A stretch of DNA of 64,000 bases from a virus (lineage: Duplodnaviria > Caudoviricetes): the IMG/VR virus record IMGVR_UViG_3300033075_001021. One strand, written 5' to 3'. The translations under genes and the position numbers were made by a program. The notes under the pieces were generated by a model. That model was not told the DNA's origin. It made no database searches and saw only the letters and a program-made list of their open reading frames with translations. This document shows, one piece after another, positions 1 to 64,000 of the stretch (positions within the stretch are counted from its first letter, which is position 1; each line of letters starts with the position of its first letter).

Positions 1-341
1 CAAGTTATAGCATGACCCTCATTTGAAATAAATGGTATTTCGGAATGCAACCTAATAATCCATTCAACATTTGGATGTAACTTATGCAAAATCTCAAATT
101 TTGTTGGAACTACCCATATTGCCTCAATAATTACGTGCGTTGGTTTATACTTGCTTACTTCCCTATCAATGTCATTGTTGTCATTAACTTGAACTAAATG
201 CGATTCAATACCAATCTTATTTAGCATATCATTAACGAATGTTGCACTGTTAAATAAGCCTGAGTGAATTGCTCTTCCATCGTATGGAGTGTCATATAAT
301 TTTTTCTTTTTTAAGATGAATAGCACTTTGTGGTGACGCAT
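1..341 (-). CDS. Partial ORF running off the window start, possibly a glycosyltransferase N-terminus
   Basis: Hand translation MRHHKVLFILKKKK...SGLFNSATFV...HVIIEAIWV...RLHSEIPF, open to position 1; ATATTTAT motif upstream. Confidence 0.5.
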   Translation of the reverse strand, partial: MRHHKVLFILKKKKLYDTPYDGRAIHSGLFNSATFVNDMLNKIGIESHLVQVNDNNDIDREVSKYKPTHVIIEAIWVVPTKFEILHKLHPNVEWIIRLHSEIPFISNEGHAIT

Positions 342-410
342 AGAATCCTTTTCTAATAAATATCATACATTAAATCGATTAACAATTTTCTTTAAAAATA
401 TTTTCAAAAA

Positions 411-434
411 AAAAAGCGCTCAATGAGCGCTTTT
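411..434. terminator. Bidirectional intrinsic terminator
   Basis: AAAAGCGCTC-AAT-GAGCGCTTTT hairpin with A/T tails. Confidence 0.75.
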
Positions 435-435
435 G

Positions 436-1653
436 TTATAAAAAATCTTCTACGTCTGTATCGTACTCCGTTCCATCCTCTTCAATACCCAATTCATTTA
501 ATGCGGAATGATACTCTTCTTGTTGAATATCTTGTTTAACCGTTTCAATAATATTCTTAATTATTCTCTTTCCTTCTTTAGTACCAGCCATGATTTCTTT
601 CATTTGTGCATGAAATTCTCTTGCAGGTAACGCCGCTAATTCGGAATAAACGTGATGCTTTAAGTTAAAGTCATCTGGGTCGATGGCATCTGTAAATCTT
701 TCCCATATAGCTGGACCAATTCTCATATCCCAAGGCTCAGCTGCAACAAAATCTGCTTTATTTGTAACGTATTCGGTTAACTTTTTATCTTTTGGTAAAC
801 CGTGGGCTGATAACAATTCCATAACACCCTTAACAATTTCATGAACCAAAACAGGAAATACCATTGCTTGAGCGTGGATTTTAGCTTTTGGGTTTTTCTT
901 TGACGGGTATTCAACTTCAACCACACCACCAGTTACTGCCTTTCCACCTTCTTCAAGGTTTGGAACCACATAATACATATAATCAGCCGCTGACATCATT
1001 TTATGATATTTGTTTGGAAGTCTTGGGTCCATATTAACCAAGTCTTCATCAACCATATGGAACATATGATTACATTTTTTTGCCGCACCTTGAGTCATAG
1101 CATTTAAAAATCTACGTTTGTAAACTTCTTCGTTAGCCCTTACAAAGTCATCATGTTTTTCAAATTCTATCCCTTCAACCGACATTGGTTTTGGATTCAT
1201 TTTGGCACCCTTTAAACTAATTTTTGGGGTTAGTTCAGCAACTATCTCGACAACATCTTCATCCATGTCAAACTCTTCTCTAATCATTTTAATGGCCAAT
1301 TCTTGAAGTTCTTTGGCGTGTTTAGCTTCTAACTCCATAGTATCATAAACCAATCCCATCATGCCTTTAATTGCTTCTTTTGAATCAATTTTATCTACAT
1401 CAAAAGCCCTTTTATATCTCTTTTGAACTTCATCAAATCTTTTACCCAATATTTTTTGTTCAAAAGTATATTCATCATCTTCAGGAAATGCTGGATGGTT
1501 ACCTAAAGAGTGTTTCCTCATTGCCAAATCTTGCTCTAATTTTGGGTGCATCCTTTCGGTTACACCTTCTGGATAGACGATAGACTCATTTAAAAGCTTT
1601 TTTGTTGTAGCTTTTATTAATGCCATTTCAGCTAATTTTTTAAAGTCTGTCAT
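436..1653 (-). CDS. Hypothetical protein, probable virion/head-associated
   Basis: 405 aa ORF in a tightly coupled operon; N-terminal KKLLNE motif. Confidence 0.6.
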   Translation of the reverse strand: MTDFKKLAEMALIKATTKKLLNESIVYPEGVTERMHPKLEQDLAMRKHSLGNHPAFPEDDEYTFEQKILGKRFDEVQKRYKRAFDVDKIDSKEAIKGMMGLVYDTMELEAKHAKELQELAIKMIREEFDMDEDVVEIVAELTPKISLKGAKMNPKPMSVEGIEFEKHDDFVRANEEVYKRRFLNAMTQGAAKKCNHMFHMVDEDLVNMDPRLPNKYHKMMSAADYMYYVVPNLEEGGKAVTGGVVEVEYPSKKNPKAKIHAQAMVFPVLVHEIVKGVMELLSAHGLPKDKKLTEYVTNKADFVAAEPWDMRIGPAIWERFTDAIDPDDFNLKHHVYSELAALPAREFHAQMKEIMAGTKEGKRIIKNIIETVKQDIQQEEYHSALNELGIEEDGTEYDTDVEDFL

Positions 1654-1654
1654 A

Positions 1655-2710
1655 TTATTTTAAATCTTTTACTTTTATTATTCTTCTCTCAGTAACTGTT
1701 TGTTGACCAGTTGCTGGGTTTTGTGTTGGCTTAGCTTCTTGTGCCAAACCCTTAATACCATTTATTAATTGAGATAAACGACTTGCTGAAACACCAACTT
1801 CTTTACCAAAAGCAATAATCATTTGTTCTTGTGCTACTGGATTTTGTTGTATCCTACCAATTATTGATGGAGTTAATTTTGTTTTAACTAAATCCATTGC
1901 TTTTTGTACACTGGTCATGACATTAGCTGGAACAACTTCTTGCTCATCTGTTGTTTCTTTCATTTTACGTTTTCCAAATAAAGCAGAATCAATATATTTT
2001 TTAAACTCTTTAATCCCCATATAAGTCTCTTCTTCTGTCATTTGTGCTTTAGCTAACTCTTGAATGGTTTTGAATTTTCTAACCTTCCCCGCTTTTTCAT
2101 TAACAATAAAATGTTTAAACCCTTCAAAACTTGGGTTTTTACTATCCTTTTTAGTTTCTTTTGTCTTTTTTTCTTCAGGTATAGGATTTAATGTTGCAGC
2201 CTCTGGGCCTTCAGGCTCTTGAACACCTAATTCATTAATTGCTGATTTTGCAATGTTTTCAAATTCCTTAACATCATAGATTTTACAATTACCTGACTCA
2301 TCTTGTTCGTCAAATGCATAAACACCCATTGTAACTTTTCTATCTGGGCCCATGGCTCTAACCATTTGATAATTCTTACCATTGATTGTAAATGGTTTTG
2401 AATTCTCACCAGTACTTTCATCAACAACCTCAGATACATATTCTAATTTGATTGGTGATGTGTTACCCTCATCACCTTCATTAGTGACAACAACATCAAC
2501 TTCTTTATCTTTTAGGCTATCTAACGTTTTTTTAAGATTTTGTGGGTTGGTGTAAACACGTGCGTTTTTCTTAAATCCAGACGTAGATTTAGAACCTGTA
2601 CTTGAAGTAGAGGTAGATTTTGATGTAGAACTCCCTGCATTATCACTAGTTTGATAACTTTGAATACCGACATCTAATGCACCTTCTTGTATTTTAGTTT
2701 TGTTTTTCAT
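1655..2710 (-). CDS. Hypothetical protein, probable virion-associated
   Basis: 351 aa, overlaps its neighbours, low-complexity linkers. Confidence 0.6.
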   Translation of the reverse strand: MKNKTKIQEGALDVGIQSYQTSDNAGSSTSKSTSTSSTGSKSTSGFKKNARVYTNPQNLKKTLDSLKDKEVDVVVTNEGDEGNTSPIKLEYVSEVVDESTGENSKPFTINGKNYQMVRAMGPDRKVTMGVYAFDEQDESGNCKIYDVKEFENIAKSAINELGVQEPEGPEAATLNPIPEEKKTKETKKDSKNPSFEGFKHFIVNEKAGKVRKFKTIQELAKAQMTEEETYMGIKEFKKYIDSALFGKRKMKETTDEQEVVPANVMTSVQKAMDLVKTKLTPSIIGRIQQNPVAQEQMIIAFGKEVGVSASRLSQLINGIKGLAQEAKPTQNPATGQQTVTERRIIKVKDLK

Positions 2711-3107
2711 AGTCTTTTGTATTACATACGAATGTTAGGTCTTTTTCATAAAGCTTAGCTTCAACCTCTTCGAGAGTTTCGCCAAATTTAAAACATAACC
2801 TATAATCTGGATAAGAATCATAAGCGTTAATGTTTTCCCATGCAAGGGCAATCACCCCGTCAATCGCATCCCAAACAGCAAACGTATCGCTATTTTGAAC
2901 AACATCTAATCTAAGCTCTGATTCCAATTTTCCCACGTGTTTTATAAAATTTTCGTGTGGGGGTTCGGGTCTACCAGAAGCTGGGAATGTATCCCAATCT
3001 TCACCATCAATATTTTTAGTTGAATCAGAAAAAAGAAATTCATAAATATAATTCCCCTTGTAATCTTTTCCAACTTGATTTACGTATATTAAATATAGGT
3101 TTTTCAT
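2694..3107 (-). CDS. Hypothetical protein
   Basis: 137 aa, translationally coupled. Confidence 0.65.
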   Translation of the reverse strand: MKNLYLIYVNQVGKDYKGNYIYEFLFSDSTKNIDGEDWDTFPASGRPEPPHENFIKHVGKLESELRLDVVQNSDTFAVWDAIDGVIALAWENINAYDSYPDYRLCFKFGETLEEVEAKLYEKDLTFVCNTKDYEKQN

Positions 3108-4150
3108 TATCCGATATACATATTTAATTCATAAGTACCGCTGTCCATTCTATAAATTTGAGCGTTAATCATTTTTTTTGTTGGTGCACCATTTATTGTT
3201 AACGGCATTCTAATTCTTTTTGTCTCTCCGTATGCTACATGTTGCACGTCAAACATCCCAAACTCAATTGGGTCGTAACCCCTAGCCATCGCATATTTTT
3301 CAATCTGAGATATTGCAGAATTTAATGTTTTATGATAAATTTCATAATCTTTCATTCCTTCACTTACCCCTTTTGGTTGTGTTTTTATACCAGGTGTTAC
3401 ATTTGGTAAAAATGGCTTATTTTTTCTTGATGGTTTTGGTTCTGGTGTGGTCGCAGGTTTTGTTGCTGGTTTAACCTCAGGTTTTGTCGTTGGTTGTGTC
3501 ATATCTTCGTTTTGTACAAAGATACGATTATTTTCGAACATATTCAAGTTTTCGGCAACCATTTTAGAAACTGGTTTTTTAGACCACATTTTGCAAGACC
3601 AATATTTAGGTGTTGTCCTGTCTTTAGCCTGTGAACATTTATGTCTAGCCCTAAATGACTTTCTTCTTTCTGGATTATCACGTTTGATTTCCATATTTGG
3701 GTCGCCAAAGTTAACCTTTACTACCTTACCTTTTTTATTTTTAACAAAGACCTTAAACTTTTTTACGTCCCCTTTCATTGGTTTACCCAACTTTACCGTT
3801 TTGCCTTTGTATTCGGCCTCATTCATCATCTCTACACCATCTTCGACACTACCATATTCGTCTTCATATCCAGCCTCAGTTTCACCATCAAAAGAATCCA
3901 TTTCGTCCTCGCCAATAGTAGCGTTTAAAAAATGATAAACCTCTTCAATATCATCAGCTGCGGTTGCCATGTGGTCAGTGGCCCAATTGTGACCATCGGT
4001 TAAGATTTCATCTACTTTAGATGGGTCCATTTCTAACAAATGACCAATAGCTTCATGAATTGTTTTAAGATTATTGAAAAACATATAGTTTTTCATCTCA
4101 GGTTGACCTTCAACCATTTCGTGTAATTTTTTTGCTATTAAACCTTTCAT
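3107..4150 (-). CDS. Mosaic hypothetical protein with a basic KVNFGD...RRKSFRARHKC...YWSC module (DUF6321-like)
   Basis: Motif recurrent in large-phage proteins; modules separated by xxE sites. Confidence 0.55.
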   Translation of the reverse strand: MKGLIAKKLHEMVEGQPEMKNYMFFNNLKTIHEAIGHLLEMDPSKVDEILTDGHNWATDHMATAADDIEEVYHFLNATIGEDEMDSFDGETEAGYEDEYGSVEDGVEMMNEAEYKGKTVKLGKPMKGDVKKFKVFVKNKKGKVVKVNFGDPNMEIKRDNPERRKSFRARHKCSQAKDRTTPKYWSCKMWSKKPVSKMVAENLNMFENNRIFVQNEDMTQPTTKPEVKPATKPATTPEPKPSRKNKPFLPNVTPGIKTQPKGVSEGMKDYEIYHKTLNSAISQIEKYAMARGYDPIEFGMFDVQHVAYGETKRIRMPLTINGAPTKKMINAQIYRMDSGTYELNMYIG

Positions 4151-4151
4151 A

Positions 4152-5182
4152 TTATTTCTTAAGTTTATTAATCAATTTATTTTGTAACTTTAAAAAGTTT
4201 TCATCAATTGGAACACAATTAGGTACTTCTTTACCATTTTTGGTCTTCATCCCCACTTGTTTATAACCTTTCCAACATGGCTTCATTTCATCAAGAATAT
4301 CATTTGAACCTTCTTGAAACATATTGTTTTTTGGTGGATTTTGCAACATAAAATCAGCCTCACTAACATTTAGTTTCTGGCCAGCATTATTTATTCCAGC
4401 CTTTACTTGGTCTAAAAGTTCTAGTCCTTTAATGCATTTTTCATTATCGTCTTCCCATTCAGTTTCAATTATATTGGCAAATTCTTCTGGTGAAACCTCT
4501 TCTTCATATGCAAACCATCTAGATAAAATGTTTTTATCAAGCTCATCACCATTATTAAATCTATCAATAAGCGCTTGTTGTGGATTATGAACCGATACAC
4601 CCTCAAATAAATTATCAAGGTCATCACCAGTTTCTTCAGGTGCTTGGTCTTGAGCATCATCAGGTGCAGCCTCAGGTGTTTCATCTGGAGCATCGGTTGG
4701 TTCTTCGGTATCAGAAGTCATTTCAGCATCTTCATCCCCTCTACCTGAACTCTTAACTTTTTTAATAATATCTTTTTGGTCTTCTGGGTTCATTTCAGCC
4801 GTATGTGTTGCTGATAACAAAGAATTAATCGCAAACTTTTCCAATTCAAAGTCTGGTCCACCTTGTTCATCTTCGTATTTTCTTAAAGATTGACCTAATT
4901 TACCAGTAAGTTGTTCAATGTATTTTTTTGGGTCGGAATCTTCATCCGCTTCAACACCAGCATCAAAAGGCTCATCATCAAATGGTTTATCATTTGATTG
5001 AGCTTGTTCTGGATTAGCATCGGCACCACCTTCGGCACCAAATAAATTATCTGTAGAATTATCAGCACCGTTCATTTGTGCTGCGTCAGGAGTAGGAGTA
5101 TCAGCTGGGGCTGGGGCTGTTTTGGCCCCAAGCTTCAACTTAAATTTTGTATCTTCGCTTATTTCAGCGTATAGACTTTTTT
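4152..5182 (-). CDS. Acidic protein, probably the -1 frameshift extension of 5159..5953
   Basis: Frame opens exactly at the A9 run (5177-5185); nearest start codon is only a TTG at 5138; contains PCWKGYKQVGMK...VPNCVP module. Confidence 0.6.
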
Positions 5183-5953
5183 TTTACGCGGAGCGGTAAT
5201 GTAATCGATGATTCCATCCATTTCATTAATTGCTCTTTCTATTGACAGTTTTGGTTCAACTGGCTTTGCTTCAACAGCTTTTCTTTCGAACATCATGTCA
5301 TCAATAGCTTGCATTTCTGGATTTAAATCTTCTTCTTCAAACTGAGCGCCAGCACGTACAGCTGCTAAATCAGCAGCATCAATTGCATTAGGGTCACCAG
5401 CTAAAGCAGCCATATCTTGCTGTCTTCCAGTTAACTCATCCATTATAGCTTCATTTTTTTCGAATGTTTCTGGGTTACGGTCTTGTTTATTAGCAGTTGC
5501 ATAATAAACTTCTTTTCCTTTTTCAGGACCGTATTGAGCAATAAAGTTAGCCATGGCTTCTTTATCAAATTCATTCATTTCATAGCAATCACTTTCAAAT
5601 ACATTGATTTGACCAGATTTACCGTATGCTTCATTAAGGCTGTTAAACTTAAGGTTTAAGTGCTTAATTGCTTTAGCATAAGTTGGATATGCTTCTTGTT
5701 TCTTGTTTTTTAAACCACCAATGTAGGAGAAATCTTCAGCGACAAGCTTACCCTCTCTTTTTGTGGCGACTTTAATGTAGTATTCATGGTTTTCTCTAAC
5801 GACACCATAAACATTACCGTCTGGGCCCATCTTGGTTAATTCAACAGAAGAGCGAGTCAAACTTTCATTAATAGGTGTAATCCCCATTAATTCTTTCATA
5901 CGCTCATTTATTTCATTACCTTTAAGGCCAACTGGGCTTATTCTTTCTTTCAT
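5159..5953 (-). CDS. Hypothetical virion-type protein ending just after a slippery site
   Basis: 264 aa, ATATTTAT motif upstream, ends PRKKKVYTLK. Confidence 0.7.
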   Translation of the reverse strand: MKERISPVGLKGNEINERMKELMGITPINESLTRSSVELTKMGPDGNVYGVVRENHEYYIKVATKREGKLVAEDFSYIGGLKNKKQEAYPTYAKAIKHLNLKFNSLNEAYGKSGQINVFESDCYEMNEFDKEAMANFIAQYGPEKGKEVYYATANKQDRNPETFEKNEAIMDELTGRQQDMAALAGDPNAIDAADLAAVRAGAQFEEEDLNPEMQAIDDMMFERKAVEAKPVEPKLSIERAINEMDGIIDYITAPRKKKVYTLK

Positions 5954-5985
5954 AAATCTTTGATTTTATAATAAATATCTTAATT

Positions 5986-6228
5986 TTACACAAAAATTGG
6001 TCCTTCTTGTCGATTATTAATCGTTTCACCCAACAAATAAACATTTGCTGTTGCACTAATACTTGTCACTTTTATTTTTATTGATGAACCTGCCCCCATG
6101 GTAACACTAACCCCATTGATTGTTGGTGTAGCAGCCGCACCAGCATACACCTCAGTGTATGTATGTGCGCTGAAGTTTGCAGCACTTGCTGCAACTATAA
6201 TTGAATGTATGTCATTTAATAAAGGCAT
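5986..6228 (-). CDS. Small beta-rich hypothetical protein, possibly structural
   Basis: 80 aa, Ala/Thr/Ser-rich, ATATTTAT motif upstream. Confidence 0.55.
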   Translation of the reverse strand: MPLLNDIHSIIVAASAANFSAHTYTEVYAGAAATPTINGVSVTMGAGSSIKIKVTSISATANVYLLGETINNRQEGPIFV

Positions 6229-6262
6229 AAGATGATTTTATATATAAATATCAAAACAAACG

Positions 6263-6290
6263 AAAAAAGCACCGAAATTCGGTGCTTTTT
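6263..6290. terminator. Intrinsic terminator
   Basis: AAAAAGCACCGAA-A-TTCGGTGCTTTTT hairpin. Confidence 0.75.
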
Positions 6291-6309
6291 CATTTTTAAT
6301 TCTTATGGA

Positions 6310-7023
6310 TTAGGCAACTACGTACTTAACCCCGTTTACAACTAACCAGTTGATTTCGTTGATGTTTACCTTTCTAAGGTTTGAACCTTTTCCATCGTCT
6401 TCGATATCCATGTCAATAACATCGTAGAAACCATTTGCTGATGAGAATTGAACTTTATACCCCCTTAAAACCCTTTCTTCACCTTTTTCAACTGAAAAAA
6501 TTGGGTTCTCTTGGATTTGTTTGAATGCTTCCTCAAGTGTTACCTTACCAGAACTAATGTTAGATAATGCGTCTTGGATTTGCTTATCCTTTGCTGCGTT
6601 ATACGCTTTCTTAGTCAATTCCTTACCCTTTTTGTTAAAGCATACAGATAACACTTGTGTTGAGTGAATGTCTGTCCAAAGGCTTCTAATGCCTTTTAAT
6701 TTGACATCTCCTTCTCTAACGGTTGAATCGGCTTCAAGCTGTCCTTTCTTCTTAGCCTCATCGATTTGTTTTTGTGTCCAGTGCTTATCTTCAACACCAA
6801 CTTCAACTTCTTCAGTGTATTGGTCGGCTGTTTGTAATAATTCGGCAACATACCTGTCATCCAAATTTACCTTCTGGCCAGATTCAAGGTGTTTGAATTG
6901 ACGTTTACCGTTTTCTTGGCCTAAATAGACGTAATGGCTTTCTTCGCTAAATACGTCACCCACTTCAACCTCATTAAGGTTAATTGGTTTTCTTGTTACT
7001 TCTGTTTGTGTTTGTGTACTCAT
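6310..7023 (-). CDS. Hypothetical protein
   Basis: 237 aa ORF followed by a terminator. Confidence 0.7.
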   Translation of the reverse strand: MSTQTQTEVTRKPINLNEVEVGDVFSEESHYVYLGQENGKRQFKHLESGQKVNLDDRYVAELLQTADQYTEEVEVGVEDKHWTQKQIDEAKKKGQLEADSTVREGDVKLKGIRSLWTDIHSTQVLSVCFNKKGKELTKKAYNAAKDKQIQDALSNISSGKVTLEEAFKQIQENPIFSVEKGEERVLRGYKVQFSSANGFYDVIDMDIEDDGKGSNLRKVNINEINWLVVNGVKYVVA

Positions 7024-7034
7024 ATAAATTGTGT

Positions 7035-7250
7035 TTATTTTATTTTTTCACCGCACCTTAAAGGTGTTCCGTCTGAATTAAAAACTTGCATTGTCATCCC
7101 TCTTTTGAATTTGTAAACAAACCCGTTTTCACATTCGATTTTATAATCAAAATGCATCCCGACTTCATACGGGTCTTTTTTACTTTCAAAGTATAACCCT
7201 ATTGAAAAGGCTATAATTACAAAAAGCACCAGCAATAAAAATTCTTTCAT
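7035..7250 (-). CDS. Small membrane-anchored protein
   Basis: N-terminal hydrophobic helix. Confidence 0.6.
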   Translation of the reverse strand: MKEFLLLVLFVIIAFSIGLYFESKKDPYEVGMHFDYKIECENGFVYKFKRGMTMQVFNSDGTPLRCGEKIK

Positions 7251-7462
7251 ATCTCTGTGTTTTTAGTTTATATTAATATACTAAGAGATGCGGGAAAAGT
7301 CAATAGAATTATGTGATTTTTTAAGCTCTTTTAACCCTCCGTTTTCCTTTATAATTCGATGTAAAAAGATTACTCTTTTTCTCCAATATGTTTTTTCTAG
7401 TATGTTTGATTTTTCTAACTTATATTTTGCCTTATGGTATTCTAATATGTACCGATTCATTA

Positions 7463-7684
7463 TTATATTTTTTTTATCTTTTCAATTGTACCGTCTTTCC
7501 AATGTTTTACAAGCCACCCATCTTTATCCATGTAAACCTTAGGTAACCCCTGTCCCCATGTATCGGCTTCTATTTGTTTTCTAAATCCCTCTTTAAATTC
7601 TGGAGAATTAAATAACTCCGACACCAAATCATTATCCTCAATCTCATCCAAAGATTTACAATCTTTTAATTTTTTCTTTTTCAT
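7463..7684 (-). CDS. Hypothetical protein
   Basis: 73 aa ORF. Confidence 0.55.
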   Translation of the reverse strand: MKKKKLKDCKSLDEIEDNDLVSELFNSPEFKEGFRKQIEADTWGQGLPKVYMDKDGWLVKHWKDGTIEKIKKI

Positions 7685-7688
7685 GTTT

Positions 7689-8063
7689 TTAATTTGAAAG
7701 TGGCGCTTTGATTGCTGGTTGTGATTGATAACATATCGTAATAATTAACCCTCTACTAACATTAAGTTCTCTTGCAACGGATGCCGACGTTAATTTTAAT
7801 TTACTTACTAACATTTTATCAACTATTAAATCAGAATTTTTTTCTCTATATCTATATAACATCCATTGTAATTCAAAAAATATAGAACCCCAATTAATGG
7901 TACCATCGTTGTTAATAGGTGTTCTTAATTTTAATGTTTTTCCAATAAACTCTTCGGAAATTCTTATGTCAGGGATTGCTTGTGAAAAATAAACAAAGTC
8001 ATCATTAATTTTCTTACAATAATCCCTATCCTCGGTTTCAGTAAATTGATTAATATCTATCAT
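7689..8063 (-). CDS. Hypothetical protein ending in a duplicate of the ThyA C-terminus
   Basis: Ends YQSQPAIKAPLSN versus ThyA YQSHPPIKAPLSN. Confidence 0.55.
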   Translation of the reverse strand: MIDINQFTETEDRDYCKKINDDFVYFSQAIPDIRISEEFIGKTLKLRTPINNDGTINWGSIFFELQWMLYRYREKNSDLIVDKMLVSKLKLTSASVARELNVSRGLIITICYQSQPAIKAPLSN

Positions 8064-8067
8064 TTAT

Positions 8068-8802
8068 TTAATTTGAAAGTGGCGCTTTAATTGGTGGGTG
8101 GGATTGATAGTTTTCTAATTGAAAATCAAACACGTTATAACAAGATATATCAGTTGGTAAAATATCTTTACATGGATTATGCAATATGTTTAATGTGGGT
8201 AACTCAAGAGATACTCTAGTAATCTGCTCCTTAGCCTGCTCAATATGATTTGAATACAAATGCACATCACCTAAACTACCAATTAGTTCATCTGGAATCA
8301 TATTCACTTCCTTAGCAATAATCTCTAACAACAAACCATAACTTGCTATATTGAAAGGTAAACCAAGAAATGTATCTACTGAGCGTTGGTTCCACATTAG
8401 AGAGATTGCTCTGGTTGGAATGTTATCATCATTTAATGATTTTTTCAATGAGTCCATTTCATCACTGTATCCTCCAAATGTAGAATAAAATTGTTCCCAA
8501 TCATTTCTAAAGTTCCCTCTCTTACAACGTATTTCATATCTTTCCCATAATTTCAATTCTCTTGTATAAACTTGAAATCCATAATGACAGGGTGGGAGAA
8601 CCATTTGGTCTATTTCACCTACATTCCAAGCATTAACCATTAACCTACGGCTATCTGGATTTGTTTTGAGTTCGGAGATTAAGTTTGCTATTTGGTCAAT
8701 ACCTTTATTACCGAACTCATTATTAAATTCTTTGTCTGTTTTCAATTTTTGTAAAAACTCTTCTTTTGTAAATGGGGTTCCGTCTTCGTGTTTATATTTC
8801 AT
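8068..8802 (-). CDS. thyA: Thymidylate synthase, C-terminal (catalytic) fragment
   Basis: IDQI, DSRRL, LPPCH, QRSVD, LGLPFN, GDVHLYSNH motifs. Confidence 0.93.
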   Translation of the reverse strand: MKYKHEDGTPFTKEEFLQKLKTDKEFNNEFGNKGIDQIANLISELKTNPDSRRLMVNAWNVGEIDQMVLPPCHYGFQVYTRELKLWERYEIRCKRGNFRNDWEQFYSTFGGYSDEMDSLKKSLNDDNIPTRAISLMWNQRSVDTFLGLPFNIASYGLLLEIIAKEVNMIPDELIGSLGDVHLYSNHIEQAKEQITRVSLELPTLNILHNPCKDILPTDISCYNVFDFQLENYQSHPPIKAPLSN

Positions 8803-9074
8803 AACTTTATTTTTCTTTCTAATGTTGCTGGTTTTCCAGAAATGATTAAGTTCTTTTTTATACCCTCAAAAATTGTAATATCATCATAAGGACTTATAAT
8901 ATATATTATTTCAGTTTTATCTTTATTTAATCCCACAGTTAAAGTCTGGTAAGGATGATATGAGTCATAAAATATATCAACTCCGTCAACTACACCTAAT
9001 TTAACAATACCTTCCCATTTCTTGTCGGGTTTAATAAATTCTGGCCCATTACAATCATACTTACTGTCTATCAT
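8799..9074 (-). CDS. Hypothetical protein inserted between the thyA halves
   Basis: 91 aa; its stop overlaps the thyA-C start (ATGA). Confidence 0.6.
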   Translation of the reverse strand: MIDSKYDCNGPEFIKPDKKWEGIVKLGVVDGVDIFYDSYHPYQTLTVGLNKDKTEIIYIISPYDDITIFEGIKKNLIISGKPATLERKIKL

Positions 9075-9078
9075 ATAC

Positions 9079-9780
9079 TCAATTTATATAAAACCAATTT
9101 TTATATTTTTCTTTATGTTTCTCTGACCGACCCCTACCTTGTAATATCCATCTAACAGAAAATTCATTCATATTAATAAAGTCCGCAGCCGCTTTAGCGG
9201 ATTCAAATTCAACACCATCTATTGAACATCTCTTGTTTGATGTTGAAGGTAGTTTTTTTCCTTCATATTTTTTTAACTTATCGGTGTTTGCTTTATTTGA
9301 TATATTTGAACCATTAAATCTACCTTTTAACCATCCCCCCTCAACAATTTTCGGGTCATTGGGGAATGCTCGTAGATTTGTTCCGTCAGGTTTATGATAC
9401 CATTTAGAACCCTTTATCTTTTCTCTACTAGCGTTTATCTGTGATTCCGATGGTTTGAACTTTTGCCATATTTCTAACATTTTATGTTTAGCATATTCAT
9501 ATACCCTTGAAGATGGTTTATATCTTTGTTGATTATCTGAATTACGGCACATTGACCAAAAGGCGTACCTTAAATCACTATTTTCTGGATACATTTCATG
9601 TAATAACCAATGAATTAAAAAATGTTCTCTCGCAGTTAAATCCACTAAATTATTTGGTTTATTAGTTCCATTCATACATTTTGGTATAATGTGATGTTTT
9701 TCAACATATCCTTCTAACTTTCTGTTTTTTGCTCTCTCAATAAGGTCGTCGTGTATTTTTTTGTAGTCCATAATTACCAT
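9079..9780 (-). CDS. HNH homing endonuclease
   Basis: EKHHIIPKCMNG...NLVDLTAREHFLIHWLL; C-terminal IDGVEFESAKAAA DNA-binding helix. Confidence 0.85.
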   Translation of the reverse strand: MVIMDYKKIHDDLIERAKNRKLEGYVEKHHIIPKCMNGTNKPNNLVDLTAREHFLIHWLLHEMYPENSDLRYAFWSMCRNSDNQQRYKPSSRVYEYAKHKMLEIWQKFKPSESQINASREKIKGSKWYHKPDGTNLRAFPNDPKIVEGGWLKGRFNGSNISNKANTDKLKKYEGKKLPSTSNKRCSIDGVEFESAKAAADFINMNEFSVRWILQGRGRSEKHKEKYKNWFYIN

Positions 9781-9819
9781 TGTTTACTATACATAAATAT
9801 GGTAATAAATGGAAAAATA

Positions 9820-10362
9820 CTACTTATCTTTAACTTTTTTCAAATAATCTTCATAAAGCTCATCATCAGATTTACCATTCCAATTACGCCAACCAGCCCC
9901 ATACACGGGGCCTAGTTCACCCCACTTCTTTGCAAACTCATCATCGGTTTTAATTTTATCAATAAATTCTTCCATTGTAAATTGACCATCTAGTTCAAAG
10001 GCAGATAAACCGTTTATTTCAGTTGGTTGAACTGATTTGATTTTAAAATCATGTGGGTTAGACGAAAACTGTGATTTGTTTAAATAATTCTTATAAGCAT
10101 CTCCATTCCAAATATGACATTCATCTTCAATTAGTGATTTTATATTGGTGTCACCACGAAGAAACCAAAGCAATTCAGCTACGATACCCTTGAAGTACAT
10201 TTTTTTGGTTGTAAGCAAAGGAAACCCATCTTGCATGTTATGACGAATTTGCCAACCAAAAATTGATTTGGTTCCAGTTCCAGTACGGTCTTTCTTACCG
10301 TCACCAAAACGAATAATAAAATCAAGTAATTCTCGATATTGTCTGTCTAAGTTATTTGCCAT
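9820..10362 (-). CDS. thyA: Thymidylate synthase, N-terminal fragment
   Basis: DRTGTGT, FPLLTTKK, ELLWFLRG, LGPVYG..WR.W motifs. Confidence 0.93.
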   Translation of the reverse strand: MANNLDRQYRELLDFIIRFGDGKKDRTGTGTKSIFGWQIRHNMQDGFPLLTTKKMYFKGIVAELLWFLRGDTNIKSLIEDECHIWNGDAYKNYLNKSQFSSNPHDFKIKSVQPTEINGLSAFELDGQFTMEEFIDKIKTDDEFAKKWGELGPVYGAGWRNWNGKSDDELYEDYLKKVKDK

Positions 10363-10513
10363 TTGAGTTAGTGTTTAAAATGTTGTTATATTCTTCAATT
10401 GTCAAGAATTGAGTATCTCCATTACTTACTTGAACAATTACGCCAGTTGGCTGTTCATCGCTTTCATCTTGAATCCAATTGATAAGCGTTATTTCAAAAT
10501 TATTCGTATTCAT
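10352..10513 (-). CDS. Small hypothetical protein (53 aa, not in ORF track)
   Basis: MNTNNFEITLINWIQDESDEQP...; fills the gap and overlaps both neighbours. Confidence 0.5.
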   Translation of the reverse strand: MNTNNFEITLINWIQDESDEQPTGVIVQVSNGDTQFLTIEEYNNILNTNSNGK

Positions 10514-10739
10514 AGTCAATGTTATTTTTGTATATCCACAAATGATTGTAAAGATTAAAAATTGTTAATTCAATTTGAAATGCTGGAGTATGTTCACCTA
10601 AAAACCTATCAAAATTAATCTTAAATTCAAAAAAGGTAAATCCGTCAGAAAGCTTTCGTATTGGGGCAAATAGTTGTATTTCCCAAAGTAATTTCTTTTT
10701 TTTCCATAAGGTACCAAACAATACAAGTCCGATATTCAT
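10500..10739 (-). CDS. Hypothetical protein
   Basis: 79 aa ORF. Confidence 0.55.
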   Translation of the reverse strand: MNIGLVLFGTLWKKKKLLWEIQLFAPIRKLSDGFTFFEFKINFDRFLGEHTPAFQIELTIFNLYNHLWIYKNNIDYEYE

Positions 10740-10816
10740 ATCTTAACAATTTTACAAGGTTTATTATACTTTTCACAAAGAGAAATGCTATGTTGTGTTC
10801 CACGTGAAATACCATT
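10736..10816 (-). pseudogene. Displaced 3' end of the SLOG/DUF2493-like gene
   Basis: NGISRGTQHSISLCEKYNKPCKIVKI* aligns ungapped with DQKSKGTLHSINLAKELKKPIRIITF*. Confidence 0.8.
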
Positions 10817-11385
10817 TATTTTATAATATTTTTATCTTTTAAATTAAGATATACTGAGCTAATCCAATGTATAAATTCATCGTGATGGTATTTGTTTTTG
10901 ATGAAATTACATTTTGAACAACATGGAACGACATTATCTAAATAATACCCTTTTTCGTTATCTAATCTGTCAATACCATTAAACTTATAAGGTCCATTTA
11001 ATTTTTGTTTTTTAAACTCAAAAATAGGTTCAGTTCCGCAATAATAACAATCGGATTCAAAGATTTTAATCATCTCCTCATCGGTTAGATTAAAACTGAT
11101 TCCTTTAAATTTTGCATTATGCCTATAATTGTAAATCAATGCGTTTCGATTAGCTATTCCAAATGCTTTTCTCCTTTTTGCCCCGTAATCAATTTCTTTT
11201 TTTATACAACCACAACTTTTAGTATGGTTATTAACTACTTTAGATGCTTCTACTATTACTATATTTCCACAATCACATTGACACTTATATTTTTTTCTTT
11301 TATAAGAAGCTTTTGGCATTACTTCAATAATCAATAATTTATTAAATTTTTTTCCGATTAATTCATCTTTCTTATTTTGTTCCAT
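10816..11385 (-). CDS. HNH-type homing endonuclease
   Basis: CQCDCGN...SCGC; CYYCG...GIDRLDN.KGY..DNVVPCCSKCN. Confidence 0.85.
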   Translation of the reverse strand: MEQNKKDELIGKKFNKLLIIEVMPKASYKRKKYKCQCDCGNIVIVEASKVVNNHTKSCGCIKKEIDYGAKRRKAFGIANRNALIYNYRHNAKFKGISFNLTDEEMIKIFESDCYYCGTEPIFEFKKQKLNGPYKFNGIDRLDNEKGYYLDNVVPCCSKCNFIKNKYHHDEFIHWISSVYLNLKDKNIIK

Positions 11386-11419
11386 TAGTATTACTTTAAT
11401 AATAAATATAGCAATGGAA

Positions 11420-11761
11420 CTAAAAGGTTATAATTCGTATCGGTTTTTTTAATTCTTTAGCTAAATTAATTGAATGTAATGTCCCTTTTGATTTTTGGTC
11501 CCAAAATGCAATTACATAATCAGCATTTTTGATGATATCTTCATTACGTATAAAGCCAGCTGATTTACCATATTTGTCCCATTCAGGTAGAAAGATAAGA
11601 GTATCTATGCCGTGTCTTTCAGCCCACTGTTCACCCATCTTATCAGCACCTTTGGCACCACCTGACACAACCAATTCGATTTGAAAAATCAATGGGTTCA
11701 ATGTTTCATTTAATAAATCAATGTCATTGAACCCACGACTCCCAATAATGGCTAATTTCAT
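11420..11761 (-). CDS. SLOG-family (DUF2493/YspA-like) protein
   Basis: IIGSRGF, VSGGAKGAD, AGFIRN, FWD..SKGT. Confidence 0.8.
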   Translation of the reverse strand: MKLAIIGSRGFNDIDLLNETLNPLIFQIELVVSGGAKGADKMGEQWAERHGIDTLIFLPEWDKYGKSAGFIRNEDIIKNADYVIAFWDQKSKGTLHSINLAKELKKPIRIITF

Positions 11762-11988
11762 TATTTGGTCTTTTTTGATTTTACTGGTTTGCTTTTGGCC
11801 AACTTTTCAGCCAAGCCATCTTTCATCAAAATCGCAACCAATGTTGAATGCTCTTTTGATTTGTAATAAATGGACTTTTCCCTGCGTCCATTAAAAAATG
11901 CCAATTGAGTATCTCTATCAATGGCGTACCACAAATCTTCATATGGATTGTACCAGAAGATGTAGTTGTAAAGGTTCATGCTATTCAT
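11761..11988 (-). CDS. Hypothetical protein
   Basis: 75 aa coupled ORF. Confidence 0.55.
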   Translation of the reverse strand: MNSMNLYNYIFWYNPYEDLWYAIDRDTQLAFFNGRREKSIYYKSKEHSTLVAILMKDGLAEKLAKSKPVKSKKTK

Positions 11989-12463
11989 GTTCTTCAGTTT
12001 TAGGTGTTAAAAAATTGTTAAGTAATGTTTGTATTTCTTGAAGTGTTTTGCTAAACAGTTCCAATGCTTCTTGTGTTGAATTCTTCCCAAGAGTAATCGC
12101 ATCATCAACATGCACTGCGTATTTCATCTTGTCAATTAATTCTCGTCTTTTAGTCTCATAAAGCGCTTTTTCTTCTTTGGCTTTAAGGTCATCGGCTTCC
12201 TCAAGTATCTTAGTTGGGTCAACTTTCTCTAGCTTTTCAAAAGCATACTTTTTAATATGGGTATTGAATACTTGGCCTTGGCTTTCCGCAATTTCTAATC
12301 GCATATAGTCGGCTCTGGAGACACCTTTATATCGATATTTCTGACCTGATTTGAAAATGAGGTCTAAATCGTTAGATTCTGTGTTATACACGGAACCTAG
12401 TACATTTGAAGAATCATATAATGCTTTTATAAGGCTATCTTTTTCAACTCTTTTTAATATCAT
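11981..12463 (-). CDS. KTSC-domain protein
   Basis: SSNV...Y...L.L.FKSG..YRY.GV.......AESQG..FN..IK. Confidence 0.8.
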   Translation of the reverse strand: MILKRVEKDSLIKALYDSSNVLGSVYNTESNDLDLIFKSGQKYRYKGVSRADYMRLEIAESQGQVFNTHIKKYAFEKLEKVDPTKILEEADDLKAKEEKALYETKRRELIDKMKYAVHVDDAITLGKNSTQEALELFSKTLQEIQTLLNNFLTPKTEEHE

Positions 12464-12696
12464 AATGTTGTTCTATATGTAATAATGTTATCTAAACTGT
12501 AAACCCGATTAGTCGTAATAGTATTATCGTTCTCTGATTCAACATTAGATATAATCATAAAGTTACCTGTTAATGTCATTCTAGCATCCAAAAATTCAAG
12601 TCTTATACTTGAATTAGACCTATTTAAAGAATCCATTAATAAATCTTTACCATTTATAACCAATTCGATTTTTTTATAGGCTATTGTTTCATTCAA
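12460..12696 (-). CDS. Hypothetical protein
   Basis: 78 aa ORF behind a TATCTTTG promoter. Confidence 0.5.
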   Translation of the reverse strand: MNETIAYKKIELVINGKDLLMDSLNRSNSSIRLEFLDARMTLTGNFMIISNVESENDNTITTNRVYSLDNIITYRTTL

Positions 12697-12787
12697 TATT
12701 TACATTTTACACAAAGATACAAATATTTATCGATATAGTCAAGTTGACAATAAAGAAATAAAATCGTATATTTGTAACATAATAGAC

Positions 12788-15301
12788 ATGAACCGTGAAA
12801 TTTACCCAAAAGTCAAAATTATCATCAATAAGGCAATGCAAGAAGCAAAAAACCTAGATGATATTAAAATAAGACCTGAACACATAACACTATCTATACT
12901 AAATGATGATAATGAATGTGTTGATGCTCTTAGGAATTTAAAAGTTGATACAACAGAAGTAGTGGAGAAAATTATTGACTTTCTTAGAAAGGCCGACTTA
13001 ACACCAAGAGTATCACAAAGCAAAAGAGTTAGATTACCATTTTCAGATGAATCGAAAGAAATTATCAAAACTCTTGATAAAGAATGTGAAGCTATGAATG
13101 ATAAGATGATTAACTTAGCACATCTTATGTTAGCAATATTAGCACATCGAACACCAGCAACTAAAATATTTTCAGAGTTCGGTGTAACATATAACAGTTT
13201 TAAAAAAACAATCATGGAAGACAACAACATCAAAAATGACAGAATCGACGACGATTTTAATGACGAATTTCCAGAAGAACAAGAACGCTTCAGAAGAATG
13301 AAAAAGAAAAACGAATCCACCAAAACACCCGTTTTAGATAATTTTTGTCGGGACATTTCTAAAGCTGTTGAAAAAGGAACCATTGACCCTGTCGTTGGTC
13401 GTGAAAAAGAAATCAAACGCATTTCACAAATCCTTTCAAGAAGAAAGAAAAATAACCCAGTATTGATTGGTGAACCAGGCGTTGGTAAAACATCTATCGT
13501 TGAAGGTCTAGCCCAATTAATTAAAGACGGAAATGCACCAAGAACAATTGCCAATAAAAAAGTTTATAGTTTAGATTTAGCTGCAATTGTTGCTGGTACA
13601 AAATATCGTGGACAGTTTGAAGAAAGGATGAAAGCTATCCTTGAAGAATGTAAAGGAAACCCAGACGTAATCCTTTTTATTGATGAATTACACACTATTA
13701 TTGGTGCTGGTAACGCTTCTGGTTCATTGGATGCATCCAATATCTTTAAACCAGCATTAGCACGTGGAGAAATTCAAATCATTGGTGCGACAACCTTGGA
13801 TGAATATCGTGAACACATCGAAAAAGATGGTGCCCTTACCAGAAGGTTTCAACAAGTTCTTGTTGAAGAACCAACACTTGAAGAGACAAAAATCATCTTA
13901 AAAAACATCAAAGACAAATATGAAAAACACCACAAGGTTCATTATACCGATGAAGCTATTGAAGAGTGTGTTAAATTGTCTGACAGATATATCATGGAAC
14001 GTTCAATGCCAGATAAAGCAATTGATGTGTTGGATGAAGCTGGCGCTGCAACAAATGTAAGCCTTGAAAAACCACAATCTGTCAAAGACCTTGAACTTAA
14101 AAAAATCGAAATCCTCAATAGAAAGAAAGAAGTTATCAGCAAACAAAAATATGAAGAAGCTGCTAAACTAAGGGATGAAGGTGCTAAGATTGATGAACAA
14201 CTCTCAAACGCACTAAAAGATTGGAGTGCAAGGCTTGAAAAGAAAGTCACCACTGTTGGTGTTGAACAAATTTCTGAAGTGGTATCAATGATGACTGGTA
14301 TCCCTCTAACCAAAATTTCAACCCAAGAAAGCAAACGCTTGATGAACCTTGATAAAGAACTAATGGGTCGGGTTATAGGCCAAGATGACGCTGTTACAAA
14401 AGTCGTTAAAGCAATCAAGAGAAGTCGTATTGGTATCAAAGATAAAAACAAACCCATAGGTTCATTCATTTTCTTAGGTCCAACTGGTGTGGGTAAAACC
14501 TATCTTGCAAAACTTCTTGCCGAACATGTTTTTGGTGATGAAGACGCACTTGTTAGAATCGATATGACTGAGTTCATGGAAAAACATACAATATCAAGAT
14601 TAATTGGCGCACCTCCAGGTTATGTTGGTTATGAACAAGCTGGTCAATTGACTGAAAAAATTAGAAGAAAACCACACAGCGTTGTATTGTTTGATGAAAT
14701 TGAAAAAGCACACGAAGATGTTTTCAATATCCTTCTTCAAATAATGGATGAAGGTCACATAACCGATGGCCAAGGTAGAAAAGTAAACTTTAAAAACACT
14801 TTAATTATCCTAACCTCAAACGTCGGTGTTAAAGAACTTAGTCAATTCGGTACAAGTGTAGGTTTCCAAACATCCACTTCTTCAACCAATGAAGATGAAA
14901 GGGCAAAAACAATTATTGAAAAAGCACTCAAGAAAAAGTTTAAACCAGAATTCTTAAACCGTATCGATGAATCAATAATCTTTAACGGACTTAAAATGGA
15001 AGACATTCAAAAAATCATCCACAAAGAAATTGAGAAACTTGAAGCGCGTATTGGTGAAGTTGGTTACAAAATTAAATTGAATAAAGCCGCTATTGAATTC
15101 TTAGCCAAAGAAGGTTACGATGAAGAGTATGGCGCTAGACCATTGGCAAGAACCATTCAACGTTATGTCGAGGACCCCGTCGCCGACGAAATACTAAGCG
15201 GAAATGTTAAAGATGGCGATGTAATCAAAATCATCTTTGATAAGACCAAAAATGAGATTGTCGTCAAATCAGATAAGACAGCCAAAGTCGAAGAAGAATA
15301 A
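12788..15301 (+). CDS. clpC: ClpC/ClpA-B family AAA+ chaperone
   Basis: Clp-N domain, GEPGVGKT and GPTGVGKT Walker A motifs, [12 protein letters not shown]-like middle coil. Confidence 0.93.
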
Positions 15302-15305
15302 AGAT

Positions 15306-15328
15306 AAACCCCACTTTTTGTGGGGTTT
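15306..15328 (+). terminator. Intrinsic terminator
   Basis: AAACCCCAC-TTTTT-GTGGGGTTT. Confidence 0.7.
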
Positions 15329-15344
15329 GTTATATTTATGAGAT

Positions 15345-15746
15345 ATGAAAGCCACAATAAAAAAATTGTTAAATGAGCGATTATTGGATAAACATTCAGA
15401 AGAACAAGTTGCTCTTTTAAATGAATTTGTTGGATTTGCTGCCGATTTTTTGGGTATCAAAAAACCTAAAATAGTCTTACAATACGGACGTGATGGGTTA
15501 ACAACTACCGCCGCTTATGTTGACGGTAAAATACATGTATATGCAAAAGAAAGGGCGATTGTTGATATTATGAGGTCTATAGCCCATGAGATGACACATC
15601 TTAAACAAGACGTTGAAAAACGCTTAGAAAAGAAGGACCATATTAAAAATAATGCGGCTGGTTCACCAATAGAAAATGAAGCAAATGCCAAGGCTGGGGA
15701 AATAATGAGAAAATTTGGTGAAAATCACCCAGAAATATACATCTAA
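15345..15746 (+). CDS. Zincin-like (HExxH) protein
   Basis: RSIAHEMTH...ENEANA. Confidence 0.7.
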   Translation: MKATIKKLLNERLLDKHSEEQVALLNEFVGFAADFLGIKKPKIVLQYGRDGLTTTAAYVDGKIHVYAKERAIVDIMRSIAHEMTHLKQDVEKRLEKKDHIKNNAAGSPIENEANAKAGEIMRKFGENHPEIYI

Positions 15747-16618
15747 TGAAAGAAGCGTTATTACAGAAAGCAAAAGAACTGGTTAACACAAGACCAATCA
15801 AAGGATATTCGGCTAAACCACTTAAGGATGCTGCCAATACCGATATGACGTTATTTGCTCAGTATCTTTTAAACATTGCGGAACAAGCTATGGACCCAGC
15901 AAGCTTAAAAGCAACCATTGAAACTTATACCAAAGATTTAGTTGACATAGCACGATTATTTGCTAAGGAAAATCATGCGCTTAATGAGGAAAAAATAAAG
16001 GGTGGTAAAGCAGATAATTTATCAATTGATGATATCGCAAAAAAGTTTGACATCAATCCATCTAAAATTAGAAAAGAATTAGTCATGGGGGTGGAAGTTG
16101 AATTAGAACATACAGATAGCAGAACAACGGCCAAGGAAATTGCAATGGACCATTTATCTGAAATTCCAGATTATTACACCAGATTAAAAAAGATGGAAAA
16201 AGACGGAAGTAAGAAATGGACAACAGAATCAACTGTATTAATTAAGAAATTATTACATGAGGGGTTAAAATACAACGCCGCATCAACTTTGCTACTTGAC
16301 TTTGGTTTTTTAATTTCAAATAATTTTAGTCAAATAACAAAAATGGGTAAAGATGCAACAGCAACCAAAGAATTAAATCTTATGATGCAGAACCTAAGAA
16401 AACCAATCATAAACGGTCAAAACTATTTTGAAATCACTAAAGATGTTAATTCAGTAATAAGAAATCCAAAAATGTTATCAGCTGTTCTAGGAAAAATAAG
16501 AGAGTTTTTAATATATATTGAACCTAGAATACAAAAATTTGTTATTGATAATGAATTTAAAAAACATTGGTTGGAAAAAATCAATGGATTAAAATCCCTA
16601 TATAGAAGTATAATTTAA
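15746..16618 (+). CDS. Mosaic protein with a DUF5661-like module
   Basis: MGVEVELEHT...AKEIAMDHL.EIPDYYTRL. Confidence 0.65.
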   Translation: MKEALLQKAKELVNTRPIKGYSAKPLKDAANTDMTLFAQYLLNIAEQAMDPASLKATIETYTKDLVDIARLFAKENHALNEEKIKGGKADNLSIDDIAKKFDINPSKIRKELVMGVEVELEHTDSRTTAKEIAMDHLSEIPDYYTRLKKMEKDGSKKWTTESTVLIKKLLHEGLKYNAASTLLLDFGFLISNNFSQITKMGKDATATKELNLMMQNLRKPIINGQNYFEITKDVNSVIRNPKMLSAVLGKIREFLIYIEPRIQKFVIDNEFKKHWLEKINGLKSLYRSII

Positions 16619-16771
16619 ACCAATATATTCGTGACTAAAACATATACGTTTGTTATCAGCATAATGAGCATTGTAAACATTTTTATGTGTCACATCCTTT
16701 CTTAATTTTTTATTCTTGCTTGTTGGTTTCCATAAAGGCGAATGTTCACGGTAATAACCCATACGTGGATG
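16598..16771 (-). pseudogene. Displaced 3' end of the GNAT gene
   Basis: HPRMGYYREHSPLWKPTSKNKKLRKDVTHKNVYNAHYADNKRICFSHEYIG versus HPRMIWYREHSPLWKPTSKHKKLRTDITHKNIYNNHYGDNKRVCGSFEYIG. Confidence 0.92.
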
Positions 16772-16811
16772 CTTTTACTACTTTTCCACATATTTATTAA
16801 TAAATTGCAAT

Positions 16812-17528
16812 ATGCCGAGAAGATTAACAACGCAACAATTCATTGAAAGGGCCAATAAAATTCATAATAACAAGTACGACTATTCAAAAACTAAATTTGT
16901 TAATAGTAAAACTAAAGTTATTATTATTTGCCCAATACATGGGGAATTTGAACAGTTTCATAACAAACATCTATCTAAAAAGGGATGCCCAAAATGCGGT
17001 TTTATATCAAGATGTAACTTAGCAAGAAGTACTTCACATGATTTTATTACCAAAGCGATAAAAATTCATGGTGATAAATATAATTACGATAATGTTATTT
17101 ATACAGGTAAAGAAAATAAAGTAACAATAATTTGTGAAAAACACGGAAGCTTTAATCAAACACCACATAATCATTTAGCTGGAAATGGTTGCCCACATTG
17201 TAGAGAATCAAAAGGTGAACGTGAAATAAAACAATTTTTAATTGAAAATAATATTAAGTTTATACCACAAAAAAGGTTTAAAGATTGTCGTCACATATTA
17301 CCACTACCTTTTGATTTCTATCTTCCTGAATATAATATGTGTATTGAATATCATGGTATACAACATTTTAAACCGAGAAGTAAATTTGGTGGTGAAATTG
17401 AATTTAAGAAAGTTGTTTTAAGAGATAAAATAAAAGTTGAATATTGTATAAAAAATAAAATAAAACTTAATATCATAAAATATAATGACAATCTTTTAGA
17501 ATTACTTACATCCTATGTACTCAAATGA
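16812..17528 (+). CDS. Homing endonuclease with CPxHG zinc repeats and a C-terminal PD-(D/E)XK (Vsr/Hef-like) domain
   Basis: Two IICxxHG..CPxC repeats; SKGE..I, LPFDFYLP...CIEYHGIQHF. Confidence 0.8.
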   Translation: MPRRLTTQQFIERANKIHNNKYDYSKTKFVNSKTKVIIICPIHGEFEQFHNKHLSKKGCPKCGFISRCNLARSTSHDFITKAIKIHGDKYNYDNVIYTGKENKVTIICEKHGSFNQTPHNHLAGNGCPHCRESKGEREIKQFLIENNIKFIPQKRFKDCRHILPLPFDFYLPEYNMCIEYHGIQHFKPRSKFGGEIEFKKVVLRDKIKVEYCIKNKIKLNIIKYNDNLLELLTSYVLK

Positions 17529-17981
17529 ACCACAAACCCTTTTATTATCTCCATAGTGATTGTTATAAATATTTTTATGTGTTATGTCTGTTCTTAATTT
17601 CTTATGTTTACTAGTTGGTTTCCACAAAGGTGAGTGTTCTCTATACCAAATCATGCGTGGGTGGGCCGTTCTAGAAAAGTAACGTAACCCCTGTTCTAAG
17701 TGAATCTGACCTATTGCATCAGAAAACCTTACCCCAATACCCATTCCTTGAAAATCTGGCAAAATAACGGTCCTATGACCCCTCCAAGCGTTTTTCATGT
17801 TACCATTAGGTAAAGCAAGACTGGCACAAAACGCAACAACCTCATCATTCCAAACACCAACATAACATCTTGCGGCCTTATTGATATCTCCACTCAAATA
17901 ATGATGGTCTTTAAACATGGGCCAGATATGATGGCTTGCTGGATAAATCTCAATTTTGATTTCTGGACGGGCAAAAAAAAA
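17502..17981 (-). CDS. GNAT acetyltransferase domain, -1 frame continuation of the ABC ATPase
   Basis: RPEIKIEI...WPMFKDHHYLS...RTVILPDFQGMGIG (acetyl-CoA motif A); frame is open through the T9 run at 17973-17981. Confidence 0.8.
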   Translation of the reverse strand, partial: FFFARPEIKIEIYPASHHIWPMFKDHHYLSGDINKAARCYVGVWNDEVVAFCASLALPNGNMKNAWRGHRTVILPDFQGMGIGVRFSDAIGQIHLEQGLRYFSRTAHPRMIWYREHSPLWKPTSKHKKLRTDITHKNIYNNHYGDNKRVCGSFEYIGCK

Positions 17982-18571
17982 CCTTGGTGAAATTCACCAG
18001 TATCAGTGTCAATAACCCAATCTGGTTCCAACCATTCTAAGATATCACGATGACAAGTTGCTAATACAACATTATTGATATCGTTGTTTTTAATGTAACG
18101 TGATAATGATACACTAGCAGCCTTAGCAACGTTTCTATCAACGACACTACTAAATTCATCAATTACAGCATTTGATTCTAATTTACGAGCAACATCAGCC
18201 CTAAACTTTTCACCATTAGATAATACCTCGTATGGCTTATACCAAGAAGGAATCGTATTTAAACCGACAGCGCCCATTTTATTGATGGCTTCATCTGGTG
18301 ATTCAAAATGTGAAATGATTGGCAAATGATTGGACCAGATTGGTTTTTCTTCTTGACCAAAGTTTTTTAATAACGTTGATTTACCAGAACCACTTGAACC
18401 AACAATTACGCCTATCTTAAATTCTTTTGGGAGATTGATAGGAAGTTCCCATGGATAAAACTTTGACGTACCATCAAAAATACAATCAAAGGCTTTCTCA
18501 CTAGCCTCAATAAATTTGTCTTTCTGGACAGTAGATGTTAAAGGAATGTTTGATTTGATGAGTTTTTCCAT
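17894..18571 (-). CDS. ABC-type ATPase domain
   Basis: GSSGSGKS Walker A, LSNGEKFR signature, IDEF Walker B, CH switch. Confidence 0.85.
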   Translation of the reverse strand: MEKLIKSNIPLTSTVQKDKFIEASEKAFDCIFDGTSKFYPWELPINLPKEFKIGVIVGSSGSGKSTLLKNFGQEEKPIWSNHLPIISHFESPDEAINKMGAVGLNTIPSWYKPYEVLSNGEKFRADVARKLESNAVIDEFSSVVDRNVAKAASVSLSRYIKNNDINNVVLATCHRDILEWLEPDWVIDTDTGEFHQGFFLPVQKSKLRFIQQAIISGPCLKTIII

Positions 18572-18682
18572 GCAAATAATATATGCATGAATTGTAAAAA
18601 AATAAATGGTAAGTATGGAAAATACAAAGCTAGAGCGCATATTTCTTACGCTCTAGCCCATATTTTGTTCATCCAGAATGGA

Positions 18683-18889
18683 TTACTTAGATTTTGTTAA
18701 TTTGTTAACTTTAGCTTCTAAAGCAGCAATTTTTTGTTCAAGAATCGCACTTTTGTTACCTTTAGATGCTTGTTCAGCTAACCATTCTTTCTTTTTGATG
18801 CTAACTGCTTCGCTAACGATGTTATCGATTAAGTCGACCAAATCACCTTCAGAAATTTTAACTGTTTTCTTTACGTTTGACATGTTCAA
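18683..18889 (-). CDS. Small coiled-coil protein
   Basis: VKISEGDLVDLIDNIVSE leader, ATATTTAT motif upstream. Confidence 0.6.
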   Translation of the reverse strand: MNMSNVKKTVKISEGDLVDLIDNIVSEAVSIKKKEWLAEQASKGNKSAILEQKIAALEAKVNKLTKSK

Positions 18890-18967
18890 TAGATTTTAAG
18901 AATTTTTTATCTTACTAATAAATATGGGATTTTTTAGAAAAAGATAAAAAATTCTTATAACCCATTA

Positions 18968-19012
18968 TTAATGAGCGTATTTGTCACCACCATAGCTTGC
19001 TGCCCAAGCATC
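18968..19012 (-). pseudogene. Displaced 3' end of the YkuK-like gene
   Basis: DAWAASYGGDKYAH* versus ESWAASYGGDRYCH*. Confidence 0.88.
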
Positions 19013-19778
19013 ACCTAAATTTACAATTTTCAAAATGCCATCGCTTACCGTTTCCGATATCAACAACTTTATTACAGTATGGACATCTTGTTTTTGGTTG
19101 TTCTTTACCTTTATTATGTGCTTCCTTTCCTTTATTTGGATGTACATTTAAACGATAATATTCTTTTAATTTTTCAGATTGAATTTTATTTAATTCTGGG
19201 TTATTTTGTCTAATTTTCTTTTGTGTTTGCGATATTCTTTTCTTTTCTTCTTCTGATTTCGGCCCTGTTGAAACACCCTTATTCCACGCAGTTTGTTTTC
19301 CCTTAACACCTTTATTCCAAGGCACCCTACCCACAGATGGATGTTTAGTTTTTTTATACTTTTCTTTTAATGATATAGATATTTTTTGTTTTATTTCATT
19401 TGTTGGTGTATATGGTTTACCATGATATATGACTTCACCGTTTTTATACCGTTCTTTTAATGTTTCTGAAATTTTAGTTTTAGAATCTTTTGATAATATA
19501 CCATTACTCTGACCCCCAGTTTTTAGATTGTAGGTATCCTCACGATTAACCCAATTTTCGGTTACATATTCTTTTTCTTCCTGAAGTAATTCTTCTAATG
19601 AATTACAATATTTTAATATTTCACGTTTAAAATTTTCCTTTCCGTATTTTTTTAACGCTCTTTTAAAAGCTAATCCGCTACCTAAATACCCGTCATCCAA
19701 GTTTTTAGTTTGATGAATTCCAATGTAAACCTTATTGTTAATTAAGTTAGTCGTCTTGTACAAAATAAAATACTGCAT
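19011..19778 (-). CDS. GIY-YIG (Seg-like) homing endonuclease with NUMOD3-like repeats
   Basis: ILYKTTNLINNKVYIG..YLGSG..F.REIL..YNLKTGG; K.KIS and PWNKG repeats; start reassigned to 19778. Confidence 0.9.
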   Translation of the reverse strand: MQYFILYKTTNLINNKVYIGIHQTKNLDDGYLGSGLAFKRALKKYGKENFKREILKYCNSLEELLQEEKEYVTENWVNREDTYNLKTGGQSNGILSKDSKTKISETLKERYKNGEVIYHGKPYTPTNEIKQKISISLKEKYKKTKHPSVGRVPWNKGVKGKQTAWNKGVSTGPKSEEEKKRISQTQKKIRQNNPELNKIQSEKLKEYYRLNVHPNKGKEAHNKGKEQPKTRCPYCNKVVDIGNGKRWHFENCKFR

Positions 19779-19830
19779 ACTATTATTTTTAATAATAAAT
19801 ATGCAGCATCTTATAATGAGGATAAAAAAA

Positions 19831-20340
19831 TTAATGACAGTAACGGTCTCCCCCATATGAGGCGGCCCAACTTTCGGGCTTAATTTTGAACTCATATCCC
19901 ATACCAAGTATGTAACCAACAGCGTGGCTAAGAGCCTTGTTAGACTCCCACCTTGGGTCTGGATTAATGTCGGCGTGTATTTCCATCTTAACACCGTACT
20001 TTTCAAGGACAGGAGAAATTTCGTATGCTACTTCAATAGACTTACCTACTTCCATAATCATTCTTTCATTAACACCTTCCTTGTCCTTCTTGAAGGTATT
20101 CATGTGGTAAGTAGCAGAGATTATCTTACCACCTCTACCCACAGATACACCATCGCCAAGATTCTCCCTAACAGTAATCAATATTACTGTCGCAAACTTA
20201 TATCCTCTACCACTCCTTTGAGAGTCAGTACCTACGGAAATCCTTAATTCATGATTAAGGGCCATTTCTTCTTGAATCAAGTTGTCAAGATAATCGTTAA
20301 TTGGCATGTCAATTTTTTTGCCAGCTCTTTCCCACTTCAT
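19831..20340 (-). CDS. RNase H-like YkuK (DUF458) family protein
   Basis: VGTDSQ, ER...EV.KS, EIHADIN, KP.SWAAS...D. Confidence 0.8.
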   Translation of the reverse strand: MKWERAGKKIDMPINDYLDNLIQEEMALNHELRISVGTDSQRSGRGYKFATVILITVRENLGDGVSVGRGGKIISATYHMNTFKKDKEGVNERMIMEVGKSIEVAYEISPVLEKYGVKMEIHADINPDPRWESNKALSHAVGYILGMGYEFKIKPESWAASYGGDRYCH

Positions 20341-20370
20341 AGTTTTTGCTTTTGTTTTATATTTATTGTT

Positions 20371-20556
20371 ATGAAAAAATTACTATTCTTCTTATTGTCA
20401 ATAATACTGTTTAGCGCTTGTGTAACAGTTAAACCTACTACACCACCCCCAAAACCAACCGTAGTAATTTTAAAAAAAAGACATGTGCTTTTCTTTAATA
20501 AACACTACCGTTATTATAGACGAGTACAAAGAACAGAAATTATTATTATAAAGTAA
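20371..20556 (+). CDS. Small lipoprotein
   Basis: MKKLLFFLLSIILFSAC lipobox followed by a Pro-rich segment. Confidence 0.65.
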   Translation: MKKLLFFLLSIILFSACVTVKPTTPPPKPTVVILKKRHVLFFNKHYRYYRRVQRTEIIIIK

Positions 20557-20589
20557 AATGGCCCCCATTTCTGGAGACCATCATCATCT

Positions 20590-22011
20590 TTAAAACTTTG
20601 TTGAAGGAAGCAGCTCCCTCAACCTTTGATAATTTTCTTCTCCAATTTCTTCTCGTTTAATCGCAAGACGAAATAACGAGCCACCATTACTTTTATCCAA
20701 ATATGCAATCTCAGATGGAATACTTTCAATCGGATTCCCCGTTAGATTCATAAATATTAGTTTTTTAAGCCCACCAATCTCTTTCGGTAACGACTTAATT
20801 CTGTTATTCGTCAACACCAACATCTCAAGATTTGAGAGCGAACCAATAGACGGATGCAACTCAACCAGCTTGGCACCAGTAATAATTAATTGGTCCAATT
20901 GTTTATACCTGCTAAGGTCTGGCAATCTTGGTATTTCCCTTGTCATAAATGTTATTGTCGGTGTTTCAGGTTCAATAAATTCAAATAAGCTTTCGCAAAA
21001 TCCAAACTTAATTAATGCATCCAAGTACTTGTTGTTGTCCAAACCGCTTTTACAGTCTTTAGCCATGGCCATCAATTCCTCATAAAAGAAATTAGATAAT
21101 CCTTCGCTTTCATGAATTACGGTTTCAAATATACTTACGTTACTTGAATTATGTCTATCCTTTATCTGATTACTCTCAAAGTGAATTTGATATATCTCTT
21201 GAGACTCTCCAGTAAAGAACTTATTGTTGATTATTACATAAATATCCGACTTTTTACCATTAGGCTTTAATTGGTTGGTGTAACTGGTAAACATACTATT
21301 ACCTGGTCTTGCCGTACACCAGTTCGCAAATTTATTAAATACTGTCGCAGCATCAGTTGTTAATGGGATATAAAGCGTAAACTTTCTATCTCTCACGGGT
21401 ATCAATGCACTACCAATATTTACATATCGCTGTAACAATGATTCCATCTCAGTCGGGTCCCTTTCAATAAAGGGGTCAACCGCATCAAACAACTGTGATA
21501 ACGATTTGTACTGATTAATGTCTGTCGGGTCTTTAACATGCTTCAAAACATAAGACTTCTTACAAAACTCTTTAAACTTGTTCTTACGCTTATTTGCCTC
21601 AAACAATGAAATATAACTATTTGCTTGTGGCAAATCTTCACTAATGAACCTAATTGCCGCTTGAATATCATTCTCTTTCCCACTCTTAAGCAATCTTGTA
21701 AAAACGTTCAACATCCATTGAACACAAGATTTATTAGGTGTAGGGTCCGCAGCAATCACATCTGAAAAGACATCAAGACTAACAGATATGTTCCCCGTGG
21801 AACGTTCACCACCCTCTTTTAAGGGCGCAAAAGACATTATCGCTAAAAGTCTATCACCATTTTCATTGGTGTAAGCCTTGAATTCGTACCCGTCAGACTT
21901 CAGCTGATTGAATTTCTTATCAATCTCATCTCCTTGAGTATCAAATACATCGAACTTTTTAGCCAAAAATTCTATCCTATCGGCAATTTTAGTTTCAATC
22001 ATATTAATCAA
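20590..22011 (-). CDS. Protein with C-terminal leucine-rich repeats
   Basis: LHPSIGSLSNLEMLVLTNNRIKSLPKEIGGLKKLIFMNLTGNPIESIPSEI. Confidence 0.85.
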   Translation of the reverse strand: MINMIETKIADRIEFLAKKFDVFDTQGDEIDKKFNQLKSDGYEFKAYTNENGDRLLAIMSFAPLKEGGERSTGNISVSLDVFSDVIAADPTPNKSCVQWMLNVFTRLLKSGKENDIQAAIRFISEDLPQANSYISLFEANKRKNKFKEFCKKSYVLKHVKDPTDINQYKSLSQLFDAVDPFIERDPTEMESLLQRYVNIGSALIPVRDRKFTLYIPLTTDAATVFNKFANWCTARPGNSMFTSYTNQLKPNGKKSDIYVIINNKFFTGESQEIYQIHFESNQIKDRHNSSNVSIFETVIHESEGLSNFFYEELMAMAKDCKSGLDNNKYLDALIKFGFCESLFEFIEPETPTITFMTREIPRLPDLSRYKQLDQLIITGAKLVELHPSIGSLSNLEMLVLTNNRIKSLPKEIGGLKKLIFMNLTGNPIESIPSEIAYLDKSNGGSLFRLAIKREEIGEENYQRLRELLPSTKF

Positions 22012-22055
22012 TACAAAAGCAAATATACAAATTTTTTTTCAAAAGTCCAAAAATA

Positions 22056-22397
22056 TTACATGAATCTTTTAAAGAAATCCTCATCCAAATATTCCTCAAC
22101 TCTTTTTAAAAGAAATGTTACTAAAAAACTTAATTCGTCTTGGTTGTATCTAGACGCAATTTCTAGAAGTAAATAATTCGGGTCTTCCCCATCAGTCAAG
22201 CGATATTTTATCTCTTCAAAGTATTTACCATTATCTATTTGAAACAATTCTTTTATTATCAAATTATATGTTTCCCATCTTTCCTCTGTTTCCTCATTCA
22301 TCTCAACCAATAAATTATTGATTAATTTATTATACGCTTTATCTAAATTTGAGTTCTTACCTGACCCAGATTTTACAATGAAATCTATAAACGCCAT
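22056..22397 (-). CDS. Hypothetical protein, paralog of 22504..22824
   Basis: Shared TYN.II.EL...Y.LTD..DPN motif. Confidence 0.65.
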   Translation of the reverse strand: MAFIDFIVKSGSGKNSNLDKAYNKLINNLLVEMNEETEERWETYNLIIKELFQIDNGKYFEEIKYRLTDGEDPNYLLLEIASRYNQDELSFLVTFLLKRVEEYLDEDFFKRFM

Positions 22398-22429
22398 ACG
22401 AATGTTTTTTAATAAATGTTATGATATTA

Positions 22430-22453
22430 CATAACGAAGTTAACTTCGTTATG
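22430..22453. repeat. Perfect 24-bp palindrome
   Basis: CATAACGAAGTTAACTTCGTTATG. Confidence 0.9.
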
Positions 22454-22503
22454 ATGATACTTAAAAAGTTGACATGTTGAAATTGATTTTGTTTGAAGAA
22501 ACT

Positions 22504-22824
22504 TTAAAAGTTTTTTATTTTTTCGTAAAGCCTTTGTAACTCTGGTGAACGATGTTTCACCTTTCTTAGAACCTCAATACACGCTTTGTTTGGGTCTAAA
22601 TTATCTGTAAGTTTATATTGTAATTCTTTTACTCTTAAATTATCTTTGATTGAATGCTTAAGCTCTAAAATAACTTGATTATACGTTATCCAAGCTTTCT
22701 TATCGGTTAAATTTCCATCAGCCAGAGAATCGGTCACCTTATCTTCGTAAATGTGTTCCAAATGCGTTTCAAACTCACCATACTGAGATTTCAACGCTTC
22801 TCTTATTTTGGCTTTAATGTCCAT
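22504..22824 (-). CDS. Hypothetical protein, paralog of 22056..22397
   Basis: Shared motif as above. Confidence 0.65.
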   Translation of the reverse strand: MDIKAKIREALKSQYGEFETHLEHIYEDKVTDSLADGNLTDKKAWITYNQVILELKHSIKDNLRVKELQYKLTDNLDPNKACIEVLRKVKHRSPELQRLYEKIKNF

Positions 22825-22825
22825 A

Positions 22826-23170
22826 CTAATTCATTGATACATTCCTCGATAATTGATTACCTTTTAGTGTGCCAAACGCCCAATCTTTAATAACTTGTTG
22901 CGTAAAATCATCACTAGTGCCGTATTTCTTTTTCATGTATTCAAACAATTCCCCAGCACTTATTTGATTTCCGTCAACCACAACCTCAAACATCGGAACA
23001 TCACGATATTCACCATCTTCACGTATAGCAGCAACCATTGGTTTGTAATTCTTTGACAAATCATTAACCATGGTTTTAACCATATTTTCATAAACAGAGT
23101 TTTCATTAAGATGCTCTCTTAATAAATTAAACTGCCTTTCTGTTATAATCATTTTAACACCCATATTCAT
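22826..23170 (-). CDS. Hypothetical late protein
   Basis: MIITERQFNLL...LNE leader. Confidence 0.6.
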   Translation of the reverse strand: MNMGVKMIITERQFNLLREHLNENSVYENMVKTMVNDLSKNYKPMVAAIREDGEYRDVPMFEVVVDGNQISAGELFEYMKKKYGTSDDFTQQVIKDWAFGTLKGNQLSRNVSMN

Positions 23171-23216
23171 AAATATCTTGCAATAACAAAAAAGAGCTGC
23201 GGATGCAGCTCAATTT

Positions 23217-23531
23217 TTAAGATTTTAATTCCGCAATTTGCGCCTTTAGTGCGCTTTTTGAGGTTACCCCTTTAATTCGCTTAACCTCCTCTCCATTCTT
23301 AAAAAAGATGATTGTTGGTATACTTGAAACCATGAATTTTAATGAGGATTCTGGGTTTCCATCAACGTTTAACTTACCAACACTTACACCTTCTTCTTCA
23401 GATGCTAATTGGTCAATAACTGGCCCCATCATTCTGCAAGGACCACACCATTCTGCCCAGAAATCAACTACTGCGATTTCATTTTGGGCCAAAACTTCAT
23501 TTAAGTTTTTGTCTGTAATTTCTAATGCCAT
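23217..23531 (-). CDS. trxA: Thioredoxin
   Basis: VDFWAEWCGPC, SIPT; start reassigned to MALEITD. Confidence 0.95.
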   Translation of the reverse strand: MALEITDKNLNEVLAQNEIAVVDFWAEWCGPCRMMGPVIDQLASEEEGVSVGKLNVDGNPESSLKFMVSSIPTIIFFKNGEEVKRIKGVTSKSALKAQIAELKS

Positions 23532-23574
23532 TGTTTTTTGTTTTAATATAATTATTGATTTATAAAAATAAATA

Positions 23575-23883
23575 TCAGTTAAAAGAGTTCTTGAAAAATT
23601 CAAACGATAATCTTACCACATATTCAAGCTCAACGTACTTTTCCGTTAAAAAAAAATCGGCAATGTATTTTGTACTTTCTTCTGGTGTTAAAGCATAGAT
23701 TTCCGATAAATAATCATCAATTTCATAGATTATGCGCAAATCACCCCTACTCAAGTCTTCCATTTCCATATTCGCCTTTAGCGTCCTACAAAACCCAATA
23801 TATGTTGAATAATAGGAATTTTTAAACAGCTCCAGCGATTTCTCACAAATACTTAAAAATATATAGTTGTCTAACCTGTTCAT
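23575..23883 (-). CDS. Hypothetical protein
   Basis: 102 aa ORF. Confidence 0.5.
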   Translation of the reverse strand: MNRLDNYIFLSICEKSLELFKNSYYSTYIGFCRTLKANMEMEDLSRGDLRIIYEIDDYLSEIYALTPEESTKYIADFFLTEKYVELEYVVRLSFEFFKNSFN

Positions 23884-23909
23884 TTTATACCTAAACGCTA
23901 TTTATCAGT

Positions 23910-24155
23910 ATGACTGACATTGAAAAAGATATGATGCTGAAATTTCTACAAAGAAATTACCCCACTCATAGGTTAAAACACAACATGCGGTTTAAAAGAA
24001 CCATTGTCCTTGATGATGGACAATACTACTTCTTAAGCGATAAAGAACACCAAGCTAGGTTATTTTACAACCTTTTGGATACCCTTAGAATTATATTTTA
24101 CCCTGACGAGGACCTAAACCGCATCGTTGTAAAAGAATTCTTGCACCTAAAATAA
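23910..24155 (+). CDS. Hypothetical protein
   Basis: 81 aa, TATTTAT upstream. Confidence 0.55.
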   Translation: MTDIEKDMMLKFLQRNYPTHRLKHNMRFKRTIVLDDGQYYFLSDKEHQARLFYNLLDTLRIIFYPDEDLNRIVVKEFLHLK

Positions 24156-24305
24156 TCCTATTCTTAAAACTCAAAAGGACTGGCAAAATACCAATCCCGT
24201 AAATTATCGAGGGGTGCCCATCACCACAAATACCAAAAATATGTTTAAGAATTTCTACCATCTTTTTTTGCAACAAAGATACAAAAAAAAGATGAAAAAT
24301 GCAAA

Positions 24306-24746
24306 TTAAAAACTCTGAATTTCTATCGGCTTAACATCACCAAATTGTGACATTAAGCTTTCAGCCTTTTCTTGAACCTCAGCCAAACCCATCACAATCA
24401 AACTTAACGGATTAATCTTATTCGTCACCGTTTCAGCAATATCCCAAATTTCCAAGTCAAAGTTGTCGTCTTCACCACCAATAAGATTCTGGTCCCAAAG
24501 ATTTTCAATGTTACGCCTAGCAACATCAACATCATTTTCAATTTTATCAAGTGCCTTTTGTATCTGGTCAATGTTTATACTACCAGACACAATATCTGAC
24601 ACAGATGCATTGATAACACTGGAATACAGCTTATTTACCTCTTGTACTTTTTGGGAACAAAAGCTTTTGAATTGAGCTAAATACTCTTGCTGCTCAAGAA
24701 CTAAACGGATTTTCGAGTATTGGTTTTCGGTAATTCTTATCTTCAT
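24306..24746 (-). CDS. Hypothetical late protein
   Basis: MKIRITENQY leader, ATATTTAT motif upstream. Confidence 0.6.
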   Translation of the reverse strand: MKIRITENQYSKIRLVLEQQEYLAQFKSFCSQKVQEVNKLYSSVINASVSDIVSGSINIDQIQKALDKIENDVDVARRNIENLWDQNLIGGEDDNFDLEIWDIAETVTNKINPLSLIVMGLAEVQEKAESLMSQFGDVKPIEIQSF

Positions 24747-24805
24747 AAAACGACGTTTTTAATAAATATTTGACTTATTCAAAAAATAAAGTTATATTTA
24801 TTAAT

Positions 24806-25315
24806 ATGGCAAATTATAATTTTAGAGAAGATATCATTCTTGGTGAAGAAGGCGAACAAGTTATGGTTAATGACCTTATCTCAATGGGCGCAACATATAA
24901 CTCAAATAACAAAACTAACACCCATGACGTAATTGTTACATTTAAAGGTAAAGACATTCGATATGAGTGTAAAACCGATTTTTTTGATGATACTGGTAAT
25001 ATGTTTATTGAAACAAAATGTCGTGGCAATGCCGCTGGAATTGAAGTAACACAAGCTGACTGGTTTGTAACCTACTTCAAAAAATTAAATGAAATTTGGT
25101 ACATTAAAGTTGACAAGCTTAAAAAAATCCTTACCGAACATGAACACAAAAAGGCTACTCAATGTGGTGATAACGGGAGCAACACCGAAGGAATCCTCTT
25201 AAACAAGAACATGTTTAGAGACGAATTTATTGTCAGAGACCCAATAAAACACGTAGAAATAATTAGAAGATGGCAAAAAAAGTATCAAAAGAAACTAAAC
25301 TCGAAATCGAACTAG
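24806..25315 (+). CDS. PD-(D/E)XK nuclease-like protein
   Basis: HDVIV...YECKTD...TGNMFIE. Confidence 0.65.
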   Translation: MANYNFREDIILGEEGEQVMVNDLISMGATYNSNNKTNTHDVIVTFKGKDIRYECKTDFFDDTGNMFIETKCRGNAAGIEVTQADWFVTYFKKLNEIWYIKVDKLKKILTEHEHKKATQCGDNGSNTEGILLNKNMFRDEFIVRDPIKHVEIIRRWQKKYQKKLNSKSN

Positions 25316-25845
25316 TCCCATCTACTTGCCACTACTCAAACGCTCGGACAATACTCAAAACAAAGCTATGGAACAAACTTCGTTTCATGGTATATGAAAG
25401 AGCTGAGCATAAATGTGAAATCTGTGGAGAAACTGGACTTGAACAAGGATATAACCACAAACTAGAATGTCATGAAATCTGGAAGTATGATGATACACGA
25501 CTAATTCAAAAACTGGTTGGCTTGATAGCCCTTTGCCCATTATGTCACCAAGCAAAACATATCGGCAGGTCATTTGCCATGGGTAGACAAGATATTGCCA
25601 TCAATAAACTAATGACAGTAAATAATTGGTCCGAAAAAAAGACACATGAAATAATTAGCGAAGCCTTTGAAATAAACAAAGAAAGGTCCAAACATAACTG
25701 GAAATTAGACCTCTCCTTGTTAACAAAACCACCCTATAATCTTGATATAAAACCGAAACCAATAAAGCGTGTCAAGAAAAAACCAGCCTTCAAAAAACGC
25801 AAAAAGAAAAAGACTAAGCTTAACTCAAGACCCAAAAGAAAATAG
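25270..25845 (+). CDS. HNH nuclease
   Basis: CEICG...CHEIW...LCPLCHQAKH. Confidence 0.75.
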   Translation: MAKKVSKETKLEIELVPSTCHYSNARTILKTKLWNKLRFMVYERAEHKCEICGETGLEQGYNHKLECHEIWKYDDTRLIQKLVGLIALCPLCHQAKHIGRSFAMGRQDIAINKLMTVNNWSEKKTHEIISEAFEINKERSKHNWKLDLSLLTKPPYNLDIKPKPIKRVKKKPAFKKRKKKKTKLNSRPKRK

Positions 25846-25846
25846 T

Positions 25847-26083
25847 TTACTTTTTTGTCTCCTTCTCAACAGTTTTTGTTTGCTTAAACAATAACCCACA
25901 TAAAAGATACAGCGCCAACGCTTGGAAATATGTTATTTCTGGTAACTTAAATAAAGCTGGCATCACATAATCCCAACACCACATTACTGGAAAGGCTAGG
26001 ATAATACCAAACCCAAACAACATAAAAATCAAGACACCAAATAAGGTTAATAACCCCGTCAAAAATTCTAATAGACTTTTCAT
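25847..26083 (-). CDS. Small membrane protein
   Basis: Two hydrophobic segments. Confidence 0.65.
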   Translation of the reverse strand: MKSLLEFLTGLLTLFGVLIFMLFGFGIILAFPVMWCWDYVMPALFKLPEITYFQALALYLLCGLLFKQTKTVEKETKK

Positions 26084-26087
26084 ATTC

Positions 26088-26993
26088 TTAGTTTAAATTT
26101 TCAGCTTCAAGCTCAATCCTTGTCGTAATATCCGACAACTGAGCATAACGTTCAACAATATATGGGATAATGTCTAATCCCTCAGAAAAACGTATAATGT
26201 ATTCATACACACCAATGATTGTACCAGCTGTGATAACACCCGTTGTCGTAGATAAAACAATCAATGATGCCAATATCATAATCAATGACAAAACCTCCAT
26301 GGAACCAAAACTATACGCATCTTGATTTGACTTCTTAATGTCCAAATTACGTAGAGCGTTGTAATGATTCTCAATTGCCTCAGAATTCCCGCTAGATATA
26401 ATATCAACTTGCTTCTCAAATTCATTATTATATCCAGTAGTCAATTTCATGATACGTTTACCAAAAAATCGACTAACAATAATTACAGGTAACAAAATGA
26501 ATAAACAAATACATGTGACATACCAACTATAAAAGAATAACATCACAACCGCCCCAATCACCGTAAACAACCCATACATCACATTGGCTAAATCATATTC
26601 TAGAAAATTTACAAATTCCTTGGCCAATACCGAATGAGCATTTAACTTTGATACATCTTTTTGCTGAATATCTTTAACTGATAAAAACTTGGTCACCAAA
26701 TCCGTATAGATTTTAGTGTAAACCTTGGTGTCAAGCATTCGCCTAAACATGCTCACAAAAATCCTCACAAAATAAAATGAACAGAAAACAATAAATCCAT
26801 AATAAGATTTATTAATCAAATCATCAACAGCATTACCCAATAAGTAGGGCGACAATAAATGGGATAGTATTTCAAGAGCAAATAAAAAATATGTGACAAT
26901 AATGCCAACCTTATTTTTTAAGAATAGCTTACTTAAAAGACTAAATTTTTTATACCTGCTCATATTATTCATCAAGTCTAAAGCTCTCGTCAT
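26088..26993 (-). CDS. ABC-exporter six-transmembrane domain protein with no fused ATPase
   Basis: PYLLGNAVD, about 6 TM helices, ITAGTIIG. Confidence 0.7.
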   Translation of the reverse strand: MTRALDLMNNMSRYKKFSLLSKLFLKNKVGIIVTYFLFALEILSHLLSPYLLGNAVDDLINKSYYGFIVFCSFYFVRIFVSMFRRMLDTKVYTKIYTDLVTKFLSVKDIQQKDVSKLNAHSVLAKEFVNFLEYDLANVMYGLFTVIGAVVMLFFYSWYVTCICLFILLPVIIVSRFFGKRIMKLTTGYNNEFEKQVDIISSGNSEAIENHYNALRNLDIKKSNQDAYSFGSMEVLSLIMILASLIVLSTTTGVITAGTIIGVYEYIIRFSEGLDIIPYIVERYAQLSDITTRIELEAENLN

Positions 26994-27330
26994 TAATCAT
27001 TTCACAAATAACCTTCTCAAGCTCCAGTTTAACTGGATAATCCATCTTTGTCACCAAAGATAAACTCCTTAACCGATATAGACTTATCATCGGCTCGTCA
27101 GTCGGTTTAGTCTTTTTCGGCTTTTGCTTAATCTCTTTAGGGGCCTCTTCAACAACAACTCCAGCCAATTGCTTGTATAATTCCTCAATACCAATTGACA
27201 AAATACCAGACTTCATCCCCTTTAATTTAAAGGTTATTTGCTGGTCAGCTGTGAGCGTTACTTGAACTTCTCGACCATCCACTTTTACTGTGGATTCACG
27301 TGTAATGTCTTTGTCTAAAATTGTTGCCAT
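26965..27330 (-). CDS. Hypothetical protein
   Basis: 121 aa ORF in operon. Confidence 0.6.
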   Translation of the reverse strand: MATILDKDITRESTVKVDGREVQVTLTADQQITFKLKGMKSGILSIGIEELYKQLAGVVVEEAPKEIKQKPKKTKPTDEPMISLYRLRSLSLVTKMDYPVKLELEKVICEMINDESFRLDE

Positions 27331-27333
27331 AAT

Positions 27334-27627
27334 TTATCGTAATTCAAATGTTATTTCGTTATCAATAAAACTTTTATCCAAATATATCGGAACCATCCAA
27401 GGTTTACCTTGATATATTTCCTTTCGCTCAGTCTTTAACGGAACACCGCCAACCGTACCTATCGACAACCCCCAGAATAAATTCTCATGCAATTCTTGAG
27501 GTAACGATTCCTTAAGTAATATCTCACCTAGTCTGTGAAGCCCACCACTTTTAATGGCGGCTTCACGATGCTCAGGTGTTATCTTAATGGTTATCGGAAA
27601 CAACTGTCGTATTTCCTTTGTAGTCAT
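27334..27627 (-). CDS. Hypothetical protein
   Basis: 97 aa ORF in operon. Confidence 0.6.
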   Translation of the reverse strand: MTTKEIRQLFPITIKITPEHREAAIKSGGLHRLGEILLKESLPQELHENLFWGLSIGTVGGVPLKTERKEIYQGKPWMVPIYLDKSFIDNEITFELR

Positions 27628-27644
27628 AACCTTAAAATTAAAAA

Positions 27645-28556
27645 TTAAAAATCAATGTTTCCTTGGTTCACGTTGAATGCAAAGATACCTAAATTATTCC
27701 ACATTTCCAAAACTTGTAAACGGTCATCATAAACACATAACACATTGTACTTGTCTTGAAGATGCGTTTCATAGATTTCTCGCTTCACTACGGTATCTTT
27801 CCTTTGGTCATCCTTCGGGCGCATATACAATTCATCAAAATGAATATCATGAAACCTCAACCACTCTTGTGTCTCTTCTCTACATACCTCATCACGACCA
27901 CTTACAAGAATTATCTTACGCCCCAGATTCTTATGAAACTTTACTTGCTCAGCCACAATATTATTCACATCATCAACATAAACCCTTTTCCAATCAAATG
28001 GCCCACGCTTACCCATAAGAGCTAAAGTACCGTCAATATCAAATACCACGGCATCTTCTAATTCCGAATTGAAATCGGGAACCACCGCTGGACGCTGTTC
28101 AATCTTCTTCACAGGCTGAAAATCAAACGAATCAATGAGAACTTTATAACTCTCGTACATCTTCCTTATCACACCTTCACCAACCTTTGCCTCCCTTGAA
28201 TTATCACGCTCGATAGCCTTATTCAAAGAAACGTCAAATACTTGATAGTCAATATCTGCTTGGTATTTAAACCGTTCAACAATCTCATCAATATACTTGC
28301 GCTTAAGATTGGTATTATCTACAATGACATTCAATCTCTTCATAAGTGCCGATTCAATAACCTTAAAGGTCAACGACGTAATCATATCCTCAATCTTATT
28401 CTCACACATAGCAGCGTCCTTTAACATGCTCCTGAAGTCATCACGGTTAACCCTGACATAGTTTGCATGTTTACGTACATACTCCTTCGCCCATGTGGAT
28501 TTACCACTGGCTGGAATACCAATCAATATCAATATTTTTAAATTATCCTTTTTCAT
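27645..28556 (-). CDS. pseT: Polynucleotide 5'-kinase/3'-phosphatase (T4 PseT-like)
   Basis: GIPASGKSTWA, NRDD.R, DNTN; HAD DIDGTL, SGR, DDR. Confidence 0.9.
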   Translation of the reverse strand: MKKDNLKILILIGIPASGKSTWAKEYVRKHANYVRVNRDDFRSMLKDAAMCENKIEDMITSLTFKVIESALMKRLNVIVDNTNLKRKYIDEIVERFKYQADIDYQVFDVSLNKAIERDNSREAKVGEGVIRKMYESYKVLIDSFDFQPVKKIEQRPAVVPDFNSELEDAVVFDIDGTLALMGKRGPFDWKRVYVDDVNNIVAEQVKFHKNLGRKIILVSGRDEVCREETQEWLRFHDIHFDELYMRPKDDQRKDTVVKREIYETHLQDKYNVLCVYDDRLQVLEMWNNLGIFAFNVNQGNIDF

Positions 28557-28716
28557 TATTCAAAATTTCAAATCGGTCTTTAAAATCTTTCTCAGTAAAC
28601 CAATTATCACAATTAACACCCTTTTCGGTTAGTTTTGTTTGTGTAACCAAATAGGAATTTGTTGTTTTATTGATAACTGTTTCTATCTTACCCGTTTTTT
28701 TATCCTTGACTTTCAT
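28543..28716 (-). CDS. Small hypothetical protein (57 aa, not in ORF track)
   Basis: MKVKDKKTGKIETV...; overlaps both neighbours. Confidence 0.55.
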   Translation of the reverse strand: MKVKDKKTGKIETVINKTTNSYLVTQTKLTEKGVNCDNWFTEKDFKDRFEILNNEKG

Positions 28717-29030
28717 TACTTTAAGTTTTGTGAATCAATATATGCTTTAGACTTTGAACTGCCAATCTTAGCGTATAAATCATTCGGATGAAAACCAACA
28801 ACAGCATGACCAGTCCTATGATATTCCTCACACATCAAATGATGCGTTTCACATACTGTGATACCATTGCTTATTGCATAACCACCATTCGGCATGTCAT
28901 GTCGGTCTGTGATATGATGAACATCTAAATCAGTATCCTCCACACAAAATACACACTTGTGACCATCACGCTCCAAACATTTTTCGTTGAATTCTTTACG
29001 CCAACGCTTATGGTCTTGTTTCGCACTCAT
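28716..29030 (-). CDS. Small HNH nuclease
   Basis: RDGHKCVFC..VHHI..NGITVC..HH. Confidence 0.75.
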   Translation of the reverse strand: MSAKQDHKRWRKEFNEKCLERDGHKCVFCVEDTDLDVHHITDRHDMPNGGYAISNGITVCETHHLMCEEYHRTGHAVVGFHPNDLYAKIGSSKSKAYIDSQNLK

Positions 29031-29434
29031 TATAAAAGTTTTAAATGCCCCGTAATCTTATCAATTTCATCACTCCATGCTGGACCAATAGCACAACAAG
29101 TCTTGGTTGGAACACCATTGAATTCGGTTGCACCAGCATCAACAATTAATGCCGATGTTAACTTTGCAGCCTTAGCCTTGTTAAAAATCTCCAACAACTC
29201 AGCCTCTGAATCAACACTCACACAAACCTTGGTGAACCTACCCTCAATCCAATCCTCCATAGCACTGTTGTCATCAAGCTTTAATACCATGGAATTTTCT
29301 TTTGGCATAAACTTCATGCTATCCAATACAGCTTTCATAGATGCATGGGCACCTTGGGCAACCATCTTACCCTTGCGCATGTTGAGGTCTTTCCTCATTA
29401 CAATAACTTGTTTACTGGTTCTCATCGATTTCAA
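29030..29434 (-). CDS. pth2: Peptidyl-tRNA hydrolase, Pth2 type
   Basis: KQVIVMRKDLNMRKGK..AQGAHA, DAGATE, T..AIGP. Confidence 0.92.
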   Translation of the reverse strand: MKSMRTSKQVIVMRKDLNMRKGKMVAQGAHASMKAVLDSMKFMPKENSMVLKLDDNSAMEDWIEGRFTKVCVSVDSEAELLEIFNKAKAAKLTSALIVDAGATEFNGVPTKTCCAIGPAWSDEIDKITGHLKLL

Positions 29435-29651
29435 ATGTTTTGATTCTTATTAATTTACCACAGTCATCACACACTTCAGCTGGCTCAATATAACCTATAC
29501 GCCAAGACCAATTGGTATCTATGATATGCTCATGTGGACATATTTCTCTAAGCTGTTTAAGCCCCTCTTCAGCTAATTCAATTTGAGTAAATAATTTATC
29601 ACGCCTTTGTTTTATCTCTTCACTTGTCATAATAGTAAACTTTAAAACCAA
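29412..29651 (-). CDS. Small zinc-binding hypothetical protein
   Basis: CPH...CDDCG. Confidence 0.55.
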   Translation of the reverse strand: MVLKFTIMTSEEIKQRRDKLFTQIELAEEGLKQLREICPHEHIIDTNWSWRIGYIEPAEVCDDCGKLIRIKTFEIDENQ

Positions 29652-29875
29652 ATTTTAATGCCTAATCCCCACATAAACGCTTTCTTTACATCATGTGGAT
29701 AATAAATGTGTTTACCGTCTTCAACCATTACCGTAATTCCAAACAAAGCATCGTTAAATGCATCCATATTCAAATTAAGTTCTGGAACACTCTCAACCAG
29801 CTCCTTTATCTCATCACTGGTAAACCCATATTTGCTTTTATGTGAAAAGTTATCCACGATTTCATCAATTTTCAT
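29642..29875 (-). CDS. Hypothetical protein
   Basis: Start reassigned to MKIDEI, which overlaps the ligase stop. Confidence 0.55.
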   Translation of the reverse strand: MKIDEIVDNFSHKSKYGFTSDEIKELVESVPELNLNMDAFNDALFGITVMVEDGKHIYYPHDVKKAFMWGLGIKIWF

Positions 29876-30510
29876 TTTGTCTTTAATTTGTTTGGTATTA
29901 TAGCACTGAACATCCAATGCTGGTCTGTTTGAACATGCTTTGGCCGTACCCATTTACCAACATTGGTCGAGAAATCATCAAAGTGAAACGAATCGACATT
30001 CCTAATGACATACCCCTCTTTTACATTTATGTCAAAAGATGTTGCCAAATTCTTCAAATACACTTCATCAAACTCCATGATGTCAATCACAGGAACTGTC
30101 CTCAAACCTAACATATCACAAATATCTACCGTGTCTTCCCATGATAAACACTCATTCTTCTCATTCCAAACACTAAACACCATGAAATATGTCTCCAAAT
30201 CCTCATAAAACAACGAATGCTTGGCATATAAATTTTCACCACATATCCTCCAACCTTCAGGGATATCATTCCTAATCGACCCCCATAAACCTTTAACCCA
30301 ATTCCTTGAATCATGATGCTTTGAATCAATAGAACGTGCATGTATCCTATCTGGATACATATTTGTATTCTCGCCATCCATCTTCTCAGTTATCACAATA
30401 CGCTTACCAATAAAATGCTCCACATTAGGCATAAACTTGTCATCACTGGTCGAACCTAACGACCACGGTAAGTGATATGTCCTCGGATATTTGAAATATA
30501 TCTGTTCCAT
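29872..30510 (-). CDS. RNA ligase (Rnl2-like adenylation domain)
   Basis: KYPRTYHLPWS, TEKMDGEN (KxDG), CGEN, EGYVIR. Confidence 0.85.
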   Translation of the reverse strand: MEQIYFKYPRTYHLPWSLGSTSDDKFMPNVEHFIGKRIVITEKMDGENTNMYPDRIHARSIDSKHHDSRNWVKGLWGSIRNDIPEGWRICGENLYAKHSLFYEDLETYFMVFSVWNEKNECLSWEDTVDICDMLGLRTVPVIDIMEFDEVYLKNLATSFDINVKEGYVIRNVDSFHFDDFSTNVGKWVRPKHVQTDQHWMFSAIIPNKLKTK

Positions 30511-30656
30511 AATACAAGTTTTTAAATGGGAGGGGGCTGGGGGTGGGCATTCGGGGCCGTCTGGCCATCACTTTCCCACACAAAACACCCTATAAAACAC
30601 AAATATACGAACTTTATATGAGTTTTCCAAATATTTATTATAAAATTCATAACCCT

Positions 30657-31508
30657 ATGAAATTCATAATAAAAGCCATCGTGGAAAACAACGTCATCCA
30701 ACGCCCAATCTTTCACCTAGATGAAGTGGATAACCTTAAAGATGATGTTATGAAAAACCTTAACACACACCTTAAGGTACCAAATGATGTATTGGATAGC
30801 TTTAAATTGAAAAATACCCTTAATCCAGAAATCTGGAAAAACGATAAACTTCTTCCAGAAGCTAAAACCAAATTGCTTAAAATCGCTAAAGACTTCTTTA
30901 AATCCCTTGAACTACCCTCCAACGTCAAACTCAAAGACGTCCTTTTCGTTGGAAGCTTAGCAAACTATAATTGGTCAACCTATTCAGATATTGACCTACA
31001 CCTTGTAGTAGATTTTAAAGATATAGGTGATGATACCGAGCTTACCAAAAAAAGCTTTGACGCACAAAAAAACCTTTGGAACCTTAAACACGAAATCAAA
31101 GTCTTTAAATATCCCGTTGAAGTCTACGTTCAAGACGTTAAAGAAAAATTACACGCCTCAGCCGTATACTCTATCCCACACGATAAATGGATTCTTAAAC
31201 CAGAAAAAACCTCATTCAAACTGGATAAAGGCACCATCAAAGCACGTGTGGAAAAACTCTTTGATAAACTTAAACAAATACAAAAACACTACGATAGCGA
31301 AAACTTCGAACAAACAATAGAAAAAGCTGACGCATTGAAAGATGAAATCAAAACCATGAGAAAAGCTGGACTAGAAAAAGGTGGCGAATTCTCAACAGAA
31401 AACCTAGTGTTCAAAGTACTCAGAAGAACAGACTTTATGGAAATACTTGACAACTATAAAAATAAAGCTTACGATAAAAGCGTTACCGTAAACGAAGACC
31501 AACCATGA
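30657..31508 (+). CDS. Pol-beta-family nucleotidyltransferase
   Basis: GSLANYNWSTYSDIDLH (GS-x10-DxD), VEVYVQD; start reassigned behind ATATTTAT. Confidence 0.8.
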   Translation: MKFIIKAIVENNVIQRPIFHLDEVDNLKDDVMKNLNTHLKVPNDVLDSFKLKNTLNPEIWKNDKLLPEAKTKLLKIAKDFFKSLELPSNVKLKDVLFVGSLANYNWSTYSDIDLHLVVDFKDIGDDTELTKKSFDAQKNLWNLKHEIKVFKYPVEVYVQDVKEKLHASAVYSIPHDKWILKPEKTSFKLDKGTIKARVEKLFDKLKQIQKHYDSENFEQTIEKADALKDEIKTMRKAGLEKGGEFSTENLVFKVLRRTDFMEILDNYKNKAYDKSVTVNEDQP

Positions 31509-32002
31509 AAAAAATAGATAGAGAAAAACTCATCATAGAATCATTCGCCAAAACCTTCAATAAAATCAAAAGACTTGATGAACAAGAAGTCGACGAAATA
31601 AACCTAGCCAAAGGTATAGCTAGCCTTGGATTAGCAACCGCTTTGGCTGGTGCCCCTAACCACGCAGACGCTCAAGGCGTTTCAGCAAAATCAATTGAAT
31701 ATCCAACAATGGATGTTGATAATATATCACAAATGTCAGATGAAAAAGCTGGTGTGACATTATTACTATCCTATACCAAAAACCCATTCACAGCTGAAAC
31801 TTGGGGACAACAAGGTAAAGATAATATAAAACTATTCAAAACCCTGAAAAAAATGATGGAGTATCGTATGCAAACAGGACGATTTGAACAAGAAGACCTT
31901 ATTAAATTAGGTGCTAAATATAAAACCGTACCAATAGGCCAATCATTTATCAATAGAGATACCAAAGATAAATCAACATATACAATGAAAGAAGAAATAT
32001 AA
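31505..32002 (+). CDS. Hypothetical protein with an internal hydrophobic helix
   Basis: VDEINLAKGIASLGLATALA. Confidence 0.6.
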   Translation: MKKIDREKLIIESFAKTFNKIKRLDEQEVDEINLAKGIASLGLATALAGAPNHADAQGVSAKSIEYPTMDVDNISQMSDEKAGVTLLLSYTKNPFTAETWGQQGKDNIKLFKTLKKMMEYRMQTGRFEQEDLIKLGAKYKTVPIGQSFINRDTKDKSTYTMKEEI

Positions 32003-32003
32003 A

Positions 32004-32024
32004 AAATGGGGCGAAAGCCCCATT
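32004..32024. terminator. Bidirectional terminator
   Basis: AAATGGGGC-GAAA-GCCCCATTT between convergent genes. Confidence 0.85.
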
Positions 32025-32031
32025 TATATTT

Positions 32032-33306
32032 TTACCAATTAAGCAAATCATCTAATCCATCATCAACAGCAACAGGTTCCTCAATAACACTACTACTGGT
32101 CTTTAACTTTTCCCGATAATATACATCAAATTCTTTAATCTTTTCTTTCACCGCATCATCAAGATGCTTTGGGGCCGAACCATTATGTTTACCCCTGAAT
32201 TGAACATACTTAAATACATTCTCACTTTTTTGCTTAACCCTACTTCCATCATATGTCCATTCAGGTCCGTACCCAACCTCTAAAGTAAAACCTTCAATAT
32301 GAAAAATAGCACAAGCACCCCTTTCCACACGACTAATGTATGTACCAACACAATGATTTTGAACCATACCCTCAGCCAACAAATCAATGTTGGTCGTTAA
32401 CAAATTATAGCCACTGAACTTAGCAAATTCACGATAAATACTAGCAATCTTTAAATCATACTTAGGTTCATTAGACAAAACAATATGTGTTATTTCACGG
32501 GCCCACTTATCATGCTCTTCAACCAATCGTTTGATGCTCCACGAACAATTTACTTTCTTATCAAGCACCTTTGCCATTCTACATGTATCATCAAACACAT
32601 GATGATTATACATCTCTAGTTTAAGACTCTCAACATTCTTTAAATACTTATGGATTTCCTTCCATCGCTTAAGAAGATATCTAGGGTCACTGCTTCTTGC
32701 TGATATCAGTTTATCAAAATCTGATTCATTGTTATCTTTTTTAGGCTTTGACATTCCCAAAAGTATTTTGATTACTGGCCATGGCGCTTTAAGTGTATAA
32801 CGTAAAGCGTCCTTTAAATTATATAGCTTGTATCTTATAAAGGTATTAAAGGCCGTTCCATGCAAAATAGGATTTTCACGAATAAATCTAATCCATGAAA
32901 ATTTTTCCTCCATATACTTCATTACCGAATGGTCATCTTTATATGAACTCCATGAATAAATGAAAGAATGCAATCCGTTAAACGTTAATTGCGTTAATTT
33001 TTTATTGCTTTTGTAGTAAAACTTCTTTTTGGAATAAATTATGGAAAATTCTTTTTTGTCTCGACTATACATCCGATTGGTAACACTAACTCCAAAGGTT
33101 TTTCGAATTATACAAATCTCAAAATCCCCATTGACATGCTCAAATATCACCAATCGAGAAGTGAAAAATTCATTCTTGTTTCCATTGAAAAAAATTACCC
33201 GTGCAGCATATGGGTCCTTTTTGTAAGTGTCAATTAATTTTTTTAGTTTAGATGATTCCGTTTTTTCCAATAACGTGTAGTTAACGTCTTTTTTTTCGCT
33301 TGTCAT
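32032..33306 (-). CDS. PcfJ-like domain protein
   Basis: L.EEHD...L.AEG..QNHCVGTY...Q.RG..N. Confidence 0.75.
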   Translation of the reverse strand: MTSEKKDVNYTLLEKTESSKLKKLIDTYKKDPYAARVIFFNGNKNEFFTSRLVIFEHVNGDFEICIIRKTFGVSVTNRMYSRDKKEFSIIYSKKKFYYKSNKKLTQLTFNGLHSFIYSWSSYKDDHSVMKYMEEKFSWIRFIRENPILHGTAFNTFIRYKLYNLKDALRYTLKAPWPVIKILLGMSKPKKDNNESDFDKLISARSSDPRYLLKRWKEIHKYLKNVESLKLEMYNHHVFDDTCRMAKVLDKKVNCSWSIKRLVEEHDKWAREITHIVLSNEPKYDLKIASIYREFAKFSGYNLLTTNIDLLAEGMVQNHCVGTYISRVERGACAIFHIEGFTLEVGYGPEWTYDGSRVKQKSENVFKYVQFRGKHNGSAPKHLDDAVKEKIKEFDVYYREKLKTSSSVIEEPVAVDDGLDDLLNW

Positions 33307-33348
33307 GTATTGTATTTTAACAAATATACTAAAAATTGTATGAAACAA

Positions 33349-33828
33349 CTACCGCTTTAATGTCGCATAGTAGTTAATATAACCCTTTAAACATTTTGAT
33401 TTAAACGCACCCCATTTGGCCATGTTTATCTTTATCTCAAACTTATGACCCAACTTTAACGCCTCATCCCACGCAGCATACTCTTCCTCTAAACAACCCA
33501 CAATATAATCCGTCCTACGCATATACCGTTTGATACCATTCAAATAATATGCCTTCTCAGCTTTAGCTATAACTGGAAATCGCCTCTCAAACTTCTTCCA
33601 ATTCTTACGCAACTCATGATGCCCCAACTCATGCAACATCAAATATACCTTAATCTCCCATGTGTGCTTACCTTCAATATAAATCCCTATCGGCATCGGC
33701 TCATTTAACGTGTTAGTATCCCAATATAACGCAGATATGTCATTGTGGTCCGTAACCACCTCAGAATAACCCTCCTTTATGGCATACTCCGTTAAATCAT
33801 CCAAAGCACGTTTATATGAAAATCTCAT
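33349..33828 (-). CDS. Zincin-like (HExxH) protein
   Basis: LHELGHH...EEEYAAW. Confidence 0.7.
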   Translation of the reverse strand: MRFSYKRALDDLTEYAIKEGYSEVVTDHNDISALYWDTNTLNEPMPIGIYIEGKHTWEIKVYLMLHELGHHELRKNWKKFERRFPVIAKAEKAYYLNGIKRYMRRTDYIVGCLEEEYAAWDEALKLGHKFEIKINMAKWGAFKSKCLKGYINYYATLKR

Positions 33829-33853
33829 GGAACATCTTTATTCAATAAATATA

Positions 33854-34285
33854 CTATTGAATCGGGTCCACATCAAAATGATAATTAAAAATTTTACACT
33901 CTGGGTTTAAAACCCTAAAATCTGGTAATAAAGTATCACCTATGGTATTATCGTTGATATGGCTAATATGCAGCTCCGTAAATATAGGACAAAAACGCTC
34001 ATAGGTTAACTTCCCACCAATACACCAATCAATCTTCACCCAATTAGCATCACCATCCATAAGATAAAATCCATCATTGTGCTGTTGATACGACCTAAAT
34101 CTATTCATTATGAATACATTACGGCCCTTAAGAGGTGGTAAGGTGGCCGCTGTTGTAGAACCAACCAAAAGATTACCACCCATGGTCATCTCCTTAAAAT
34201 GCTTAAAATCAGCCTTGGAACGCCAAGGCAAGCCATCCTTTAGGCCCATGAAACCTAAGTTGTTTACTGCTAATATCGCTTTCAT
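33854..34285 (-). CDS. folA: Dihydrofolate reductase
   Basis: G....LPW...D..HFK.MT.G..L.VG..T...LPPLKGR, IGG, GDT. Confidence 0.88.
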   Translation of the reverse strand: MKAILAVNNLGFMGLKDGLPWRSKADFKHFKEMTMGGNLLVGSTTAATLPPLKGRNVFIMNRFRSYQQHNDGFYLMDGDANWVKIDWCIGGKLTYERFCPIFTELHISHINDNTIGDTLLPDFRVLNPECKIFNYHFDVDPIQ

Positions 34286-34360
34286 ACACAAATATACCAA
34301 ATTCTCTTCAAAAATGCAAATTCATGCCAAAAAACAAATATTTATTTAAAAATCAATCAA

Positions 34361-35884
34361 ATGAAAAAAAACCTCTTTGAAGAAGTCGCTATCAAACAAA
34401 GCAAACTAGGTAATTATGATATCTATTACCTTAAATGGGATACCAAAGAAGAAGGTCAAGCTATCTGGAAATACTACGATACGCTTAAAAGCCAATATAA
34501 CATAAAATATAACGGTACCTCAAAAATCCTATTCTGGTTCGTGGATAAAGAAAATCCACAAAAAACATTGGATACCATAAGAAAAGCTCTAGACTTCCTT
34601 AATAATACCACTGCTGAACCATCAGCTAATGGCGGTAGCCCAGAAGCACAAAAACTCATAGGCGATATCGATAAAATCATCGCAGCAATAAACGCTGAAG
34701 AACCTTCAAAAAATCCAAGCATCCAATTAAGCCCAGAACAAGAAGACCAAATCAAAGGTAAATTGGAATCATTTAAACAAATGCTTGTAAACATCGAAAA
34801 CGATGAACAATTCAAAGAAACAATGAAGGCTATCATCGACTTCAAAGCAGCCCAAGGTTATGAATTTACACTAGGTAACGCTCTTCTTATCTTTATCCAA
34901 AACCGTAAAGCTACCATCGTAAACTCCAAATCCAACTGGGAATCAAAATACAACAGAACCGTTAACCCTAACGCTAAACCTCTTGTCGTATGGGCCCCAG
35001 AAGGAGCTAGATTCAATCTACCAAAAGATAAAATTGAAGCAGCTAAAGCCGAATTCTATAAAAAAATAGGTAAACAACAAGGTCAACCTCTTACACCAAA
35101 AGAAAAATTTGACCTAGAAAAAATTACCAAAGCTAAAGTAATGGCTACCCGCTTCAAACTAGTACCAGTTTATGACGTAGCAGATACTACCCAGAAACCA
35201 GGCACGGAAGATTATATCGAAAAAGCTAACGCAGCTAAAAAAGATATTAAAACATCAGCGCATGGAACCCTATCCGATGAAGTAAGACCTATATATCAAG
35301 GTCTTTTAGATTATGCCAAAGATAATGATATTAGCGTTGAACAATTCGATGACCTACATGGCGCTAAAGGATATTCATCTGGTGGTAAAATCGGTATCCT
35401 TAAAAATGAAGGTAACGATATAGGCCTTACCAAAACCCTAGCTCACGAAATTACCCATGAACTACTTCACCAAAAATATCTTTCACAAAAAAATAAAGAT
35501 GCTGGTAAATTCTATAATGGTGAAATTTCTAGAGCAACCGTAGAACAACAAGCAGAACTTTCAGCTTGGATGTTTATGTATGCTTTTGGTTTTGATGTAA
35601 ATACAACATCTCTTAACTATACAATCATGTGGGGTGGTAATAAAGAAAATATGGTTAAAGTCTTCGATACCGTATCTAAAGTGGTAAACCACCTTATCGA
35701 TTACGTAAATAAAAAAATACAAACTCCAGCCGCTGGTCCAGTTGATGAAGAACAAACTCCAGATATACACGGTAGACATATTTCGCCACACGATATAGCA
35801 CAAGTCCTAGGTGTAGAAAAAACCTATGATAAACTTACACAAGGACAACTACAAGAAAAACTACTTAAAAGATTCACCAAATAA
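34361..35884 (+). CDS. ArdC-N-like ssDNA-binding domain plus zincin metallopeptidase (polyvalent-type protein)
   Basis: Y.FT.GNALLI..Q...W....R.V....K...VWAP...F..VPVYDV..T; TLAHEITHELLH, EQQAE. Confidence 0.75.
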   Translation: MKKNLFEEVAIKQSKLGNYDIYYLKWDTKEEGQAIWKYYDTLKSQYNIKYNGTSKILFWFVDKENPQKTLDTIRKALDFLNNTTAEPSANGGSPEAQKLIGDIDKIIAAINAEEPSKNPSIQLSPEQEDQIKGKLESFKQMLVNIENDEQFKETMKAIIDFKAAQGYEFTLGNALLIFIQNRKATIVNSKSNWESKYNRTVNPNAKPLVVWAPEGARFNLPKDKIEAAKAEFYKKIGKQQGQPLTPKEKFDLEKITKAKVMATRFKLVPVYDVADTTQKPGTEDYIEKANAAKKDIKTSAHGTLSDEVRPIYQGLLDYAKDNDISVEQFDDLHGAKGYSSGGKIGILKNEGNDIGLTKTLAHEITHELLHQKYLSQKNKDAGKFYNGEISRATVEQQAELSAWMFMYAFGFDVNTTSLNYTIMWGGNKENMVKVFDTVSKVVNHLIDYVNKKIQTPAAGPVDEEQTPDIHGRHISPHDIAQVLGVEKTYDKLTQGQLQEKLLKRFTK

Positions 35885-35910
35885 AAAATGGGACCCAAAA
35901 GGTCCCTTTT

Positions 35911-36342
35911 TTATGCCCATAACATCATTAAATTATTATTCCCTTCGTGTTTAAAAACCTTAAAACCAAATGTCTCGTAAAACCTTGTTAAATTATTCAA
36001 ATTTAAACCCCTCATACCTATCGGTGAAGCGTTTAAATATAACGGCATCCAATCTTGAGATTTAGCCTCATTAATAGCATTTACCATAAGCATTCGACCA
36101 TAACCTTTTCGCATATATCGCTCAGATACCTCTAAATGCTCTATCTTCCCAATTACATCATTTTCATCTATCTTTAATGCCATCTGCTCAGCTTCATCCA
36201 ATTCATCCCAAAATTCATATCTTGGGTAGGTTTGAACTAATATTATCCTACCAATATTGGGTATAGAAAAACGTATACGCTCTTCATCTTCATCTATATC
36301 CTTATGAATATTCATATCCTCATATAATGGTAATATCTTCAT
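35911..36342 (-). CDS. GNAT acetyltransferase
   Basis: V...YMRKGYG..L...L.ASP...L..FYE.FGF. Confidence 0.85.
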   Translation of the reverse strand: MKILPLYEDMNIHKDIDEDEERIRFSIPNIGRIILVQTYPRYEFWDELDEAEQMALKIDENDVIGKIEHLEVSERYMRKGYGRMLMVNAINEAKSQDWMPLYLNASPIGMRGLNLNNLTRFYETFGFKVFKHEGNNNLMMLWA

Positions 36343-36360
36343 GTCTATAAATATACCCAA

Positions 36361-36535
36361 AAATTTCCCAGAAAAAAAATTTTAAAAAGGGGTACCCCTT
36401 CTTTTTTTTCGAAAAAAATTTCCCAGAAAAATTTCGCTCGTAGTATCGCCACCCCGTATAGGGTAGCAGCAGGGGGGGTATGTAAGGGGGGTAACGGGGG
36501 AGGGGGTAACGGGGGGAGGGCTACATAGGGGGTAT
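36361..36535. other. Non-coding G-tract island; candidate origin or genome-end region
   Basis: Six G5-G7 runs on the + strand, repeated GGGGGTAACGGGGG(G)AGGG, duplicated AAATTTCCCAGAAAAA. Confidence 0.6.
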
Positions 36536-36593
36536 ATTAAAGAAAATAGCCCTTTGAATTTAGGGCTATTTTTAGGCTTATTTTCGGGGGTTA

Positions 36594-37157
36594 TTATTCG
36601 GCTATGTAGTAATCAACCCCTTGCAGTTTGAGGCGAAGGATACGGCTTAAATAAGGCGTAATCATTCGGAAGTTATCGGCTTCATCCACCAGCCCACGTC
36701 CTGCGGTTTTTTTCGGGGCGGGATTGTAGTAAGCAGGTGCCCAAAGGTCAAGGGCTATTGCTTCGGCTTCGGTTATTTCATTACCATTGTGATAGTAGGC
36801 TATCAGTTCAACGGCTTCGGTTTTGAGTATCTTCACATCCAACATTACTTCACCCGTTTTATCGGAACGGATAAGAGTGGAGGAAATACGGGTTTTGCCT
36901 TTCATTTCTTCGGCTTTGAAGTCGGCTTCACCAGTGAGGTTTTTTACCTTGTTTTCATAGTTGTGATTCAGATAACCGTTTTTGATACGGACAAGTTTTT
37001 GTACTTGTTTTTGTCCACCGATAGTACGGCTGCGGCTATCATCCACAAAGTAGGTCATGGAAATAGCAGTTGAACGGGTAAAGTTCATCAGCTTTGTAAC
37101 GAGTGCGGTAATTGTGATACCTGCATTGGTTTGAACGGGAAGAAGTGTTGTTGTCAT
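36594..37157 (-). CDS. Hypothetical early protein
   Basis: Start reassigned to MTTTLL behind promoter and AATCAATC-type leader. Confidence 0.7.
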   Translation of the reverse strand: MTTTLLPVQTNAGITITALVTKLMNFTRSTAISMTYFVDDSRSRTIGGQKQVQKLVRIKNGYLNHNYENKVKNLTGEADFKAEEMKGKTRISSTLIRSDKTGEVMLDVKILKTEAVELIAYYHNGNEITEAEAIALDLWAPAYYNPAPKKTAGRGLVDEADNFRMITPYLSRILRLKLQGVDYYIAE

Positions 37158-37245
37158 GATTGATAAATTTAGAACACAAAGATAAGGGTATTTTTGATAC
37201 CAACCAAAAAAAAGGGGAAGTTTTTTTTGCTTCCCCTTAATTTTT

Positions 37246-38037
37246 TTATACGTTAGTAAATACCACCATCTTACTGCACTTTCTTGTGGCAGGGTTCGGG
37301 TCACCGTAATAATACACATGATACGGCTTGTTATTAACGGATATTTTTGTATATTCAAATTCGCCACCGTTAGCGTCCTGTTTTACGATTGTCCTGCCCA
37401 TTTTCACCTTACCGCCCATCATTTCGCCAAACATATTAACAATTTTGTTAAAATTGCCACAACGGATTGTGCAAACGGTCAGCGACCAATATTGCGGAAG
37501 GTTTTTGAAAAACTTTTTATAGGTGCTAATTTTGCCGCAAAAGTCAGCTTCGACAAAATAGCCATTTTTGAACTTGTCAAGGTGATTGAGAACGTCGCCC
37601 TTGTGCATCAGGATTGAATGAGGGTTTTTGCTGCCTTTCAGGGCTTTTGTGCAGGCTTTGTATTCCTTTGTGCCTATTTCAAAACCATGCAGGTTATTAA
37701 CCCCGAATTTAGCGAATGTATTTGCCACCAATACGGGGGAAACTGAAGGAAGGCAAACGGCTGAAGTGATGCCTTTCTTTTCAACCCTTTGCAGGTAGTC
37801 GCTTTTTACGGCTATCCTGTTTTTTCTGTCCCACCTGTTTGTATATTTGCTTTTGGTTTTTGTCCGTCTGTGAGTACGTTTGCCGTATTCATTGCGAACA
37901 AAAGTGTGATGCTCAACCCAGAAGCCACCTTTTTGTTGTTTAACATAGCCATGTTCACCCAATACAATATTCATTTCAGGATGAGGCATTGTCATTGCAA
38001 GTTCGTGAAGTTTGCGGGGATGTTTGTAAGTTGTCAT
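37246..38037 (-). CDS. Hypothetical protein, possibly Rossmann methyltransferase-like C-terminal half
   Basis: HGFEI, HKGDV, VEADFCG spacing; own promoter. Confidence 0.5.
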   Translation of the reverse strand: MTTYKHPRKLHELAMTMPHPEMNIVLGEHGYVKQQKGGFWVEHHTFVRNEYGKRTHRRTKTKSKYTNRWDRKNRIAVKSDYLQRVEKKGITSAVCLPSVSPVLVANTFAKFGVNNLHGFEIGTKEYKACTKALKGSKNPHSILMHKGDVLNHLDKFKNGYFVEADFCGKISTYKKFFKNLPQYWSLTVCTIRCGNFNKIVNMFGEMMGGKVKMGRTIVKQDANGGEFEYTKISVNNKPYHVYYYGDPNPATRKCSKMVVFTNV

Positions 38038-38181
38038 GATTGATAAATTTAGAACACAAAAATAGTCTTATTTTCAATACCAACCAAAAATACCAGGCAC
38101 TTTTTTTATTTATTTTTGTTGTAGTTTTATTTGGTAGTTTGGGAAAATAGTCTTAACTTTGTTGCAACAAAATCAATCAAT

Positions 38182-38433
38182 ATGAGTAACAATTCTGTAC
38201 GTTCCCTTAGCGAGATTGCGAGGGAGATTCGTAAAGACTGGCCCGTTGCGTGGAATGAGAATCATCCAGCAGGTGCCTATCTTATTCCAATGAGTACATT
38301 GGATAAAGTAACTGACAACTATATCATGGACAGCGGCAAGAGCATCGTGATATATTTCCTGTCCAATGCTTCAGGCTGGCGTGGTGAAACTGCGAAGCGT
38401 ATCAAAGCTGAACTGAAAGCAATGATTAAGTAA
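38182..38433 (+). CDS. Hypothetical early protein
   Basis: Own + strand promoter and terminator; RSLSEIAREI...YFLSNA..WRGE.AK. Confidence 0.75.
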   Translation: MSNNSVRSLSEIAREIRKDWPVAWNENHPAGAYLIPMSTLDKVTDNYIMDSGKSIVIYFLSNASGWRGETAKRIKAELKAMIK

Positions 38434-38550
38434 TTAGGTTTCAGTGTAAATTCGGGGCTTCCATTTGGTTGCCCCTATTTTTATTGAATAAAAAAGTGAA
38501 GCGAGAAAAATCCCGCTTCGATATCATTTGATGTACACAAATGTGTACAG

Positions 38551-38685
38551 TTAAAGTAAGTATGGTTGAACGTGGGAGAATTTGTATAGGGTGCGCAATA
38601 GTTTACCCTTATACAATAACCAATAACATTGTCTTGTGCAATTCCATTCGGCAACAAAATTAGGGTCTTTACCTGTGAATAACAT
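38551..38685 (-). CDS. 44-aa hypothetical protein (not in ORF track)
   Basis: MLFTGKDPNFVAEWNCTRQ... behind the canonical TATCAATCATG leader. Confidence 0.6.
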   Translation of the reverse strand: MLFTGKDPNFVAEWNCTRQCYWLLYKGKLLRTLYKFSHVQPYLL

Positions 38686-38700
38686 GATTGATAAAATTTA

Positions 38701-38788
38701 GGAATAGCTGGGGGAATGTGTTTTCTTGACCACTCATCGGGTAGCCTCACCGACTTCGCCATCCCTAAATGGCAACCCCCGCTATTCC
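38701..38788 (-). ncRNA. Four-way-junction structured leader RNA
   Basis: GGAAUAGC-GGGGG/CCCCC-A-GCUAUUCC closing stem with three internal hairpins, directly after a promoter. Confidence 0.6.
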
Positions 38789-38839
38789 GTTAATAATTTT
38801 GTATCACAAAGATAAGACTATTTTATGAATCTGCCAAAT

Positions 38840-39262
38840 TTATTTTTGATATACTCCGTTCCTTTTGAGGTGAATCAATTTGGTATTGAATCCCAATGTT
38901 TGGTAGTCATTCAGTTGCCTTCTCATTTGACTAATTTCTTGTTGGGTGTAATTGCCTTCAGACAATGTACCACCAACTTCGCTGGCCAGTTGAATATCGG
39001 GTGTATATTCCAGTTGAGTAGTGAACCATGAATAGCCATTGATAAGCAATTCATACCACACAAGCGGCCTTTTTTCGCCATCCCATACCTTAACCCTTAA
39101 CCTGATATACAGGGAACGGGAAACGTGCTTTGCATAGCCGTAGTTCCAAATGTATTCATATTCATAAGGAAGCAAATGTTTTTTGGAGAATTCTTTTTGT
39201 TGGTTGATTGACAGGCTGCTCCACCACCTTAATGCTTGTGTTTCGGATAATGTTTGTGTCAT
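38840..39262 (-). CDS. Hypothetical early protein
   Basis: Own promoter and leader. Confidence 0.65.
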   Translation of the reverse strand: MTQTLSETQALRWWSSLSINQQKEFSKKHLLPYEYEYIWNYGYAKHVSRSLYIRLRVKVWDGEKRPLVWYELLINGYSWFTTQLEYTPDIQLASEVGGTLSEGNYTQQEISQMRRQLNDYQTLGFNTKLIHLKRNGVYQK

Positions 39263-39352
39263 GATTGATTGATTTAGGACACAAAGATAAGGTTATTTTC
39301 TGAAATAACCAAAAAAAAGAGGCTGAAAATTCAGCCCCTTTTCCTAAATTTA

Positions 39353-39718
39353 TCAGTATTCGCAGGGTAGGAGAAGCACGTTATCAATGAACCATATTGT
39401 GGCTTCCTTGTAGGGGAAATCAGAATAGGGGATTGCTTGTTGTGTTACTTGGTTTTCGTTACCATCTTCGCAGGTCAGCAGGTAGGCATCGTTTTCGGTT
39501 TCTTTCAGTTGCCATACTTGGAAGCCTTCGAGTTTAACACTTGGGTCAACTTGGTGGCTCAAGATTGCATCGAGCAGCCAAAAGGCTTTGCACATTTCGG
39601 CGAGGTGTTTAACGCCGTCAGTCATTGTAACTTTGGGGAATAAGATTGAAACCCTATGCCATTGGTCAGTACCTCCAGCGTGTTGTGTGAGGTCTGTGTT
39701 TGCATTTTGTTTTTTCAT
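39353..39718 (-). CDS. DUF6876-like protein, copy 1
   Basis: TDGV..LAE...AFWLLDAI.S...FQVW.L...CEDGN...IPYSDFP...VLLLP.EY. Confidence 0.75.
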   Translation of the reverse strand: MKKQNANTDLTQHAGGTDQWHRVSILFPKVTMTDGVKHLAEMCKAFWLLDAILSHQVDPSVKLEGFQVWQLKETENDAYLLTCEDGNENQVTQQAIPYSDFPYKEATIWFIDNVLLLPCEY

Positions 39719-39769
39719 GATTGATTAATTTAGGATACAAAGATAAGGGTATTTTATGAATCCACCAAA

Positions 39770-40222
39770 TTAATCGTGGGTATAAATTACATTTTTTGGC
39801 GTAAAGTTGATGCAATTCAATTTTCTTTCAACATTAAAACAAAATCCCAATATGAGGTAGTCAATTTCAATTTTTGGATTAATTTTACCATACATCGTGT
39901 TCATCGTATCACCAGAACTGATAAAGTCATCAATGATGATATTGATTTCACCATTATCAACAAAACGTTTAAAATTATCACATTCTGAATGGCTCTTTTC
40001 ACCATCTTTTTTTACATGGAGTATGGTTACATTTTCTACAATACTAGCAAAGATTGCAGCCATGATTGCACCACTTGAACCCATACAAAAGACGTTTATT
40101 TTACCTTTGCACTGTTCTTTATTGAAGGCTTTGGCTAATTCTTGAATAACAGGAAGATTGTGGCTTATGTGCATTCCGACAGGATAATTAACTTCACCAC
40201 AATTAGCGTTAATTAATTTCAT
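39770..40222 (-). CDS. Type I phosphoribosyltransferase-like protein
   Basis: IIIDDFISSGDT PRPP-binding motif. Confidence 0.8.
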   Translation of the reverse strand: MKLINANCGEVNYPVGMHISHNLPVIQELAKAFNKEQCKGKINVFCMGSSGAIMAAIFASIVENVTILHVKKDGEKSHSECDNFKRFVDNGEINIIIDDFISSGDTMNTMYGKINPKIEIDYLILGFCFNVERKLNCINFTPKNVIYTHD

Positions 40223-40333
40223 GATTGATAAATTTAGGATGTAAAGATAAGGTTATTTTCTGAAATAAAAAAATCTTTTTTATTTGGTAGATACAAAAAA
40301 TAGTCCTATATTTGTATTCTAAACCTACAAGAT

Positions 40334-40456
40334 ATGAAATTCAGACATGCGGTTCTTTACTTTATTATTGCTGCGGCAATTCTGTGTTTAACTTCATGCG
40401 CTCGTAACGGTTACGGCTGTAAAGGGCGTGGGAAGATTATCACAAGGGTACGTTAA
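40334..40456 (+). CDS. 40-aa lipoprotein (not in ORF track)
   Basis: MKFRHAVLYFIIAAAILCLTSC-ARNGYGCKGRG; own promoter and terminator. Confidence 0.7.
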   Translation: MKFRHAVLYFIIAAAILCLTSCARNGYGCKGRGKIITRVR

Positions 40457-40545
40457 TGGTTGGTAATTTAGGAATATTGCAATCCTTCGGGATTGCTTTA
40501 TTTTTGATTTAATGAAATAAAAAAGGCCCTTTCGGGCCAGTTATT

Positions 40546-40692
40546 TTACCATTCATCCTCCCATTCGTCATCATCTTCTTCGTCATCACCCCATCCTCCA
40601 TTGTTCTCTTCATTCCATTCGGGAGCATCTGGTCGGTTGCAAGTTTCGAATCTTTCATCAAGTCCGAAATCTTCGTTAGGTTCGTGTGCCAT
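40546..40692 (-). CDS. 48-aa highly acidic peptide (not in ORF track)
   Basis: MAHEPNEDFGLDERFETCNRPDAPEWNEENNGGWGDDEEDDDEWEDEW; own promoter and terminator. Confidence 0.7.
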   Translation of the reverse strand: MAHEPNEDFGLDERFETCNRPDAPEWNEENNGGWGDDEEDDDEWEDEW

Positions 40693-40727
40693 GTTTTATT
40701 GATTTAGGACACAAAGATAAGGGTATT

Positions 40728-41202
40728 TTATGAATTAACCAAAATATTTTTGATGTTTTCTATTAATTTATTTTTGGTTTTTTGGAATAAAACCCTGTTT
40801 ACCCCGTTTTCAATTCGCCACAATGGATATTGACTTTTATTTACAAAAGCCCATCCATTTTGTTCAGTTGGTAGAGATTTAATAATGTAGCCAATATATT
40901 CACCATCATGATAAACATCAGTATGTGGATGCTCTTTCTCTGTTTCCCTTCGATTTTTAAACGTCAGCATGATTAATGATTTAGGACACAAAGATAAGTC
41001 TATTTTCCGAAAGTACCAAATTTATTTACAGATATTTGCAACGATTTAGCAGGTCTAAATATTCAGATTGTGTGCCGATAAAGTAGTATTTATCAACCTT
41101 TCTATCGGTACGTTGGTGCAGTTGGTTGCTACCAATAATTCCGTATATAGGTAGCAAATAATCGTATTGCTTTTTGGTTATTTGAAATGATTGTCCACGC
41201 AT
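40728..41202 (-). CDS. Two small hypothetical genes (40728..40970; 41026..41202)
   Basis: Each has its own promoter and leader. Confidence 0.6.
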
Positions 41203-41292
41203 AATTGATAAATTTAGATTGTAAAGATAAGGTTATTTTGGGATATAACCAAAAAAATGAGGGTGAAAATTCACCCCCATTTCCTAAATTTA

Positions 41293-41658
41293 TCAGTATT
41301 CGCAGGGTAGGAGAAGCACGTTATCAACCAACCAAATTGTGGCTTCCTCATAGGGGAAATCTGAATAAGGTATTTTTTGGCTTGTTACTTGGTTATTGTT
41401 GCCATCTTCGCAGGTCAGCAGGTAGGCATCATTTCCAGCGTGTTTAAGTTTCCAAACTTGAAAAGGTTGCTGCCTTACTTTGGTGTGTACTTGGTGGCTC
41501 AGGATTGCATCCAGCAGCCAAAAGGCTTTGCACATTTCGGCGAGGTGTTTAACGCCGTCTGTGATTGTATGCTTTGGAAATAGCGGTGAATATCTGTACC
41601 AGTTGTCAGTACCGCCAGCGTGTTGTGCGAGGTCGGTGTTTGCATTTTGTTTTTTCAT
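41293..41658 (-). CDS. DUF6876-like protein, copy 2
   Basis: Close paralog of 39353..39718, including flanks. Confidence 0.75.
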   Translation of the reverse strand: MKKQNANTDLAQHAGGTDNWYRYSPLFPKHTITDGVKHLAEMCKAFWLLDAILSHQVHTKVRQQPFQVWKLKHAGNDAYLLTCEDGNNNQVTSQKIPYSDFPYEEATIWLVDNVLLLPCEY

Positions 41659-41710
41659 GATTGATTAATTTAGGGTACAAAGATAAGGTTATTTTCTGAA
41701 TCTACCAAAT

Positions 41711-41941
41711 TTATTTTTTTCTATCTCGATAATCGTATTTCTTTACCATATCATCATAAACTTTTTCAGATATGCCACCGAAGCAGTAAGTATTACCATG
41801 TATTTCAACTTCGCACATATTAACGGATGCTTTCTCAATAGTGGTATTGTCGCCTTGTGGTATTAGTCTTAAATGAATGACTTTAAAGGCATCATATTTG
41901 AATTGTAGAAAGCCTTTAAGCTGCTTTTCGGAAACGTTCAT
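41711..41941 (-). CDS. Hypothetical protein
   Basis: 76 aa behind a structured leader. Confidence 0.6.
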   Translation of the reverse strand: MNVSEKQLKGFLQFKYDAFKVIHLRLIPQGDNTTIEKASVNMCEVEIHGNTYCFGGISEKVYDDMVKKYDYRDRKK

Positions 41942-41958
41942 AATTGATAAATTTAGAG

Positions 41959-42051
41959 TGTAATTGAAAGAGAGGCATTTATCTACTACGGTAACACTTA
42001 AGTTCGCTCCTTCGATATATTTACTCCTTTATCTCCTTCCCTTCAATTACA
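41959..42051 (-). ncRNA. Candidate structured 5' leader
   Basis: UGUAAUUGAAGGGA...UCUUUCAAUUACA closing stem starting at the predicted +1. Confidence 0.45.
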
Positions 42052-42094
42052 ATGCAAATATAAGACTACTTTTGCAATCTACCAAATTTATTTT

Positions 42095-42244
42095 TTATCT
42101 ACCACGATAACAGCCGTAACCAATCATTCTTTGTTGGTCGGGGCAACCGTTACCACGCTGAAGCGTTACGCATGATGAAAGCATCAAGCAAATAAGAATA
42201 AAGAAAGTTGCCAAAAAAAGCATTGTGTTAATAAAGCGTTTCAT
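42095..42244 (-). CDS. 49-aa lipoprotein (not in ORF track)
   Basis: ...ILICLMLSSC-VTLQRGNGCPDQQRMIGYGCYRGR; own promoter. Confidence 0.7.
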   Translation of the reverse strand: MKRFINTMLFLATFFILICLMLSSCVTLQRGNGCPDQQRMIGYGCYRGR

Positions 42245-42363
42245 AATTGATTAATTTAGGATTCAAAGATAAGAGTATTTTTGAAATAAAAAAATTTTTT
42301 TTACCTAAAAATAATCTTACATTTGCAGCAGTTCTTTATTTATCACCACTAAATTTATCAATT

Positions 42364-42615
42364 ATGCAAGTAACACCGATTCAAATTTTTGTGTTTACCC
42401 AATCTTTGGTTACTAAGATTAAAACGCCTTCAATGGAGTTGACAAGGGTTGCTCCTGGTTTTCGGAATGACTACAAAAAAGCAAGGGGTTTAGGTCGTAA
42501 CGCTGATGCTTTAACCGTATTAAAGGATGTCAGGAAGTTTTGCGAGGAAGTTGGTTGGATGAATGAATTTAATCGAGCAACCGAGGGGTATCCTGAAATC
42601 GTTGCACAACTGTAA
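42364..42615 (+). CDS. Hypothetical protein
   Basis: Start reassigned to MQVTPI; + strand promoter and terminator. Confidence 0.65.
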   Translation: MQVTPIQIFVFTQSLVTKIKTPSMELTRVAPGFRNDYKKARGLGRNADALTVLKDVRKFCEEVGWMNEFNRATEGYPEIVAQL

Positions 42616-42664
42616 TCATGGGGCTTCGGCCCCTTTTTTTATTTGTTATACACACAAAACTGTG

Positions 42665-42865
42665 CTACATTTGTACTGACCATCTGCGTATCAATCTTTC
42701 AAAAAGGAATAAGAGTTCGTTGTCAGGTAGTTCCGCAAAGTTTATATCTTTGAGGTGTTTCTTTTCTATACCATGTGTGAAGTTCTGCCAGCGCATTACT
42801 GATGTTGGAAAACCGTTTTCAGCTTTGCGTATTTCTTCAATGCGTTTCAGGATTAGTTCTCTCAT
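42665..42865 (-). CDS. Hypothetical protein
   Basis: 66 aa ORF. Confidence 0.55.
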   Translation of the reverse strand: MRELILKRIEEIRKAENGFPTSVMRWQNFTHGIEKKHLKDINFAELPDNELLFLFERLIRRWSVQM

Positions 42866-43039
42866 AAATTTGGAAGGCTTGGTTACCCTTCCGCACCGTT
42901 TGGCAGGTTGAAGCCCCTATCTCCACGCCATCCCTGTGGGATTACAGTGGCTGGTTGTTTTGAGGTTCACGGTTATGATAGGATTTTCACCGTAAACGTC
43001 AGCGCGTCTTTATGTACACAAATGTGTATATGTGTGGGC

Positions 43040-43177
43040 TTATCTGTACCCCACATAATTCTTTTTAACGTAAGTACATTCGGTTGTTCTGCAACTTGTT
43101 AGGTTTGCGATTAAAACGATTACCACCAATGCAATGATGCTAACCTTTAAGATTTTTTTTGCTTGTGCGTCTGTCAT
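43040..43177 (-). CDS. 45-aa lipoprotein (not in ORF track)
   Basis: ...IIALVVIVLIANLTSC-RTTECTYVKKNYVGYR; own promoter. Confidence 0.7.
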   Translation of the reverse strand: MTDAQAKKILKVSIIALVVIVLIANLTSCRTTECTYVKKNYVGYR

Positions 43178-43216
43178 GATTGATTTGTTTTAGAACACAA
43201 AGATAAGACTATCTTA

Positions 43217-43429
43217 TCAATATACCAAATTTATTTTGAAATATTCTTTGATTTCTTTTTCGGTTGCTTCTCTGATAATACTTCGGGGTGCCATTGGAAA
43301 GGCTCCATGTGCAGCATTTACAGAATCAAATAACCCCACTTCAACGTTATCCCATGCCGACCTTGCACCAACAACATAATATTTTTTGTTAGGTTTATAT
43401 ACCATACCTGTTTTTTCTGTTACTTTCAT
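43217..43429 (-). CDS. Hypothetical protein
   Basis: Own promoter. Confidence 0.6.
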   Translation of the reverse strand: MKVTEKTGMVYKPNKKYYVVGARSAWDNVEVGLFDSVNAAHGAFPMAPRSIIREATEKEIKEYFKINLVY

Positions 43430-43458
43430 ATTGATTGATTTAGAACACGAAGATAAGA

Positions 43459-43932
43459 CTATCTTACCAATATACCAAATTTATCTTTGAGTATTTTTCG
43501 TGCTGCTTTTTTGGCTTCAGTATCCAGCCATTCATTTACCCAATGCCTTGCCGTATTGGTGTGTAAATGTGCTTTAACGTGCCTAAGGGATACGTCCTTT
43601 ACTCCCAGCTGTTGGATGATGGATTGATAGGCTTTGTAGTTATCTTTGCCGTATTGAGGAAGGTTCTTGAATGTACCTTTGGTTTCAACCGTATCAATAA
43701 CCGTTTGGCTATCGGTATTGATATAGATTTCGGTGATTTCCCAATTTTGTTTTTTGAGTAGATGCAGGGCGTTGATTACAGCCTTAAATTCTGCATCGTG
43801 TGGTGTTTCCACATTTCCTTTGAAACCGTCAGCGTGTTTTACCCTACCTTTGTTTGAAGCTATCCAAATAGCATATCCACCTATCTTTTGCAAAGGGTAA
43901 AATGACGCATCGGTATTGATTGTTACCAGCAT
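43459..43932 (-). CDS. Ribonuclease HI-like protein
   Basis: INTDAS, AEF.AV..AL, INTDSQ, HVKAH, N...D..AK. Confidence 0.85.
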   Translation of the reverse strand: MLVTINTDASFYPLQKIGGYAIWIASNKGRVKHADGFKGNVETPHDAEFKAVINALHLLKKQNWEITEIYINTDSQTVIDTVETKGTFKNLPQYGKDNYKAYQSIIQQLGVKDVSLRHVKAHLHTNTARHWVNEWLDTEAKKAARKILKDKFGILVR

Positions 43933-43964
43933 CGTTTGATAATTAGACCACAAAGATACAACAA

Positions 43965-44610
43965 TTATTTCATATTACCAAATCCACCAATTTCTTTTTC
44001 CAATAATTTCCAGATTTCTTTTCTGATGAATTTAAAATAAATACCTGAATTAATCAATGCTTTTTTTGTTACAATAGCATAGGCATACTTCATGTTATCT
44101 TTATCACTATCATGTTTTACAATGGTTGCAAACCCCTTTAAAAACCCATTCACAAAGACCAAACATTGCGTTGTTTTAGCCCAAGTTTTACCATAATTAT
44201 TACGACTCTTTGGTTGACCAACCAAATATTGTAGTTTAACTTGAATTGACTCATCTTTAGTTGAATAATTGATTTCCATGATTGATTTGATTCAGGATAC
44301 AAAGATAAGGTTATTTTGGGAGATTATCAAATTTATCTTTATTGTTATTGTACCAATCTATGAAGTGATTTATGGCAACTATAACCGCTATTTTTTTTGT
44401 TTCCTCCCGAAAAAAAGATGAGTGAAATGAATCAGATATTTCGGGGTACGCCATTGCAAATTGATTGTTCATATTGATTTCACAACAATTGCCCCATATT
44501 TTAACACTGAAGCATGAAAAATCTTTTATCTGTGTCAAGTTGATGGATTCAATTTCATCAATGACTTTGTGAATCTTTATCCAGTTTGAAACAAATATTA
44601 ATTTTTCCAT
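43965..44610 (-). CDS. Two hypothetical genes (43965..44279; 44311..44610)
   Basis: Each has its own promoter. Confidence 0.6.
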
Positions 44611-44629
44611 GTTGTAAAGATAAGACTAT

Positions 44630-45145
44630 TTAATCAAATATCAAAATTAAATCCTCATTATTTTTGACAAAATAATCGGTAGGGTTAAATTGTTCAACCC
44701 AATGCTGATAAGGTAACAATCTTTCATCACCAAAAGATGGTACTTTATATCCGTTTAATGGTACATAATGAACGCTCTTTTGTCCGTCTTGTTTGTATCG
44801 GTTGAGAATTGACTTAATTTGTGTATCAGTAAAATGCTCCAATACACCATGTGTTACAACAATATCCACACATTGCTCACATGATTGAAATATGTCGCCA
44901 CGCCTTAATGATAGTTCAGGGTTATTCCGTTGGCAAAGATTAAGCATATCAGGACAAAGGTCGAAACCTGATACATTTACACCTTTCTTGATAAGATGTT
45001 TCGATATACTACCAATTCCAACACCTTCTTCCCTTACAGAATGTTTTGATGAAACAATTTCGAGGAGTTCTCCATACTTTTTTTCAAAGTAGTTTTGATA
45101 CGTGGAATTGATACGTGAACCGTAGAAGTTTGACCATCTGCTCAT
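44630..45145 (-). CDS. Class I SAM-dependent methyltransferase
   Basis: EEGVGIG, GFDL...ML, GDIF, HGVLEHF. Confidence 0.85.
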   Translation of the reverse strand: MSRWSNFYGSRINSTYQNYFEKKYGELLEIVSSKHSVREEGVGIGSISKHLIKKGVNVSGFDLCPDMLNLCQRNNPELSLRRGDIFQSCEQCVDIVVTHGVLEHFTDTQIKSILNRYKQDGQKSVHYVPLNGYKVPSFGDERLLPYQHWVEQFNPTDYFVKNNEDLILIFD

Positions 45146-45241
45146 ATTTGATTGATTTAGGACACAAATATAAGACTATTTATCTAAATAACCAAATAAA
45201 AAACCCACAAGTTATGGATTTTTTAATTTTTTTGTGACAGT

Positions 45242-45595
45242 TTAATTACCATTAACCTTAATAAGATTAATAATAAACAATGTGAGTAACCCTACAAATG
45301 CTCCAGAAATAACATAATATTTAACCCTTGCCTGAGTTGAATGGAATTCAGGCAGGCCGACAGGTGTTTGTTTGTTCAGATAGTTGTTCACCAATTTAGC
45401 GGTGGAATTTGTCGTTAGTGCAGAATAATTATCAAAATTAGCACCATTATCAGCGACCTGAATTGAATTTGAAATGGTTTCATGGTCGTTTACCACACTC
45501 TGTTCATTTTTAATCTCAGATTTATACGGAGATTGTGAAAATGCTGTGAACGAAAGGGTTAAAATTGTTACGAGAAACATAAATGCTTTTTTCAT
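45242..45595 (-). CDS. Exported protein with a C-terminal membrane anchor
   Basis: Signal peptide ...TAFSQ and a C-terminal hydrophobic helix. Confidence 0.65.
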   Translation of the reverse strand: MKKAFMFLVTILTLSFTAFSQSPYKSEIKNEQSVVNDHETISNSIQVADNGANFDNYSALTTNSTAKLVNNYLNKQTPVGLPEFHSTQARVKYYVISGAFVGLLTLFIINLIKVNGN

Positions 45596-45656
45596 GCGTT
45601 TGTTTTTAATATGTTAATTAATGCAAATATACGATTATTTTGTAAGAATAACAAAT

Positions 45657-47473
45657 TTATTTTTGTATTAATTCGGAAATACACATAACAACATTTTGTT
45701 TTTCTTGCAATTCTCTACGAGATAATTGCAATGCTGTATCAAGATAGTCTTGAACAAAATCAGACAATATGAATGATTTAATGTCTAATGTATATTCCAA
45801 ACATTCAAAAGCATCTTCAGCATTTTTAGTTTTGATGAAATTACCAACACCACCACGCCATATTGGTTGAGTTCCAGCAACAATACATTTACCATTGGTA
45901 AGAAGTTTTCTTGCAATGTTTTCAGCACCATTACAATCTATTGGAAACAGTTTGAGAAGAGTTTTTATTTGTGTTTCGTTAAGTATCATAACTCATTAAT
46001 TTAGATTGTAAAGATAAGACTATTTTCTGAATCTACCAAATTTATTTTACAGAAAAACCCCAACCATTTGGGTCGGGGTCTTCTGCTAAATTATCAATAC
46101 GAGCCTTACGCTTTTTGTTCTTTGATTACTTCGAGATTGTTCTTCTCAATAACGTGGTCAATGAGAAAGTTCATATCGGCTTCATCCACCACAAAGGTAT
46201 CGAGTTGTTTTTGGTTGAAACGTGCCATTTCTTTAACACACTTCTTTACCCCTGTAAAGCCAACATATCCAATTGATTGTGGCTTAATTTCAAGCGGTGA
46301 AACGCTAAGGTATAACCCACGCCTTTCATTGTCACCTGTAAAGTAATTCATACCACCCTTTGCGTAATAAAGTTCAACCCGAAGAGTGTTTGCCTTATTG
46401 TTGAGGATAGACATATCCTTAATAATTCGTTTTTGCATATCTGATTGATTTAGGATACAAAGATAAGACTATTTTATGAAAGCGCCAAATTTTTGGGTAA
46501 GATTATTTTTTTGAGTTTTTCCATTGTGGTCTTGAGGTCTTCCATATCCACACATACGCTTATACGGTCATGAGCTGGTATCCAAAGGAACGTATAGTTC
46601 CTTGTGATTACATACCCTGTTTCAGGCTTACCATTGTACCAATACAAGATTGGGTAGTAGGAATAGCCTAAGTCTTTGAAACCCGTCTTAATGAAGCTGA
46701 AAATGCATTTCATGGTCATGTGTTTTAGTGTGGTAAAGGAAACAACCACAACAATATTCCAAAGATTGCAAACCCAAATAACATACCCACAAAAAATGTG
46801 GCTGCGATTGATTCGTATTGTTTATTGTCTTTCATAACACAAAGATAAGACTATTTTCTGATTCTACCAAATTTATTTTTTACAAACTTTTAAAACATAT
46901 CCAATTTGCTCCAATTCATCTTTTAAGTTTTTATATTCATCGGGTGTGGCTATTGGTTGTTTTTTAGCCCATTCATTGGTACATGAAGAATGTTGCCCAA
47001 TGTGAGCATAACAAGTTACGATTGAATTACCAAGTAATAACCTGTTATATTTTAATTGAGGGAAAACAGCAATAACTTCATTGTAGTGTTGGTCTTTTAC
47101 AAAGCGAACCAATGTTGCCATAATCGTTTTATTTAGAATGTAAAGATAAGACTATTTTCTGAAACTACCAAATAGAAGCATACAAAAGTTCATACTTTGC
47201 TTCATAATCTTCACCATCCTGAACATAAGCGACTTTTATCTCCAACAAATATCCGTATTCAAATTCTTCCACGCTAAGAATTTTTACGTTCTCAACGTCC
47301 TGTTCGCTTTCAATGGCTTTGATTATTTTCTTTTCAAATTCCTCAACACTTTCAGTATGGGTGATAACGTTAGCATTTTTGCTATCAGCATTTTGCATGG
47401 TTAGTACACCAGCAGCCAATGGCTTACTAATTCTATTATTAAAAATGTTTAATTTACTTTGAATGATATTCAT
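45657..47473 (-). CDS. Run of small hypothetical genes (45657..45989; 46106..46438; 46474..~46719; 46725..46835; 46873..47121; 47165..47473)
   Basis: Promoter-headed cassettes; 46725..46835 is a 36-aa membrane peptide not in the ORF track. Confidence 0.6.
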
Positions 47474-47579
47474 AATTGATTTGTTTTAGGACACAAAGAT
47501 AAGACTATTTTCTGAAATAAAAAAATCTTTTTTTGAAAAATAAATTTGGTTGTTTCAGAATTTTGTTATACCTTTGTAT

Positions 47580-47707
47580 TGTCATCGAGATTAGACGGGA
47601 CGTATTCAGCAAAGTTTACGGGAGGTATACTCCAACTTACATGAAACTTTTTTTACGAGGGTTTAAATAAAAAGAATCCACACTTGGCCAGTGTGGATAA
47701 CTTTTTT
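47580..47707 (+). ncRNA. Candidate small RNA
   Basis: + strand promoter (TTTG..TACCTTTG), no ORF over 9 aa seen, ends in an ATCCACAC/GTGTGGAT hairpin and T-run. Confidence 0.45.
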
Positions 47708-47724
47708 TGGTCATTTCCCCCGAA

Positions 47725-49312
47725 TTAATTAACTTCGAGGGTTTCGCCATTGGCTTTGAAACTTGATGCTTCAGCTATAATGAATTGACGGAAACTACCT
47801 GTTTTCAGCAACTTGCGGAGTTCATCTTTAGCAACGGTCAGTGGGCGACTGTTTTTTACAGGATAGTTACCTTCAACGTGTACGGTCTTTTTTACGCGAT
47901 TGCCATACACATACAATACGCCTGTATCATTGTGTACCTTTACACCCTTGCAGATATGTGTGTAGGCATCGGCTTGGGCTTGGCTGCGAGTTTCATCAGG
48001 CTTGGTCAGGCTTTGGATAAGTTCGGCTTTGGCTTTTGCCATTGTAACCATGTCAGATTTCCATTGACCTTTAGTAAGGTCAAGTTCCTGAAGAAATTTG
48101 ATGTCGGCTTCTTTGGCTTTCATGTAGTCAGCACCAATGTTAAACACATGGTCGGCTACTTCGCCTTGTTGGTTGGTATAACCTTTGATGCTTACAAAGG
48201 AAACACCTGTGGGAGATTTATCAACGGCAGCTTTTGCCATGTTGATTACTTTTGCAGCTTTAGGAGAAACTACTACCATAATTACTTGTGTCATACGTTT
48301 AATGATTTTGTAATGTAAAGGTAAGGTTATTTTTGATACAAACCAAATTTATTTTTTCGGTTTATGCAAGTCAGTTGGTTTTAAGGTTTTCCTTATACCT
48401 TTAAGGTAGTTAAGCAAGGCTTGTTTACCTTTATCGCTTTTGCTAACAAAGATATATACCTCAATCGGTGAAAAATATTCATGCCTTTGGGCAACACTTT
48501 TTGGTTTACCATTTAACACGGAATTTGCAATAGGATTATTCGTTACATATTCAGGAACATTATATACCCTTTCGGCACATTGCACAATTAATTGATTGGC
48601 ACGTTCAGAAAAACAATCACCACACATTTGCCCATAAATACATTTTTCAATATGATTTGGGTCTAATTTGTTTAGGTCAACACACAAATTATCCAATTCT
48701 TGTTTGGTTGCCTCTTTTTTTAATTTGGTTGCTTCTTTAACAACCAATTCAGCGAGGGTAATATTAACCTTTGCCATACGTTTAATGATTTTGTAATGTA
48801 AAGGTAAGATTATTTTATGAATCCACCAAAACTTTTTTCAGAAACTTTTTATTTTCTTTCCTATCGTATGCTTTCTTATTTTTATGCACACGATTATAGG
48901 ATACACGACCAGCTTCCAATTCAAGTTGGCGATTCACTTTCCTTAAAAGTTTATCTTGTATGTCCTTATTCAGTTTCATGTTGCAAAGATAAGAGTATTT
49001 TTGCAAACAACCAAATTAAATTTCGGATAATTCAGCGATACCGTTCTGAATGGTTTTGAATGTTTTGGTATTCACACCTTCAATGATTTTTTTGAGGCGG
49101 TCAAACCGTACCTTGTAATTATCACGGTTGTTTTTGGGGTTGGTAATAACAGCACCCAATTTGCGTTGAAGCTCCAGCATGTTAGCTGTCTTTTTGCTGG
49201 TTTCAATGGTACTGTGCAATTCAATACCCTTTTCACCTTTGAGGATAACGATACGATTCCTGTCAGAATCAGCGATTGAAATGCTTTTCGGCGTTGTAGT
49301 GATTGTGAGCAT
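47725..49312 (-). CDS. Four hypothetical genes (47725..48294; 48349..48777; 48815..48979; 49016..49312)
   Basis: Each has its own promoter. Confidence 0.65.
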
Positions 49313-49460
49313 ATTGATTTGATTTTGTTAGAACAAAGATAAGACTATTTTCTGAATCCACCAAATTTATTTTTGGTCTATGCACACAAATGTGTACAAG
49401 GGTATAAGATAATGGGCCCTAGTTACCTAGAGCCCTTACCTAACCAATACAAAACCAAAA

Positions 49461-49934
49461 TTATGCGCTGTGTCTGTCAGTATATTTGAGTGTCTTGCGA
49501 AGTTTCCATGGTAAATGACTTTGACAACGACAGGAGTATGTTGTTAACCTATCAGGACGCTTTACCCTTTGATGCTCCTTACCACAACCCTCACAGTTGG
49601 CAACATACCTCATTTGCGGTGTGTTGGTCTCACTGGTCTTATAGCAGCGTTCAGGCTTTGCACCAATTTCACGGCATTTAGCTTTCCAAACGTGGTTGTG
49701 TCCATGTCCACGACCTACCAATGCATGGGCTATTTCATGTAGAATGGTATCCTTAACAGGTGCTACCTCATTCAAGGCAGCGAGATGTTGAGATATACTG
49801 ATTATTTTTTCGCGATGATTACATAACCCGAAACGTCTTACGGCGTTATCCAATTCAAACCGCCAGCCCATTGAAATTAAACCATGTTCAGCCATTAACT
49901 GATTTCCAAGTGAAAGAACGTCTGATAGTTGCAT
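49461..49934 (-). CDS. SprT-like zinc metalloprotease
   Basis: RRFGLC, TILHEIAHAL..GHGH..WK, CEGC. Confidence 0.88.
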   Translation of the reverse strand: MQLSDVLSLGNQLMAEHGLISMGWRFELDNAVRRFGLCNHREKIISISQHLAALNEVAPVKDTILHEIAHALVGRGHGHNHVWKAKCREIGAKPERCYKTSETNTPQMRYVANCEGCGKEHQRVKRPDRLTTYSCRCQSHLPWKLRKTLKYTDRHSA

Positions 49935-50074
49935 ATTTGATTGATTTAGGACACAAAGATAAGACTATTTTTAATACAAACCAAATTTATTTTTATCTTT
50001 GTCATAACCAAAACAAAAGCCCCACCTTAGCAGCGGGGCCTTGTCCTAAATCAAGACAATAGACAATACAGAGT

Positions 50075-50353
50075 TTAATTGACGTCATGATATCCACGTC
50101 TTTTGGCTTGCACCATATGCTTAGGGTACCCGCCATTAGGATATCCATATTTTATAAAGTCTTTTCCCTTAATGGGTGCTCTTGTTTCGAAATCTTGTAC
50201 TACCTTTCCATCCTCAACACGTATTGACCCAGCCACATAATGTTTATCCGTATGGTTCCCGCTCGTAAAACCCATGAACTTACGGTTCTTCCATTTACGA
50301 CGTGTTTTTTCAGCGTATTGCTTTCCTTTAAATGTTCTTAATGTCTTACTCAT
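50075..50353 (-). CDS. Basic hypothetical protein
   Basis: 92 aa ORF. Confidence 0.6.
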   Translation of the reverse strand: MSKTLRTFKGKQYAEKTRRKWKNRKFMGFTSGNHTDKHYVAGSIRVEDGKVVQDFETRAPIKGKDFIKYGYPNGGYPKHMVQAKRRGYHDVN

Positions 50354-50404
50354 GATTAATATTTAGTTTAAGTACTCACGTGTACACAATTGTGTGTATA
50401 CATG

Positions 50405-50512
50405 TTACTTGATTGGTATCGATTTATCGATATCAGCGTCGCTTAGGGCGCTCGTGGCATTCATCTTAAGATACCTTCGCTCACCATCCTTAGGGTGTGA
50501 CCTATGTCTGAA
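50405..50512 (-). pseudogene. Displaced 3' end of 51250..51537
   Basis: FRHRSHPKDGERRYLKMNATSALSDADIDKSIPIK* versus FRHRNHPTDNQLKNLSVNAIGIITDDDIEKVIPVK* (ungapped, same length). Confidence 0.85.
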
Positions 50513-50606
50513 CAAAGATAACATTATTTTTCCAAATCACCAAAATAATTTAGTCATAGTGCGCATACTTTTTATAAGTACGTGATATTTAATTAAAAAG
50601 ACTATT

Positions 50607-51266
50607 ATGCCACACAAAGACAAAGAACAAAAACGCCAATATGATATTGAATATCGTAAACGTAATGCTGAGAAAATCAAACAACGTAAACAATCCCCAG
50701 AGTATCTTGAAAAGAAACGTCAACGGGATAAAGAATATGCTGCTAAAACCAAAGAACAAAAACGCCAATATGATGCCGAGTATCGTAAACGTAACACTGA
50801 GGAAAAACGATTACGTGATAAACAATACTATGAAGCCAATAAAGAACGTATTAAAGAACAAGCTAAAGTATATCGTAAAAGCAATCGAAACAAAATTAAT
50901 CAGTACCACTCTGAGCGTAAAAAGAATGACCCGTTGTATCGATTAACTCTTGCAACACGTGCTTTAATAAACTCTTCACTTAGAAGAAAGGGGTATACCA
51001 AAAAATCAAAAACATTTCAGATATTGGGTTGTTCTTATAATGAATTTAAACAATATCTCGAAAAACAATTTGAGCCTTGGATGAACTGGGATAATTATGG
51101 TTTGTACAATGGTACTGAAAATTATGGTTGGGATATTGACCATATCATCCCATTAAAAACGGCAAAGACTGAAGAAGGTGTTCTAAAACTGTGTCATTAC
51201 AGTAACCTCCAACCTTTATGTAGTTATTATAATCGAGATATTAAAAAAGCTACTTTACAGGAATAA
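50607..51266 (+). CDS. HNH/EndoVII-like homing endonuclease with a repetitive basic N-terminus
   Basis: KEQKRQYD.EYRKRN repeats; LGCS...YLEKQF...WDNYG...WDIDHIIPL...HYSNLQPL. Confidence 0.8.
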   Translation: MPHKDKEQKRQYDIEYRKRNAEKIKQRKQSPEYLEKKRQRDKEYAAKTKEQKRQYDAEYRKRNTEEKRLRDKQYYEANKERIKEQAKVYRKSNRNKINQYHSERKKNDPLYRLTLATRALINSSLRRKGYTKKSKTFQILGCSYNEFKQYLEKQFEPWMNWDNYGLYNGTENYGWDIDHIIPLKTAKTEEGVLKLCHYSNLQPLCSYYNRDIKKATLQE

Positions 51267-51761
51267 CCTTTTCAATATCGTCATCTGTTATTATACCAAT
51301 AGCATTGACCGACAAATTTTTAAGTTGGTTATCAGTTGGGTGATTTCTATGGCGAAAAGAATGAATTGTGACGCCTTTATGGCCACGGAATGACCCCATA
51401 TATTGCCAAGCTTCACCATTGTCTTCATTAAGCGCTACCATGGGTTCCGTTAGGCCTTCATTGAGCGGGTGCTTAGCAAGCCATTCCCACATTTTTTTCC
51501 ATTCGTTCGAATCAGTTTTGATTAGTACGTATTCCATTATGCAAATGTATGGTCAATTACGCACAAAGTCAAGGACTTTTGATTTAACAACGTCTGATGA
51601 ATGTAATTTCGCCAAGCGCTGAAAGATAACGGTTTCATTTCTGAATCCACAGTGGTTACCGTTTCAGGGACGGAATCATTAAATTGGTCAAGCTTTGTCC
51701 GCTGTACCATTACTTTACCCAAATGTGCATGGTTGATACGGAATGTGTCAAATACTGGCAT
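51250..51761 (-). CDS. Two hypothetical genes (51250..51537, the endonuclease target; 51537..51761)
   Basis: ORF track plus promoters. Confidence 0.65.
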
Positions 51762-51818
51762 TGTCTTTTGATTTAGAATGTAAAGATAAGATTATTTTTT
51801 GAAAGTGCCAAATTTATT

Positions 51819-52220
51819 TTATAATTCCTTCCACATATATCCGACACCTTTAAACGTTTGAATATTGGGAACATTGATTCTCGAACGTATTTTTCGAATG
51901 TGCACATCTATAGTACGGTCACCAACAATGATATCATTACCCCAAATGATACTCATGATAGAATTTCTGCGCATTACTTTGTTTTTATTGGACATCAAGT
52001 AATACAACAGCTCGAATTCTTTACGTGGAAACACGTGGTTAACACCATCATATGTTACATGAAATCTTTCAGGGTCGAGAGTCACACCATCACTTTCAAT
52101 TACAGGAAGCTTATTAAGACCTGAGGCATTTTTTACCAATTCAATGATTTCCTCCTTGGTGAAGACGGTTTTATCGATATCAAGAATTTCATTGATAATG
52201 TTATTAGCAATTGCTATCAT
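51819..52220 (-). CDS. OmpR/PhoB-type winged-helix DNA-binding protein lacking a receiver domain
   Basis: PRKEFELLYYL.....V..R..I...IWG....VGDRTIDVHIRKIR.....I.T..GVGY. Confidence 0.9.
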   Translation of the reverse strand: MIAIANNIINEILDIDKTVFTKEEIIELVKNASGLNKLPVIESDGVTLDPERFHVTYDGVNHVFPRKEFELLYYLMSNKNKVMRRNSIMSIIWGNDIIVGDRTIDVHIRKIRSRINVPNIQTFKGVGYMWKEL

Positions 52221-52253
52221 ATGTTTGATTTTGAATGTAAAGTTAAGGTTAAT

Positions 52254-54022
52254 TTAAACCCAATCCAAAACTAAATTGGAAGAATTTTGTAACATCCAAT
52301 CGATTATATAATCTTTTGGTACGGTGCTTTTAATGTCATTGACATATCGATACCCTTCAATGTCATCGAGCCAAAATTTACCATTCATATTGTGATACCA
52401 TTCAGGTAATTTTTTATTCTTTGTGTCATAAACACAACAAGAAATTTTAATCAAGTTAGCCCTTTCCACTTTTTTAAGATGCTTCATTGCTTCATGCATC
52501 AGGGTTATCTTGCTGGTCATAACACCCTCATCTAATGGGGTTTTTATGAACACTTGTTCCCTGTCATGGAAAGTATAAATCATTTCAAGTACCATAATAT
52601 TTGATTTTGAATGTAAAGTTAAGGTTAATTTTTGAATCTACCAAATAAAAAAAGAGCTATCTTTCGATAGCCCCTTTTTCTATAATCAATCAATCATGCA
52701 CTAATGGTTTGAATCGCTTTTGCTGGTCTTCAGGAAGATAAGCGATGAGATTTTCTTCAGGTACAAACCTTAACAGCTCGAATATTGCCGATACGTCTCC
52801 AGCCTCAATATCTTTCTTTATCTGCACAATAGCAGTATCAATCAGGTCGTCTTCATGCATACGCTTTTGAAGACGTTCAATAGCATCTTTATCTTCAGTA
52901 TTCATATATTTAATTTGTTGACAATTAACAATAGTAAATGGAAGTGCCATGAAAAGTATAAGTGGAAGTAGCACAAACCAATCACCCACAATAAAATATT
53001 TTATGATAAATTGTTTGATGCGTTTCATGATACAAAGATAAGGGTATTTTCTGAATCTACCAAATTATAATGTAACAAGTTGGCAATAATCATCCAAATC
53101 AATCAATGGTATTCTACCATAATTCGCGGATGAATAATACCCTTGTTGTTCATAACGCTTCTTCCATTCCCTGTATGCTGCAAGGGCTTTCTTCTTTGAT
53201 GAATAGGTATCTGTTGGATGAATACTAAACCCATCGGGGGAAAGCACATCATATTTTACTTTTGCCATGATACAAAGATAAGGTTATTTTCTGAAACTAC
53301 CAAGAAATTACTTGAATTCTTTTTCCGTCACTTCCTTCCCATTCGGTTTTCACACCGTTGGCATTGAGAATGTCACAGATTTCCTGTGCATCACCAGCCC
53401 ATGCCAAATGAAATGGTTTTCCCTTTACCTTATCCTCATTGTCTTGACCATGATAGAATACAGCCTTTTCAGCTTGTTTATCAGTCATTGCTGCCCAGCC
53501 GCATGATTGGCAACACCAAAAGTTTTGTTTGGCAAAATAACCAGCTTTGCGTAAAGCCCTGAATGCTTTGTTGAGATTTGCGTTATTCATGATTGATTAA
53601 TTTTGTAACACAAAGATAAGGTTATTTTCTTAAACCACCAAATATTTTTATACTTTGGTGATAAGTTGTTTTTCAACCTTTGTGATATCTCCACCAGCGC
53701 CCCATTGCCAAAAACCTGACAAATGCACTGCGTGTTTAATAACGTCTTCCAGCTTACCCTCAAAGTAACCCAAAAGTGGTTGATGATGATGCCCACCCAT
53801 ATCACAGTTAGGGTCTTCACCTCTTACTTCCCACAAACCCACTTCATCCAGCGTGTGTTTTTTTAACAATCGCTGTCCACCGTAACGCTGAAGAAAGTTA
53901 TTTACCTTATCGTCTTCATGAAGACGGTGCATATCTTCTTTGAGCTTTTCTTTTCTCTTTTCCAGCTCTTTGATTTGCTGGTCAATTTTTTTGATTTCGG
54001 CGGGAATATTTGCTTTGTCCAT
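52254..54022 (-). CDS. Five small genes (52254..52595; 52690..53028; 53065..53268; 53297..53590 DUF6891-like; 53648..54022)
   Basis: Each has its own promoter; AF..L...G..A.QNFWCCQSCG in 53297..53590. Confidence 0.65.
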
Positions 54023-54082
54023 GATTGATTGATTTTATAATGCAAATATAAGACTATTTTCTGAAAGTACCAAAAAAAATTT

Positions 54083-54194
54083 GGGGTGCGATGGGAACCA
54101 CTTCAACCTGAATGTACCTTTCAGATTTATTCCTTGCTCCACATACATATTACGTAATTCTGTATGCTTCTGCTTGGAAGGTTCCCCGCACCCC
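54083..54194 (-). ncRNA. Structured RNA motif B, copy 1
   Basis: Three-way junction with compensatory changes versus the copy at 55874. Confidence 0.75.
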
Positions 54195-54206
54195 TTAACA
54201 AGGTTT

Positions 54207-54349
54207 GGGAATTCGGTGGACGGGCGAGTTTAACTTCAAACTTTTAATCAAACCCGCCTCCGCAGCAAGGCTGTTCACGTGCGCTTATAACGTTATTATC
54301 ACACGCCCCCTATCACGTACTACTCAACTATGAGCGTCCCCGAATCCCC
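54207..54349 (-). ncRNA. Multibranch structured RNA A1
   Basis: GGGGAUUCGG-GGACG/CGUCC-A-CCGAAUUCCC closing stem; 13-bp GGCGGGUUUGAUU/AGUUAAACUCGCC arm. Confidence 0.6.
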
Positions 54350-54357
54350 TAATATGT

Positions 54358-54663
54358 TTACCAGAATAATGATGTTCTTAACTTCACCTTGCTCACAATC
54401 CATTTGGTAATTTCATCAGCCCAATAACTTGTGGAAAGGTCGCAAAGGAAATCAGCCAGTTCACGTTGAACATTCTCTGCATCAGCGTTGAATGTCTTAC
54501 GGGTAAATTCCTTTGCATTGCTTTGGTTACTGCTCCGTCTTGAGCCAGTGGAGAAATCCCACTCTTTCCCAATAACGGTAATTTGTTTGTCTTTCACTTC
54601 AACGGTGATAACGCCACCTTGTGCTACTTCACCTAATTTCCATGTTTTAGTTGCCTTTGCCAT
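54358..54663 (-). CDS. 101-aa RNA-cassette-associated protein, copy 1
   Basis: Paralog of 56193..56498 (MAK.TKTWKLGE). Confidence 0.75.
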   Translation of the reverse strand: MAKATKTWKLGEVAQGGVITVEVKDKQITVIGKEWDFSTGSRRSSNQSNAKEFTRKTFNADAENVQRELADFLCDLSTSYWADEITKWIVSKVKLRTSLFW

Positions 54664-54754
54664 GATTGATTAATTTTGTACCACAAAGATAAGGTTAATT
54701 TTTGAATCCACCAAATAAAAAAGAGCTATTTTTCGATAGCCCCTTTATAATCAA

Positions 54755-55829
54755 TCATGCACGGAGTTCTTTATACACCCCCCATTTTTCTTCAGGGAGG
54801 TACTGGATGAGTTGTTCTGTTGGGCAATTACTCAATAATTCCCATATCGCCGATACATCTCCAACCTCAATATCACGTTTGATTTCCTCGATAACGGTAT
54901 CGATTAAATCATCCTCCAATTGTCGGCGGGATTCAATCTCATCACAGTGACAGCCAAAACCATCTACTGCTGGACAATCAGGGTCATGTTGTAATTCGTT
55001 TTCCATAATACTTTAAACTTTAACAAGCTGGCAATAATCCGCTAAGTCTTCTAACGGAATTCTGCCGTAATTTGTGGATGAATAATAACCCTGCCTTTCA
55101 AATCCTTTCTTCCATTTCTCGAAAGCGGCAATGGCTTTTTTCTTTGAGGAATATGTGTCTGAGATGTGGATGCTAAACCCATCGGGGGAAAGTACATCAT
55201 ATTTTACTCTTGGCATTGTTATTCTTCTTTAAAGGTGATACCTTCTTGACGTAAAACGCCCATCAGGAATAATTCTCTTGTGTCATTGGTATAAATACCT
55301 TTCCATGTATAAACACCGTTACCCATGTATCGAGCATACTTTTCAAAATTGGATTGATATTTCTTCTCCAATTTCTCACGTTCTGCTTTGGTTTTACCCA
55401 AACGACTTTCAAGATATTTGATTCTGTCATTCATGATACAAAGATAAGACTATTTTTTGAAACTACCAAATGTTTTTAGGTTGATAACCATATTAAGAAA
55501 TCTGATAGTTCGCAATTCTTTTTTGGAAAAATTGTTGTTCTCCATGAAGAATTTTTCCACTTTTTAATCCCCCTCAACCCACAAAAAGTTCTCCACTTAT
55601 CTTTTATCCATTCATCATTAGTGTTTTGAGTTATATCATGTAATTCAATATGATAATAGTGTCTTAATGAAACTGCTGAGTCATACCAAGCAATTGAATA
55701 CAGACCTAAATTTCCATGCTCTGATTTATCATTGATATCACGAATCATGAAAATATTATTGTGGGTCGACTTTGTTTCAATAGCAATACCTCTTGATGGG
55801 AATTCAAACCTTTTTTTAATGATTTCCAT
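54755..55829 (-). CDS. Four small genes (54755..55006; 55013..55216; 55219..55434; 55476..55829)
   Basis: First two are paralogs of 52690..53028 (C-terminal half) and 53065..53268. Confidence 0.65.
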
Positions 55830-55873
55830 GTTACAAATATAAGACTATTTTTTGAATGTACCAAAAAAAATTA

Positions 55874-55988
55874 GGGTGCGATGGTGAAAACTTTTCAGTC
55901 CGAATGTACTTATCAGACCTAATCCCACTCCACATAACATATTACGTAATTCTGCTATGCTTCTGCTTAGATGTTTTCACCCGCACCC
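55874..55988 (-). ncRNA. Structured RNA motif B, copy 2
   Basis: See copy 1. Confidence 0.75.
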
Positions 55989-56006
55989 CTTAAATATTTT
56001 TATTGT

Positions 56007-56185
56007 CACCCTACCCTGTTACGAACAAGATTTTCTACCTATATGGATAACGTGGCCTTTGTTTTACTGTGTACCACCACTTCACTATGTACCTCGCAAA
56101 GAATTACGTGGCCAAACAAACCATATAAGTTGTTCTATCTACCGTTAGTTGCAACCATTGGTAGTCCCTTTGAACTATTAGGGTG
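56007..56185 (-). ncRNA. Multibranch structured RNA A2
   Basis: CACCCUA/UAGGGUG, CUACC/GGUAG, GAACAA/UUGUUC and CUUAUAUGG/CCAUAUAGG stems. Confidence 0.55.
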
Positions 56186-56192
56186 TTGTATA

Positions 56193-56498
56193 TTACCAGC
56201 CGTATTCAGGCTCCAGTTTAACTTTGGTTTTAATCCAGTCAATAACCTGTTCGGCGTAATAATGTGTTGTCAGGTCAGAAAGAAAGTCATACAGTTTACG
56301 ATACGCCTCCCTGTCATTAGCCAATACCGTTCCCCTTGTCCATTCCTTTGCACCACTTTGGTCGCTGCTTCGCTTTGTACCTTTGGACATATCCCATTCT
56401 TTGCCAATTACGGTAATTATCTTACCAGTAATTTCAACGGTTATGATACCACCCTTAGCCCACTCACCCAACTTCCACGTCTTAGTTGTTTTTGCCAT
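56193..56498 (-). CDS. 101-aa RNA-cassette-associated protein, copy 2
   Basis: Paralog of 54358..54663. Confidence 0.75.
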   Translation of the reverse strand: MAKTTKTWKLGEWAKGGIITVEITGKIITVIGKEWDMSKGTKRSSDQSGAKEWTRGTVLANDREAYRKLYDFLSDLTTHYYAEQVIDWIKTKVKLEPEYGW

Positions 56499-56551
56499 GA
56501 TTGATTATTTTTGTACCACAAAGATAAGGGTATTTTTGGTACTAACCAAAT

Positions 56552-58841
56552 TTATTTTCGGAATTCATTTACCTTTGCAACCAATTCGTCAAATTTCTCA
56601 AAAGTAACCAATTTACAGCCAACTGAAATGCCTTTAGTACTAATTATGGCATCATATTTATCTGTTAACTTTGGTACTACCCTTGTAGATACGTTTTTGA
56701 AAACCTCCTTTGCTACTTCAATTGCCCCAGCAAAATTAGTGTCTAAATCAATTGTATCAGGTGAACCTGAAAAAGACATTGCAGGTATATTTGGCATTTC
56801 CTTCCAATGTGCGCAGAAATAAATACAAGCATTTTGAAAATTTGTATAGTCATCTACCGATTCTTTTTTGTTAAATTCGGAATTCCAAACCCAACCAATC
56901 TTTTCACACTCTATAATGAATGCGTTGTAAACACTTGCAAAACGACTTTTAACGGCGAAATCTTTTTTCATGATTGATTAATTTACAACAAAGATAAAAT
57001 TATTTTTCTTAACCACCAAATAATTTTGCCAAAGATTTTTGCTGCTGAATCTTTTCCACAATATCCTTCTTGGTTAAACGATTGGCATATTGGAAATGCC
57101 ACGCATCCCACAAAGGTAAATGGATAAGTTGAACAGGCTTTGTTGCCGCTACCATGTATTCAGCGTAACCATCAGCAACAGGAAATTTGATTACTTCACC
57201 AATGTTTTCATCGGTTACACCCGCCCTTGCCGCACGGTCAACACACCACTGTTTAAGGTCTGCTTTAAACTTGTCGCAGTCCTTGTTGTATTGGTCAATG
57301 TCTTCCCAATTAAAATCAGGTACCTTGATTTGTTCAGGTACGTCATAAACCTTTGCCATAATGATTGATTTGATTATGAAGCAAAGATAGGATTATTTTC
57401 TGAAACAGCAAAAAAAACATCAACTATTTCAAAATTATTTTCTTTGGCCCACTGAACCGCTTCATCATGCGAAGCAAACCCTTCTTCAATCATATGGCCA
57501 GCTTCATCATGGATATCGAAGCTACCATCGAATTCGTATATTGTTGCTTGTTTCATATTACGCTAATGCCGCACCGATTAGAATACCAAATATCACACAA
57601 GCAAACAGAAACCCAGCGGCAAATGCCATTAATATTGCTTCGTATAGTTTGTTGTCTTGTTGCATATTGGTTAGATTTGTGGAAATTTGTATAACGTTCC
57701 TTTAGGTGCATAGCTTGTAGGGATAAACGTTCTGCTACCTTTTTCACTGATAACCCAATCAGCAAAGCCATGCCGCTTCATATAGTCCTTCATCCTATGA
57801 ATATCACACTCACGAATACGCATCGCTTCAGTCATTAAGGTAGTGTATGATACACCCGTATCGGTTAAGGCTTTCACCTTCTCACCATCTCTGTACTCCA
57901 AACCCTCAACCCAAACGATAAAGTATTTTTTCTTTCTCATAACACAAAGATAAGACTATTTTCTGAAACAACCAAATTAAATTTCAATAACACTAACAGC
58001 CCATTTAACTTTTTCTTTCTTATCTTCTTTAGATAAGAGAACAAATTCAACCCATGTATTTTCAGGGTTCAAGTTAAATAGTGGGACAGCTATTTCATAG
58101 CAACGCTGGGCCAACCAATCATATGTTACATGAAAGGGTGTTTCATGAAATTCACAATCATAGTCATAATCATCATCCTTTAACAACAACGTATTAGCAC
58201 GTACCAAAATATACAATGATTCGGGTACATCAACAACTTTCCGTTCGCCCTTAAAATAGAATGAAAACTTTACCATGATTATTAACTTTGTAACACAAAG
58301 ATAAGACTATTTTTTGAAACTACCAAAACTTTTTTTGTCTTTTTGTGAATTGGCTGGTTACGTCCCTTGGATTGCTGGTTTGTCCTTCAGCATAATAAAG
58401 GACGCTATGAACATGCTCATCCTCATGCATGTCTTCATTGATGAACTTTCTTACCTCATCTGGGGTATCAAAGTCTAAATGATTTTCTGTGTAATCATTA
58501 CCACCTCTTGTGGCTTCACGAACTTCAACGGAATAAGTACCTAACATATAGATTGATTTAATAGATTGCAAAGATAAGACTATTTTCAATACCCTGCAAA
58601 TTTATTTTGAATTCTTTAATACTTCACCAATAGCAGTGTGCAAATCTTTGAGTTGTTCCCTCGTCATACATGGAACCATAAGGGTATGAAAATTCATATT
58701 CCTTCTGTCGGCTCCACTATGCCCATCAGGATAAAGGTTATTATCTTCAATGGATAAGTAACCAACATCACCAGTCAAACCAACATAAATTTTATGCCCA
58801 TTTGCATAAGTTATTCTCTGTGCTAATTTTTGTTTTGCCAT
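56552..58841 (-). CDS. Run of small hypothetical genes (56552..56971; 57009..57359; 57374..57556; 57558..57665; 57671..57940; 57977..58276; 58320..~58547; 58602..58841)
   Basis: Promoter-headed cassettes; 57558..57665 is a 35-aa membrane peptide not in the ORF track. Confidence 0.6.
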
Positions 58842-58922
58842 GATACAAAGATAAGACTATTTTCAATACCAACCAAATAAAAAAAAAGAAAGGTACACAA
58901 ATGTGTACCGTTCCTTTGTATA

Positions 58923-59096
58923 TTAGCTTTCAGCAACCAACAACTCCCTGTATTCCTTCTCGGTCAGGTGTCGTGGTGTGGTAAGCGGTTTGTAAACTCC
59001 TTTCGGCTTAATCAGGATGCAATCACCTTGCCGTAGGATTTTCTCAATGTTGCCTTCGGGTACATCGGTTTGCATTGTCCATGCCACACATTGAAT
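58923..59096 (-). pseudogene. Displaced 3' end of 59879..60550
   Basis: IQCVAWTMQTDVPEGNIEKILRQGDCILIK...RHLTEKEYRELLVAES* versus IDCISWTIQTNVKKGGIEKIIRQGDCILIK...RHLTGEEYRTLLVAES*. Confidence 0.93.
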
Positions 59097-59162
59097 TTGA
59101 AAAATAGTATCAAAAATAAAGATTTTTCTTTACTTTAAACATATTTATATTAAAATAATAGT

Positions 59163-59882
59163 ATGAAAAAATTAACAACTGAAGATTTTATCATTAAAGC
59201 TAATTTAGTTCATAGCAACAAATATGATTATTCTTTAACAAACTATATTGGTAATAAAGTTAAATTAGATATAATATGTCCAATACATGGAAAATTTACA
59301 CAATCCCCACATCATCACTTGTCTGGTATTGGTTGTAACATTTGTGGCCGTGAAAAAACCATCGCATCAAGACGATTAACAACTGAAGATTTTATCATTA
59401 AAGCTAATTTAATTCATAACAACAAATATGAATACTCAAGAGTTGAATATCTTAATGATAGAACAAAGATTAAAATTATTTGCCCTATTCATGGAGAATA
59501 TACACAACGACCAATAGCACATTTACAAGGTTGTGGGTGCCAAAAATGCAAAGTTGATAACTCTGGATGGAACTATCATCTTTGGGAAAACGCAGCATTC
59601 AATTCAAGATATTTTGATTCCTTTAAATTATATGTAATTAAATGTTGGGATGAAAACGAAACATTCTATAAAATTGGAAAAACATTTAATAAAATAGATA
59701 CTCGATTTAAAGGTAAAATCAAATTACCATATAGTTGGTCATTAATCAATATAATAAATGGCTCAGCAAGAGAAATTTCAGAACTTGAAGCCTCATTAAA
59801 AAGTAAAAATAAAAAACATTCATACACACCCAAAAAAGAATTTAGGGGAATGTACGAATGTTTTAGTATCAACCCAATTTAA
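59163..59882 (+). CDS. Homing endonuclease with CPIHG zinc repeats and a C-terminal GIY-YIG-like domain
   Basis: Two LTTEDFIIKANL.H.NKY...IICPIHG repeats; KLYVI...FYKIG.T...R...E. Confidence 0.75.
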   Translation: MKKLTTEDFIIKANLVHSNKYDYSLTNYIGNKVKLDIICPIHGKFTQSPHHHLSGIGCNICGREKTIASRRLTTEDFIIKANLIHNNKYEYSRVEYLNDRTKIKIICPIHGEYTQRPIAHLQGCGCQKCKVDNSGWNYHLWENAAFNSRYFDSFKLYVIKCWDENETFYKIGKTFNKIDTRFKGKIKLPYSWSLINIINGSAREISELEASLKSKNKKHSYTPKKEFRGMYECFSINPI

Positions 59883-60550
59883 GATTCGGCAACTAATAAT
59901 GTACGATATTCCTCGCCTGTTAAATGTCGCACATCACCAAATTCAGCGTTAGGTAAGGTTTTGATTAAAATACAATCACCTTGTCGAATTATTTTTTCAA
60001 TACCACCTTTTTTTACATTAGTCTGTATTGTCCAACTTATACAGTCTATTACATCGCTGGGTTTTACGTTCCATGAATTACCTTTAGGATTGTTGGTTAC
60101 AAACACGCTGCGAATATCAACCCATAACAGGTAATACCTGTCGGTGCTGGTATCTTTGAACCGAATGTAATAGGCATTTGCCAATTTCTGCCATCCTTCA
60201 AGTCCACCACTCAAAGCCTCACCATTCACTTCAAACAATTCGTATTTGTCGGTAAAATTGTGGGTTACTTCTTTGCCATCTTCAACCCACTTGGTTGTTT
60301 TCTTGATGCTTTCGCTGTTTATCAGCTTTGGCTTAACTTCGGCAACCAATCGGTCAATACCCAAACAGTTGATACCAACACGCCTTTCCTCAAGGTTTTT
60401 GAATTGGGCTATCTCCTTAAAGGTGAGGGGTTTAATGTCAGCCCAAAATTCTTCTAATTCAGGAAAAGGGCATTTTTCATGTTTCAATTTGAGCATACGA
60501 CAACCCATATCATAGTCAAACTTGTGATTGTCAATAACAATTTTTCCCAT
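59879..60550 (-). CDS. Hypothetical protein (endonuclease target)
   Basis: NLEERRV...DTSTDR.Y.LWV...RQGD. Confidence 0.7.
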   Translation of the reverse strand: MGKIVIDNHKFDYDMGCRMLKLKHEKCPFPELEEFWADIKPLTFKEIAQFKNLEERRVGINCLGIDRLVAEVKPKLINSESIKKTTKWVEDGKEVTHNFTDKYELFEVNGEALSGGLEGWQKLANAYYIRFKDTSTDRYYLLWVDIRSVFVTNNPKGNSWNVKPSDVIDCISWTIQTNVKKGGIEKIIRQGDCILIKTLPNAEFGDVRHLTGEEYRTLLVAES

Positions 60551-60607
60551 TGTATTTTTGATTTAGAATGTAAAGATAAGATTATTTTTTCAAACTACCA
60601 AACCCAA

Positions 60608-61285
60608 TTATTCTTCTTCGTATCGGGTATATTGGTTACGCATCTGTACCAATAACTTATCTCCCTTTATGGTAACTCCAGCGGTGGCAATGTTGATATT
60701 ATCATCATCATCGGTATCATCCAAATTGGTTGTAAAGGTAAACCAATCATCAACATCGGATAAATTGTCGGGGACATATTCCTCTGTTTCTTCTTCAACC
60801 AATGCCTCAATTTCCGCTTCAATTTCCGCTTCTTCTTTGGTTTGAATGAAATCTTCTTTGTAGTTGAAATTAACGCCATCATCGGCACTACCATTGATAA
60901 CGCTAACACGCTTTTTCAGGTAGTCAGCCATCGCTGGTGTAATGGTGATTTCCATTGTGGATATATTGGTTTCACTCCATTCGCTTTGAGAATTTTTGCA
61001 ATAGTCAAAGAACGGTGCATCTTCATCATCCTCATCATTCAATGTGATTTCCACATTTCCGCTTTCACCAATGTAATGACCATCGGAATTGACGTAAAAT
61101 TCAACTTTCTTGAAAACCTCATCCTCAAAGAAATTTTTAAGTTCATTATCCACAAATTCTTTGTCGTCTTTGTCAAAGAAAGTGAATGACCAATCATTCA
61201 TGCTATCTCCACCGCATGAAAAATCCATGTCGCAACGCTGGATGCCTTTGTCTTTCCAGCGTTTAATTGCTTGTTTTTCTGTCAT
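60608..61285 (-). CDS. Very acidic protein, DUF6878-like N-terminus
   Basis: FSCGGDS...N.DG..G; D/E-rich. Confidence 0.6.
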   Translation of the reverse strand: MTEKQAIKRWKDKGIQRCDMDFSCGGDSMNDWSFTFFDKDDKEFVDNELKNFFEDEVFKKVEFYVNSDGHYIGESGNVEITLNDEDDEDAPFFDYCKNSQSEWSETNISTMEITITPAMADYLKKRVSVINGSADDGVNFNYKEDFIQTKEEAEIEAEIEALVEEETEEYVPDNLSDVDDWFTFTTNLDDTDDDDNINIATAGVTIKGDKLLVQMRNQYTRYEEE

Positions 61286-61320
61286 TGTTTTTTGATTTAG
61301 AATGTAAAGATATGGTTATT

Positions 61321-61734
61321 TTATTGATTCACCAAATTTTCTTCACGCATTTTTTCCAATAATTCACGACTTCTTTTTTGGGCTTCAACACTTGGTATAT
61401 CTTTGACACCATTGTTCATCCAGGGTTGAACAACAAGGTTTTCCAAATAGTCTTGTGCCGTTGGGATACCCTTGTGTCGGAAATCTTCTGATATATGCAA
61501 CATAGCAATATCAACGGTATCAACTGATTTACCATCTGAATTGGTAATGTTATACCCAAAGACCAAAGGGATAATGGTTTGTGCAAACCATATATGATGT
61601 GTGAGTGCCCTTGCAGCATTATTATTCATACTTGCTTTAGGACTGTCAATAAGACGGTGTATTTCTATGTAATCGGATATTTTACCACCCCAACGCTTAA
61701 CACTTGATTTTGAATGTACTTCAGGATTTGCCAT
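61321..61734 (-). CDS. DUF6915-like protein
   Basis: MANP..HS.SS.K.WGG...Y..IH..ID..K...RAL.HH...HI.ED...IPT..D.L. Confidence 0.7.
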   Translation of the reverse strand: MANPEVHSKSSVKRWGGKISDYIEIHRLIDSPKASMNNNAARALTHHIWFAQTIIPLVFGYNITNSDGKSVDTVDIAMLHISEDFRHKGIPTAQDYLENLVVQPWMNNGVKDIPSVEAQKRSRELLEKMREENLVNQ

Positions 61735-61793
61735 TTGTTTTGATTTTAGAATACAAAAATAGTCTTATTCTTTCAAACCACCAAATTTATTTT

Positions 61794-63396
61794 TTACAAA
61801 TCTAACTCACCCTTCATCTTTGCTTCAGCATCCTTAACACCGAAAAAACCAAACATAAGATACCAATTAGCGTCATGACCTTCAGGATATGGATTGGATA
61901 TGTCTTGAGGGTTCATTAAGATGGTCTGCTCACAAATATCATGCATGTCAAATATCTTGGGGATAAACCCTATCCTCCCTTCCGTAGGTGGATTGCTTAT
62001 CAACTCTTGGGGTTTGTATTCAGGCTTGTATATCTCAATCGCAATAACCTTATCACCCCAATCCAAAAAAACTTTACGTCCTACTAAAGTATTCATACAT
62101 TTATGTTTTAGAATACAAAGATAAGACTATTTTTTGAATCTACCAACTAAATTAATTCACCAGTCATTAAATTTCTACCTAAAAATGCACCGCTATCTTC
62201 ACGGGAAACACTGATTGTTTCAGTCCATCCTTCAGCATCATCAGGAACAATACCACCAGTATTAGCTTGATGAATAAGCGTATTTAAAAGTGTTTCAACA
62301 ATATCATCTTTTTGTCTTTCAGTTAAATTACTTGAAAATGTAAGTTTAACCTGATAAGTTGCTTCCATGTTTTTAATTTTAGAATGTAAAGATAAGACTA
62401 TTTTCTGAATCTACCAAATAAAAAAAAAGGATACTTTCGCATCCCTTTTTGCTGTGGTTTAATTTAATAGGACACTAACCCTATTGTATAGCTTTCATTT
62501 GGTAGTGAATTAGAGGTTAAACTCAAAAATGAAAATAAAAACAATTCATACCTACCAAAAAAATTATTTAATGGTAGATATGAATGTTTTGATAAGTTAT
62601 TGAAAATCAATTAGTTATCAGTCCCACACTCTTGTGATTGTTCCATCAAAAGGTGAAAATTCAACTTGTTTGCCCATTACCCAATTCCCAGCATCAACGG
62701 TAAGGGTTTTGTGTTCAGCAAAAGAGCCATCAGGCTGTTCGTGTTTCAGTTCACCATTCTTGGTAACAACAATGTTTGAGAAATCCCTCTCTTGGGTTTC
62801 AACCTGAATGTTACCATGAAGAACGTGCTGGTTTGCACCTTCACCACGAAGGATAATGTGTTTGGTTGTCTTTGTCATGTTTTTAGCCATAGTTAAAATG
62901 TTTTAGAATACAAAGATACGATTATTTTCTGAAAAAGCAAATTTATTTTTATTGATAATTTGGTAACTTACATAACCTTCACATATTCGTAACTTGCACA
63001 AATATTATCCAGTACCAACAGCTCATCAATTACTTCAGGTGTGTTGGCCGTTCTTACTGTTTCGGTTATATCACCCAGTATAGCTGCAAAGACATCACCA
63101 AAAAATATTGGTTCATTGAATGTACTTGAAGTATCTTCATATAATTCTCGACCATTCAGCTCACGCTGAACCGCTGGTGACAATTCTTTCTTGGAAAGGT
63201 TGATGATACTGTCTTTGGATATGGTATAATTCTTTCCATGCTTCTCAATCTTCCCGCCAAACATCTTGGCTTTCTTCAGAGCTTCACCACGAGTGTAAAT
63301 CCCCAGCTCATTAGGAAATGAAGCCAAATATCCATTGATTACTTGGTCAGATTTAGCTGTATGACCTTCATTGAGCTTTACTTTGTAGAGTTGCAT
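61794..63396 (-). CDS. Four small genes (61794..62096; 62147..62368; 62618..62890 His-containing beta-rich protein; 62968..63396)
   Basis: Each has its own promoter. Confidence 0.65.
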
Positions 63397-63531
63397 AATT
63401 TTGAGTTTTGTTACACAAAGATAAGACTATATTTTGAATTCACCAAATTTATTTAACCTATGTACACAAAAGTGTATAAACAATGAAGGGATACCAGAAA
63501 TGGTATCCCCTTCATTTATACTAACTAAACA

Positions 63532-63873
63532 TCACGCGTCGTCATCTTCATCATCACAGTTCAAACATTCACCGTCATCCAAAGGCTCACCACAGTTTGG
63601 ACATTCCTCCTCGTCTTCATCATCACAATAATAACAAGTCCCACCATCTAATTCATTACCACAGTTGGGACATTCGTTTTTATCATCCCAGTAAAAGTAG
63701 CCTTGGTCGGGACAGCTTTCTGGATACGGCAATGTATCCCATACCTTAGTAATAACTTCTCCTCCAATGAAGTGAGATAAATTACACATATTACTACCGC
63801 TCTCATTATCATAATTACAAAATGGGCATTCTCCACAACTTTTTACCTCAATAAAGTGCGTTGGCTGGGTCAT
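63532..63873 (-). CDS. Acidic protein with multiple CxxC zinc ribbons
   Basis: CGECPFC, and ECPNCG..L..G.C..CDD twice. Confidence 0.65.
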   Translation of the reverse strand: MTQPTHFIEVKSCGECPFCNYDNESGSNMCNLSHFIGGEVITKVWDTLPYPESCPDQGYFYWDDKNECPNCGNELDGGTCYYCDDEDEEECPNCGEPLDDGECLNCDDEDDDA

Positions 63874-64000
63874 GGGGTAAATTTTAGTCATCAAACAAAT
63901 GCTTGTATTTTTCTGCAAATTCTTTTGCTCTTTTGTGGTGCTTTAGCATTTTGCAGTACCTCATTACGGTTCTTATATTACCTTGATTTTTTGAAAGATA

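Follow-up and report, generated by a model that had tools for sequence, protein, structure and literature searches.

The window analysed here, a stretch of 64,000 nt of virus DNA (Duplodnaviria; Caudoviricetes; IMG/VR record IMGVR_UViG_3300033075_001021), carries four consecutive open reading frames, all on the minus strand, that include a thymidylate synthase gene (thyA) in two pieces. The N-terminal piece (N-half; 9820..10362, 180 aa) matched PF00303 at profile positions 2-108 (E 2.6e-34), and the C-terminal piece (C-half; 8068..8802, 244 aa) matched the same family at positions 159-265 (E 1.2e-52). Between them lie a free-standing, Mob-like HNH gene (9079..9780, minus strand, 233 aa) and, between this gene and the C-half, ORF91 (8799..9074, minus strand), a cargo ORF of no assigned function. 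The four ORFs are set apart by spacers of 39 nt and 4 nt and by one overlap, an ATGA that joins the start of the C-half to the stop of ORF91. ThyA is not encoded as a single polypeptide: its two ORFs lie 1017 nt apart, the first closed by its own stop and the second opened by its own start, and the same was found in all split relatives. A preliminary description of this DNA had placed the break between WRNW and GIDQI and attributed it to the HNH gene plus ORF91, and the ORF coordinates and both PF00303 matches agree with this. It had further held that the halves, each with its own start and stop, are separated by spacers too short for a group I intron; this was borne out by spacers of at most 39 nt and by an Rfam scan of 7400..10800 (E up to 10), which returned no intron and only chance matches at the level of snoRNAs and miRNAs.

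The ThyA core of the N-half (residues 1-161) extends through WRNW and includes the native small-domain insert (about residues 86-148; window 9919..10107). It is followed by 19 added residues, NGKSDDELYEDYLKKVKDK (9823..9879, minus strand, then the stop at 9820..9822), which we call the tail and which are predicted, with low confidence, to be helical. The C-half opens with 34 residues, MKYKHEDGTPFTKEEFLQKLKTDKEFNNEFGNKG (8701..8802, minus strand), that form what we call the head, a predicted helix-turn-helix paralogous to helices 2 and 3 of the small domain, and the motif order from there is IDQI...PDSRR...PPCH...QRSVD...HLY...IKAPLSN. The ThyA residues present in the window comprise the RTGTGT Arg, the ELLWF Glu, two Trp, the DSRR Arg pair, the PCH Cys, QRS-D, Asn, H-x-Y and IKAP. 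The catalytic/folate residues R26, E63, W158 and W161 are invariant across 93 N-halves, and the catalytic Cys, the Arg pair, QRS-D, Asn and His/Tyr are conserved across 88 C-halves; over both sets, every residue considered for catalysis or binding shows either no variation or at least 90% conservation. In the nearest cultured relative, Flavobacterium phage immuto, ThyA is an uninterrupted protein of 423 aa with an unrelated 19-aa loop at the break position, and this loop is variable (3-44 aa) among 139 intact alleles, which together indicate that tail and head are truly extra sequence. The near agreement of the immuto protein (423 aa) with the summed halves (424 aa) is due to chance, as the extra length of the immuto protein is a C-terminal insert.

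The HNH protein matched phrog_655 (E 2e-45) and shared 30-38% identity with homing endonucleases annotated in T4-like phages (983 records; tblastn, one of them annotated as mobD), and it had no Pfam match at E 0.01. Judged by its sequence and its HNH catalytic region, it is a member of the Mob-type free-standing homing endonucleases. Other split loci have copies 82-98% identical to it in this position, and in three loci (L005, L006 and L183) the HNH protein is only about 36% identical to that of the window, with tail and head unchanged. ORF91 is conserved in L086 (100%) and L181 (93%), shares a single reading frame with the C-half in P0102, as a fusion, and is absent or swapped for unrelated ORFs in other split loci. 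It matched no family, and tblastn returned no match between it and anything else in the window; these searches ruled out the idea that it is a fragment of a capsid protein. Unrelated small ORFs (ORF91, ORF78, ORF137 and ORF115) gather between the halves.

A second, independent insertion was found at the 3' end of thyA (7688..8109, minus strand). It is bracketed by 43-nt direct repeats (8067..8109 and 7688..7730, identical at 39 of 43 positions) that represent the last 43 nt of thyA, and between the repeats lies ORF124 (7689..8063, minus strand), which ends in an older copy of the ThyA C-terminus. In locus L086, which is 98.6-99.7% identical to the window on both sides, the ORF124 slot holds the gene of a 279-aa GIY-YIG endonuclease. 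The same locus has a diverged thyA segment beginning at the QRS motif, which by its appearance is a typical co-conversion tract.

Tail and head are shared by a large family of split alleles. Among the best 120 matches to the N-half, 119 were N-halves, each of which closed with an almost unchanged tail directly after a hypervariable small-domain stretch; among the best 120 matches to the C-half, about 105 were separate C-halves, all starting with nearly the same head. Outside head and tail, the metagenome halves were only 55-70% identical to the query. Tail and head co-occurred in every distinct locus with both ends readable (16/16). We compared substitution rates by the Nei-Gojobori method on 14-15 distinct split loci. 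The head (pS 0.67, pN 0.038, dN/dS 0.023) is under the strongest constraint in thyA, being saturated at synonymous sites and nearly invariant in protein, and its conservation therefore cannot stem from a recent sweep. Corresponding dN/dS values were 0.10-0.19 for the catalytic cores (pS 0.58-0.77), 0.19 for native small-domain helix 2/3, the paralogue of the head, and 0.17 for the tail (pS 0.40, pN 0.09). As the alleles recombine, the purifying selection on the cores could partly date from intact ancestors, and tail and head yielded no covariation signal because both are too invariant.

The last codons of the tail (GAA GAT TAT TTG AAA AAA GTT) and the preceding TGG CGT AAT TGG were invariant at the nucleotide level in 15 loci. 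Intact alleles have AGA for this WRNW Arg in 121 of 139 cases, with AAG CAA before it, and the codon signature of the split alleles may thus represent a co-converted or recoded endonuclease target; it would also fit site-specific cleavage, by the HNH protein, of alleles that lack the endonuclease. Invariance of this kind suggests a role at the DNA level for at least the 3' end of the tail and WRNW. It points to an endonuclease target, an immunity determinant or an expression signal, any of which may coexist with a role of the tail as protein.

Several observations bear on the mobility of this arrangement. On a tree of the C-half core (FastTree; 60 split and 90 intact alleles), split and intact alleles were interspersed; parsimony required 41 changes, a count inflated by within-gene recombination, and at least 18 were forced by supported branches. 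This interspersion shows that the tail, the endonuclease gene and the head are mobile as a unit. The intact allele P0006 is 100% identical to the split allele P0004 from GIDQIA to the end and has a 16-residue loop in place of the head, which locates the right edge of the cassette. In loci L083-L085 the halves are 260 nt apart, and the N-half ends ...YLKKVKEKYKNWYYIN before its stop codon, its tail running straight into the final 9 residues of the HNH protein; the HNH gene is retained in the sister locus L173. This fusion is a deletion scar, and the split has outlived the endonuclease. Two further loci (L090 and L093) are also without the HNH gene and still split.

When the head by itself was used in a sensitive search of 1.8 billion representatives, with context look-ups afterwards, no head was found on a non-ThyA protein and three further arrangements came to light; the head pattern had no match in about 185,000 cellular genomes. 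In L187 and L192, and also in P0258-P0263, thyA is split inside the native small domain. The N-half of this type ends ...HIWDGDCYMAYLKEYEKYKK.. and a stop, and the C-half starts M..EDGTPFSKEQFIDKIKNDKEFSDKFG and continues with the normal LGPIYGKQWRNW...IDQI, the 'head' here being the small domain's own second part. The HNH protein of L187 is 56% identical to that of the window in its catalytic part, and L192 has a different endonuclease. These in-domain split alleles are the likely source of the tail and head pair. L189 and L190 are split just before the catalytic Cys (before PCH). L189 encodes an E. coli-like ThyA with no small-domain insert and has a GIY-YIG endonuclease gene and an 85-aa ORF between its halves; its N-half ends ...SAWNVADLSEPDNRSDDELYQEYLKKIK and a stop (a tail also given as ...SDDELYQEYLKKIK and a stop), and its C-half restarts MNKKYTHEDGTPFTKEEFIEKLKSDKEFNKEFG...MALRPCH. 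Compared with the window, the head of L189 is identical at 24/30 positions and its tail at 11/18. L191 consists of decayed fragments. Tail and head thus recur together in a different loop, with a different endonuclease family and in a different ThyA lineage.

The head was identical to the small-domain insert of the N-half at 13/24 positions (BLASTP E 1e-6), and this match recurred in every relative. Insert and head share the pattern ...EEFxxKxKTDxxFxxxxG, which we take to be the helix-turn-helix of the Lactobacillus casei-type thymidylate synthase small domain. These results uphold the claim of the preliminary description that the head resembles the second part of the insert. Its companion claim, that the tail resembles the first helix of the insert, held only marginally: the permutation p was 0.006-0.02 against the tail's own gene and was not significant against other alleles. 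Its conclusion that a second copy of the small domain is divided across the two chains was right as to the homology of the head and has to be revised as to origin, since the copy is an imported module and not a local duplication. A local tandem duplication was rejected because the window head shares more residues with heads from other split types (24/30 and 19/30 identical) than with the small domain of its own gene (14/30), and because the pair also occurs in a ThyA without a small domain. The native small domain ends about 13 residues upstream of the cassette position, and it is this placement that makes the gene seem to carry a duplicated subdomain.

Predicted structures were consistent with this relationship. 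In the model of the C-half (mean pLDDT 81.5), the head forms a short extended stretch and helices 13-22 and 24-30, with pLDDT in the 70s, leading into the IDQ helix. In the model of the N-half (mean pLDDT 64), the small domain consists of helix 86-97, a hairpin, and helices 130-139 and 141-147 (pLDDT 75-91), and the tail is modelled as helix 166-179 at pLDDT below 50. In these models, tail and head together repeat, across the two chains, the helix ... helix-turn-helix arrangement seen in the native small domain. A complex prediction for residues 151-180 of the N-half with residues 1-40 of the C-half, made with their own alignments, scored 0.21 against a mark of 0.32 and counts neither way.

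The thyA gene is here in two pieces, and we consider it probable, on balance, that the tail and head of a mobile cassette form a clasp that restores ThyA. The cassette is made up of the tail codons and a stop, a homing endonuclease gene (in the window, the Mob-type HNH gene with ORF91), and a start with the head codons, and it takes the place of the variable loop that connects, on the protein surface, the WRxW strand with the IDQ helix. As a first step, an endonuclease gene may have inserted in the variable loop of the small domain and split this domain in place, an event that the enzyme would have survived because the subdomain folds from two pieces packing on each other. The block of helix 1, stop, endonuclease, start and helices 2/3 could then have been copied into other surface loops of thyA. 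As two parts of the small domain, the tail (one helix) and the head (a helix-turn-helix) would refold into a helical module that tethers the N- and C-fragments, allowing the normal ThyA fold and dimer to form and the phage to keep its dTMP synthesis. We infer the association of tail and head, the activity of the enzyme and the order of evolutionary events from sequence. The purifying selection on the head, the keeping of the split after loss of the endonuclease and the re-use of the pair at another site, with another endonuclease family and in a ThyA that has no small domain, provide strong indirect support for a clasp of the kind that the preliminary description had proposed. Tail and head might even amount to a naturally evolved tag that heterodimerises by itself, drawn from a divided subdomain of the enzyme and travelling with endonucleases of different families, which could then enter different surface loops of thyA and leave the gene functional; this seems to us an evenly balanced proposition.

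Three other explanations of the locus were weighed against the clasp. Group I introns that contain endonuclease ORFs are classically found in phage thyA and td genes (T4 td, Bacillus phage beta22; PMC5746245), and a single ThyA chain might be restored by such an intron, by a split intein or by translational bypass. We regard this as highly improbable. Besides the lack of an Rfam intron match at E up to 10 and the at most 39 nt of non-coding sequence in the window, which leave no group I intron core (P3-P9), the loci that have an HNH gene alone (L004, L007, L091 and L174) fill a gap of about 748 nt with an HNH ORF of 693-702 nt, leaving about 50 nt non-coding. From locus to locus, the stretch that separates the halves varies in length (260-1725 nt) and shows no sequence relationship, and tail and head evolve as protein and not as RNA. 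The tail starts with Asn-Gly in place of Cys or Ser, the head ends with Asn-Lys-Gly in place of His-Asn, and the +1 residue is Ile and not a nucleophile; on such sequence hallmarks, split intein and translational bypass were both ruled out.

The extensions could also be passengers in the co-conversion tract, or in the recognition or immunity region, of a recently spreading endonuclease, with the split thyA being dead or dispensable. The clear mobility of the cassette and the invariant codons of the tail end and WRNW in 15 loci, set against AGA in 121/139 intact alleles, are what such passengers would predict; however, a head with saturated synonymous sites and a near-invariant protein sequence is the reverse of what recent spread would leave, the HNH genes found at this site differ down to 36% identity with tail and head kept, loci without an endonuclease keep both ORFs open, and catalytic residues are conserved in both halves. 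This explanation is accordingly a poor one in our estimation, if less so than a restored single chain. Somewhat less improbable, though still unlikely, is that tail and head matter as protein without clasping each other, by capping their own fragments, docking on the ThyA body or small domain, or binding a third partner, for instance the endonuclease or a complex for nucleotide synthesis. Selection on the head shows that its sequence matters and not what it binds, and the resident small domain about 13 residues upstream could be a docking surface. Yet the L189 pair sits at another site in a ThyA without a small domain, so that the partner of each member is most simply the other member. The occurrence of tail and head together in 16/16 readable loci also argues against roles apart from each other, as does the fact that in the in-domain split alleles they are two parts of one folded subdomain.

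Phages of Flavobacterium, Chryseobacterium and Cellulophaga carry related intact alleles, and one split locus adjoins a gene that encodes a type IX secretion sorting domain of the Bacteroidota; the phage host is therefore likely to be a member of the Bacteroidota. Neither ThyX nor another ThyA was found in four large split-gene contigs, which are only 40-68% complete. Many thymidylate synthases that are called 'truncated' in phage metagenomes probably represent one half of a functional enzyme made of two chains. Confirmation of the clasp would reveal a further strategy for the coexistence of selfish endonucleases with essential host genes, it would mean that a protein subdomain can turn into a mobile adaptor, and it would offer a small natural peptide pair (about 19 and 34 residues) to try as a split-protein tag. 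Our survey of the literature, incomplete in coverage, returned no description of a split thymidylate synthase of this kind, and novelty is not proven.

Comparison with known systems places the window beside several mobile elements. The T4 td and Bacillus phage thyA introns (I-TevI and I-BmoI) involve the same host gene and the same logic of a compensated invasion, by a homing endonuclease, into a conserved part of thyA. Their compensation is by RNA self-splicing, whereas the window has no ribozyme and another insertion site, and protein assembly would take the place of splicing. Split inteins, such as the cyanobacterial DnaE, are likewise peptide pairs derived from mobile elements that sit at new C- and N-termini and rescue a host protein; unlike them, the pair in the window is without catalytic hallmarks, no ligation is expected, and it appears to derive from the host enzyme's own subdomain. 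If a clasp does form, insertion rescued by non-covalent protein assembly would be a third route beside self-splicing introns and inteins. With respect to the L. casei-type small domain, the window differs in having, 13 residues beyond the first copy, a second one whose parts lie on two chains.

A close parallel in layout is NrdA of Aeromonas phage Aeh1, which is split by the HNH endonuclease MobE (Friedrich et al. 2007, per PMC2988022). The window likewise has a free-standing endonuclease ORF, halves with their own start and stop, and intact orthologues in relatives. Both systems have a free-standing Mob-type HNH gene inside an essential gene of nucleotide metabolism and two separately translated polypeptides that are thought to reassemble. 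How polypeptides split by endonucleases assemble is treated as an open question in the same review of T4 (PMC2988022), and the clasp, if confirmed, would give a concrete answer, namely that the mobile cassette supplies its own assembly peptides. For Aeh1 NrdA no added conserved terminal peptides have been described, whereas the cassette in the window carries a conserved tail and head that are found in hundreds of alleles and at several sites.

At the 3' end of the thyA N-half (9823..9890, minus strand), the codons TGG CGT AAT TGG and GAA GAT TAT TTG AAA AAA GTT were invariant at the nucleotide level across 15 split loci, whereas intact alleles carried AGA and AAG CAA. The invariant codons may be a target site of the endonuclease that has been recoded, or may serve in the expression of the HNH gene. 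ORF91 (8799..9074, minus strand), which matched nothing in the rest of the window, was conserved in three split loci and was either missing or replaced by unrelated ORFs in the remaining ones; in the database protein P0102 it was joined in frame to the ThyA C-half.

The 56-aa protein P0250 is a chimera: it combines the head of the C-half with the C-terminal end of the HNH protein and apparently arose by rearrangement at a short NEF microhomology. The intact allele of the IMG/VR contig L030 has an unusually long loop of 44 residues that begins with WRNWNGK, resembling the start of the N-half tail, and this loop may be a remnant left by in-frame loss of the cassette.

Some metagenomic thyA genes were in at least three pieces (L190:1254-2180; proteins P0260 and P0265). 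Fragments of these genes end in NIPTKLITITYN(N/D)ETIESHE*, an ending that suggests an additional split point ahead of the QRS motif, where the added tail would be of another, strand-like kind.

Selfish nucleases are densely packed in the thyA region of the window; two genes upstream of thyA there is a further HNH-type endonuclease ORF (10816..11385, minus strand; phrog_1035 and phrog_374).

At the other end of the gene (7688..8109, minus strand), direct repeats of the 43-nt thyA 3' end bracket ORF124, for which no family match was found. This region is a second endonuclease-linked replacement within the same thyA, independent of the split cassette: in the near-identical genome L086, thyA diverges from that of the window from the QRS motif onward, and the ORF124 slot is occupied by a GIY-YIG endonuclease gene resembling I-TevI.

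Follow-up and report, generated by a model that had tools for sequence, protein, structure and literature searches.

Homing elements are usually sorted into those carried by introns, those carried by inteins and free-standing genes in intergenic positions. The replacement of a gene end was recently named as a third, rare category of homing, on the basis of one yeast gene. The elements concerned, called WHO elements, occupy the aldolase gene FBA1 in yeasts of the genera Torulaspora and Lachancea and are defined as an endonuclease gene together with the resistance-conferring 3' region of the upstream host gene (Coughlan et al. 2020, PMC7282813; Osborne et al. 2026 preprint, doi 10.64898/2026.08.13.744650). 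The 2026 preprint describes this category as rare and gives no example from a phage (Osborne et al., doi 10.64898/2026.08.13.744650). In fungal mitochondria, mORF 'gene hybrids' were described for atp6 of Allomyces macrogynus and for atp6, atp9, cox2 and nad3 of Glomus sp. (Beaudet et al. 2013, PMC3630166). The phage systems closest to those studied here are the seg and mob endonucleases of T4-like phages, which are free-standing and home without introns (Edgell et al. 2010, PMC2988022), and the T5orf172/CapR-type and other HEGs of ICP1 and other phages (Barth, Dunham and Seed 2023, PMC10448857). The T4-like phage review (PMC2988022) makes no mention of gene-end replacement with a displaced duplicate, and a term search of the text of PMC10448857 found no duplicated or displaced host gene ends. 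The descriptions of gene-end-replacing homing that we found in the literature came from yeast and fungal mitochondria only, none from a phage.

We analysed a stretch of 64,000 nucleotides (the window), whose source is a giant uncultured phage. Searches of an annotated phage collection by megablast and tblastn found no close relative of the window and only remote similarity to jumbo phages, and a Pfam census of 116 of its ORFs recognised at least 25 families. All five nuclease genes (nuc1 to nuc5, at loci E1 to E5) had an intact host gene on one side and, on the other, a start-less, stop-terminated and diverged copy of the 3' end of that gene. In a self-BLASTP that covered every stop-to-stop segment of the window, these duplicates were recovered at 5 of 5 loci, each as a C-terminus-to-C-terminus match on the strand of the host gene. 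Identity was 78% over 51 aa for E2 (E=5e-29), 59% over 59 aa for E5 (E=3e-17) and 42% over 40 aa for E4 (E=3e-9), while the short remnants of E1 (21-25 codons) and E3 (14 codons) gave statistics that are modest when taken singly, 48% over 21 aa (E=7e-3) and 71% over 14 aa (E=6e-4), respectively. A calibrated duplicate detector, which accepts only matches that adjoin the insert and are anchored on the stop codon, was positive at 4 of the 5 window elements and at 1 of 309 virtual inserts in nuclease-free loci. A first detector without the adjacency rule was dropped: 8.7% of controls were positive, about the same rate as at nuclease loci.

The nucleases of E1 and E3 are co-oriented with their host gene and those of E2, E4 and E5 are antisense. 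An ATATTTA box was present 22-24 nt upstream of the ATG in 5 of 5 nuclease genes, and at a spacing of 20-25 nt in only 6 of about 117 other putative genes (Fisher p=2e-6 versus the nuclease genes). The single layout, the orientations and a separate ATATTTA motif for every nuclease had all been claimed by a sequence-only reading of this DNA, and the self-BLASTP, the control rate of the detector and the spacing of the box bear it out. We consider it likely (about 80%) that all five loci are homing cassettes, in which a foreign 3' end of the host gene is combined with a free-standing endonuclease gene that has a promoter box of its own and with the displaced original end (Table 1); the replacement ends comprise the last 14-57 codons of the host genes.

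Table 1. Features of the five loci, in positions of the window
Feature	Position	Strand	Family or evidence
E1 host gene, 113 aa, SLOG/DprA-like	11420..11761	-	ORF; PHROG 289/768
E1 putative imported 3' end, ~last 25 codons	11420-11497	-	similarity to relatives
E1 nuclease nuc1, HNH / endonuclease VII-like, 189 aa, co-oriented	10816..11385	-	PHROG 1035, 374
E1 ATATTTA box	11403-11409
E1 putative displaced native 3' end, 25 codons + stop	10736..10813	-	self-BLASTP (segment 10739-10831), relatives
E2 host gene, 138 aa, GNAT-like, downstream of ABC-type ATPase gene	17502..17918	-
E2 imported Ile-type 3' end, codons 86-138	17502-17663	-
E2 nuclease nuc2, antisense, two DUF723-type zinc-finger repeats + Vsr-like PD-(D/E)XK domain	16812..17528	+	Pfam, PHROG, fold
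E2 ATATTTA box	16790-16796
E2 displaced native Gly-type 3' end, 51 homologous codons from codon 86, own tail + stop	16598..16771	-	self-BLASTP (segment 16601-16774)
E3 host gene, 169 aa	19831..20340	-	PHROG 11311
E3 imported end, last 14 codons	19831-19875	-
E3 nuclease nuc3, probable GIY-YIG (SegE-like), 255 aa, co-oriented	19011..19778	-	Pfam below cut-off; PHROG 314
E3 ATATTTA box	19796-19802
E3 displaced native 3' end, 14 codons + stop, begins at nuclease stop codon	18968..19012	-	self-BLASTP (segment 18971-19147)
E4 host gene, 95 aa, without known family	51250..51537	-
E4 imported 3' end	51250-51360	-
E4 nuclease nuc4, HNH-like (weak call), 219 aa, antisense	50607..51266	+	Pfam HNH, PHROG 1035
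E4 ATATTTA box	50585-50591
E4 whole insert relative to L148, 848 nt	50513-51360
E4 displaced native 3' end, 35 codons + stop	50405..50512	-	self-BLASTP (segment 50408-50536)
E5 host gene, 223 aa, without known family	59879..60550	-
E5 putative imported end, about last 56 codons	59879-60049	-
E5 nuclease nuc5, antisense, two zinc-finger repeats + T5orf172-like C-terminal domain	59163..59882	+	PHROG 681
E5 ATATTTA box	59141-59147
E5 putative displaced native 3' end, about 56 codons + stop	58923..59093	-	self-BLASTP (segment 58926-59129)

The last 27 nt of nuc2 overlap the new 3' end of its host gene, nuc4 overlaps the 3' end of its host gene by 17 nt and the stop of nuc5 overlaps the stop of the E5 host gene. 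The stop of the E1 remnant overlaps the ATG of the next gene (10500-10739), and the E2 remnant converges on the gene at 15746-16618, as do the intact alleles of relatives.

Endonuclease PHROGs were matched by 5 of 5 insert proteins, and no other nuclease was found among 20 ORFs of the window scanned singly. The protein nuc1 matched PHROG 1035 (1e-18) and PHROG 374 (8e-17), without a Pfam match and with only a marginal match to PacI among PDB sequences. For nuc2, which had no match in the PDB sequence search, Pfam returned DUF723 and DUF4379 and the PHROG search family 559 (8e-62). Its AlphaFold model (pLDDT 81) had as top Foldseek matches Vsr (1cw0) and I-Bth0305I (3r3p), with a probability of 1.00, a TM of 0.72 on the target and an E of about 3e-3, and residues E136, D168, E179, Q184 and H185 are invariant. 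By its fold nuc2 is confirmed to be a Vsr-like PD-(D/E)XK nuclease of the EDxHD group typified by I-Bth0305I, in agreement with the PD-(D/E)XK call made from the sequence. The nuc3 protein scored below the Pfam cut-offs for GIY-YIG (19.6 bits, cut-off 22.6) and SegE_GIY-YIG (18.7 bits, cut-off 25) and matched PHROG 314 'homing endonuclease' at 5e-43; its start, formerly placed at TTG 20006, was corrected to ATG 19778. The family call of nuc4, earlier labelled HNH/EndoVII-like, is weak (PHROG 1035 at 2e-6; Pfam HNH at E=0.009, below the cut-off). The 'GIY-YIG-like' label of nuc5 draws on PHROG 681 (2e-44) and a T5orf172-like motif seen by eye, and not on Pfam. The zinc-finger repeats of nuc5 are related to those of nuc2 (47% over 132 aa).

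The strongest competing explanation is that these are ordinary intergenic homing endonucleases and that the duplicates are one-off scars of illegitimate or unequal recombination between diverged phages, the remnant being no working part and the unit of 3' end and nuclease not being repeatedly mobile. The recurrence of E2 and E3 argues against it, as does the presence of the layout at 5 of 5 window nucleases versus 0.3% of controls. Among 80 homologous E2 loci, most held a single uninterrupted gene and about 13 held an antisense nuclease. No fewer than four resident lineages (L099/L105, L103/L067, L033/L044 and L043/L048) had the E2 insertion at precisely the same junction, each bearing its own lineage's remnant. 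Two E2 cassettes stand in series in L053, and E2 variants inserted at codon 52 bear a third zinc-finger repeat; reuse of one junction by several resident lineages is accompanied by serial invasion and by stages of decay among relatives. E3, a clean insertion by synteny, was found in three phages, those of L194 and L195 having nucleases 60% and 55% identical to nuc3, preceded by the same promoter box, and remnants specific to their lineages. Additional DNA that follows host3 in L133 and L135, considered as a nuclease insert, was rejected and holds cargo genes instead.

Other observations suit the scar explanation. No other contig was found to contain the E1, E4 or E5 cassettes, so that a unit which moves repeatedly is shown for E2 and E3 only. 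A relative of nuc4 in L151-153 lies in a plainly intergenic position upstream of host4, with no remnant of the neighbouring gene. Among 105 loci with nuc3 or nuc5 relatives, the layout was present at only 2 and the remnant was undetectable at 103. The proposal that this is a general strategy of the phage group is upheld only in part: E2 and E3 recur in relatives, E1, E4 and E5 were seen here only, and these 103 loci are without the layout. L150 carries a current-type E4 end natively and is nuclease-free. We judge the scar explanation unlikely as an account of all five loci; it may apply to some of E1, E4 and E5.

Comparison with nuclease-free relatives showed which of the two ends is the newcomer. 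Empty alleles with an uninterrupted host gene are present among relatives and consist of the 5' part followed by the remnant. As predicted from the sequence, the two read as one ORF in L148 at E4 and in L105 and L067, the nuclease-free siblings of L099 and L103, at E2. The nucleotide identity of L099 and L105 was 91.8% in the 5' part, 67.3% in the current end and 89.5% in the remnant, and that of L103 and L067 was 90.2%, 78.0% and 94.9%, respectively; the junctions of both pairs were sharp on the right side and formed a gradient of divergence on the left. In the tree of 3' segments, six nuclease-linked E2 ends formed one clade (SH-aLRT 95) without any free allele, while the remnants were dispersed among nuclease-free alleles. 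The 5' parts of the nuclease-linked genes did not form a clade (AU p=0.034, for a group picked after the 3'-segment tree had been seen), separate phylogenies being among the checks that the sequence-only reading had called for. Codon 90 was Ile in 7 of 7 distinct nuclease-linked ends and Gly in 6 of 6 distinct remnants (p=6e-4), and its change from GG to AT was the sole fixed difference near the junction.

At E4, L148 was colinear with the window apart from the 848-nt insert, passing without a nuclease directly from the 5' part to the remnant, with 98% nucleotide identity from 50512 through the remnant to 50367. The E4 remnant and the C-terminus of P0002 have the same protein sequence. Insertion took place at the invariant FRHR motif of the host gene, which is synonymously recoded in the new end. 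Relatives of host4 were absent from the IMG/VR pattern scan and were found in a large protein database. At E3, the ends of the closest relatives, L146 and L128, resembled the remnant, whose identity to the nuclease-free L146 was 93% at the C-terminus.

These identities contradict, for E2 and E4, the explanation that in-place duplication of the 3' end accompanied the nuclease insertion and that the copies then diverged, with nothing foreign imported. It is true that the copies are homologous and no more than about 1 kb apart. However, the remnants were 90-98% identical in nucleotides to nuclease-free siblings and the current ends 67-78%, and the current ends of different phages clustered together and not with their own remnants, which makes duplication in place very improbable. 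At E2, E3 and E4 the new end came from outside and is inherited together with the nuclease. At E1 and E5 the similarity patterns suggest the same, the relatives closest in the 5' part matching the remnant better than the current end: those of E1 (L112-L116) were 64-68% identical to the remnant versus 48-52% to the current end, and 24 of 31 relatives of E5 were nearer to the remnant.

Splicing of the inserts as group I or group II introns or inteins, with the 'remnant' as second exon or extein, found no support, was raised since phage nucleases are usually described as borne by such elements, and deserves practically no credence, because the host ORFs are full length compared with homologues and have their own stop before the insert, the remnant repeats a sequence that the host gene already has and does not complete it, three nucleases are antisense and the nucleases have their own starts. 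No Rfam family was matched anywhere in the window, in line with the earlier remark that no intron or intein was evident, and judged from their sequence the five loci do not appear to be cases of intron- or intein-borne homing.

If the five loci are homing cassettes, the nuclease would, during co-infection, cut an allele of the host gene that lacks the cassette, at the start of the remnant or close to it. The break would be repaired from the cassette-bearing genome, with the 5' part of the gene as left arm and the remnant as right arm. The recipient would be left with a host gene that is chimeric yet complete, with the nuclease, and with its former 3' end displaced downstream. We propose that the invaded allele would no longer be cut because the new end differs at the target, and neither RNA nor protein splicing would be necessary; the cut site, the activity of the nucleases, the immunity and present-day mobility are what we infer. 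The expectation that nuclease-free relatives carry the remnant-type end and not the current one held for some alleles and not for others, current-type ends being found without a nuclease in L150 and in the 27 of 65 free E2 alleles that were not Gly-type. The new end therefore occurs outside the cassette as well. Such alleles are expected by the model as donor-type, as resistant, or as products of nuclease loss.

We lean slightly towards the broader view that gene-end replacement is a common, independently evolved homing route in large phages, open to any nuclease fold. The displaced remnant may then be a working part of the element, its right homology arm, and the imported end may carry the immunity, which for E2 may come down to a single Gly-to-Ile codon. 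The gain of a zinc-finger repeat may direct the nuclease to another site within the gene, and repeated invasions may make C-termini mosaic and fuel an arms race in small accessory genes. Gene-end replacement appears here five times in 50 kb of phage DNA, and four kinds of nuclease take part; should these phage cases stand, the category may be less rare than described and would not be bound to one nuclease family. It would also account for a class of short 'orphan' ORFs in phage genomes and for mosaic C-termini of their proteins, and annotators should be warned that such ORF stubs may be relics. The loci supply ready pairs of presumably sensitive and resistant target sequences for work on nuclease specificity.

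Among the known systems, the HEGs of ICP1 resemble nuc2, nuc5 and the three-repeat variants in having the nuclease behind CapR/DUF723 zinc-finger arrays of variable repeat number, and they mark boundaries of genetic exchange. The seg and mob genes share with the present elements phage nucleases outside introns (HNH and GIY-YIG, in the present elements probable), own promoters (of middle or late type), co-conversion of flanking markers and conserved gene motifs as targets; they differ in that their insertions are intergenic or split genes (mobE in nrdA, mobA in the topoisomerase gene, seg in gene 43). The mORF hybrids, which use both LAGLIDADG and GIY-YIG nucleases, have the same order of inserted foreign C-terminus, endonuclease ORF and native C-terminus downstream. 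Their native copy is 91-98% identical in nucleotides to the sister species and their inserted copy 64-81%, the pattern seen at E2 and E4. Unlike the phage cassettes, they are organellar, usually co-oriented and often in frame, without antisense cassettes or a separate promoter box.

The closest published analogue of the five cassettes, one that the sequence-only reading did not name, is the WHO element. In both, integration replaces the host 3' end and leaves the old end downstream as a fragment that serves, or in the phage would serve, as recombination arm. The phylogenies of the 5' and 3' parts of the host gene are discordant, clusters arise by serial integration (compare L053) and splicing is unneeded. 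WHO proteins are LAGLIDADG, intein-derived proteins with a zinc finger, are meiotic and use one essential nuclear gene, whereas the phage cassettes use HNH-like, probable GIY-YIG, Vsr-like PD-(D/E)XK and T5orf172-like nucleases at five small accessory genes, three of them in antisense, and have their own promoter box. Cleavage and allele specificity were shown experimentally for WHO elements, whereas we infer their phage counterparts. Although their nucleases are neither LAGLIDADG nor HO-related and the loci are not members of the group by descent, the five loci appear to act like WHO elements.

Duplicated gene ends were detected by a self-comparison of every stop-to-stop segment of the window, which has a G+C content of about 34% and is densely coding, predominantly on the minus strand. 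The five duplicated 3' ends that the sequence-only reading had placed behind endonuclease genes were all recovered, as C-terminus-to-C-terminus matches on the strand of the host gene with E-values from 5e-29 (element E2) to 7e-3 (element E1). In the direction of the host gene, the order in all five elements (E1 to E5, with nucleases nuc1 to nuc5) was the complete host gene, the nuclease gene and a start-less, stop-terminated copy of the last 14-57 codons; the 3' end that now completes the host gene is called the current end and the displaced copy the remnant. The nucleases of E1 and E3 were co-oriented with the host gene, whereas those of E2, E4 and E5 were antisense to it, with stop codons overlapping or abutting that of the host gene, and both counts agreed with those first given. 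The claim that each nuclease carries its own ATATTTA motif also held, this box being located 22-24 nt 5' of all five start codons and, at a spacing of 20-25 nt, upstream of only 6 of about 117 other genes in the window. A detector that required the duplicate to adjoin the insert and to be anchored on the stop codon found four of the five elements and gave one false positive among 309 virtual inserts in related loci that lack a nuclease. The duplicate-end layout is confirmed at all five loci.

All five nucleases matched PHROG endonuclease or homing-endonuclease families. No Rfam family matched anywhere in the 64-kb window, and each of the five host ORFs was full length compared with its homologues and ended at its own stop; splicing is therefore not required, in agreement with the earlier statement that no intron or intein is evident. 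Among the other genes of the window, two ORFs had thymidylate synthase family matches and three pairs of small genes were paralogous over their full length (59-80% amino acid identity, members about 2 kb apart), while short repeated N-terminal or intergenic matches were numerous over 37-58 kb.

Features of the window, of its nucleases and of related loci (L-numbers; positions without a prefix are those of the window)
Feature	Location	Strand	Remarks
ClpB-like double AAA+ protein, 837 aa	12788-15301	+	
Polynucleotide kinase-phosphatase	27645-28556	-	RNA repair pair with the RNA ligase
RNA ligase	29872-30510	-	
Paralogous pair	39353-39718 / 41293-41658		
Paralogous pair	53065-53268 / 55013-55216		
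Paralogous pair	54358-54663 / 56196-56504		
Promoter-like sequence, Bacteroidota type	50511-50552	-	TTTG, about 19 nt, then TATCTTTG
Promoter-like copy	56987-57008		upstream of a minus-strand gene
Promoter-like copy	60572-60594		upstream of a minus-strand gene
nuc5-like (T5orf172-like) nuclease relic, last ~35 codons	about 62494-62611	+	antisense to gene 62618-62890(-), abutting its stop
nuc4 relative and 55-aa ORF	L151: 2094-2911		
Two E2 cassette types in series	L053: 4001-6482		
17-codon remnant, nuclease absent	L055, L056 (4456-4506)		
nuc1			HNH or endonuclease VII-like by PHROG
nuc2			two DUF723-type zinc-finger repeats; C-terminal domain modelled at pLDDT 81, closest to Vsr and to the homing endonuclease I-Bth0305I
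nuc3			GIY-YIG by PHROG; Pfam score under cut-off
nuc4			HNH or endonuclease VII-like, weak call
nuc5			zinc-finger repeats in common with nuc2 (47%)

The comparison with relatives supported the proposed replacement of gene ends; the results were strong for E2 and E4 and good for E3, and those for E1 and E5 were similarity patterns of a weaker kind. The protein database contained 53 homologues of the 95-aa E4 host gene. One of them (P0002, on contig L148) matched the window's gene N-terminally and was identical to the window's remnant over its last 35 residues, which is the nuclease-free allele of 5' part plus remnant that had been predicted. The nucleotide alignment of L148 ran to position 51361 (87%) and resumed at 50512 (98%), and the window therefore bears an insert of 848 nt, made up of 111 nt of new 3' end and of the antisense nuclease with its promoter. 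Insertion occurred at the invariant FRHR motif of the host gene, and three of the four codons of this motif have synonymous changes in the new end. The expectation that nuclease-free relatives carry the remnant and not the current end stood for L148 and failed for L150, whose host protein (92% identity to that of the window) has a current-type end. The current-type end is also native, because L150 bears it without a nuclease and with a downstream spacer homologous to that 3' of the window's remnant; L150 plausibly represents a donor lineage or the outcome of a precise loss. At L151, a nuc4 relative (45% identity) and a 55-aa ORF lie in antisense orientation between a neighbouring 73-aa gene and the E4 host gene, overlapping the 3' end of the former. 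No remnant of the 73-aa gene was present at this locus, so the nuc4 lineage is found in a plain intergenic arrangement as well. At the right edge of E4 lies a promoter-like sequence whose end coincides with the remnant junction and which is directed into the remnant and the gene beyond it; similar copies of 22-23 nt precede two minus-strand genes. The E4 cassette may supply a promoter that points outward and re-establishes transcription downstream.

A homologue of the 138-aa E2 host gene was found at 80 IMG/VR loci, in most of them as a single uninterrupted gene. The same antisense nuclease was present at about 13 of the 80, with a BLAST-detectable remnant at 11 of these, and the starting point of remnants at the common site was always the His-Pro-Arg set at codon 86. 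Comparison of the nuclease-bearing L099 with the nuclease-free L105 showed nucleotide identities of 91.8% for the 5' part and 89.5% for the remnant but only 67.3% for the current end; the values for L103 and the nuclease-free L067 were 90.2%, 94.9% and 78.0%, respectively. In both pairs, which serve as natural experiments, the nuclease-free sibling resembles 5' part plus remnant, as anticipated. The right-hand junction was base-sharp in both pairs, and on the left side divergence climbed gradually across some tens of bases, a gradient as would be expected for co-conversion. The separate phylogenies that had been proposed were discordant: in the 3'-segment tree (153 nt), six nuclease-linked ends, including that of the window, formed one clade (SH-aLRT 95) containing zero nuclease-free alleles, with the remnants dispersed among the nuclease-free alleles, whereas the 5' parts of the same genes formed no clade (log-likelihood difference 49.6, AU p=0.034, for a group picked after inspection of the 3' tree).

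Around the E2 junction, 33 distinct nuclease-free alleles of the Gly type were compared with 6 distinct remnants and with 7 distinct ends linked to the nuclease. From 30 nt upstream to 45 nt downstream, the sole fixed base difference was a GG to AT change at codon 90. This Gly to Ile substitution, 12-13 nt inside the remnant boundary, was present in 7/7 nuclease-linked ends, with Gly in 6/6 remnants (Fisher p=6e-4), and is predicted from these alleles to confer immunity to the E2 nuclease. Resistant-looking alleles are common, since 27 of 65 nuclease-free alleles were non-Gly at codon 90, and could represent donors, survivors or one-time carriers from which the nuclease was lost.

At three E2 loci (L042, L053 and L103; alignment A3), the remnant started at codon 52 and was paired with a longer nuclease variant with a third N-terminal zinc-finger repeat, unlike the codon-86 type, which suggests retargeting of the nuclease through gain of a repeat. 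Despite their different sites, the two cassette types have a common ending, a short A-rich stretch that follows the promoter box. L053 carries both, in the order host gene, three-finger nuclease, 86-codon Ile-type remnant, two-finger nuclease and 51-codon Gly-type remnant, an arrangement that is a serial invasion.

In all 20 relatives of the E3 host gene, the next gene directly was that found 3' of the remnant in the window. At their C-terminal ends, the two closest relatives resembled the remnant by 93% and 79% and the current end by 64% and 57%, respectively. Searching with the nuclease instead revealed the E3 cassette in a further two phages, L194 and L195, where the promoter box is conserved and a remnant of 13-14 codons stands immediately 3' of the nuclease stop; each remnant resembles the C-termini of a different nuclease-free lineage. 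The E1 relatives nearest in the 5' part were 64-68% identical to the remnant versus 48-52% to the current end, and the E1 remnant ends in a stop codon that shares bases with the start codon of the following gene, like a native gene end. For E5, 24 of 31 relatives were nearer to the remnant than to the current end. No second copy of the E1 or E5 cassette was found among the relatives searched.

Relatives and a relic in the window represent stages of decay. The remnant had an internal deletion in L035 and was reduced to its first 15 nt in L036, while only C-terminal codons of the nuclease were left in L104. In L055 and L056, a remnant of the other allele class directly follows an intact host gene and is probably the footprint of a lost cassette. 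The remainder of the nuc5-like nuclease gene of the window has been deleted, and no host-gene remnant was detectable beside the relic. The suggestion of a general strategy held insofar as E2 recurs in relatives and E3 in L194 and L195. It did not extend to the nuclease families, since among 105 IMG/VR loci with nuc3 or nuc5 relatives and adequate flanks only L194 and L195 had the layout (detector sensitivity about 80%, judged by the elements of the window itself, so that remnants which are short or decayed would escape it); the layout is not a general habit of the nuc3 and nuc5 families.

A review of T4 mobile elements describes insertions as either intergenic or gene-splitting only (Edgell et al. 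2010, PMC2988022), and neither this review nor a full-text literature search, nor a term search of a 2023 phage HEG survey (PMC10448857), yielded a description of a phage gene end that had been duplicated and displaced. We infer cleavage, a cut site, immunity and present-day mobility for the window elements, whose mechanism matches that of the yeast WHO elements. The WHO unit consists of a nuclease gene and a resistance-conferring 3' region of the aldolase gene FBA1; its integration swaps the 3' end and leaves the old end as a downstream fragment that acts as a recombination arm, with conflicting 5' and 3' trees and clusters built by serial integration (Coughlan et al. 2020, PMC7282813), which the serial cassettes of L053 parallel. 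A 2026 follow-up (doi 10.64898/2026.08.13.744650) sets the WHO type apart as a third kind of homing element, 'considerably more rare' than the other two, introns and inteins. In a term search of its text, the separate word 'phage' was absent, bacteriophages were named only in the general remark that most homing elements are in prokaryotes or bacteriophages, and no phage case was reported. The same pattern of inserted and native C-termini is found in the mORF gene hybrids of fungal mitochondria (Beaudet et al. 2013, PMC3630166). What is new here to the WHO and mORF mechanism is the phage setting, the unrelated nuclease folds, the partly antisense orientation and the cassette-borne promoter box.

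Follow-up and report, generated by a model that had tools for sequence, protein, structure and literature searches.

The early genes of a giant phage raise the question of why the reverse complement of the leader that the early mRNAs share stands directly before some of their terminators, and of what such anti-leader boxes might do. The window (the whole stretch of DNA that was analysed, 64,000 nucleotides) holds the early gene array of a ~289-kb uncultured Bacteroidota phage. On the evidence of sequence comparison, the boxes are a constrained 3′-UTR element upstream of some intrinsic terminators, and pairing with leader RNA is tentatively favoured as their role.

Early promoters and the shared leader

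The promoter pattern TTTG, ~19 nt, TAnnTTTG occurs about 55 times in ~27 kb of the minus strand, between 37 and 63.5 kb:

36990..63450, minus strand: early promoter array of ~55 promoters (−33 TTTG, −7 TAnnTTTG, Bacteroidota type)

A looser version of the pattern found arrays in G002 and further contigs. A sigma-70 promoter scan returned a site count no higher than in shuffles. The first-pass annotation had ascribed a common leader to the early mRNAs, and this was borne out, with a shared leader of 15–19 nt downstream of ~40 of the ~55 minus-strand promoters. The leader is of low complexity, with an AATC repeat and a palindromic core of 8 nt. In the leaderless units, ~9 in number, the −7 box lies exactly 4 nt from the ATG, which places the start site at the 5th nucleotide past the box. 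Cassettes with this promoter and leader also lie on the plus strand, at 38.1, 40.3 and 42.3 kb. No Rfam family was matched at gathering score between 36 and 64 kb, and no tRNA genes were found in the window.

Boxes ahead of the terminators

The boxes, the hairpins that follow them and two of the leaders concerned are as follows:

39342..39355, minus strand: anti-leader box of 14 nt, perfect complement of leader 40226-40239 (z −4.9), with the TGA stop of the DUF6876 gene 39353..39718 inside it
39307..39341, minus strand: terminator hairpin and T-run, the T-run entering the −33 element of the next promoter
40220..40241, minus strand: leader, with the ATG, of gene 39770..40222, to which the 39.3-kb and 41.3-kb boxes match best
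40457..40473, plus strand: anti-leader-like box after the micro-lipoprotein gene 40334..40456 and before terminator 40479-40496
41282..41295, minus strand: anti-leader box of 14 nt after the DUF6876 gene 41293..41658, the same as the 39.3-kb paralogous copy (z −5.3)
41254..41281, minus strand: terminator hairpin whose stem shows a compensatory change when compared with the 39.3-kb copy
46081..46098, minus strand: box of 18 nt, an imperfect leader complement here, preceding terminator 46054-46080 (z −2.0)
49932..49953, minus strand: leader, with the ATG, of the SprT-like gene 49461..49934, matching the box that lies 100 nt upstream perfectly over 13 nt
50042..50059, minus strand: anti-leader box, 13 nt of which perfectly complement the next leader, 49941-49953 (z −5.2)
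50012..50041, minus strand: terminator hairpin, the stem conserved and the loop diverged among relatives
52684..52698, minus strand: second-class anti-leader box complementing the leader 3′ half and AUG (z −5.5), with the TGA stop of gene 52690..53028 inside it
52647..52680, minus strand: terminator hairpin (family D6), paralogous to 54719-54746
54747..54759, minus strand: second-class box, paralogue of 52684..52698 and one 4-nt repeat unit shorter (z −4.2), with the TGA stop of gene 54755..55006 inside it, in a frame different from the paralogue's
54719..54746, minus strand: terminator hairpin

Strong boxes were found at 5 of the 18 minus-strand terminators (39.3, 41.3, 50.0, 52.7 and 54.7 kb), and box-bearing terminators make up about one third of all those in the early array. 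The strong boxes are perfect reverse complements of early leaders over 13–15 nt and stand 0–8 nt upstream of the hairpin; the placement immediately before terminators that had been proposed was found at every strong site. Two classes were distinguished, one complementing the 5′ core of the leader (CTAAAT..ATCAA) and the other its 3′ half including the start codon. When the sequence was read by eye, no internal promoter motif was noticed just 5′ of the boxes. Four of the sites first listed (39342-39355, 41282-41295, 50042-50054 and 52684-52698) lie exactly where they had been read, and the one given as 54749-54759 is real but extends to 54747, for a length of 13 nt. The site given as 46086-46098 did not survive as described, its actual sequence being ATTGATAATTTAG rather than the one quoted, and it is a weak complement in the window.

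Each of the five strong sites exceeded 150 shuffles (z −4.2 to −5.5) and fell in the lowest 0.03–0.8% of 3,320 genomic windows (p 0.0003–0.008), bearing out the enrichment over chance that had been anticipated. Matches of at least 13 nt in the windows upstream of terminators numbered five in antisense orientation, none in sense, none reversed and one complement-only. Such strict antisense orientation is needed by RNA pairing and not by a DNA-binding site, and thus favours RNA pairing. Among all antisense matches of at least 13 nt in 27.5 kb, those not next to a terminator were only two plus-strand gene leaders and one inside a plus-strand ORF; the former, 42349-42366 and 38169-38184, are genuine leaders and were dropped from the count. 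The windows at terminators 49435, 40549 and 63516 were significant against coding windows but not against their own shuffles, and were therefore taken as composition effects. The 39.3-kb and 41.3-kb boxes both lie downstream of paralogous DUF6876 genes, and the 52.7-kb and 54.7-kb boxes downstream of the paralogous last genes of a tandem duplication, so that with the remaining singleton the window holds three independent strong events. The enrichment and orientation claimed for the sites stand, although there are fewer sites, and fewer independent ones, than the original list implied.

The predicted energies of the box-leader duplexes range from −13 to −20 kcal/mol. The 39.3-kb box is complementary at 14/14 positions to the leader of ATG 40222, its unique best partner among 40 leaders (−17.4 kcal/mol), and the 54.7-kb box at 13/13 to that of ATG 56498, also a unique best partner; for the 52.7-kb box, the leader of ATG 54022 (15/15) is a tied best partner, and the 13 nt of the box at 50042..50059 that complement the next leader are also a perfect complement of three further leaders. 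A leader of the box's own transcript was the best partner at 39342, 54749 and 52684, and not at 50042 or 46086. The matches that had been reported to the leaders of first genes in three units (40222, 14/14; 42244, 13/14; 54022, 15/15) are correct, but the promoter at 54022 does not clearly come first in its unit. The strand asymmetry of G-U pairs, as a test of selection on RNA, was inconsistent, with two sites in favour and two others showing the reverse. A pair of DNA-looping operators with a fixed spacing from box to next leader was ruled out, the distances being 76, 76, 86 and 101 nt.

The plus-strand site 40457-40473 had been described as differing from the others only by G-U-compatible changes. 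It is a significant leader complement, predicted to pair with the minus-strand leaders at −19.2 kcal/mol (z −3.7) through a duplex with two G-U pairs, but the duplex also contains one bulge. The opposite-strand equivalent of this box reaches only −12.5 kcal/mol. In L126, a metagenomic relative, the micro-lipoprotein cassette has the opposite orientation, yet the same box occupies the same sense 3′ position.

Relatives and recombination joints

Syntenic metagenomic relatives with ~0.6 synonymous-site identity, which come from wastewater and sludge samples (JGI 3300006056 among them), keep boxes at orthologous terminators. Against L126 (synonymous identity 0.58–0.74), boxes were identical at 17/17 and 18/18 positions, and the adjoining spacers and hairpin loops differed; the box at 46081..46098 shows 18/18 identity, its 7-nt post-stop spacer differing, and reaches z −3.8 in L126. 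When the window, L126 and L134 were aligned, no other invariant block of the intergenic module was as long as the 14-nt box core, which exceeded the −33 and −7 elements; the conserved block runs ~5 nt past the leader-complementary part, and the 14-nt core of the 50042 box is invariant across three genomes. The 41282 box is unchanged in L131 and L132, where both arms (box and leader) are kept without change and so carry no information on covariation. The boxes of the tandem duplicates have 14 identical nt in common, and the genes that they follow show 0.42–0.59 synonymous identity and end in different frames.

The distribution of the boxes is nevertheless patchy. At orthologous terminators, the box was absent or degenerate in L133, L127, the DUF6876 gene of L126, L137, L138 and L140; in L087, the gene homologous to the 52.7-kb one lacks both box and terminator, and the more distant arrays (G002 and other contigs) hold few boxes or none. 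C969, 77 nt of which are identical to the last bases of the window and which continues beyond its end, has other leader types and no box (best z −2.3). The boxes are restricted to places where the canonical leader predominates. No compensatory covariation between box and leader was found, the box being constant and the neighbouring leaders varying in L126 and L134. A megablast search of the phage database gave no close relatives, and no DUF6876 relatives were found in IMG/VR.

The T-run of the terminator merges into the −33 element at 39.3, 41.3, 52.6 and 54.7 kb. The homology with L125 (95% identical) ends exactly at ATG 40222, whole units between promoters are missing in L114 and L117, and the tandem duplication has promoters as its boundaries. 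The boxes move as components of these composite cassettes of terminator, promoter and leader, and the same cassettes serve as the joints at which the array recombines. The PeSL cassettes of T4-type phages (PMC2839356, PMC4122927) are a similar arrangement, with small units of terminator and early promoter repeated through a hyperplastic region of small genes and marking the joints of insertion, deletion and replacement between relatives. The present cassettes differ in having Bacteroidota-type rather than sigma-70 promoters and in adding a conserved leader. Some modules also have, upstream, a box in inverted repeat to a leader, a feature that the abstracts of the two PeSL papers do not mention.

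The association with joints bears on an explanation that we regard as rather unlikely, namely that the boxes are functionless by-products, inverted leader fragments from cassette recombination or inversion that owe their persistence to an exchange of cassettes between phages more recent than that of the surrounding genes. The joints lie exactly at leaders and promoters, plus-strand cassettes of the same build exist (one of them inverted relative to L126), the box is patchily present among orthologous terminators, and rare TGA stops fall within boxes, all of which would agree with such an origin. Leaving a leader fragment in place would, however, need a precise swap of promoter for hairpin, no sense-orientation fragments were found, and no relative shows an intact inverted cassette at a box position. 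The invariance of the box within a module whose loops and spacers have diverged argues, moreover, against a simple recent exchange. The first-pass annotation had allowed that relatives might reveal the boxes as relics of inverted cassettes; no such relics were found, and L126, L131, L132 and L134 retain the box 3′ of same-strand genes. The boxes were likewise rejected as leaders of opposite-strand genes, the plus-strand frames being only 2 and 17 codons long and lacking a promoter.

Possible roles of the boxes

The constraint on the boxes might reflect a role other than pairing, either as a binding site for an RNA- or DNA-binding protein of phage or host that also recognises the leader region, or as an upstream extension of the terminator that improves termination or makes it bidirectional. 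The conserved block does exceed the complementary bases, extended hairpin predictions pair several boxes with the T-run through their 3′ bases, and covariation with the leaders is absent. An extension of the terminator, however, needs no perfect 13–15-nt complement to nearby leader variants, a site in duplex DNA would not predict the strict antisense orientation, and the two box classes, which are unrelated, are each complementary to a different half of the leader. A non-pairing role is considered unlikely.

Still less probable is a stem confined to read-through RNA, which alone holds both arms of the inverted repeat that box and next leader form around the terminator and promoter. Such an insulator or processing stem would hide the next leader or offer a double-strand cleavage site, so that the downstream gene would be expressed solely from its own promoter. 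All six modules folded as read-through RNA (6/6) paired the box with the next leader in both minimum-energy and centroid predictions (z −3.7 to −7.1), and the 13-nt match of the 50042 box takes in the 4 nt that separate the −7 box from the inferred start site, which are transcribed only in read-through RNA. In L131 and L132, furthermore, the next leader is a 14/14 partner and bears a variant found in only ~15% of leaders, and the match with the next leader is 12/13 at 54749 and 12/14 at 41282. Against this, the next leader ranks only 28th of 40 at 52684, 39th at 46086 and 10th at 39342, the arm-to-arm distance varies from 76 to 101 nt, and L126 and L134 keep the box with a changed next leader, leaving ~6–9 complementary nt.

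Chance matches in AT-rich, low-complexity 3′ ends are scarcely credible, since the AATC repeat and palindromic core of the leader, the single 13-nt complement-only control match and a count inflated by paralogy are set against shuffle z values of −4 to −5.5, genomic-window p values of 0.0003–0.008 and conservation of the boxes in relatives.

We therefore favour, with a probability of about 0.4, the reading in which the boxes would act as RNA anti-leaders and pair with the consensus leader, either inside a single mRNA or as parts of 3′ end fragments. The predicted energies make RNA pairing plausible, and 5′-3′ closure, action in trans and pairing in read-through RNA may fit them alike. The enrichment, orientation, placement and local matching on which pairing was originally proposed all held, but covariation is missing and many orthologous terminators are boxless.

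In Bacteroidota, translation initiation relies on leaders that are A-rich and unstructured, and control at the post-transcriptional level has been less well described; this host phylum is not known to use Shine-Dalgarno-based initiation or to have Hfq. Under anti-leader pairing, transcripts ending at boxed terminators would carry the box 3′-terminally beside a protective hairpin, and the box would pair with leader RNA, masking the unstructured A-rich initiation region used by Bacteroidota ribosomes. Pairing could take place in cis, by 5′-3′ closure favoured for the best-matching leader of the box's own unit, or in trans, once 3′ end fragments outlast the mRNA bodies. Leadered early genes would in this way limit their own translation, and leaderless genes would escape. 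That the phage times its early programme by this means, with accumulating hairpin-protected 3′ ends or self-closing mRNAs collectively silencing leadered genes and sparing leaderless ones, is an extension that we hold to be doubtful.

These readings have partial counterparts among known systems. In enterobacteria, small RNAs derived from 3′-UTRs, such as CpxQ and SroC, carry a conserved seed just 5′ of the terminator, are freed by mRNA decay and act on the initiation regions of other mRNAs. The box resembles such a seed in its conserved core (14 nt, invariant in three genomes) and in lying 0–8 nt from its own terminator hairpin, but the fragment here is hypothetical and would act on the early genes of the phage itself as a group. 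Hfq is not known from Bacteroidota. In the sib retroregulation of phage lambda, a stem completed only in terminator read-through RNA alters the fate of that RNA. Box and next leader would likewise form a stem only in read-through RNA; here, however, the leader of the next gene supplies the second arm, the effect would be downstream on translation rather than upstream on decay, and the arms do not covary among relatives. Pairing of 5′ and 3′ UTRs within one mRNA has been described for Staphylococcus aureus icaR (PMC3868564) and Bacillus subtilis hbs (PMC5737220). As in those cases, a short 3′-UTR motif is complementary to its own transcript at the 5′ end or initiation region, and an effect on translation and decay would be expected. 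The putative target here differs in being a Shine-Dalgarno-less leader common to ~40 phage genes, and the box differs in adjoining a terminator hairpin, in often holding the stop codon and in being able to match many leaders; covariation of the two arms across relatives was not found here.

Even as mere by-products of recombination, the boxes would still show how cassettes are built and moved. If anti-leader pairing is correct, 3′-UTR-to-leader pairing would constitute a collective control over dozens of phage genes and an example of such control in Bacteroidota, and the cassettes behind gene shuffling in large phages would gain a further level of regulation. A timer of the doubtful kind described above would be post-transcriptional and built in, in a phylum without Shine-Dalgarno initiation and Hfq.

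Array organization, promoters and leaders

Small genes are densely packed on the minus strand of the window between about 37 and 63.5 kb, and almost every one is served by a separate Bacteroidota-type promoter (TTTG, ~19 nt, TAnnTTTG). A shared leader of 15–19 nt follows about 40 of the promoters; its conserved parts are CTAAAT and, immediately 5' of the ATG, ATCAATC. About nine promoters lack a leader: exactly 4 nt separate their -7 box from the ATG, and transcription was therefore taken to start at the fifth nucleotide after the -7 box. ClpB-like, PcfJ-like and DUF6876 proteins are also encoded in the window; one array protein was found 100% identical on a 289-kb contig, and no close relative of the window was found in the phage database. 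The last 77 nt (63924-64000) are identical to positions 1-77 of L098 (IMG/VR contig IMGVR_UViG_3300033075_000969, or C969), probably an adjoining contig assembled from the same phage, which by this overlap probably continues the array.

The conserved stretch just upstream of the -33 element (AAATAAATTTGG) comes close to being the reverse complement of the TTTATCA-type leader, with a one-base offset, so that each promoter sits between the arms of a loose inverted repeat. Ahead of its ATG, gene 50075..50353 has a leader-like sequence but no promoter, a GTGTACAC-type hairpin standing in the promoter's place (50355-50405). In the related contigs C1261, C6103, C969 and G002 (e.g., L087, L042), some promoters carry a perfect hairpin in the -33/-7 spacer (TTTGGGG-ATAT-loop-ATAT-CCC, then the -7 box), and these hairpins were called as terminators by the terminator finder. 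Additionally, a palindromic hairpin (TGTACAC, 4 nt, GTGTACA) recurs in intergenic spots of the array, at times within or beside terminators or directly 5' of a leader, and might serve in processing or protein binding.

Window 38532-38549, ~43013, 49392, 50380-50401 and 63461: TGTACAC/GTGTACA hairpin
Related contigs L126 (~10370), G002 and C969: the same hairpin

Leader complements ahead of terminators

The first-pass annotation described short reverse complements of the shared leader (boxes) just ahead of terminator hairpins. Its sequences were exact at 39342-39355, 41282-41295, 50042-50054 and 52684-52698 (the 39.3-, 41.3-, 50.0- and 52.7-kb boxes); the site placed at 54749-54759 (54.7 kb) exists and in fact reaches 54747, and the sequence quoted for 46086-46098 (46.08 kb) is absent, a weak leader complement (z = -2.0) being found there. 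Terminators were predicted without reference to the boxes, 18 were accepted as real, and the best duplex of each terminator-upstream window with any leader was scored against shuffles of that same window (z). The supposed enrichment over chance was borne out, with z values of -4.2 to -5.5 for five of the 18, ranking in the lowest 0.03–0.8% of 3,320 windows sampled across the array, and the proposed plus-strand site at 40457-40473 gave z = -3.7. A scan of the 27.5-kb array returned eight exact matches of at least 13 nt to reverse-complemented leaders: five directly 5' of terminator hairpins, two that plus-strand genes carry as true leaders (38.17 and 42.35 kb) and one inside a plus-strand ORF. 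The signal was orientation-specific (matches of at least 13 nt: antisense 5, sense 0, reversed 0, complement-only 1).

The 39.3- and 41.3-kb boxes sit after two DUF6876 paralogues, and the 52.7- and 54.7-kb boxes after the paralogous last genes of an old tandem duplication, so the count shrinks to three independent strong events plus two weaker ones. The tandem-duplicate boxes share 14 identical nucleotides; the genes ending at them have a synonymous identity of only 0.42–0.59 and enter their common TGA in different reading frames.

Stop codons of minus-strand genes (36.5–64 kb) are strongly biased to TAA, many overlapping the A/T-rich stretch 5' of the -33 element. Four real TGA stops occur in the tabulated genes, three inside boxes and the fourth (62618) 7 nt ahead of a weak 10-nt box-like match; a TGA stop at 54755, outside that table, likewise lies within a box.

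Conservation and cassette exchange

Metagenomic relatives were found by promoter-pattern scans and protein look-ups. L126, syntenic with the window (synonymous-site identity 0.58–0.74), keeps the box at three orthologous terminators, with 17/17 identity at the 50.0-kb site and 18/18 at the 46.08-kb site, where the 7-nt post-stop spacer and hairpin loop have diverged; a somewhat altered box follows its micro-lipoprotein gene. When the 50.0-kb module was aligned across three genomes, the 14-nt box core proved to be the longest invariant block, exceeding the -33 or -7 elements. After DUF6876, the 14-nt box is retained in contigs L131 and L132. The window and L126 carry the micro-lipoprotein cassette in opposite orientations, with the box still at its sense 3' end.

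Window 40283-40540, plus strand: micro-lipoprotein cassette (promoter, 40-codon lipobox gene, box, terminator), inverted relative to L126 9283-9460

Orthologous terminators in L133 lack the box, which is also missing after DUF6876 in L126, 5' of the SprT-like gene in L137, L138 and L140, and from C969, whose leaders are of other types; it is degenerate at the orthologous terminator in L127 and rare or absent in more distant arrays.

Cassette recombination might have left the boxes as a by-product, which is possible and rather unlikely. The T-runs of terminators lead directly into the following -33 element, both bounds of the tandem duplication lie at promoters, and whole units between promoters are missing from contigs L114 and L117. 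Homology with the metagenomic contig L125 (95% identity over 800 nt) ends exactly at ATG 40222, with no similarity past the ATG (40220-40222) of gene 39770..40222, so gene bodies are swapped, and the promoter-leader serves as the recombination joint. As described in PMC2839356 and PMC4122927, the PeSL (promoter-early stem-loop) cassettes of T4-type phages behave likewise; the window differs in promoter type, and boxes are an additional component of some of its cassettes. No relative shows an inverted cassette decaying at any box position, the relic that the first-pass annotation had named as counting against its reading. This finding and the box retention described above, in relatives, the tandem duplicates and the inverted cassette, favour constraint and disfavour a simple relic. 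The boxes are real and non-random, and they are under local constraint; constraint for some function other than leader pairing is unlikely.

Leader partners and proposed role

Among the leaders of the window, three boxes find their best partner in their own transcription unit; in line with the same-transcript pairs first proposed, no other leader matches the 39.3-kb box as well as that of ATG 40222, and that of 54022 is a tied best for the 52.7-kb box. The 54.7-kb box has its unique best partner in the leader at 56498. The boxes might instead form an insulator stem in read-through RNA, an improbable explanation. All six modules folded as such RNA pair the box with the next leader. This leader is a perfect partner at 50.0 kb (the match taking in 4 nt that precede the inferred start site and would be transcribed by read-through only) and in L131 and L132 (14/14), and a poor one at 52.7, 46.08 and 39.3 kb. 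These data therefore fit the consensus leader as target better than a single dedicated partner. Box-leader covariation was not found, the box being constant in L126 and L134 though the next leader differs, and the G-U asymmetry expected if one RNA strand were under selection holds at two sites, with two others showing the reverse. Chance is a very remote explanation, the three strong and two weaker events still lying far above its expectation.

What the analysis shows is limited to the sequence pattern with its statistics and conservation, and every mechanistic step is inferred. By RNA pairing, the 3' box may bind the early leader, either within one molecule or via 3' end fragments, and damp translation of the leadered genes; this is the preferred, tentative reading (probability about 0.4). 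The logic would be that of the 5'-3' interactions of icaR and hbs (PMC3868564, PMC5737220) and that of small RNAs derived from 3' UTRs, here proposed to act collectively on a phage gene array.

Follow-up and report, generated by a model that had tools for sequence, protein, structure and literature searches.

The window, i.e., the whole 64,000-nt (64-kb) stretch of phage DNA analysed here, carries on its minus strand two genes for a 101-aa protein, namely paralog B (MAKATKTWKLGE..., 54358–54663) and paralog A (MAKTTKTWKLGE..., 56193–56498), and downstream of each of them lies, as the original prediction stated, one copy of a structured element that is named Z in this report. Copy B of Z spans positions 54083–54194 (112 nt) and copy A positions 55873–55989 (117 nt), both on the minus strand. 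The gene of paralog B has a promoter of the Bacteroidota type on the same strand, with TTTG at 54712–54715 and TATCTTTG at 54684–54691, and the promoters of the window are of this type (TTTG, about 20 nt, then TAnnTTTG). Two further closed structured domains separate the genes from Z on the minus strand, i.e., module X (56007–56185; about 180 nt, conserved) between gene A and Z, and module Y (54207–54349; closing stem GGGGAUUCGGGGACG/CGUCCACCGAAUUCCC) between gene B and Z. All of these belong to a tandemly duplicated segment that comprises the 101-aa gene, X or Y, Z, one or two variable genes, a 67-aa gene and an 83/112-aa gene, with paralog identities of 58%, 76%, and 59% for the 101-aa, 67-aa, and 83/112-aa genes, respectively. 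An ordinary hairpin terminator (54719–54746, minus strand) ends the upstream duplicated unit and serves as this phage's own example of a plain terminator.

Z is a three-way junction closed by P1, a stem of 8 bp (GGGGUGCG/CGCACCCC; GGGGUGCG/CGCACCCU in copy A) in which 7 of the 8 pairs are G-C. After P1 there is a 2-nt AU bulge on the 3' side and then P2, with 7 bp in copy B and 9 bp in copy A (GGGAACC/GGUUCCC versus GGUGAAAAC/GUUUUCACC). The first arm, P3 (GCAUACA/UGUAUGU versus GCAUAGCA/UGUUAUGU), bears a purine-rich internal loop, AGAA opposite GGA, has an apical stem of 8 bp in copy A, and is capped by the 13-nt loop L3, GAAUUACGUAAUA, inside which the 10-nt palindrome AUUACGUAAU is invariant in all copies. 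The second arm, P4, is short (7–8 bp, AAUCUGAA/UUCAGGUU versus GGUCUGA/UCGGACU), and its loop, L4, contains GUACA (AGGUACA in copy B). Directly after P1, copy B runs into AAA and U8 (54072–54082, minus strand), judged from its sequence to be a presumed termination tract, whose last TTTG also serves the next promoter as its -33 box (-7 box TATATTTG at 54043–54050). Copy A is followed in the same arrangement by AA and U8 (55863–55872, minus strand), and at all loci the 3' end of Z is made of A2–3 and U8, and its last TTTG doubles as the -33 box for the promoter that follows.

All of the stems and loops first claimed for the element are present on the minus strand, and the minimum free energy (MFE) folds obtained with ViennaRNA give one shared three-way junction for both copies (-46.0 kcal/mol for copy B and -40.9 kcal/mol for copy A; z -5.72 and -5.37, with 0/200 shuffles folding as well in each case). 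Moreover, four relatives of Z that were folded singly, without an alignment, adopt the same junction, with z from -4.2 to -7.5.

Covariation, strand and novelty of the RNA structure

A covariance model, R1, was built from the sense-strand sequences of Z and run on all fetched loci; copies B and A score 87.8 and 122.8 bits. Covariation was evaluated in an alignment of 8 distinct sequences (the window copies and six relatives) in which 97.0% of the pair cells are standard pairs, a value to be read knowing that the model guided the alignment, which leans towards the structure. Both sides have changed at 11 pairs, seven of them in the P1–P2 helix, two in P4, and one in each of the two parts of P3; all seven of the first group lie in P2, and P1 is without covariation. 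Sliding the partners by 1–3 columns makes pairing fall to 28–51%, and none of 500 shuffles reaches the observed value on any measure, although these statistics rest on few independent events, since the roughly 10 distinct sequences represent 2–3 types from one narrow clade. G-U or U-G is the commonest type at four pairs, and more G-U cells occur elsewhere, which fits an RNA of the minus strand, the strand of the 101-aa gene, just as had been argued from the G-U pairs of the window; R1, itself built from sense sequences, gives 77–145 bits on the sense strand vs 17–23 bits on the antisense strand. Z is therefore confirmed as a genuine RNA structure of the minus strand, with covarying helices. 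P1, L3, and the GUACA of L4 are constant across the Z sequences while P2, P3, and P4 covary, and this points to selection on unpaired sequence, for which a plain terminator would have no need.

The expectation that this RNA is undescribed agrees with the database searches. None of the 4227 models of Rfam 15 matches the whole window at gathering thresholds, and at E up to 10 no match falls on Z, X, or Y within 53900–56300, where the sole match is a DapZ-like plain terminator at 54713–54768 (18.5 bits, the threshold being 56). ARAGORN reports 0 tRNA or tmRNA genes in the whole window, and blastn with the 3-kb region finds no match among GenBank phages. Judged by Rfam 15, Z is thus a new RNA family, with a covariation that is good but shallow. 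Structured phage RNAs are few and most of them lack a known function; Z, with its compact size of about 115 nt, its clear covariation, and its two loops of constant sequence, is an addition to them.

The compact three-way junction and its conserved junction and loop nucleotides could also be those of a new kind of self-cleaving ribozyme, as the original prediction had allowed. However, no Rfam model of the known self-cleaving ribozymes (hammerhead, twister, pistol, hatchet, HDV-like, and others) matches at E up to 10, and the genomic context is without the repeats or rolling-circle features that would call for cleavage, so that this explanation is barely credible. A hammerhead core, suggested by CUGAUAAG, was considered and rejected because its CUGA is helical, inside the covarying P4.

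Distribution and position at the end of the 101-aa gene

The loci with Z were gathered from the contigs of close relatives of the protein, from one pattern scan of metagenome DNA, and from the R1 search of fetched loci. Z was found at 11 loci with about 10 distinct sequences, all metagenomic, i.e., the two window copies, L001 (identical to G001), L007, L008–L011 (one locus), L016, L018, L057 and L058 (one locus), L061, L066, and L067. The metagenome scan, which used an exact pattern and was independent of the protein, gave 5 matches, two of them true Z elements, both directly behind a 101-aa gene; the other three (L015, L017, and L019) are chance matches without the stems. In IMG/VR, a strict first exact pattern for Z gave 0 matches and two looser ones matched only a single 310-kb contig, G001, a complete genome of 310.5 kb with terminal repeats that contains one 101-aa protein gene and one Z. 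The size of this relative, a contig of 289 kb (the longest among the relatives of the 101-aa protein), and the Bacteroidota-type promoters of the window indicate that the phage is a giant phage of Bacteroidota. The carriers of Z appear, from the sequences collected, to be a small group of uncultured giant Bacteroidota phages, a narrow distribution; R1 did not find Z in 36 loci from the whole-family-alignment search (protein 27–73% identical), in 3 Bacteroidota metagenome-assembled genomes carrying the 101-aa protein, or in the 151 sampled Bacteroidota genomes searched.

The nearest gene upstream of Z is the 101-aa gene in 11/11 loci, while the gene downstream of Z varies in at least 6 different arrangements. 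The linkage first noticed in the window thus extends to all of the collected loci, although the two window copies are not independent evidence for it, as they arose in one tandem duplication. In 8 loci, Z starts 10–13 nt past the stop codon (TGG TAA ACATATnnAA, then GGGG), and in the window copies and L007, X and/or Y lie between the 101-aa gene and Z. A gap of 10–13 nt is too short to hold a separate promoter and, therefore, Z must be co-transcribed with the gene at these loci.

The relatives in which Z is missing are informative on what belongs in this position. Z has been lost in close relatives with an 84–86% identical 101-aa protein, and 4 groups of close relatives lack it. In L056, the slot of Z is occupied by a plain hairpin, GGGGUUA/UAACCCC, with U7 and the same GGGG...CCCC flanks, and L012, L062, and L063 carry module X, after which a plain terminator takes the place of Z. 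L059 has neither Z nor a replacement, and its junction, AAGGGGTG|GTTTC, is as expected from a deletion between two copies of GGTG (microhomology). The plain terminators in the same slot of sister phages indicate that Z sits where the terminator of a monocistronic unit belongs, and its loss in L056 and L059 indicates that the phage can do without it in some settings. Thus, of the ncRNA of about 115 nt that had been predicted, the structured RNA stands, whereas its existence as a separate ncRNA is unsupported, given the missing room for a promoter in 8 loci and the terminator's place that Z occupies. Moreover, the plain terminators and the deletion of the sister phages are natural comparison constructs that ease tests of termination, stability, dimerisation, and protein binding.

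Z shares features with intrinsic terminators and with the terminator-containing small RNAs derived from bacterial 3' UTRs, since its GC-rich basal stem P1 followed by U8 ends a monocistronic unit, and it resembles the plain terminators of the sister phages in its slot and its similar GGGG...CCCC flanks. However, intrinsic terminators have a loop of 3–8 nt and a U run that begins 0–2 nt past the stem, whereas the stem of Z, from which termination is predicted, encloses a junction of 95–100 nt with invariant loops. This enclosed length and the 2–3 A between P1 and the U run (AAA, or AA in copy A) are both atypical of an efficient intrinsic terminator, and a consensus terminator scan did not report Z.

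The 101-aa protein itself has no match in Pfam or PHROG, and its family amounts to more than 640 clusters (641 relatives) in metagenomes. The AlphaFold2 model, made with 40 sequences, is confident (pLDDT 87) and shows four strands followed by two helices. With this model, Foldseek gave no significant match in the PDB (best E 0.17) and VIA-align none either, its best Z-score being 6.2, to a designed protein; the RNA-binding folds of the ribosomal protein PSRP-3 and of MRP1/2 were rejected as matches, since their VIA-align Z-scores of about 5 do not exceed the tool's stated noise. Searches of the ESM Atlas by features and by shape returned nothing usable.

Recombination and exchange of non-coding modules

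The history of Z differs from that of the adjacent genes. Between L001 and L067, the genes are 73% identical in DNA (67% in protein) and Z is 99% identical, and between L066 and L016 the respective values are 69% and 99%; the converse is seen between L001 and L008, with genes 85% and Z 73% identical. The sliding identity profile stays at 96–100% from the start of Z and across the next promoter, beyond which it falls to noise, and the genes flanking this near-identical block are 55–75% identical or unrelated between phages. This profile indicates that Z and the promoter travel between phages together as a recombination block. Z occurs behind A-type and B-type 101-aa paralogs alike.

These observations bear on the proposal that Z is the RNA partner, as suggested in the original prediction, or an autoregulatory operator of the protein encoded upstream. 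The constant presence of this neighbour in 11/11 loci, in both A-type and B-type lineages and with varying genes downstream, speaks for such a relationship, and the palindrome in its loop would be fitting for a dimeric binder. Nevertheless, co-occurrence proved to be one-sided: every locus with Z has the protein gene, but the protein, with its more than 640 clusters, occurs mostly without the RNA (0/36 loci of the whole-family search), and Z has been lost in relatives whose protein is 84–86% identical. Moreover, the two histories are separate, Z being 99% identical where the genes are 69–73% identical. The family size and the more distant loci weaken in particular the suggestion of an obligate ribonucleoprotein partner, and a dedicated partnership of either kind seems quite improbable.

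The mobility of the block might also be that of a selfish or neutral DNA element without any RNA function, such as an inverted-repeat insertion resembling a MITE, or a linker for recombination, that spreads among co-infecting phages. The presence/absence polymorphism of Z, its ends, which form an inverted repeat of 15–17 bp (P1 and P2), and the 96–100% identity of Z with the next promoter block between diverged or unrelated flanking genes could all be understood in this way. However, there is one copy in the 310-kb relative and two in the window, always at the same gene end and never at unrelated sites, and the shared block extends past the repeat into the promoter. The P2 part of the inverted repeat covaries instead of keeping its sequence, and G-U pairs make the DNA repeat imperfect; the empty site of L059 keeps GGGGTG, which indicates a deletion and not an unfilled target. 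The features of MITEs, i.e., many unrelated sites, conserved terminal inverted repeats, and a target-site duplication, were not found in Z, and a purely DNA-level element is very unlikely. The same applies with even more reason to the palindrome ATTACGTAAT as a double-stranded DNA operator, through which a dimeric regulator would control the promoter about 100 bp downstream: this perfect 10-bp palindrome does not vary among the copies, but an operator would not need flanking stems that covary, with paired insertions and G-U pairs, and the core TTACGTAA occurs once elsewhere in the 64-kb window, no more than expected by chance. We consider this possibility highly improbable.

Module X has 36 predicted pairs, 9 of them changed on both sides among 4 sequences, and is conserved in L007, L012, L062, and L063. 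Y (MFE -60, z -4.45) has been seen outside the window only in L007, where X, Y, and Z follow each other in series. Both modules are absent from the 310-kb relative G001, and the 3 IMG/VR matches to a 17-mer from X are all chance matches inside coding regions. Flavivirus 3' UTRs are likewise modular, being assembled from junction-based xrRNA and dumbbell modules. As in these UTRs, X, Y, and Z fold independently and in series, and the modules are gained, lost, and duplicated among relatives; however, the context is a bacterial DNA phage and there is no homology. The modularity of X, Y, and Z, together with the near-identical block of Z and promoter, illustrates how giant Bacteroidota phages shuffle non-coding modules.

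Possible roles of Z

The reading that we favour, with a probability of about 0.45, is that the 101-aa gene gives a monocistronic early mRNA, of which Z is the structured, terminator-embedded 3'-terminal domain, and that Z presents its loops to a partner. The host RNA polymerase would start at the Bacteroidota-type promoter and read the 101-aa gene and, in some phages, X or Y. Z would be transcribed next, and its invariant GC-rich P1, followed by A2–3 and U8, may act as the intrinsic terminator or replace it. The transcript would hence end in a compact three-way junction, presumably resistant to 3' exonucleases, which would probably stabilise the message. This junction would expose the two sequence-invariant loops (L3 with its 10-nt palindrome and the GUACA loop) as well as the purine-rich internal loop, and these conserved unpaired parts would probably bind a partner in trans, either a second Z through a loop–loop dimer or a dimeric protein of the phage or the host.

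Known phage RNAs offer partial parallels to such a 3'-terminal domain. In phage T7, RNase III processing hairpins lie between the early genes. Z is similarly an intergenic bulged stem between early genes, whose processing would leave a hairpin protecting the 3' end, but its top is branched, its loops are invariant, and P1 and P2 together reach only 15–17 bp. The pRNA of phi29 is a phage RNA of about 120 nt with a three-way junction, whose loops mediate RNA–RNA contacts by left-to-right pairing. With about 115 nt built on a three-way junction, Z is comparable to this RNA (Rfam Phage_pRNA) in size and architecture; however, it has no Rfam match, lies in the 3' UTR of an early gene and not beside packaging genes, and its loops are palindromic.

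It is possible, although unlikely, that Z is instead cut from the 3' UTR, or released as a short terminated product, to become a stable stand-alone ncRNA acting in trans, as a decoy or sponge of a host factor or through self-assembly driven by the palindrome. Indeed, the 5' and 3' ends of Z pair with each other and close the domain, X, Y, and Z are ordered like beads on a string, the loops are invariant, and L3 is predicted to pair with the L3 of a second copy. In the case of a decoy, an endoribonuclease would be an example of a target, since L4 contains UACAU, the recognition sequence of MazF from Bacillus and Staphylococcus. Nevertheless, this motif is only a 5-mer, nothing that was found points to a particular target, and Z has neither a processing site nor a promoter of its own.

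A related explanation, which we hold to be rather improbable, is that the 3' UTR is a slot for RNA cassettes (X, Y, and Z) swapped by recombination, and that Z associates with itself through its palindromic loops of 10 nt and 4 nt, so that homodimers or higher assemblies act in trans in the course of infection, e.g., as a scaffold or decoy. If this were the case, Z would correspond, on a small scale and in phages, to the self-assembling RNAs that cryo-EM has recently revealed. The dimerisation initiation element DIS of HIV-1 is a palindromic kissing-loop element. Among phage-associated RNAs that homo-oligomerise, ROOL and GOLLD are large self-assembling RNAs of bacteria and phages (PMC12286853), and the short manA motif also forms homo-oligomers (bioRxiv 10.64898/2026.07.01.735769). 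Z resembles this group in its self-complementary apical loops (10 nt in L3 and GUAC in L4) and its association with a phage; however, it shares no sequence or model similarity with these kissing-loop and self-assembling RNAs, it is much smaller than ROOL and GOLLD, and its oligomerisation is a thermodynamic possibility only.

Whether in the favoured 3'-terminal domain or in a free RNA, the contacts available to the loops can be described by calculation. An intramolecular contact between L3 and L4 was rejected, as it would comprise only 3 bp (-1.2 kcal/mol) and is unsupported by the sequence. The invariance of the loops means that they offer no covariation as a test of any loop–loop contact. 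In L3, AUUACGUAAU provides a self-complementary stretch of at least 6 nt within a hairpin loop, as expected of a kissing loop, and a 10-nt palindrome is present in about 1% of shuffled L3 loops. The L3–L3 duplex is predicted to form 10 bp with -10.3 kcal/mol, a value that speaks to plausibility only.

Exchange and loss of Z among relatives

Z, the ~115-nt three-way-junction RNA, is 96-100% identical, together with the next promoter, between phages whose flanking genes are only 55-75% identical or are unrelated, as seen on comparing L001:3317-3490 with L067:1817-1990, and locus L066 with L016 and L061. The shared segment marks a mosaic recombination block, the edges of which are sharp. Locus L059, a close relative whose protein is 85% identical, contains neither Z nor the U run (L059:860-900), and its junction reads AAGGGGTG|GTTTCAG, which fits a deletion between two GGTG words.

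Tandem duplication in the window

The window carries a tandem duplication at 52690-56498 (- strand), where a unit of ~2 kb takes in the 101-aa gene with an RNA module and Z, as well as variable genes, a 67-aa gene, and an 83/112-aa gene. The paralogs in the duplication are 58%, 76%, and 59% identical, and the genes inside it are swapped. A 97-aa protein (53297-53590, - strand) matches Pfam DUF6891 (E 1.8e-20) and a 124-aa protein (53648-54022) matches phrog_33851, a family of unknown function (E 3.3e-32).

Structured modules between the 101-aa gene and Z

Module X, another structured RNA that is undescribed, measures ~180 nt (56007-56185, - strand) and shares its 3' UTR with Z. It recurs in related loci (L007:3306-3494, L012:3314-3522, L062:1797-2010, and L063:1010-1214), contains conserved cores such as AAACAAAGGCCACGUUA, exhibits both-side changes at 9 pairs as counted from four sequences, and has no match in Rfam. 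In some phages, module X is followed by a plain terminator in place of Z. A third structured domain, module Y (54207-54349, - strand), is closed and GC-rich, with a minimum free energy of -60 kcal/mol (z -4.45), is known from two near-identical copies only (the window and L007:3497-3650), and shares with Z a GGGG start and an end with CCC and AAA.

Promoters, regulators, and protein names

At window positions 52000-58000 (- strand), and likewise in most of the related loci, almost all small genes carry individual copies of one long conserved promoter block, TTTGGT..TTCA.AAAATAGTCTTATCTTTG, and terminators are found at some genes only. Many relatives (L008, L012, L063, L067, and L068) have, a few genes further downstream, a Trans_reg_C (OmpR-type) gene without a receiver. 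Some relatives of the 101-aa protein (P0123, P0124, and P0208) are labeled by JGI as 'DNA polymerase III alpha subunit' or '3-hydroxyacyl-CoA dehydrogenase'; these enzyme labels look like annotation errors, since the protein has only 101 aa and lacks any Pfam match.
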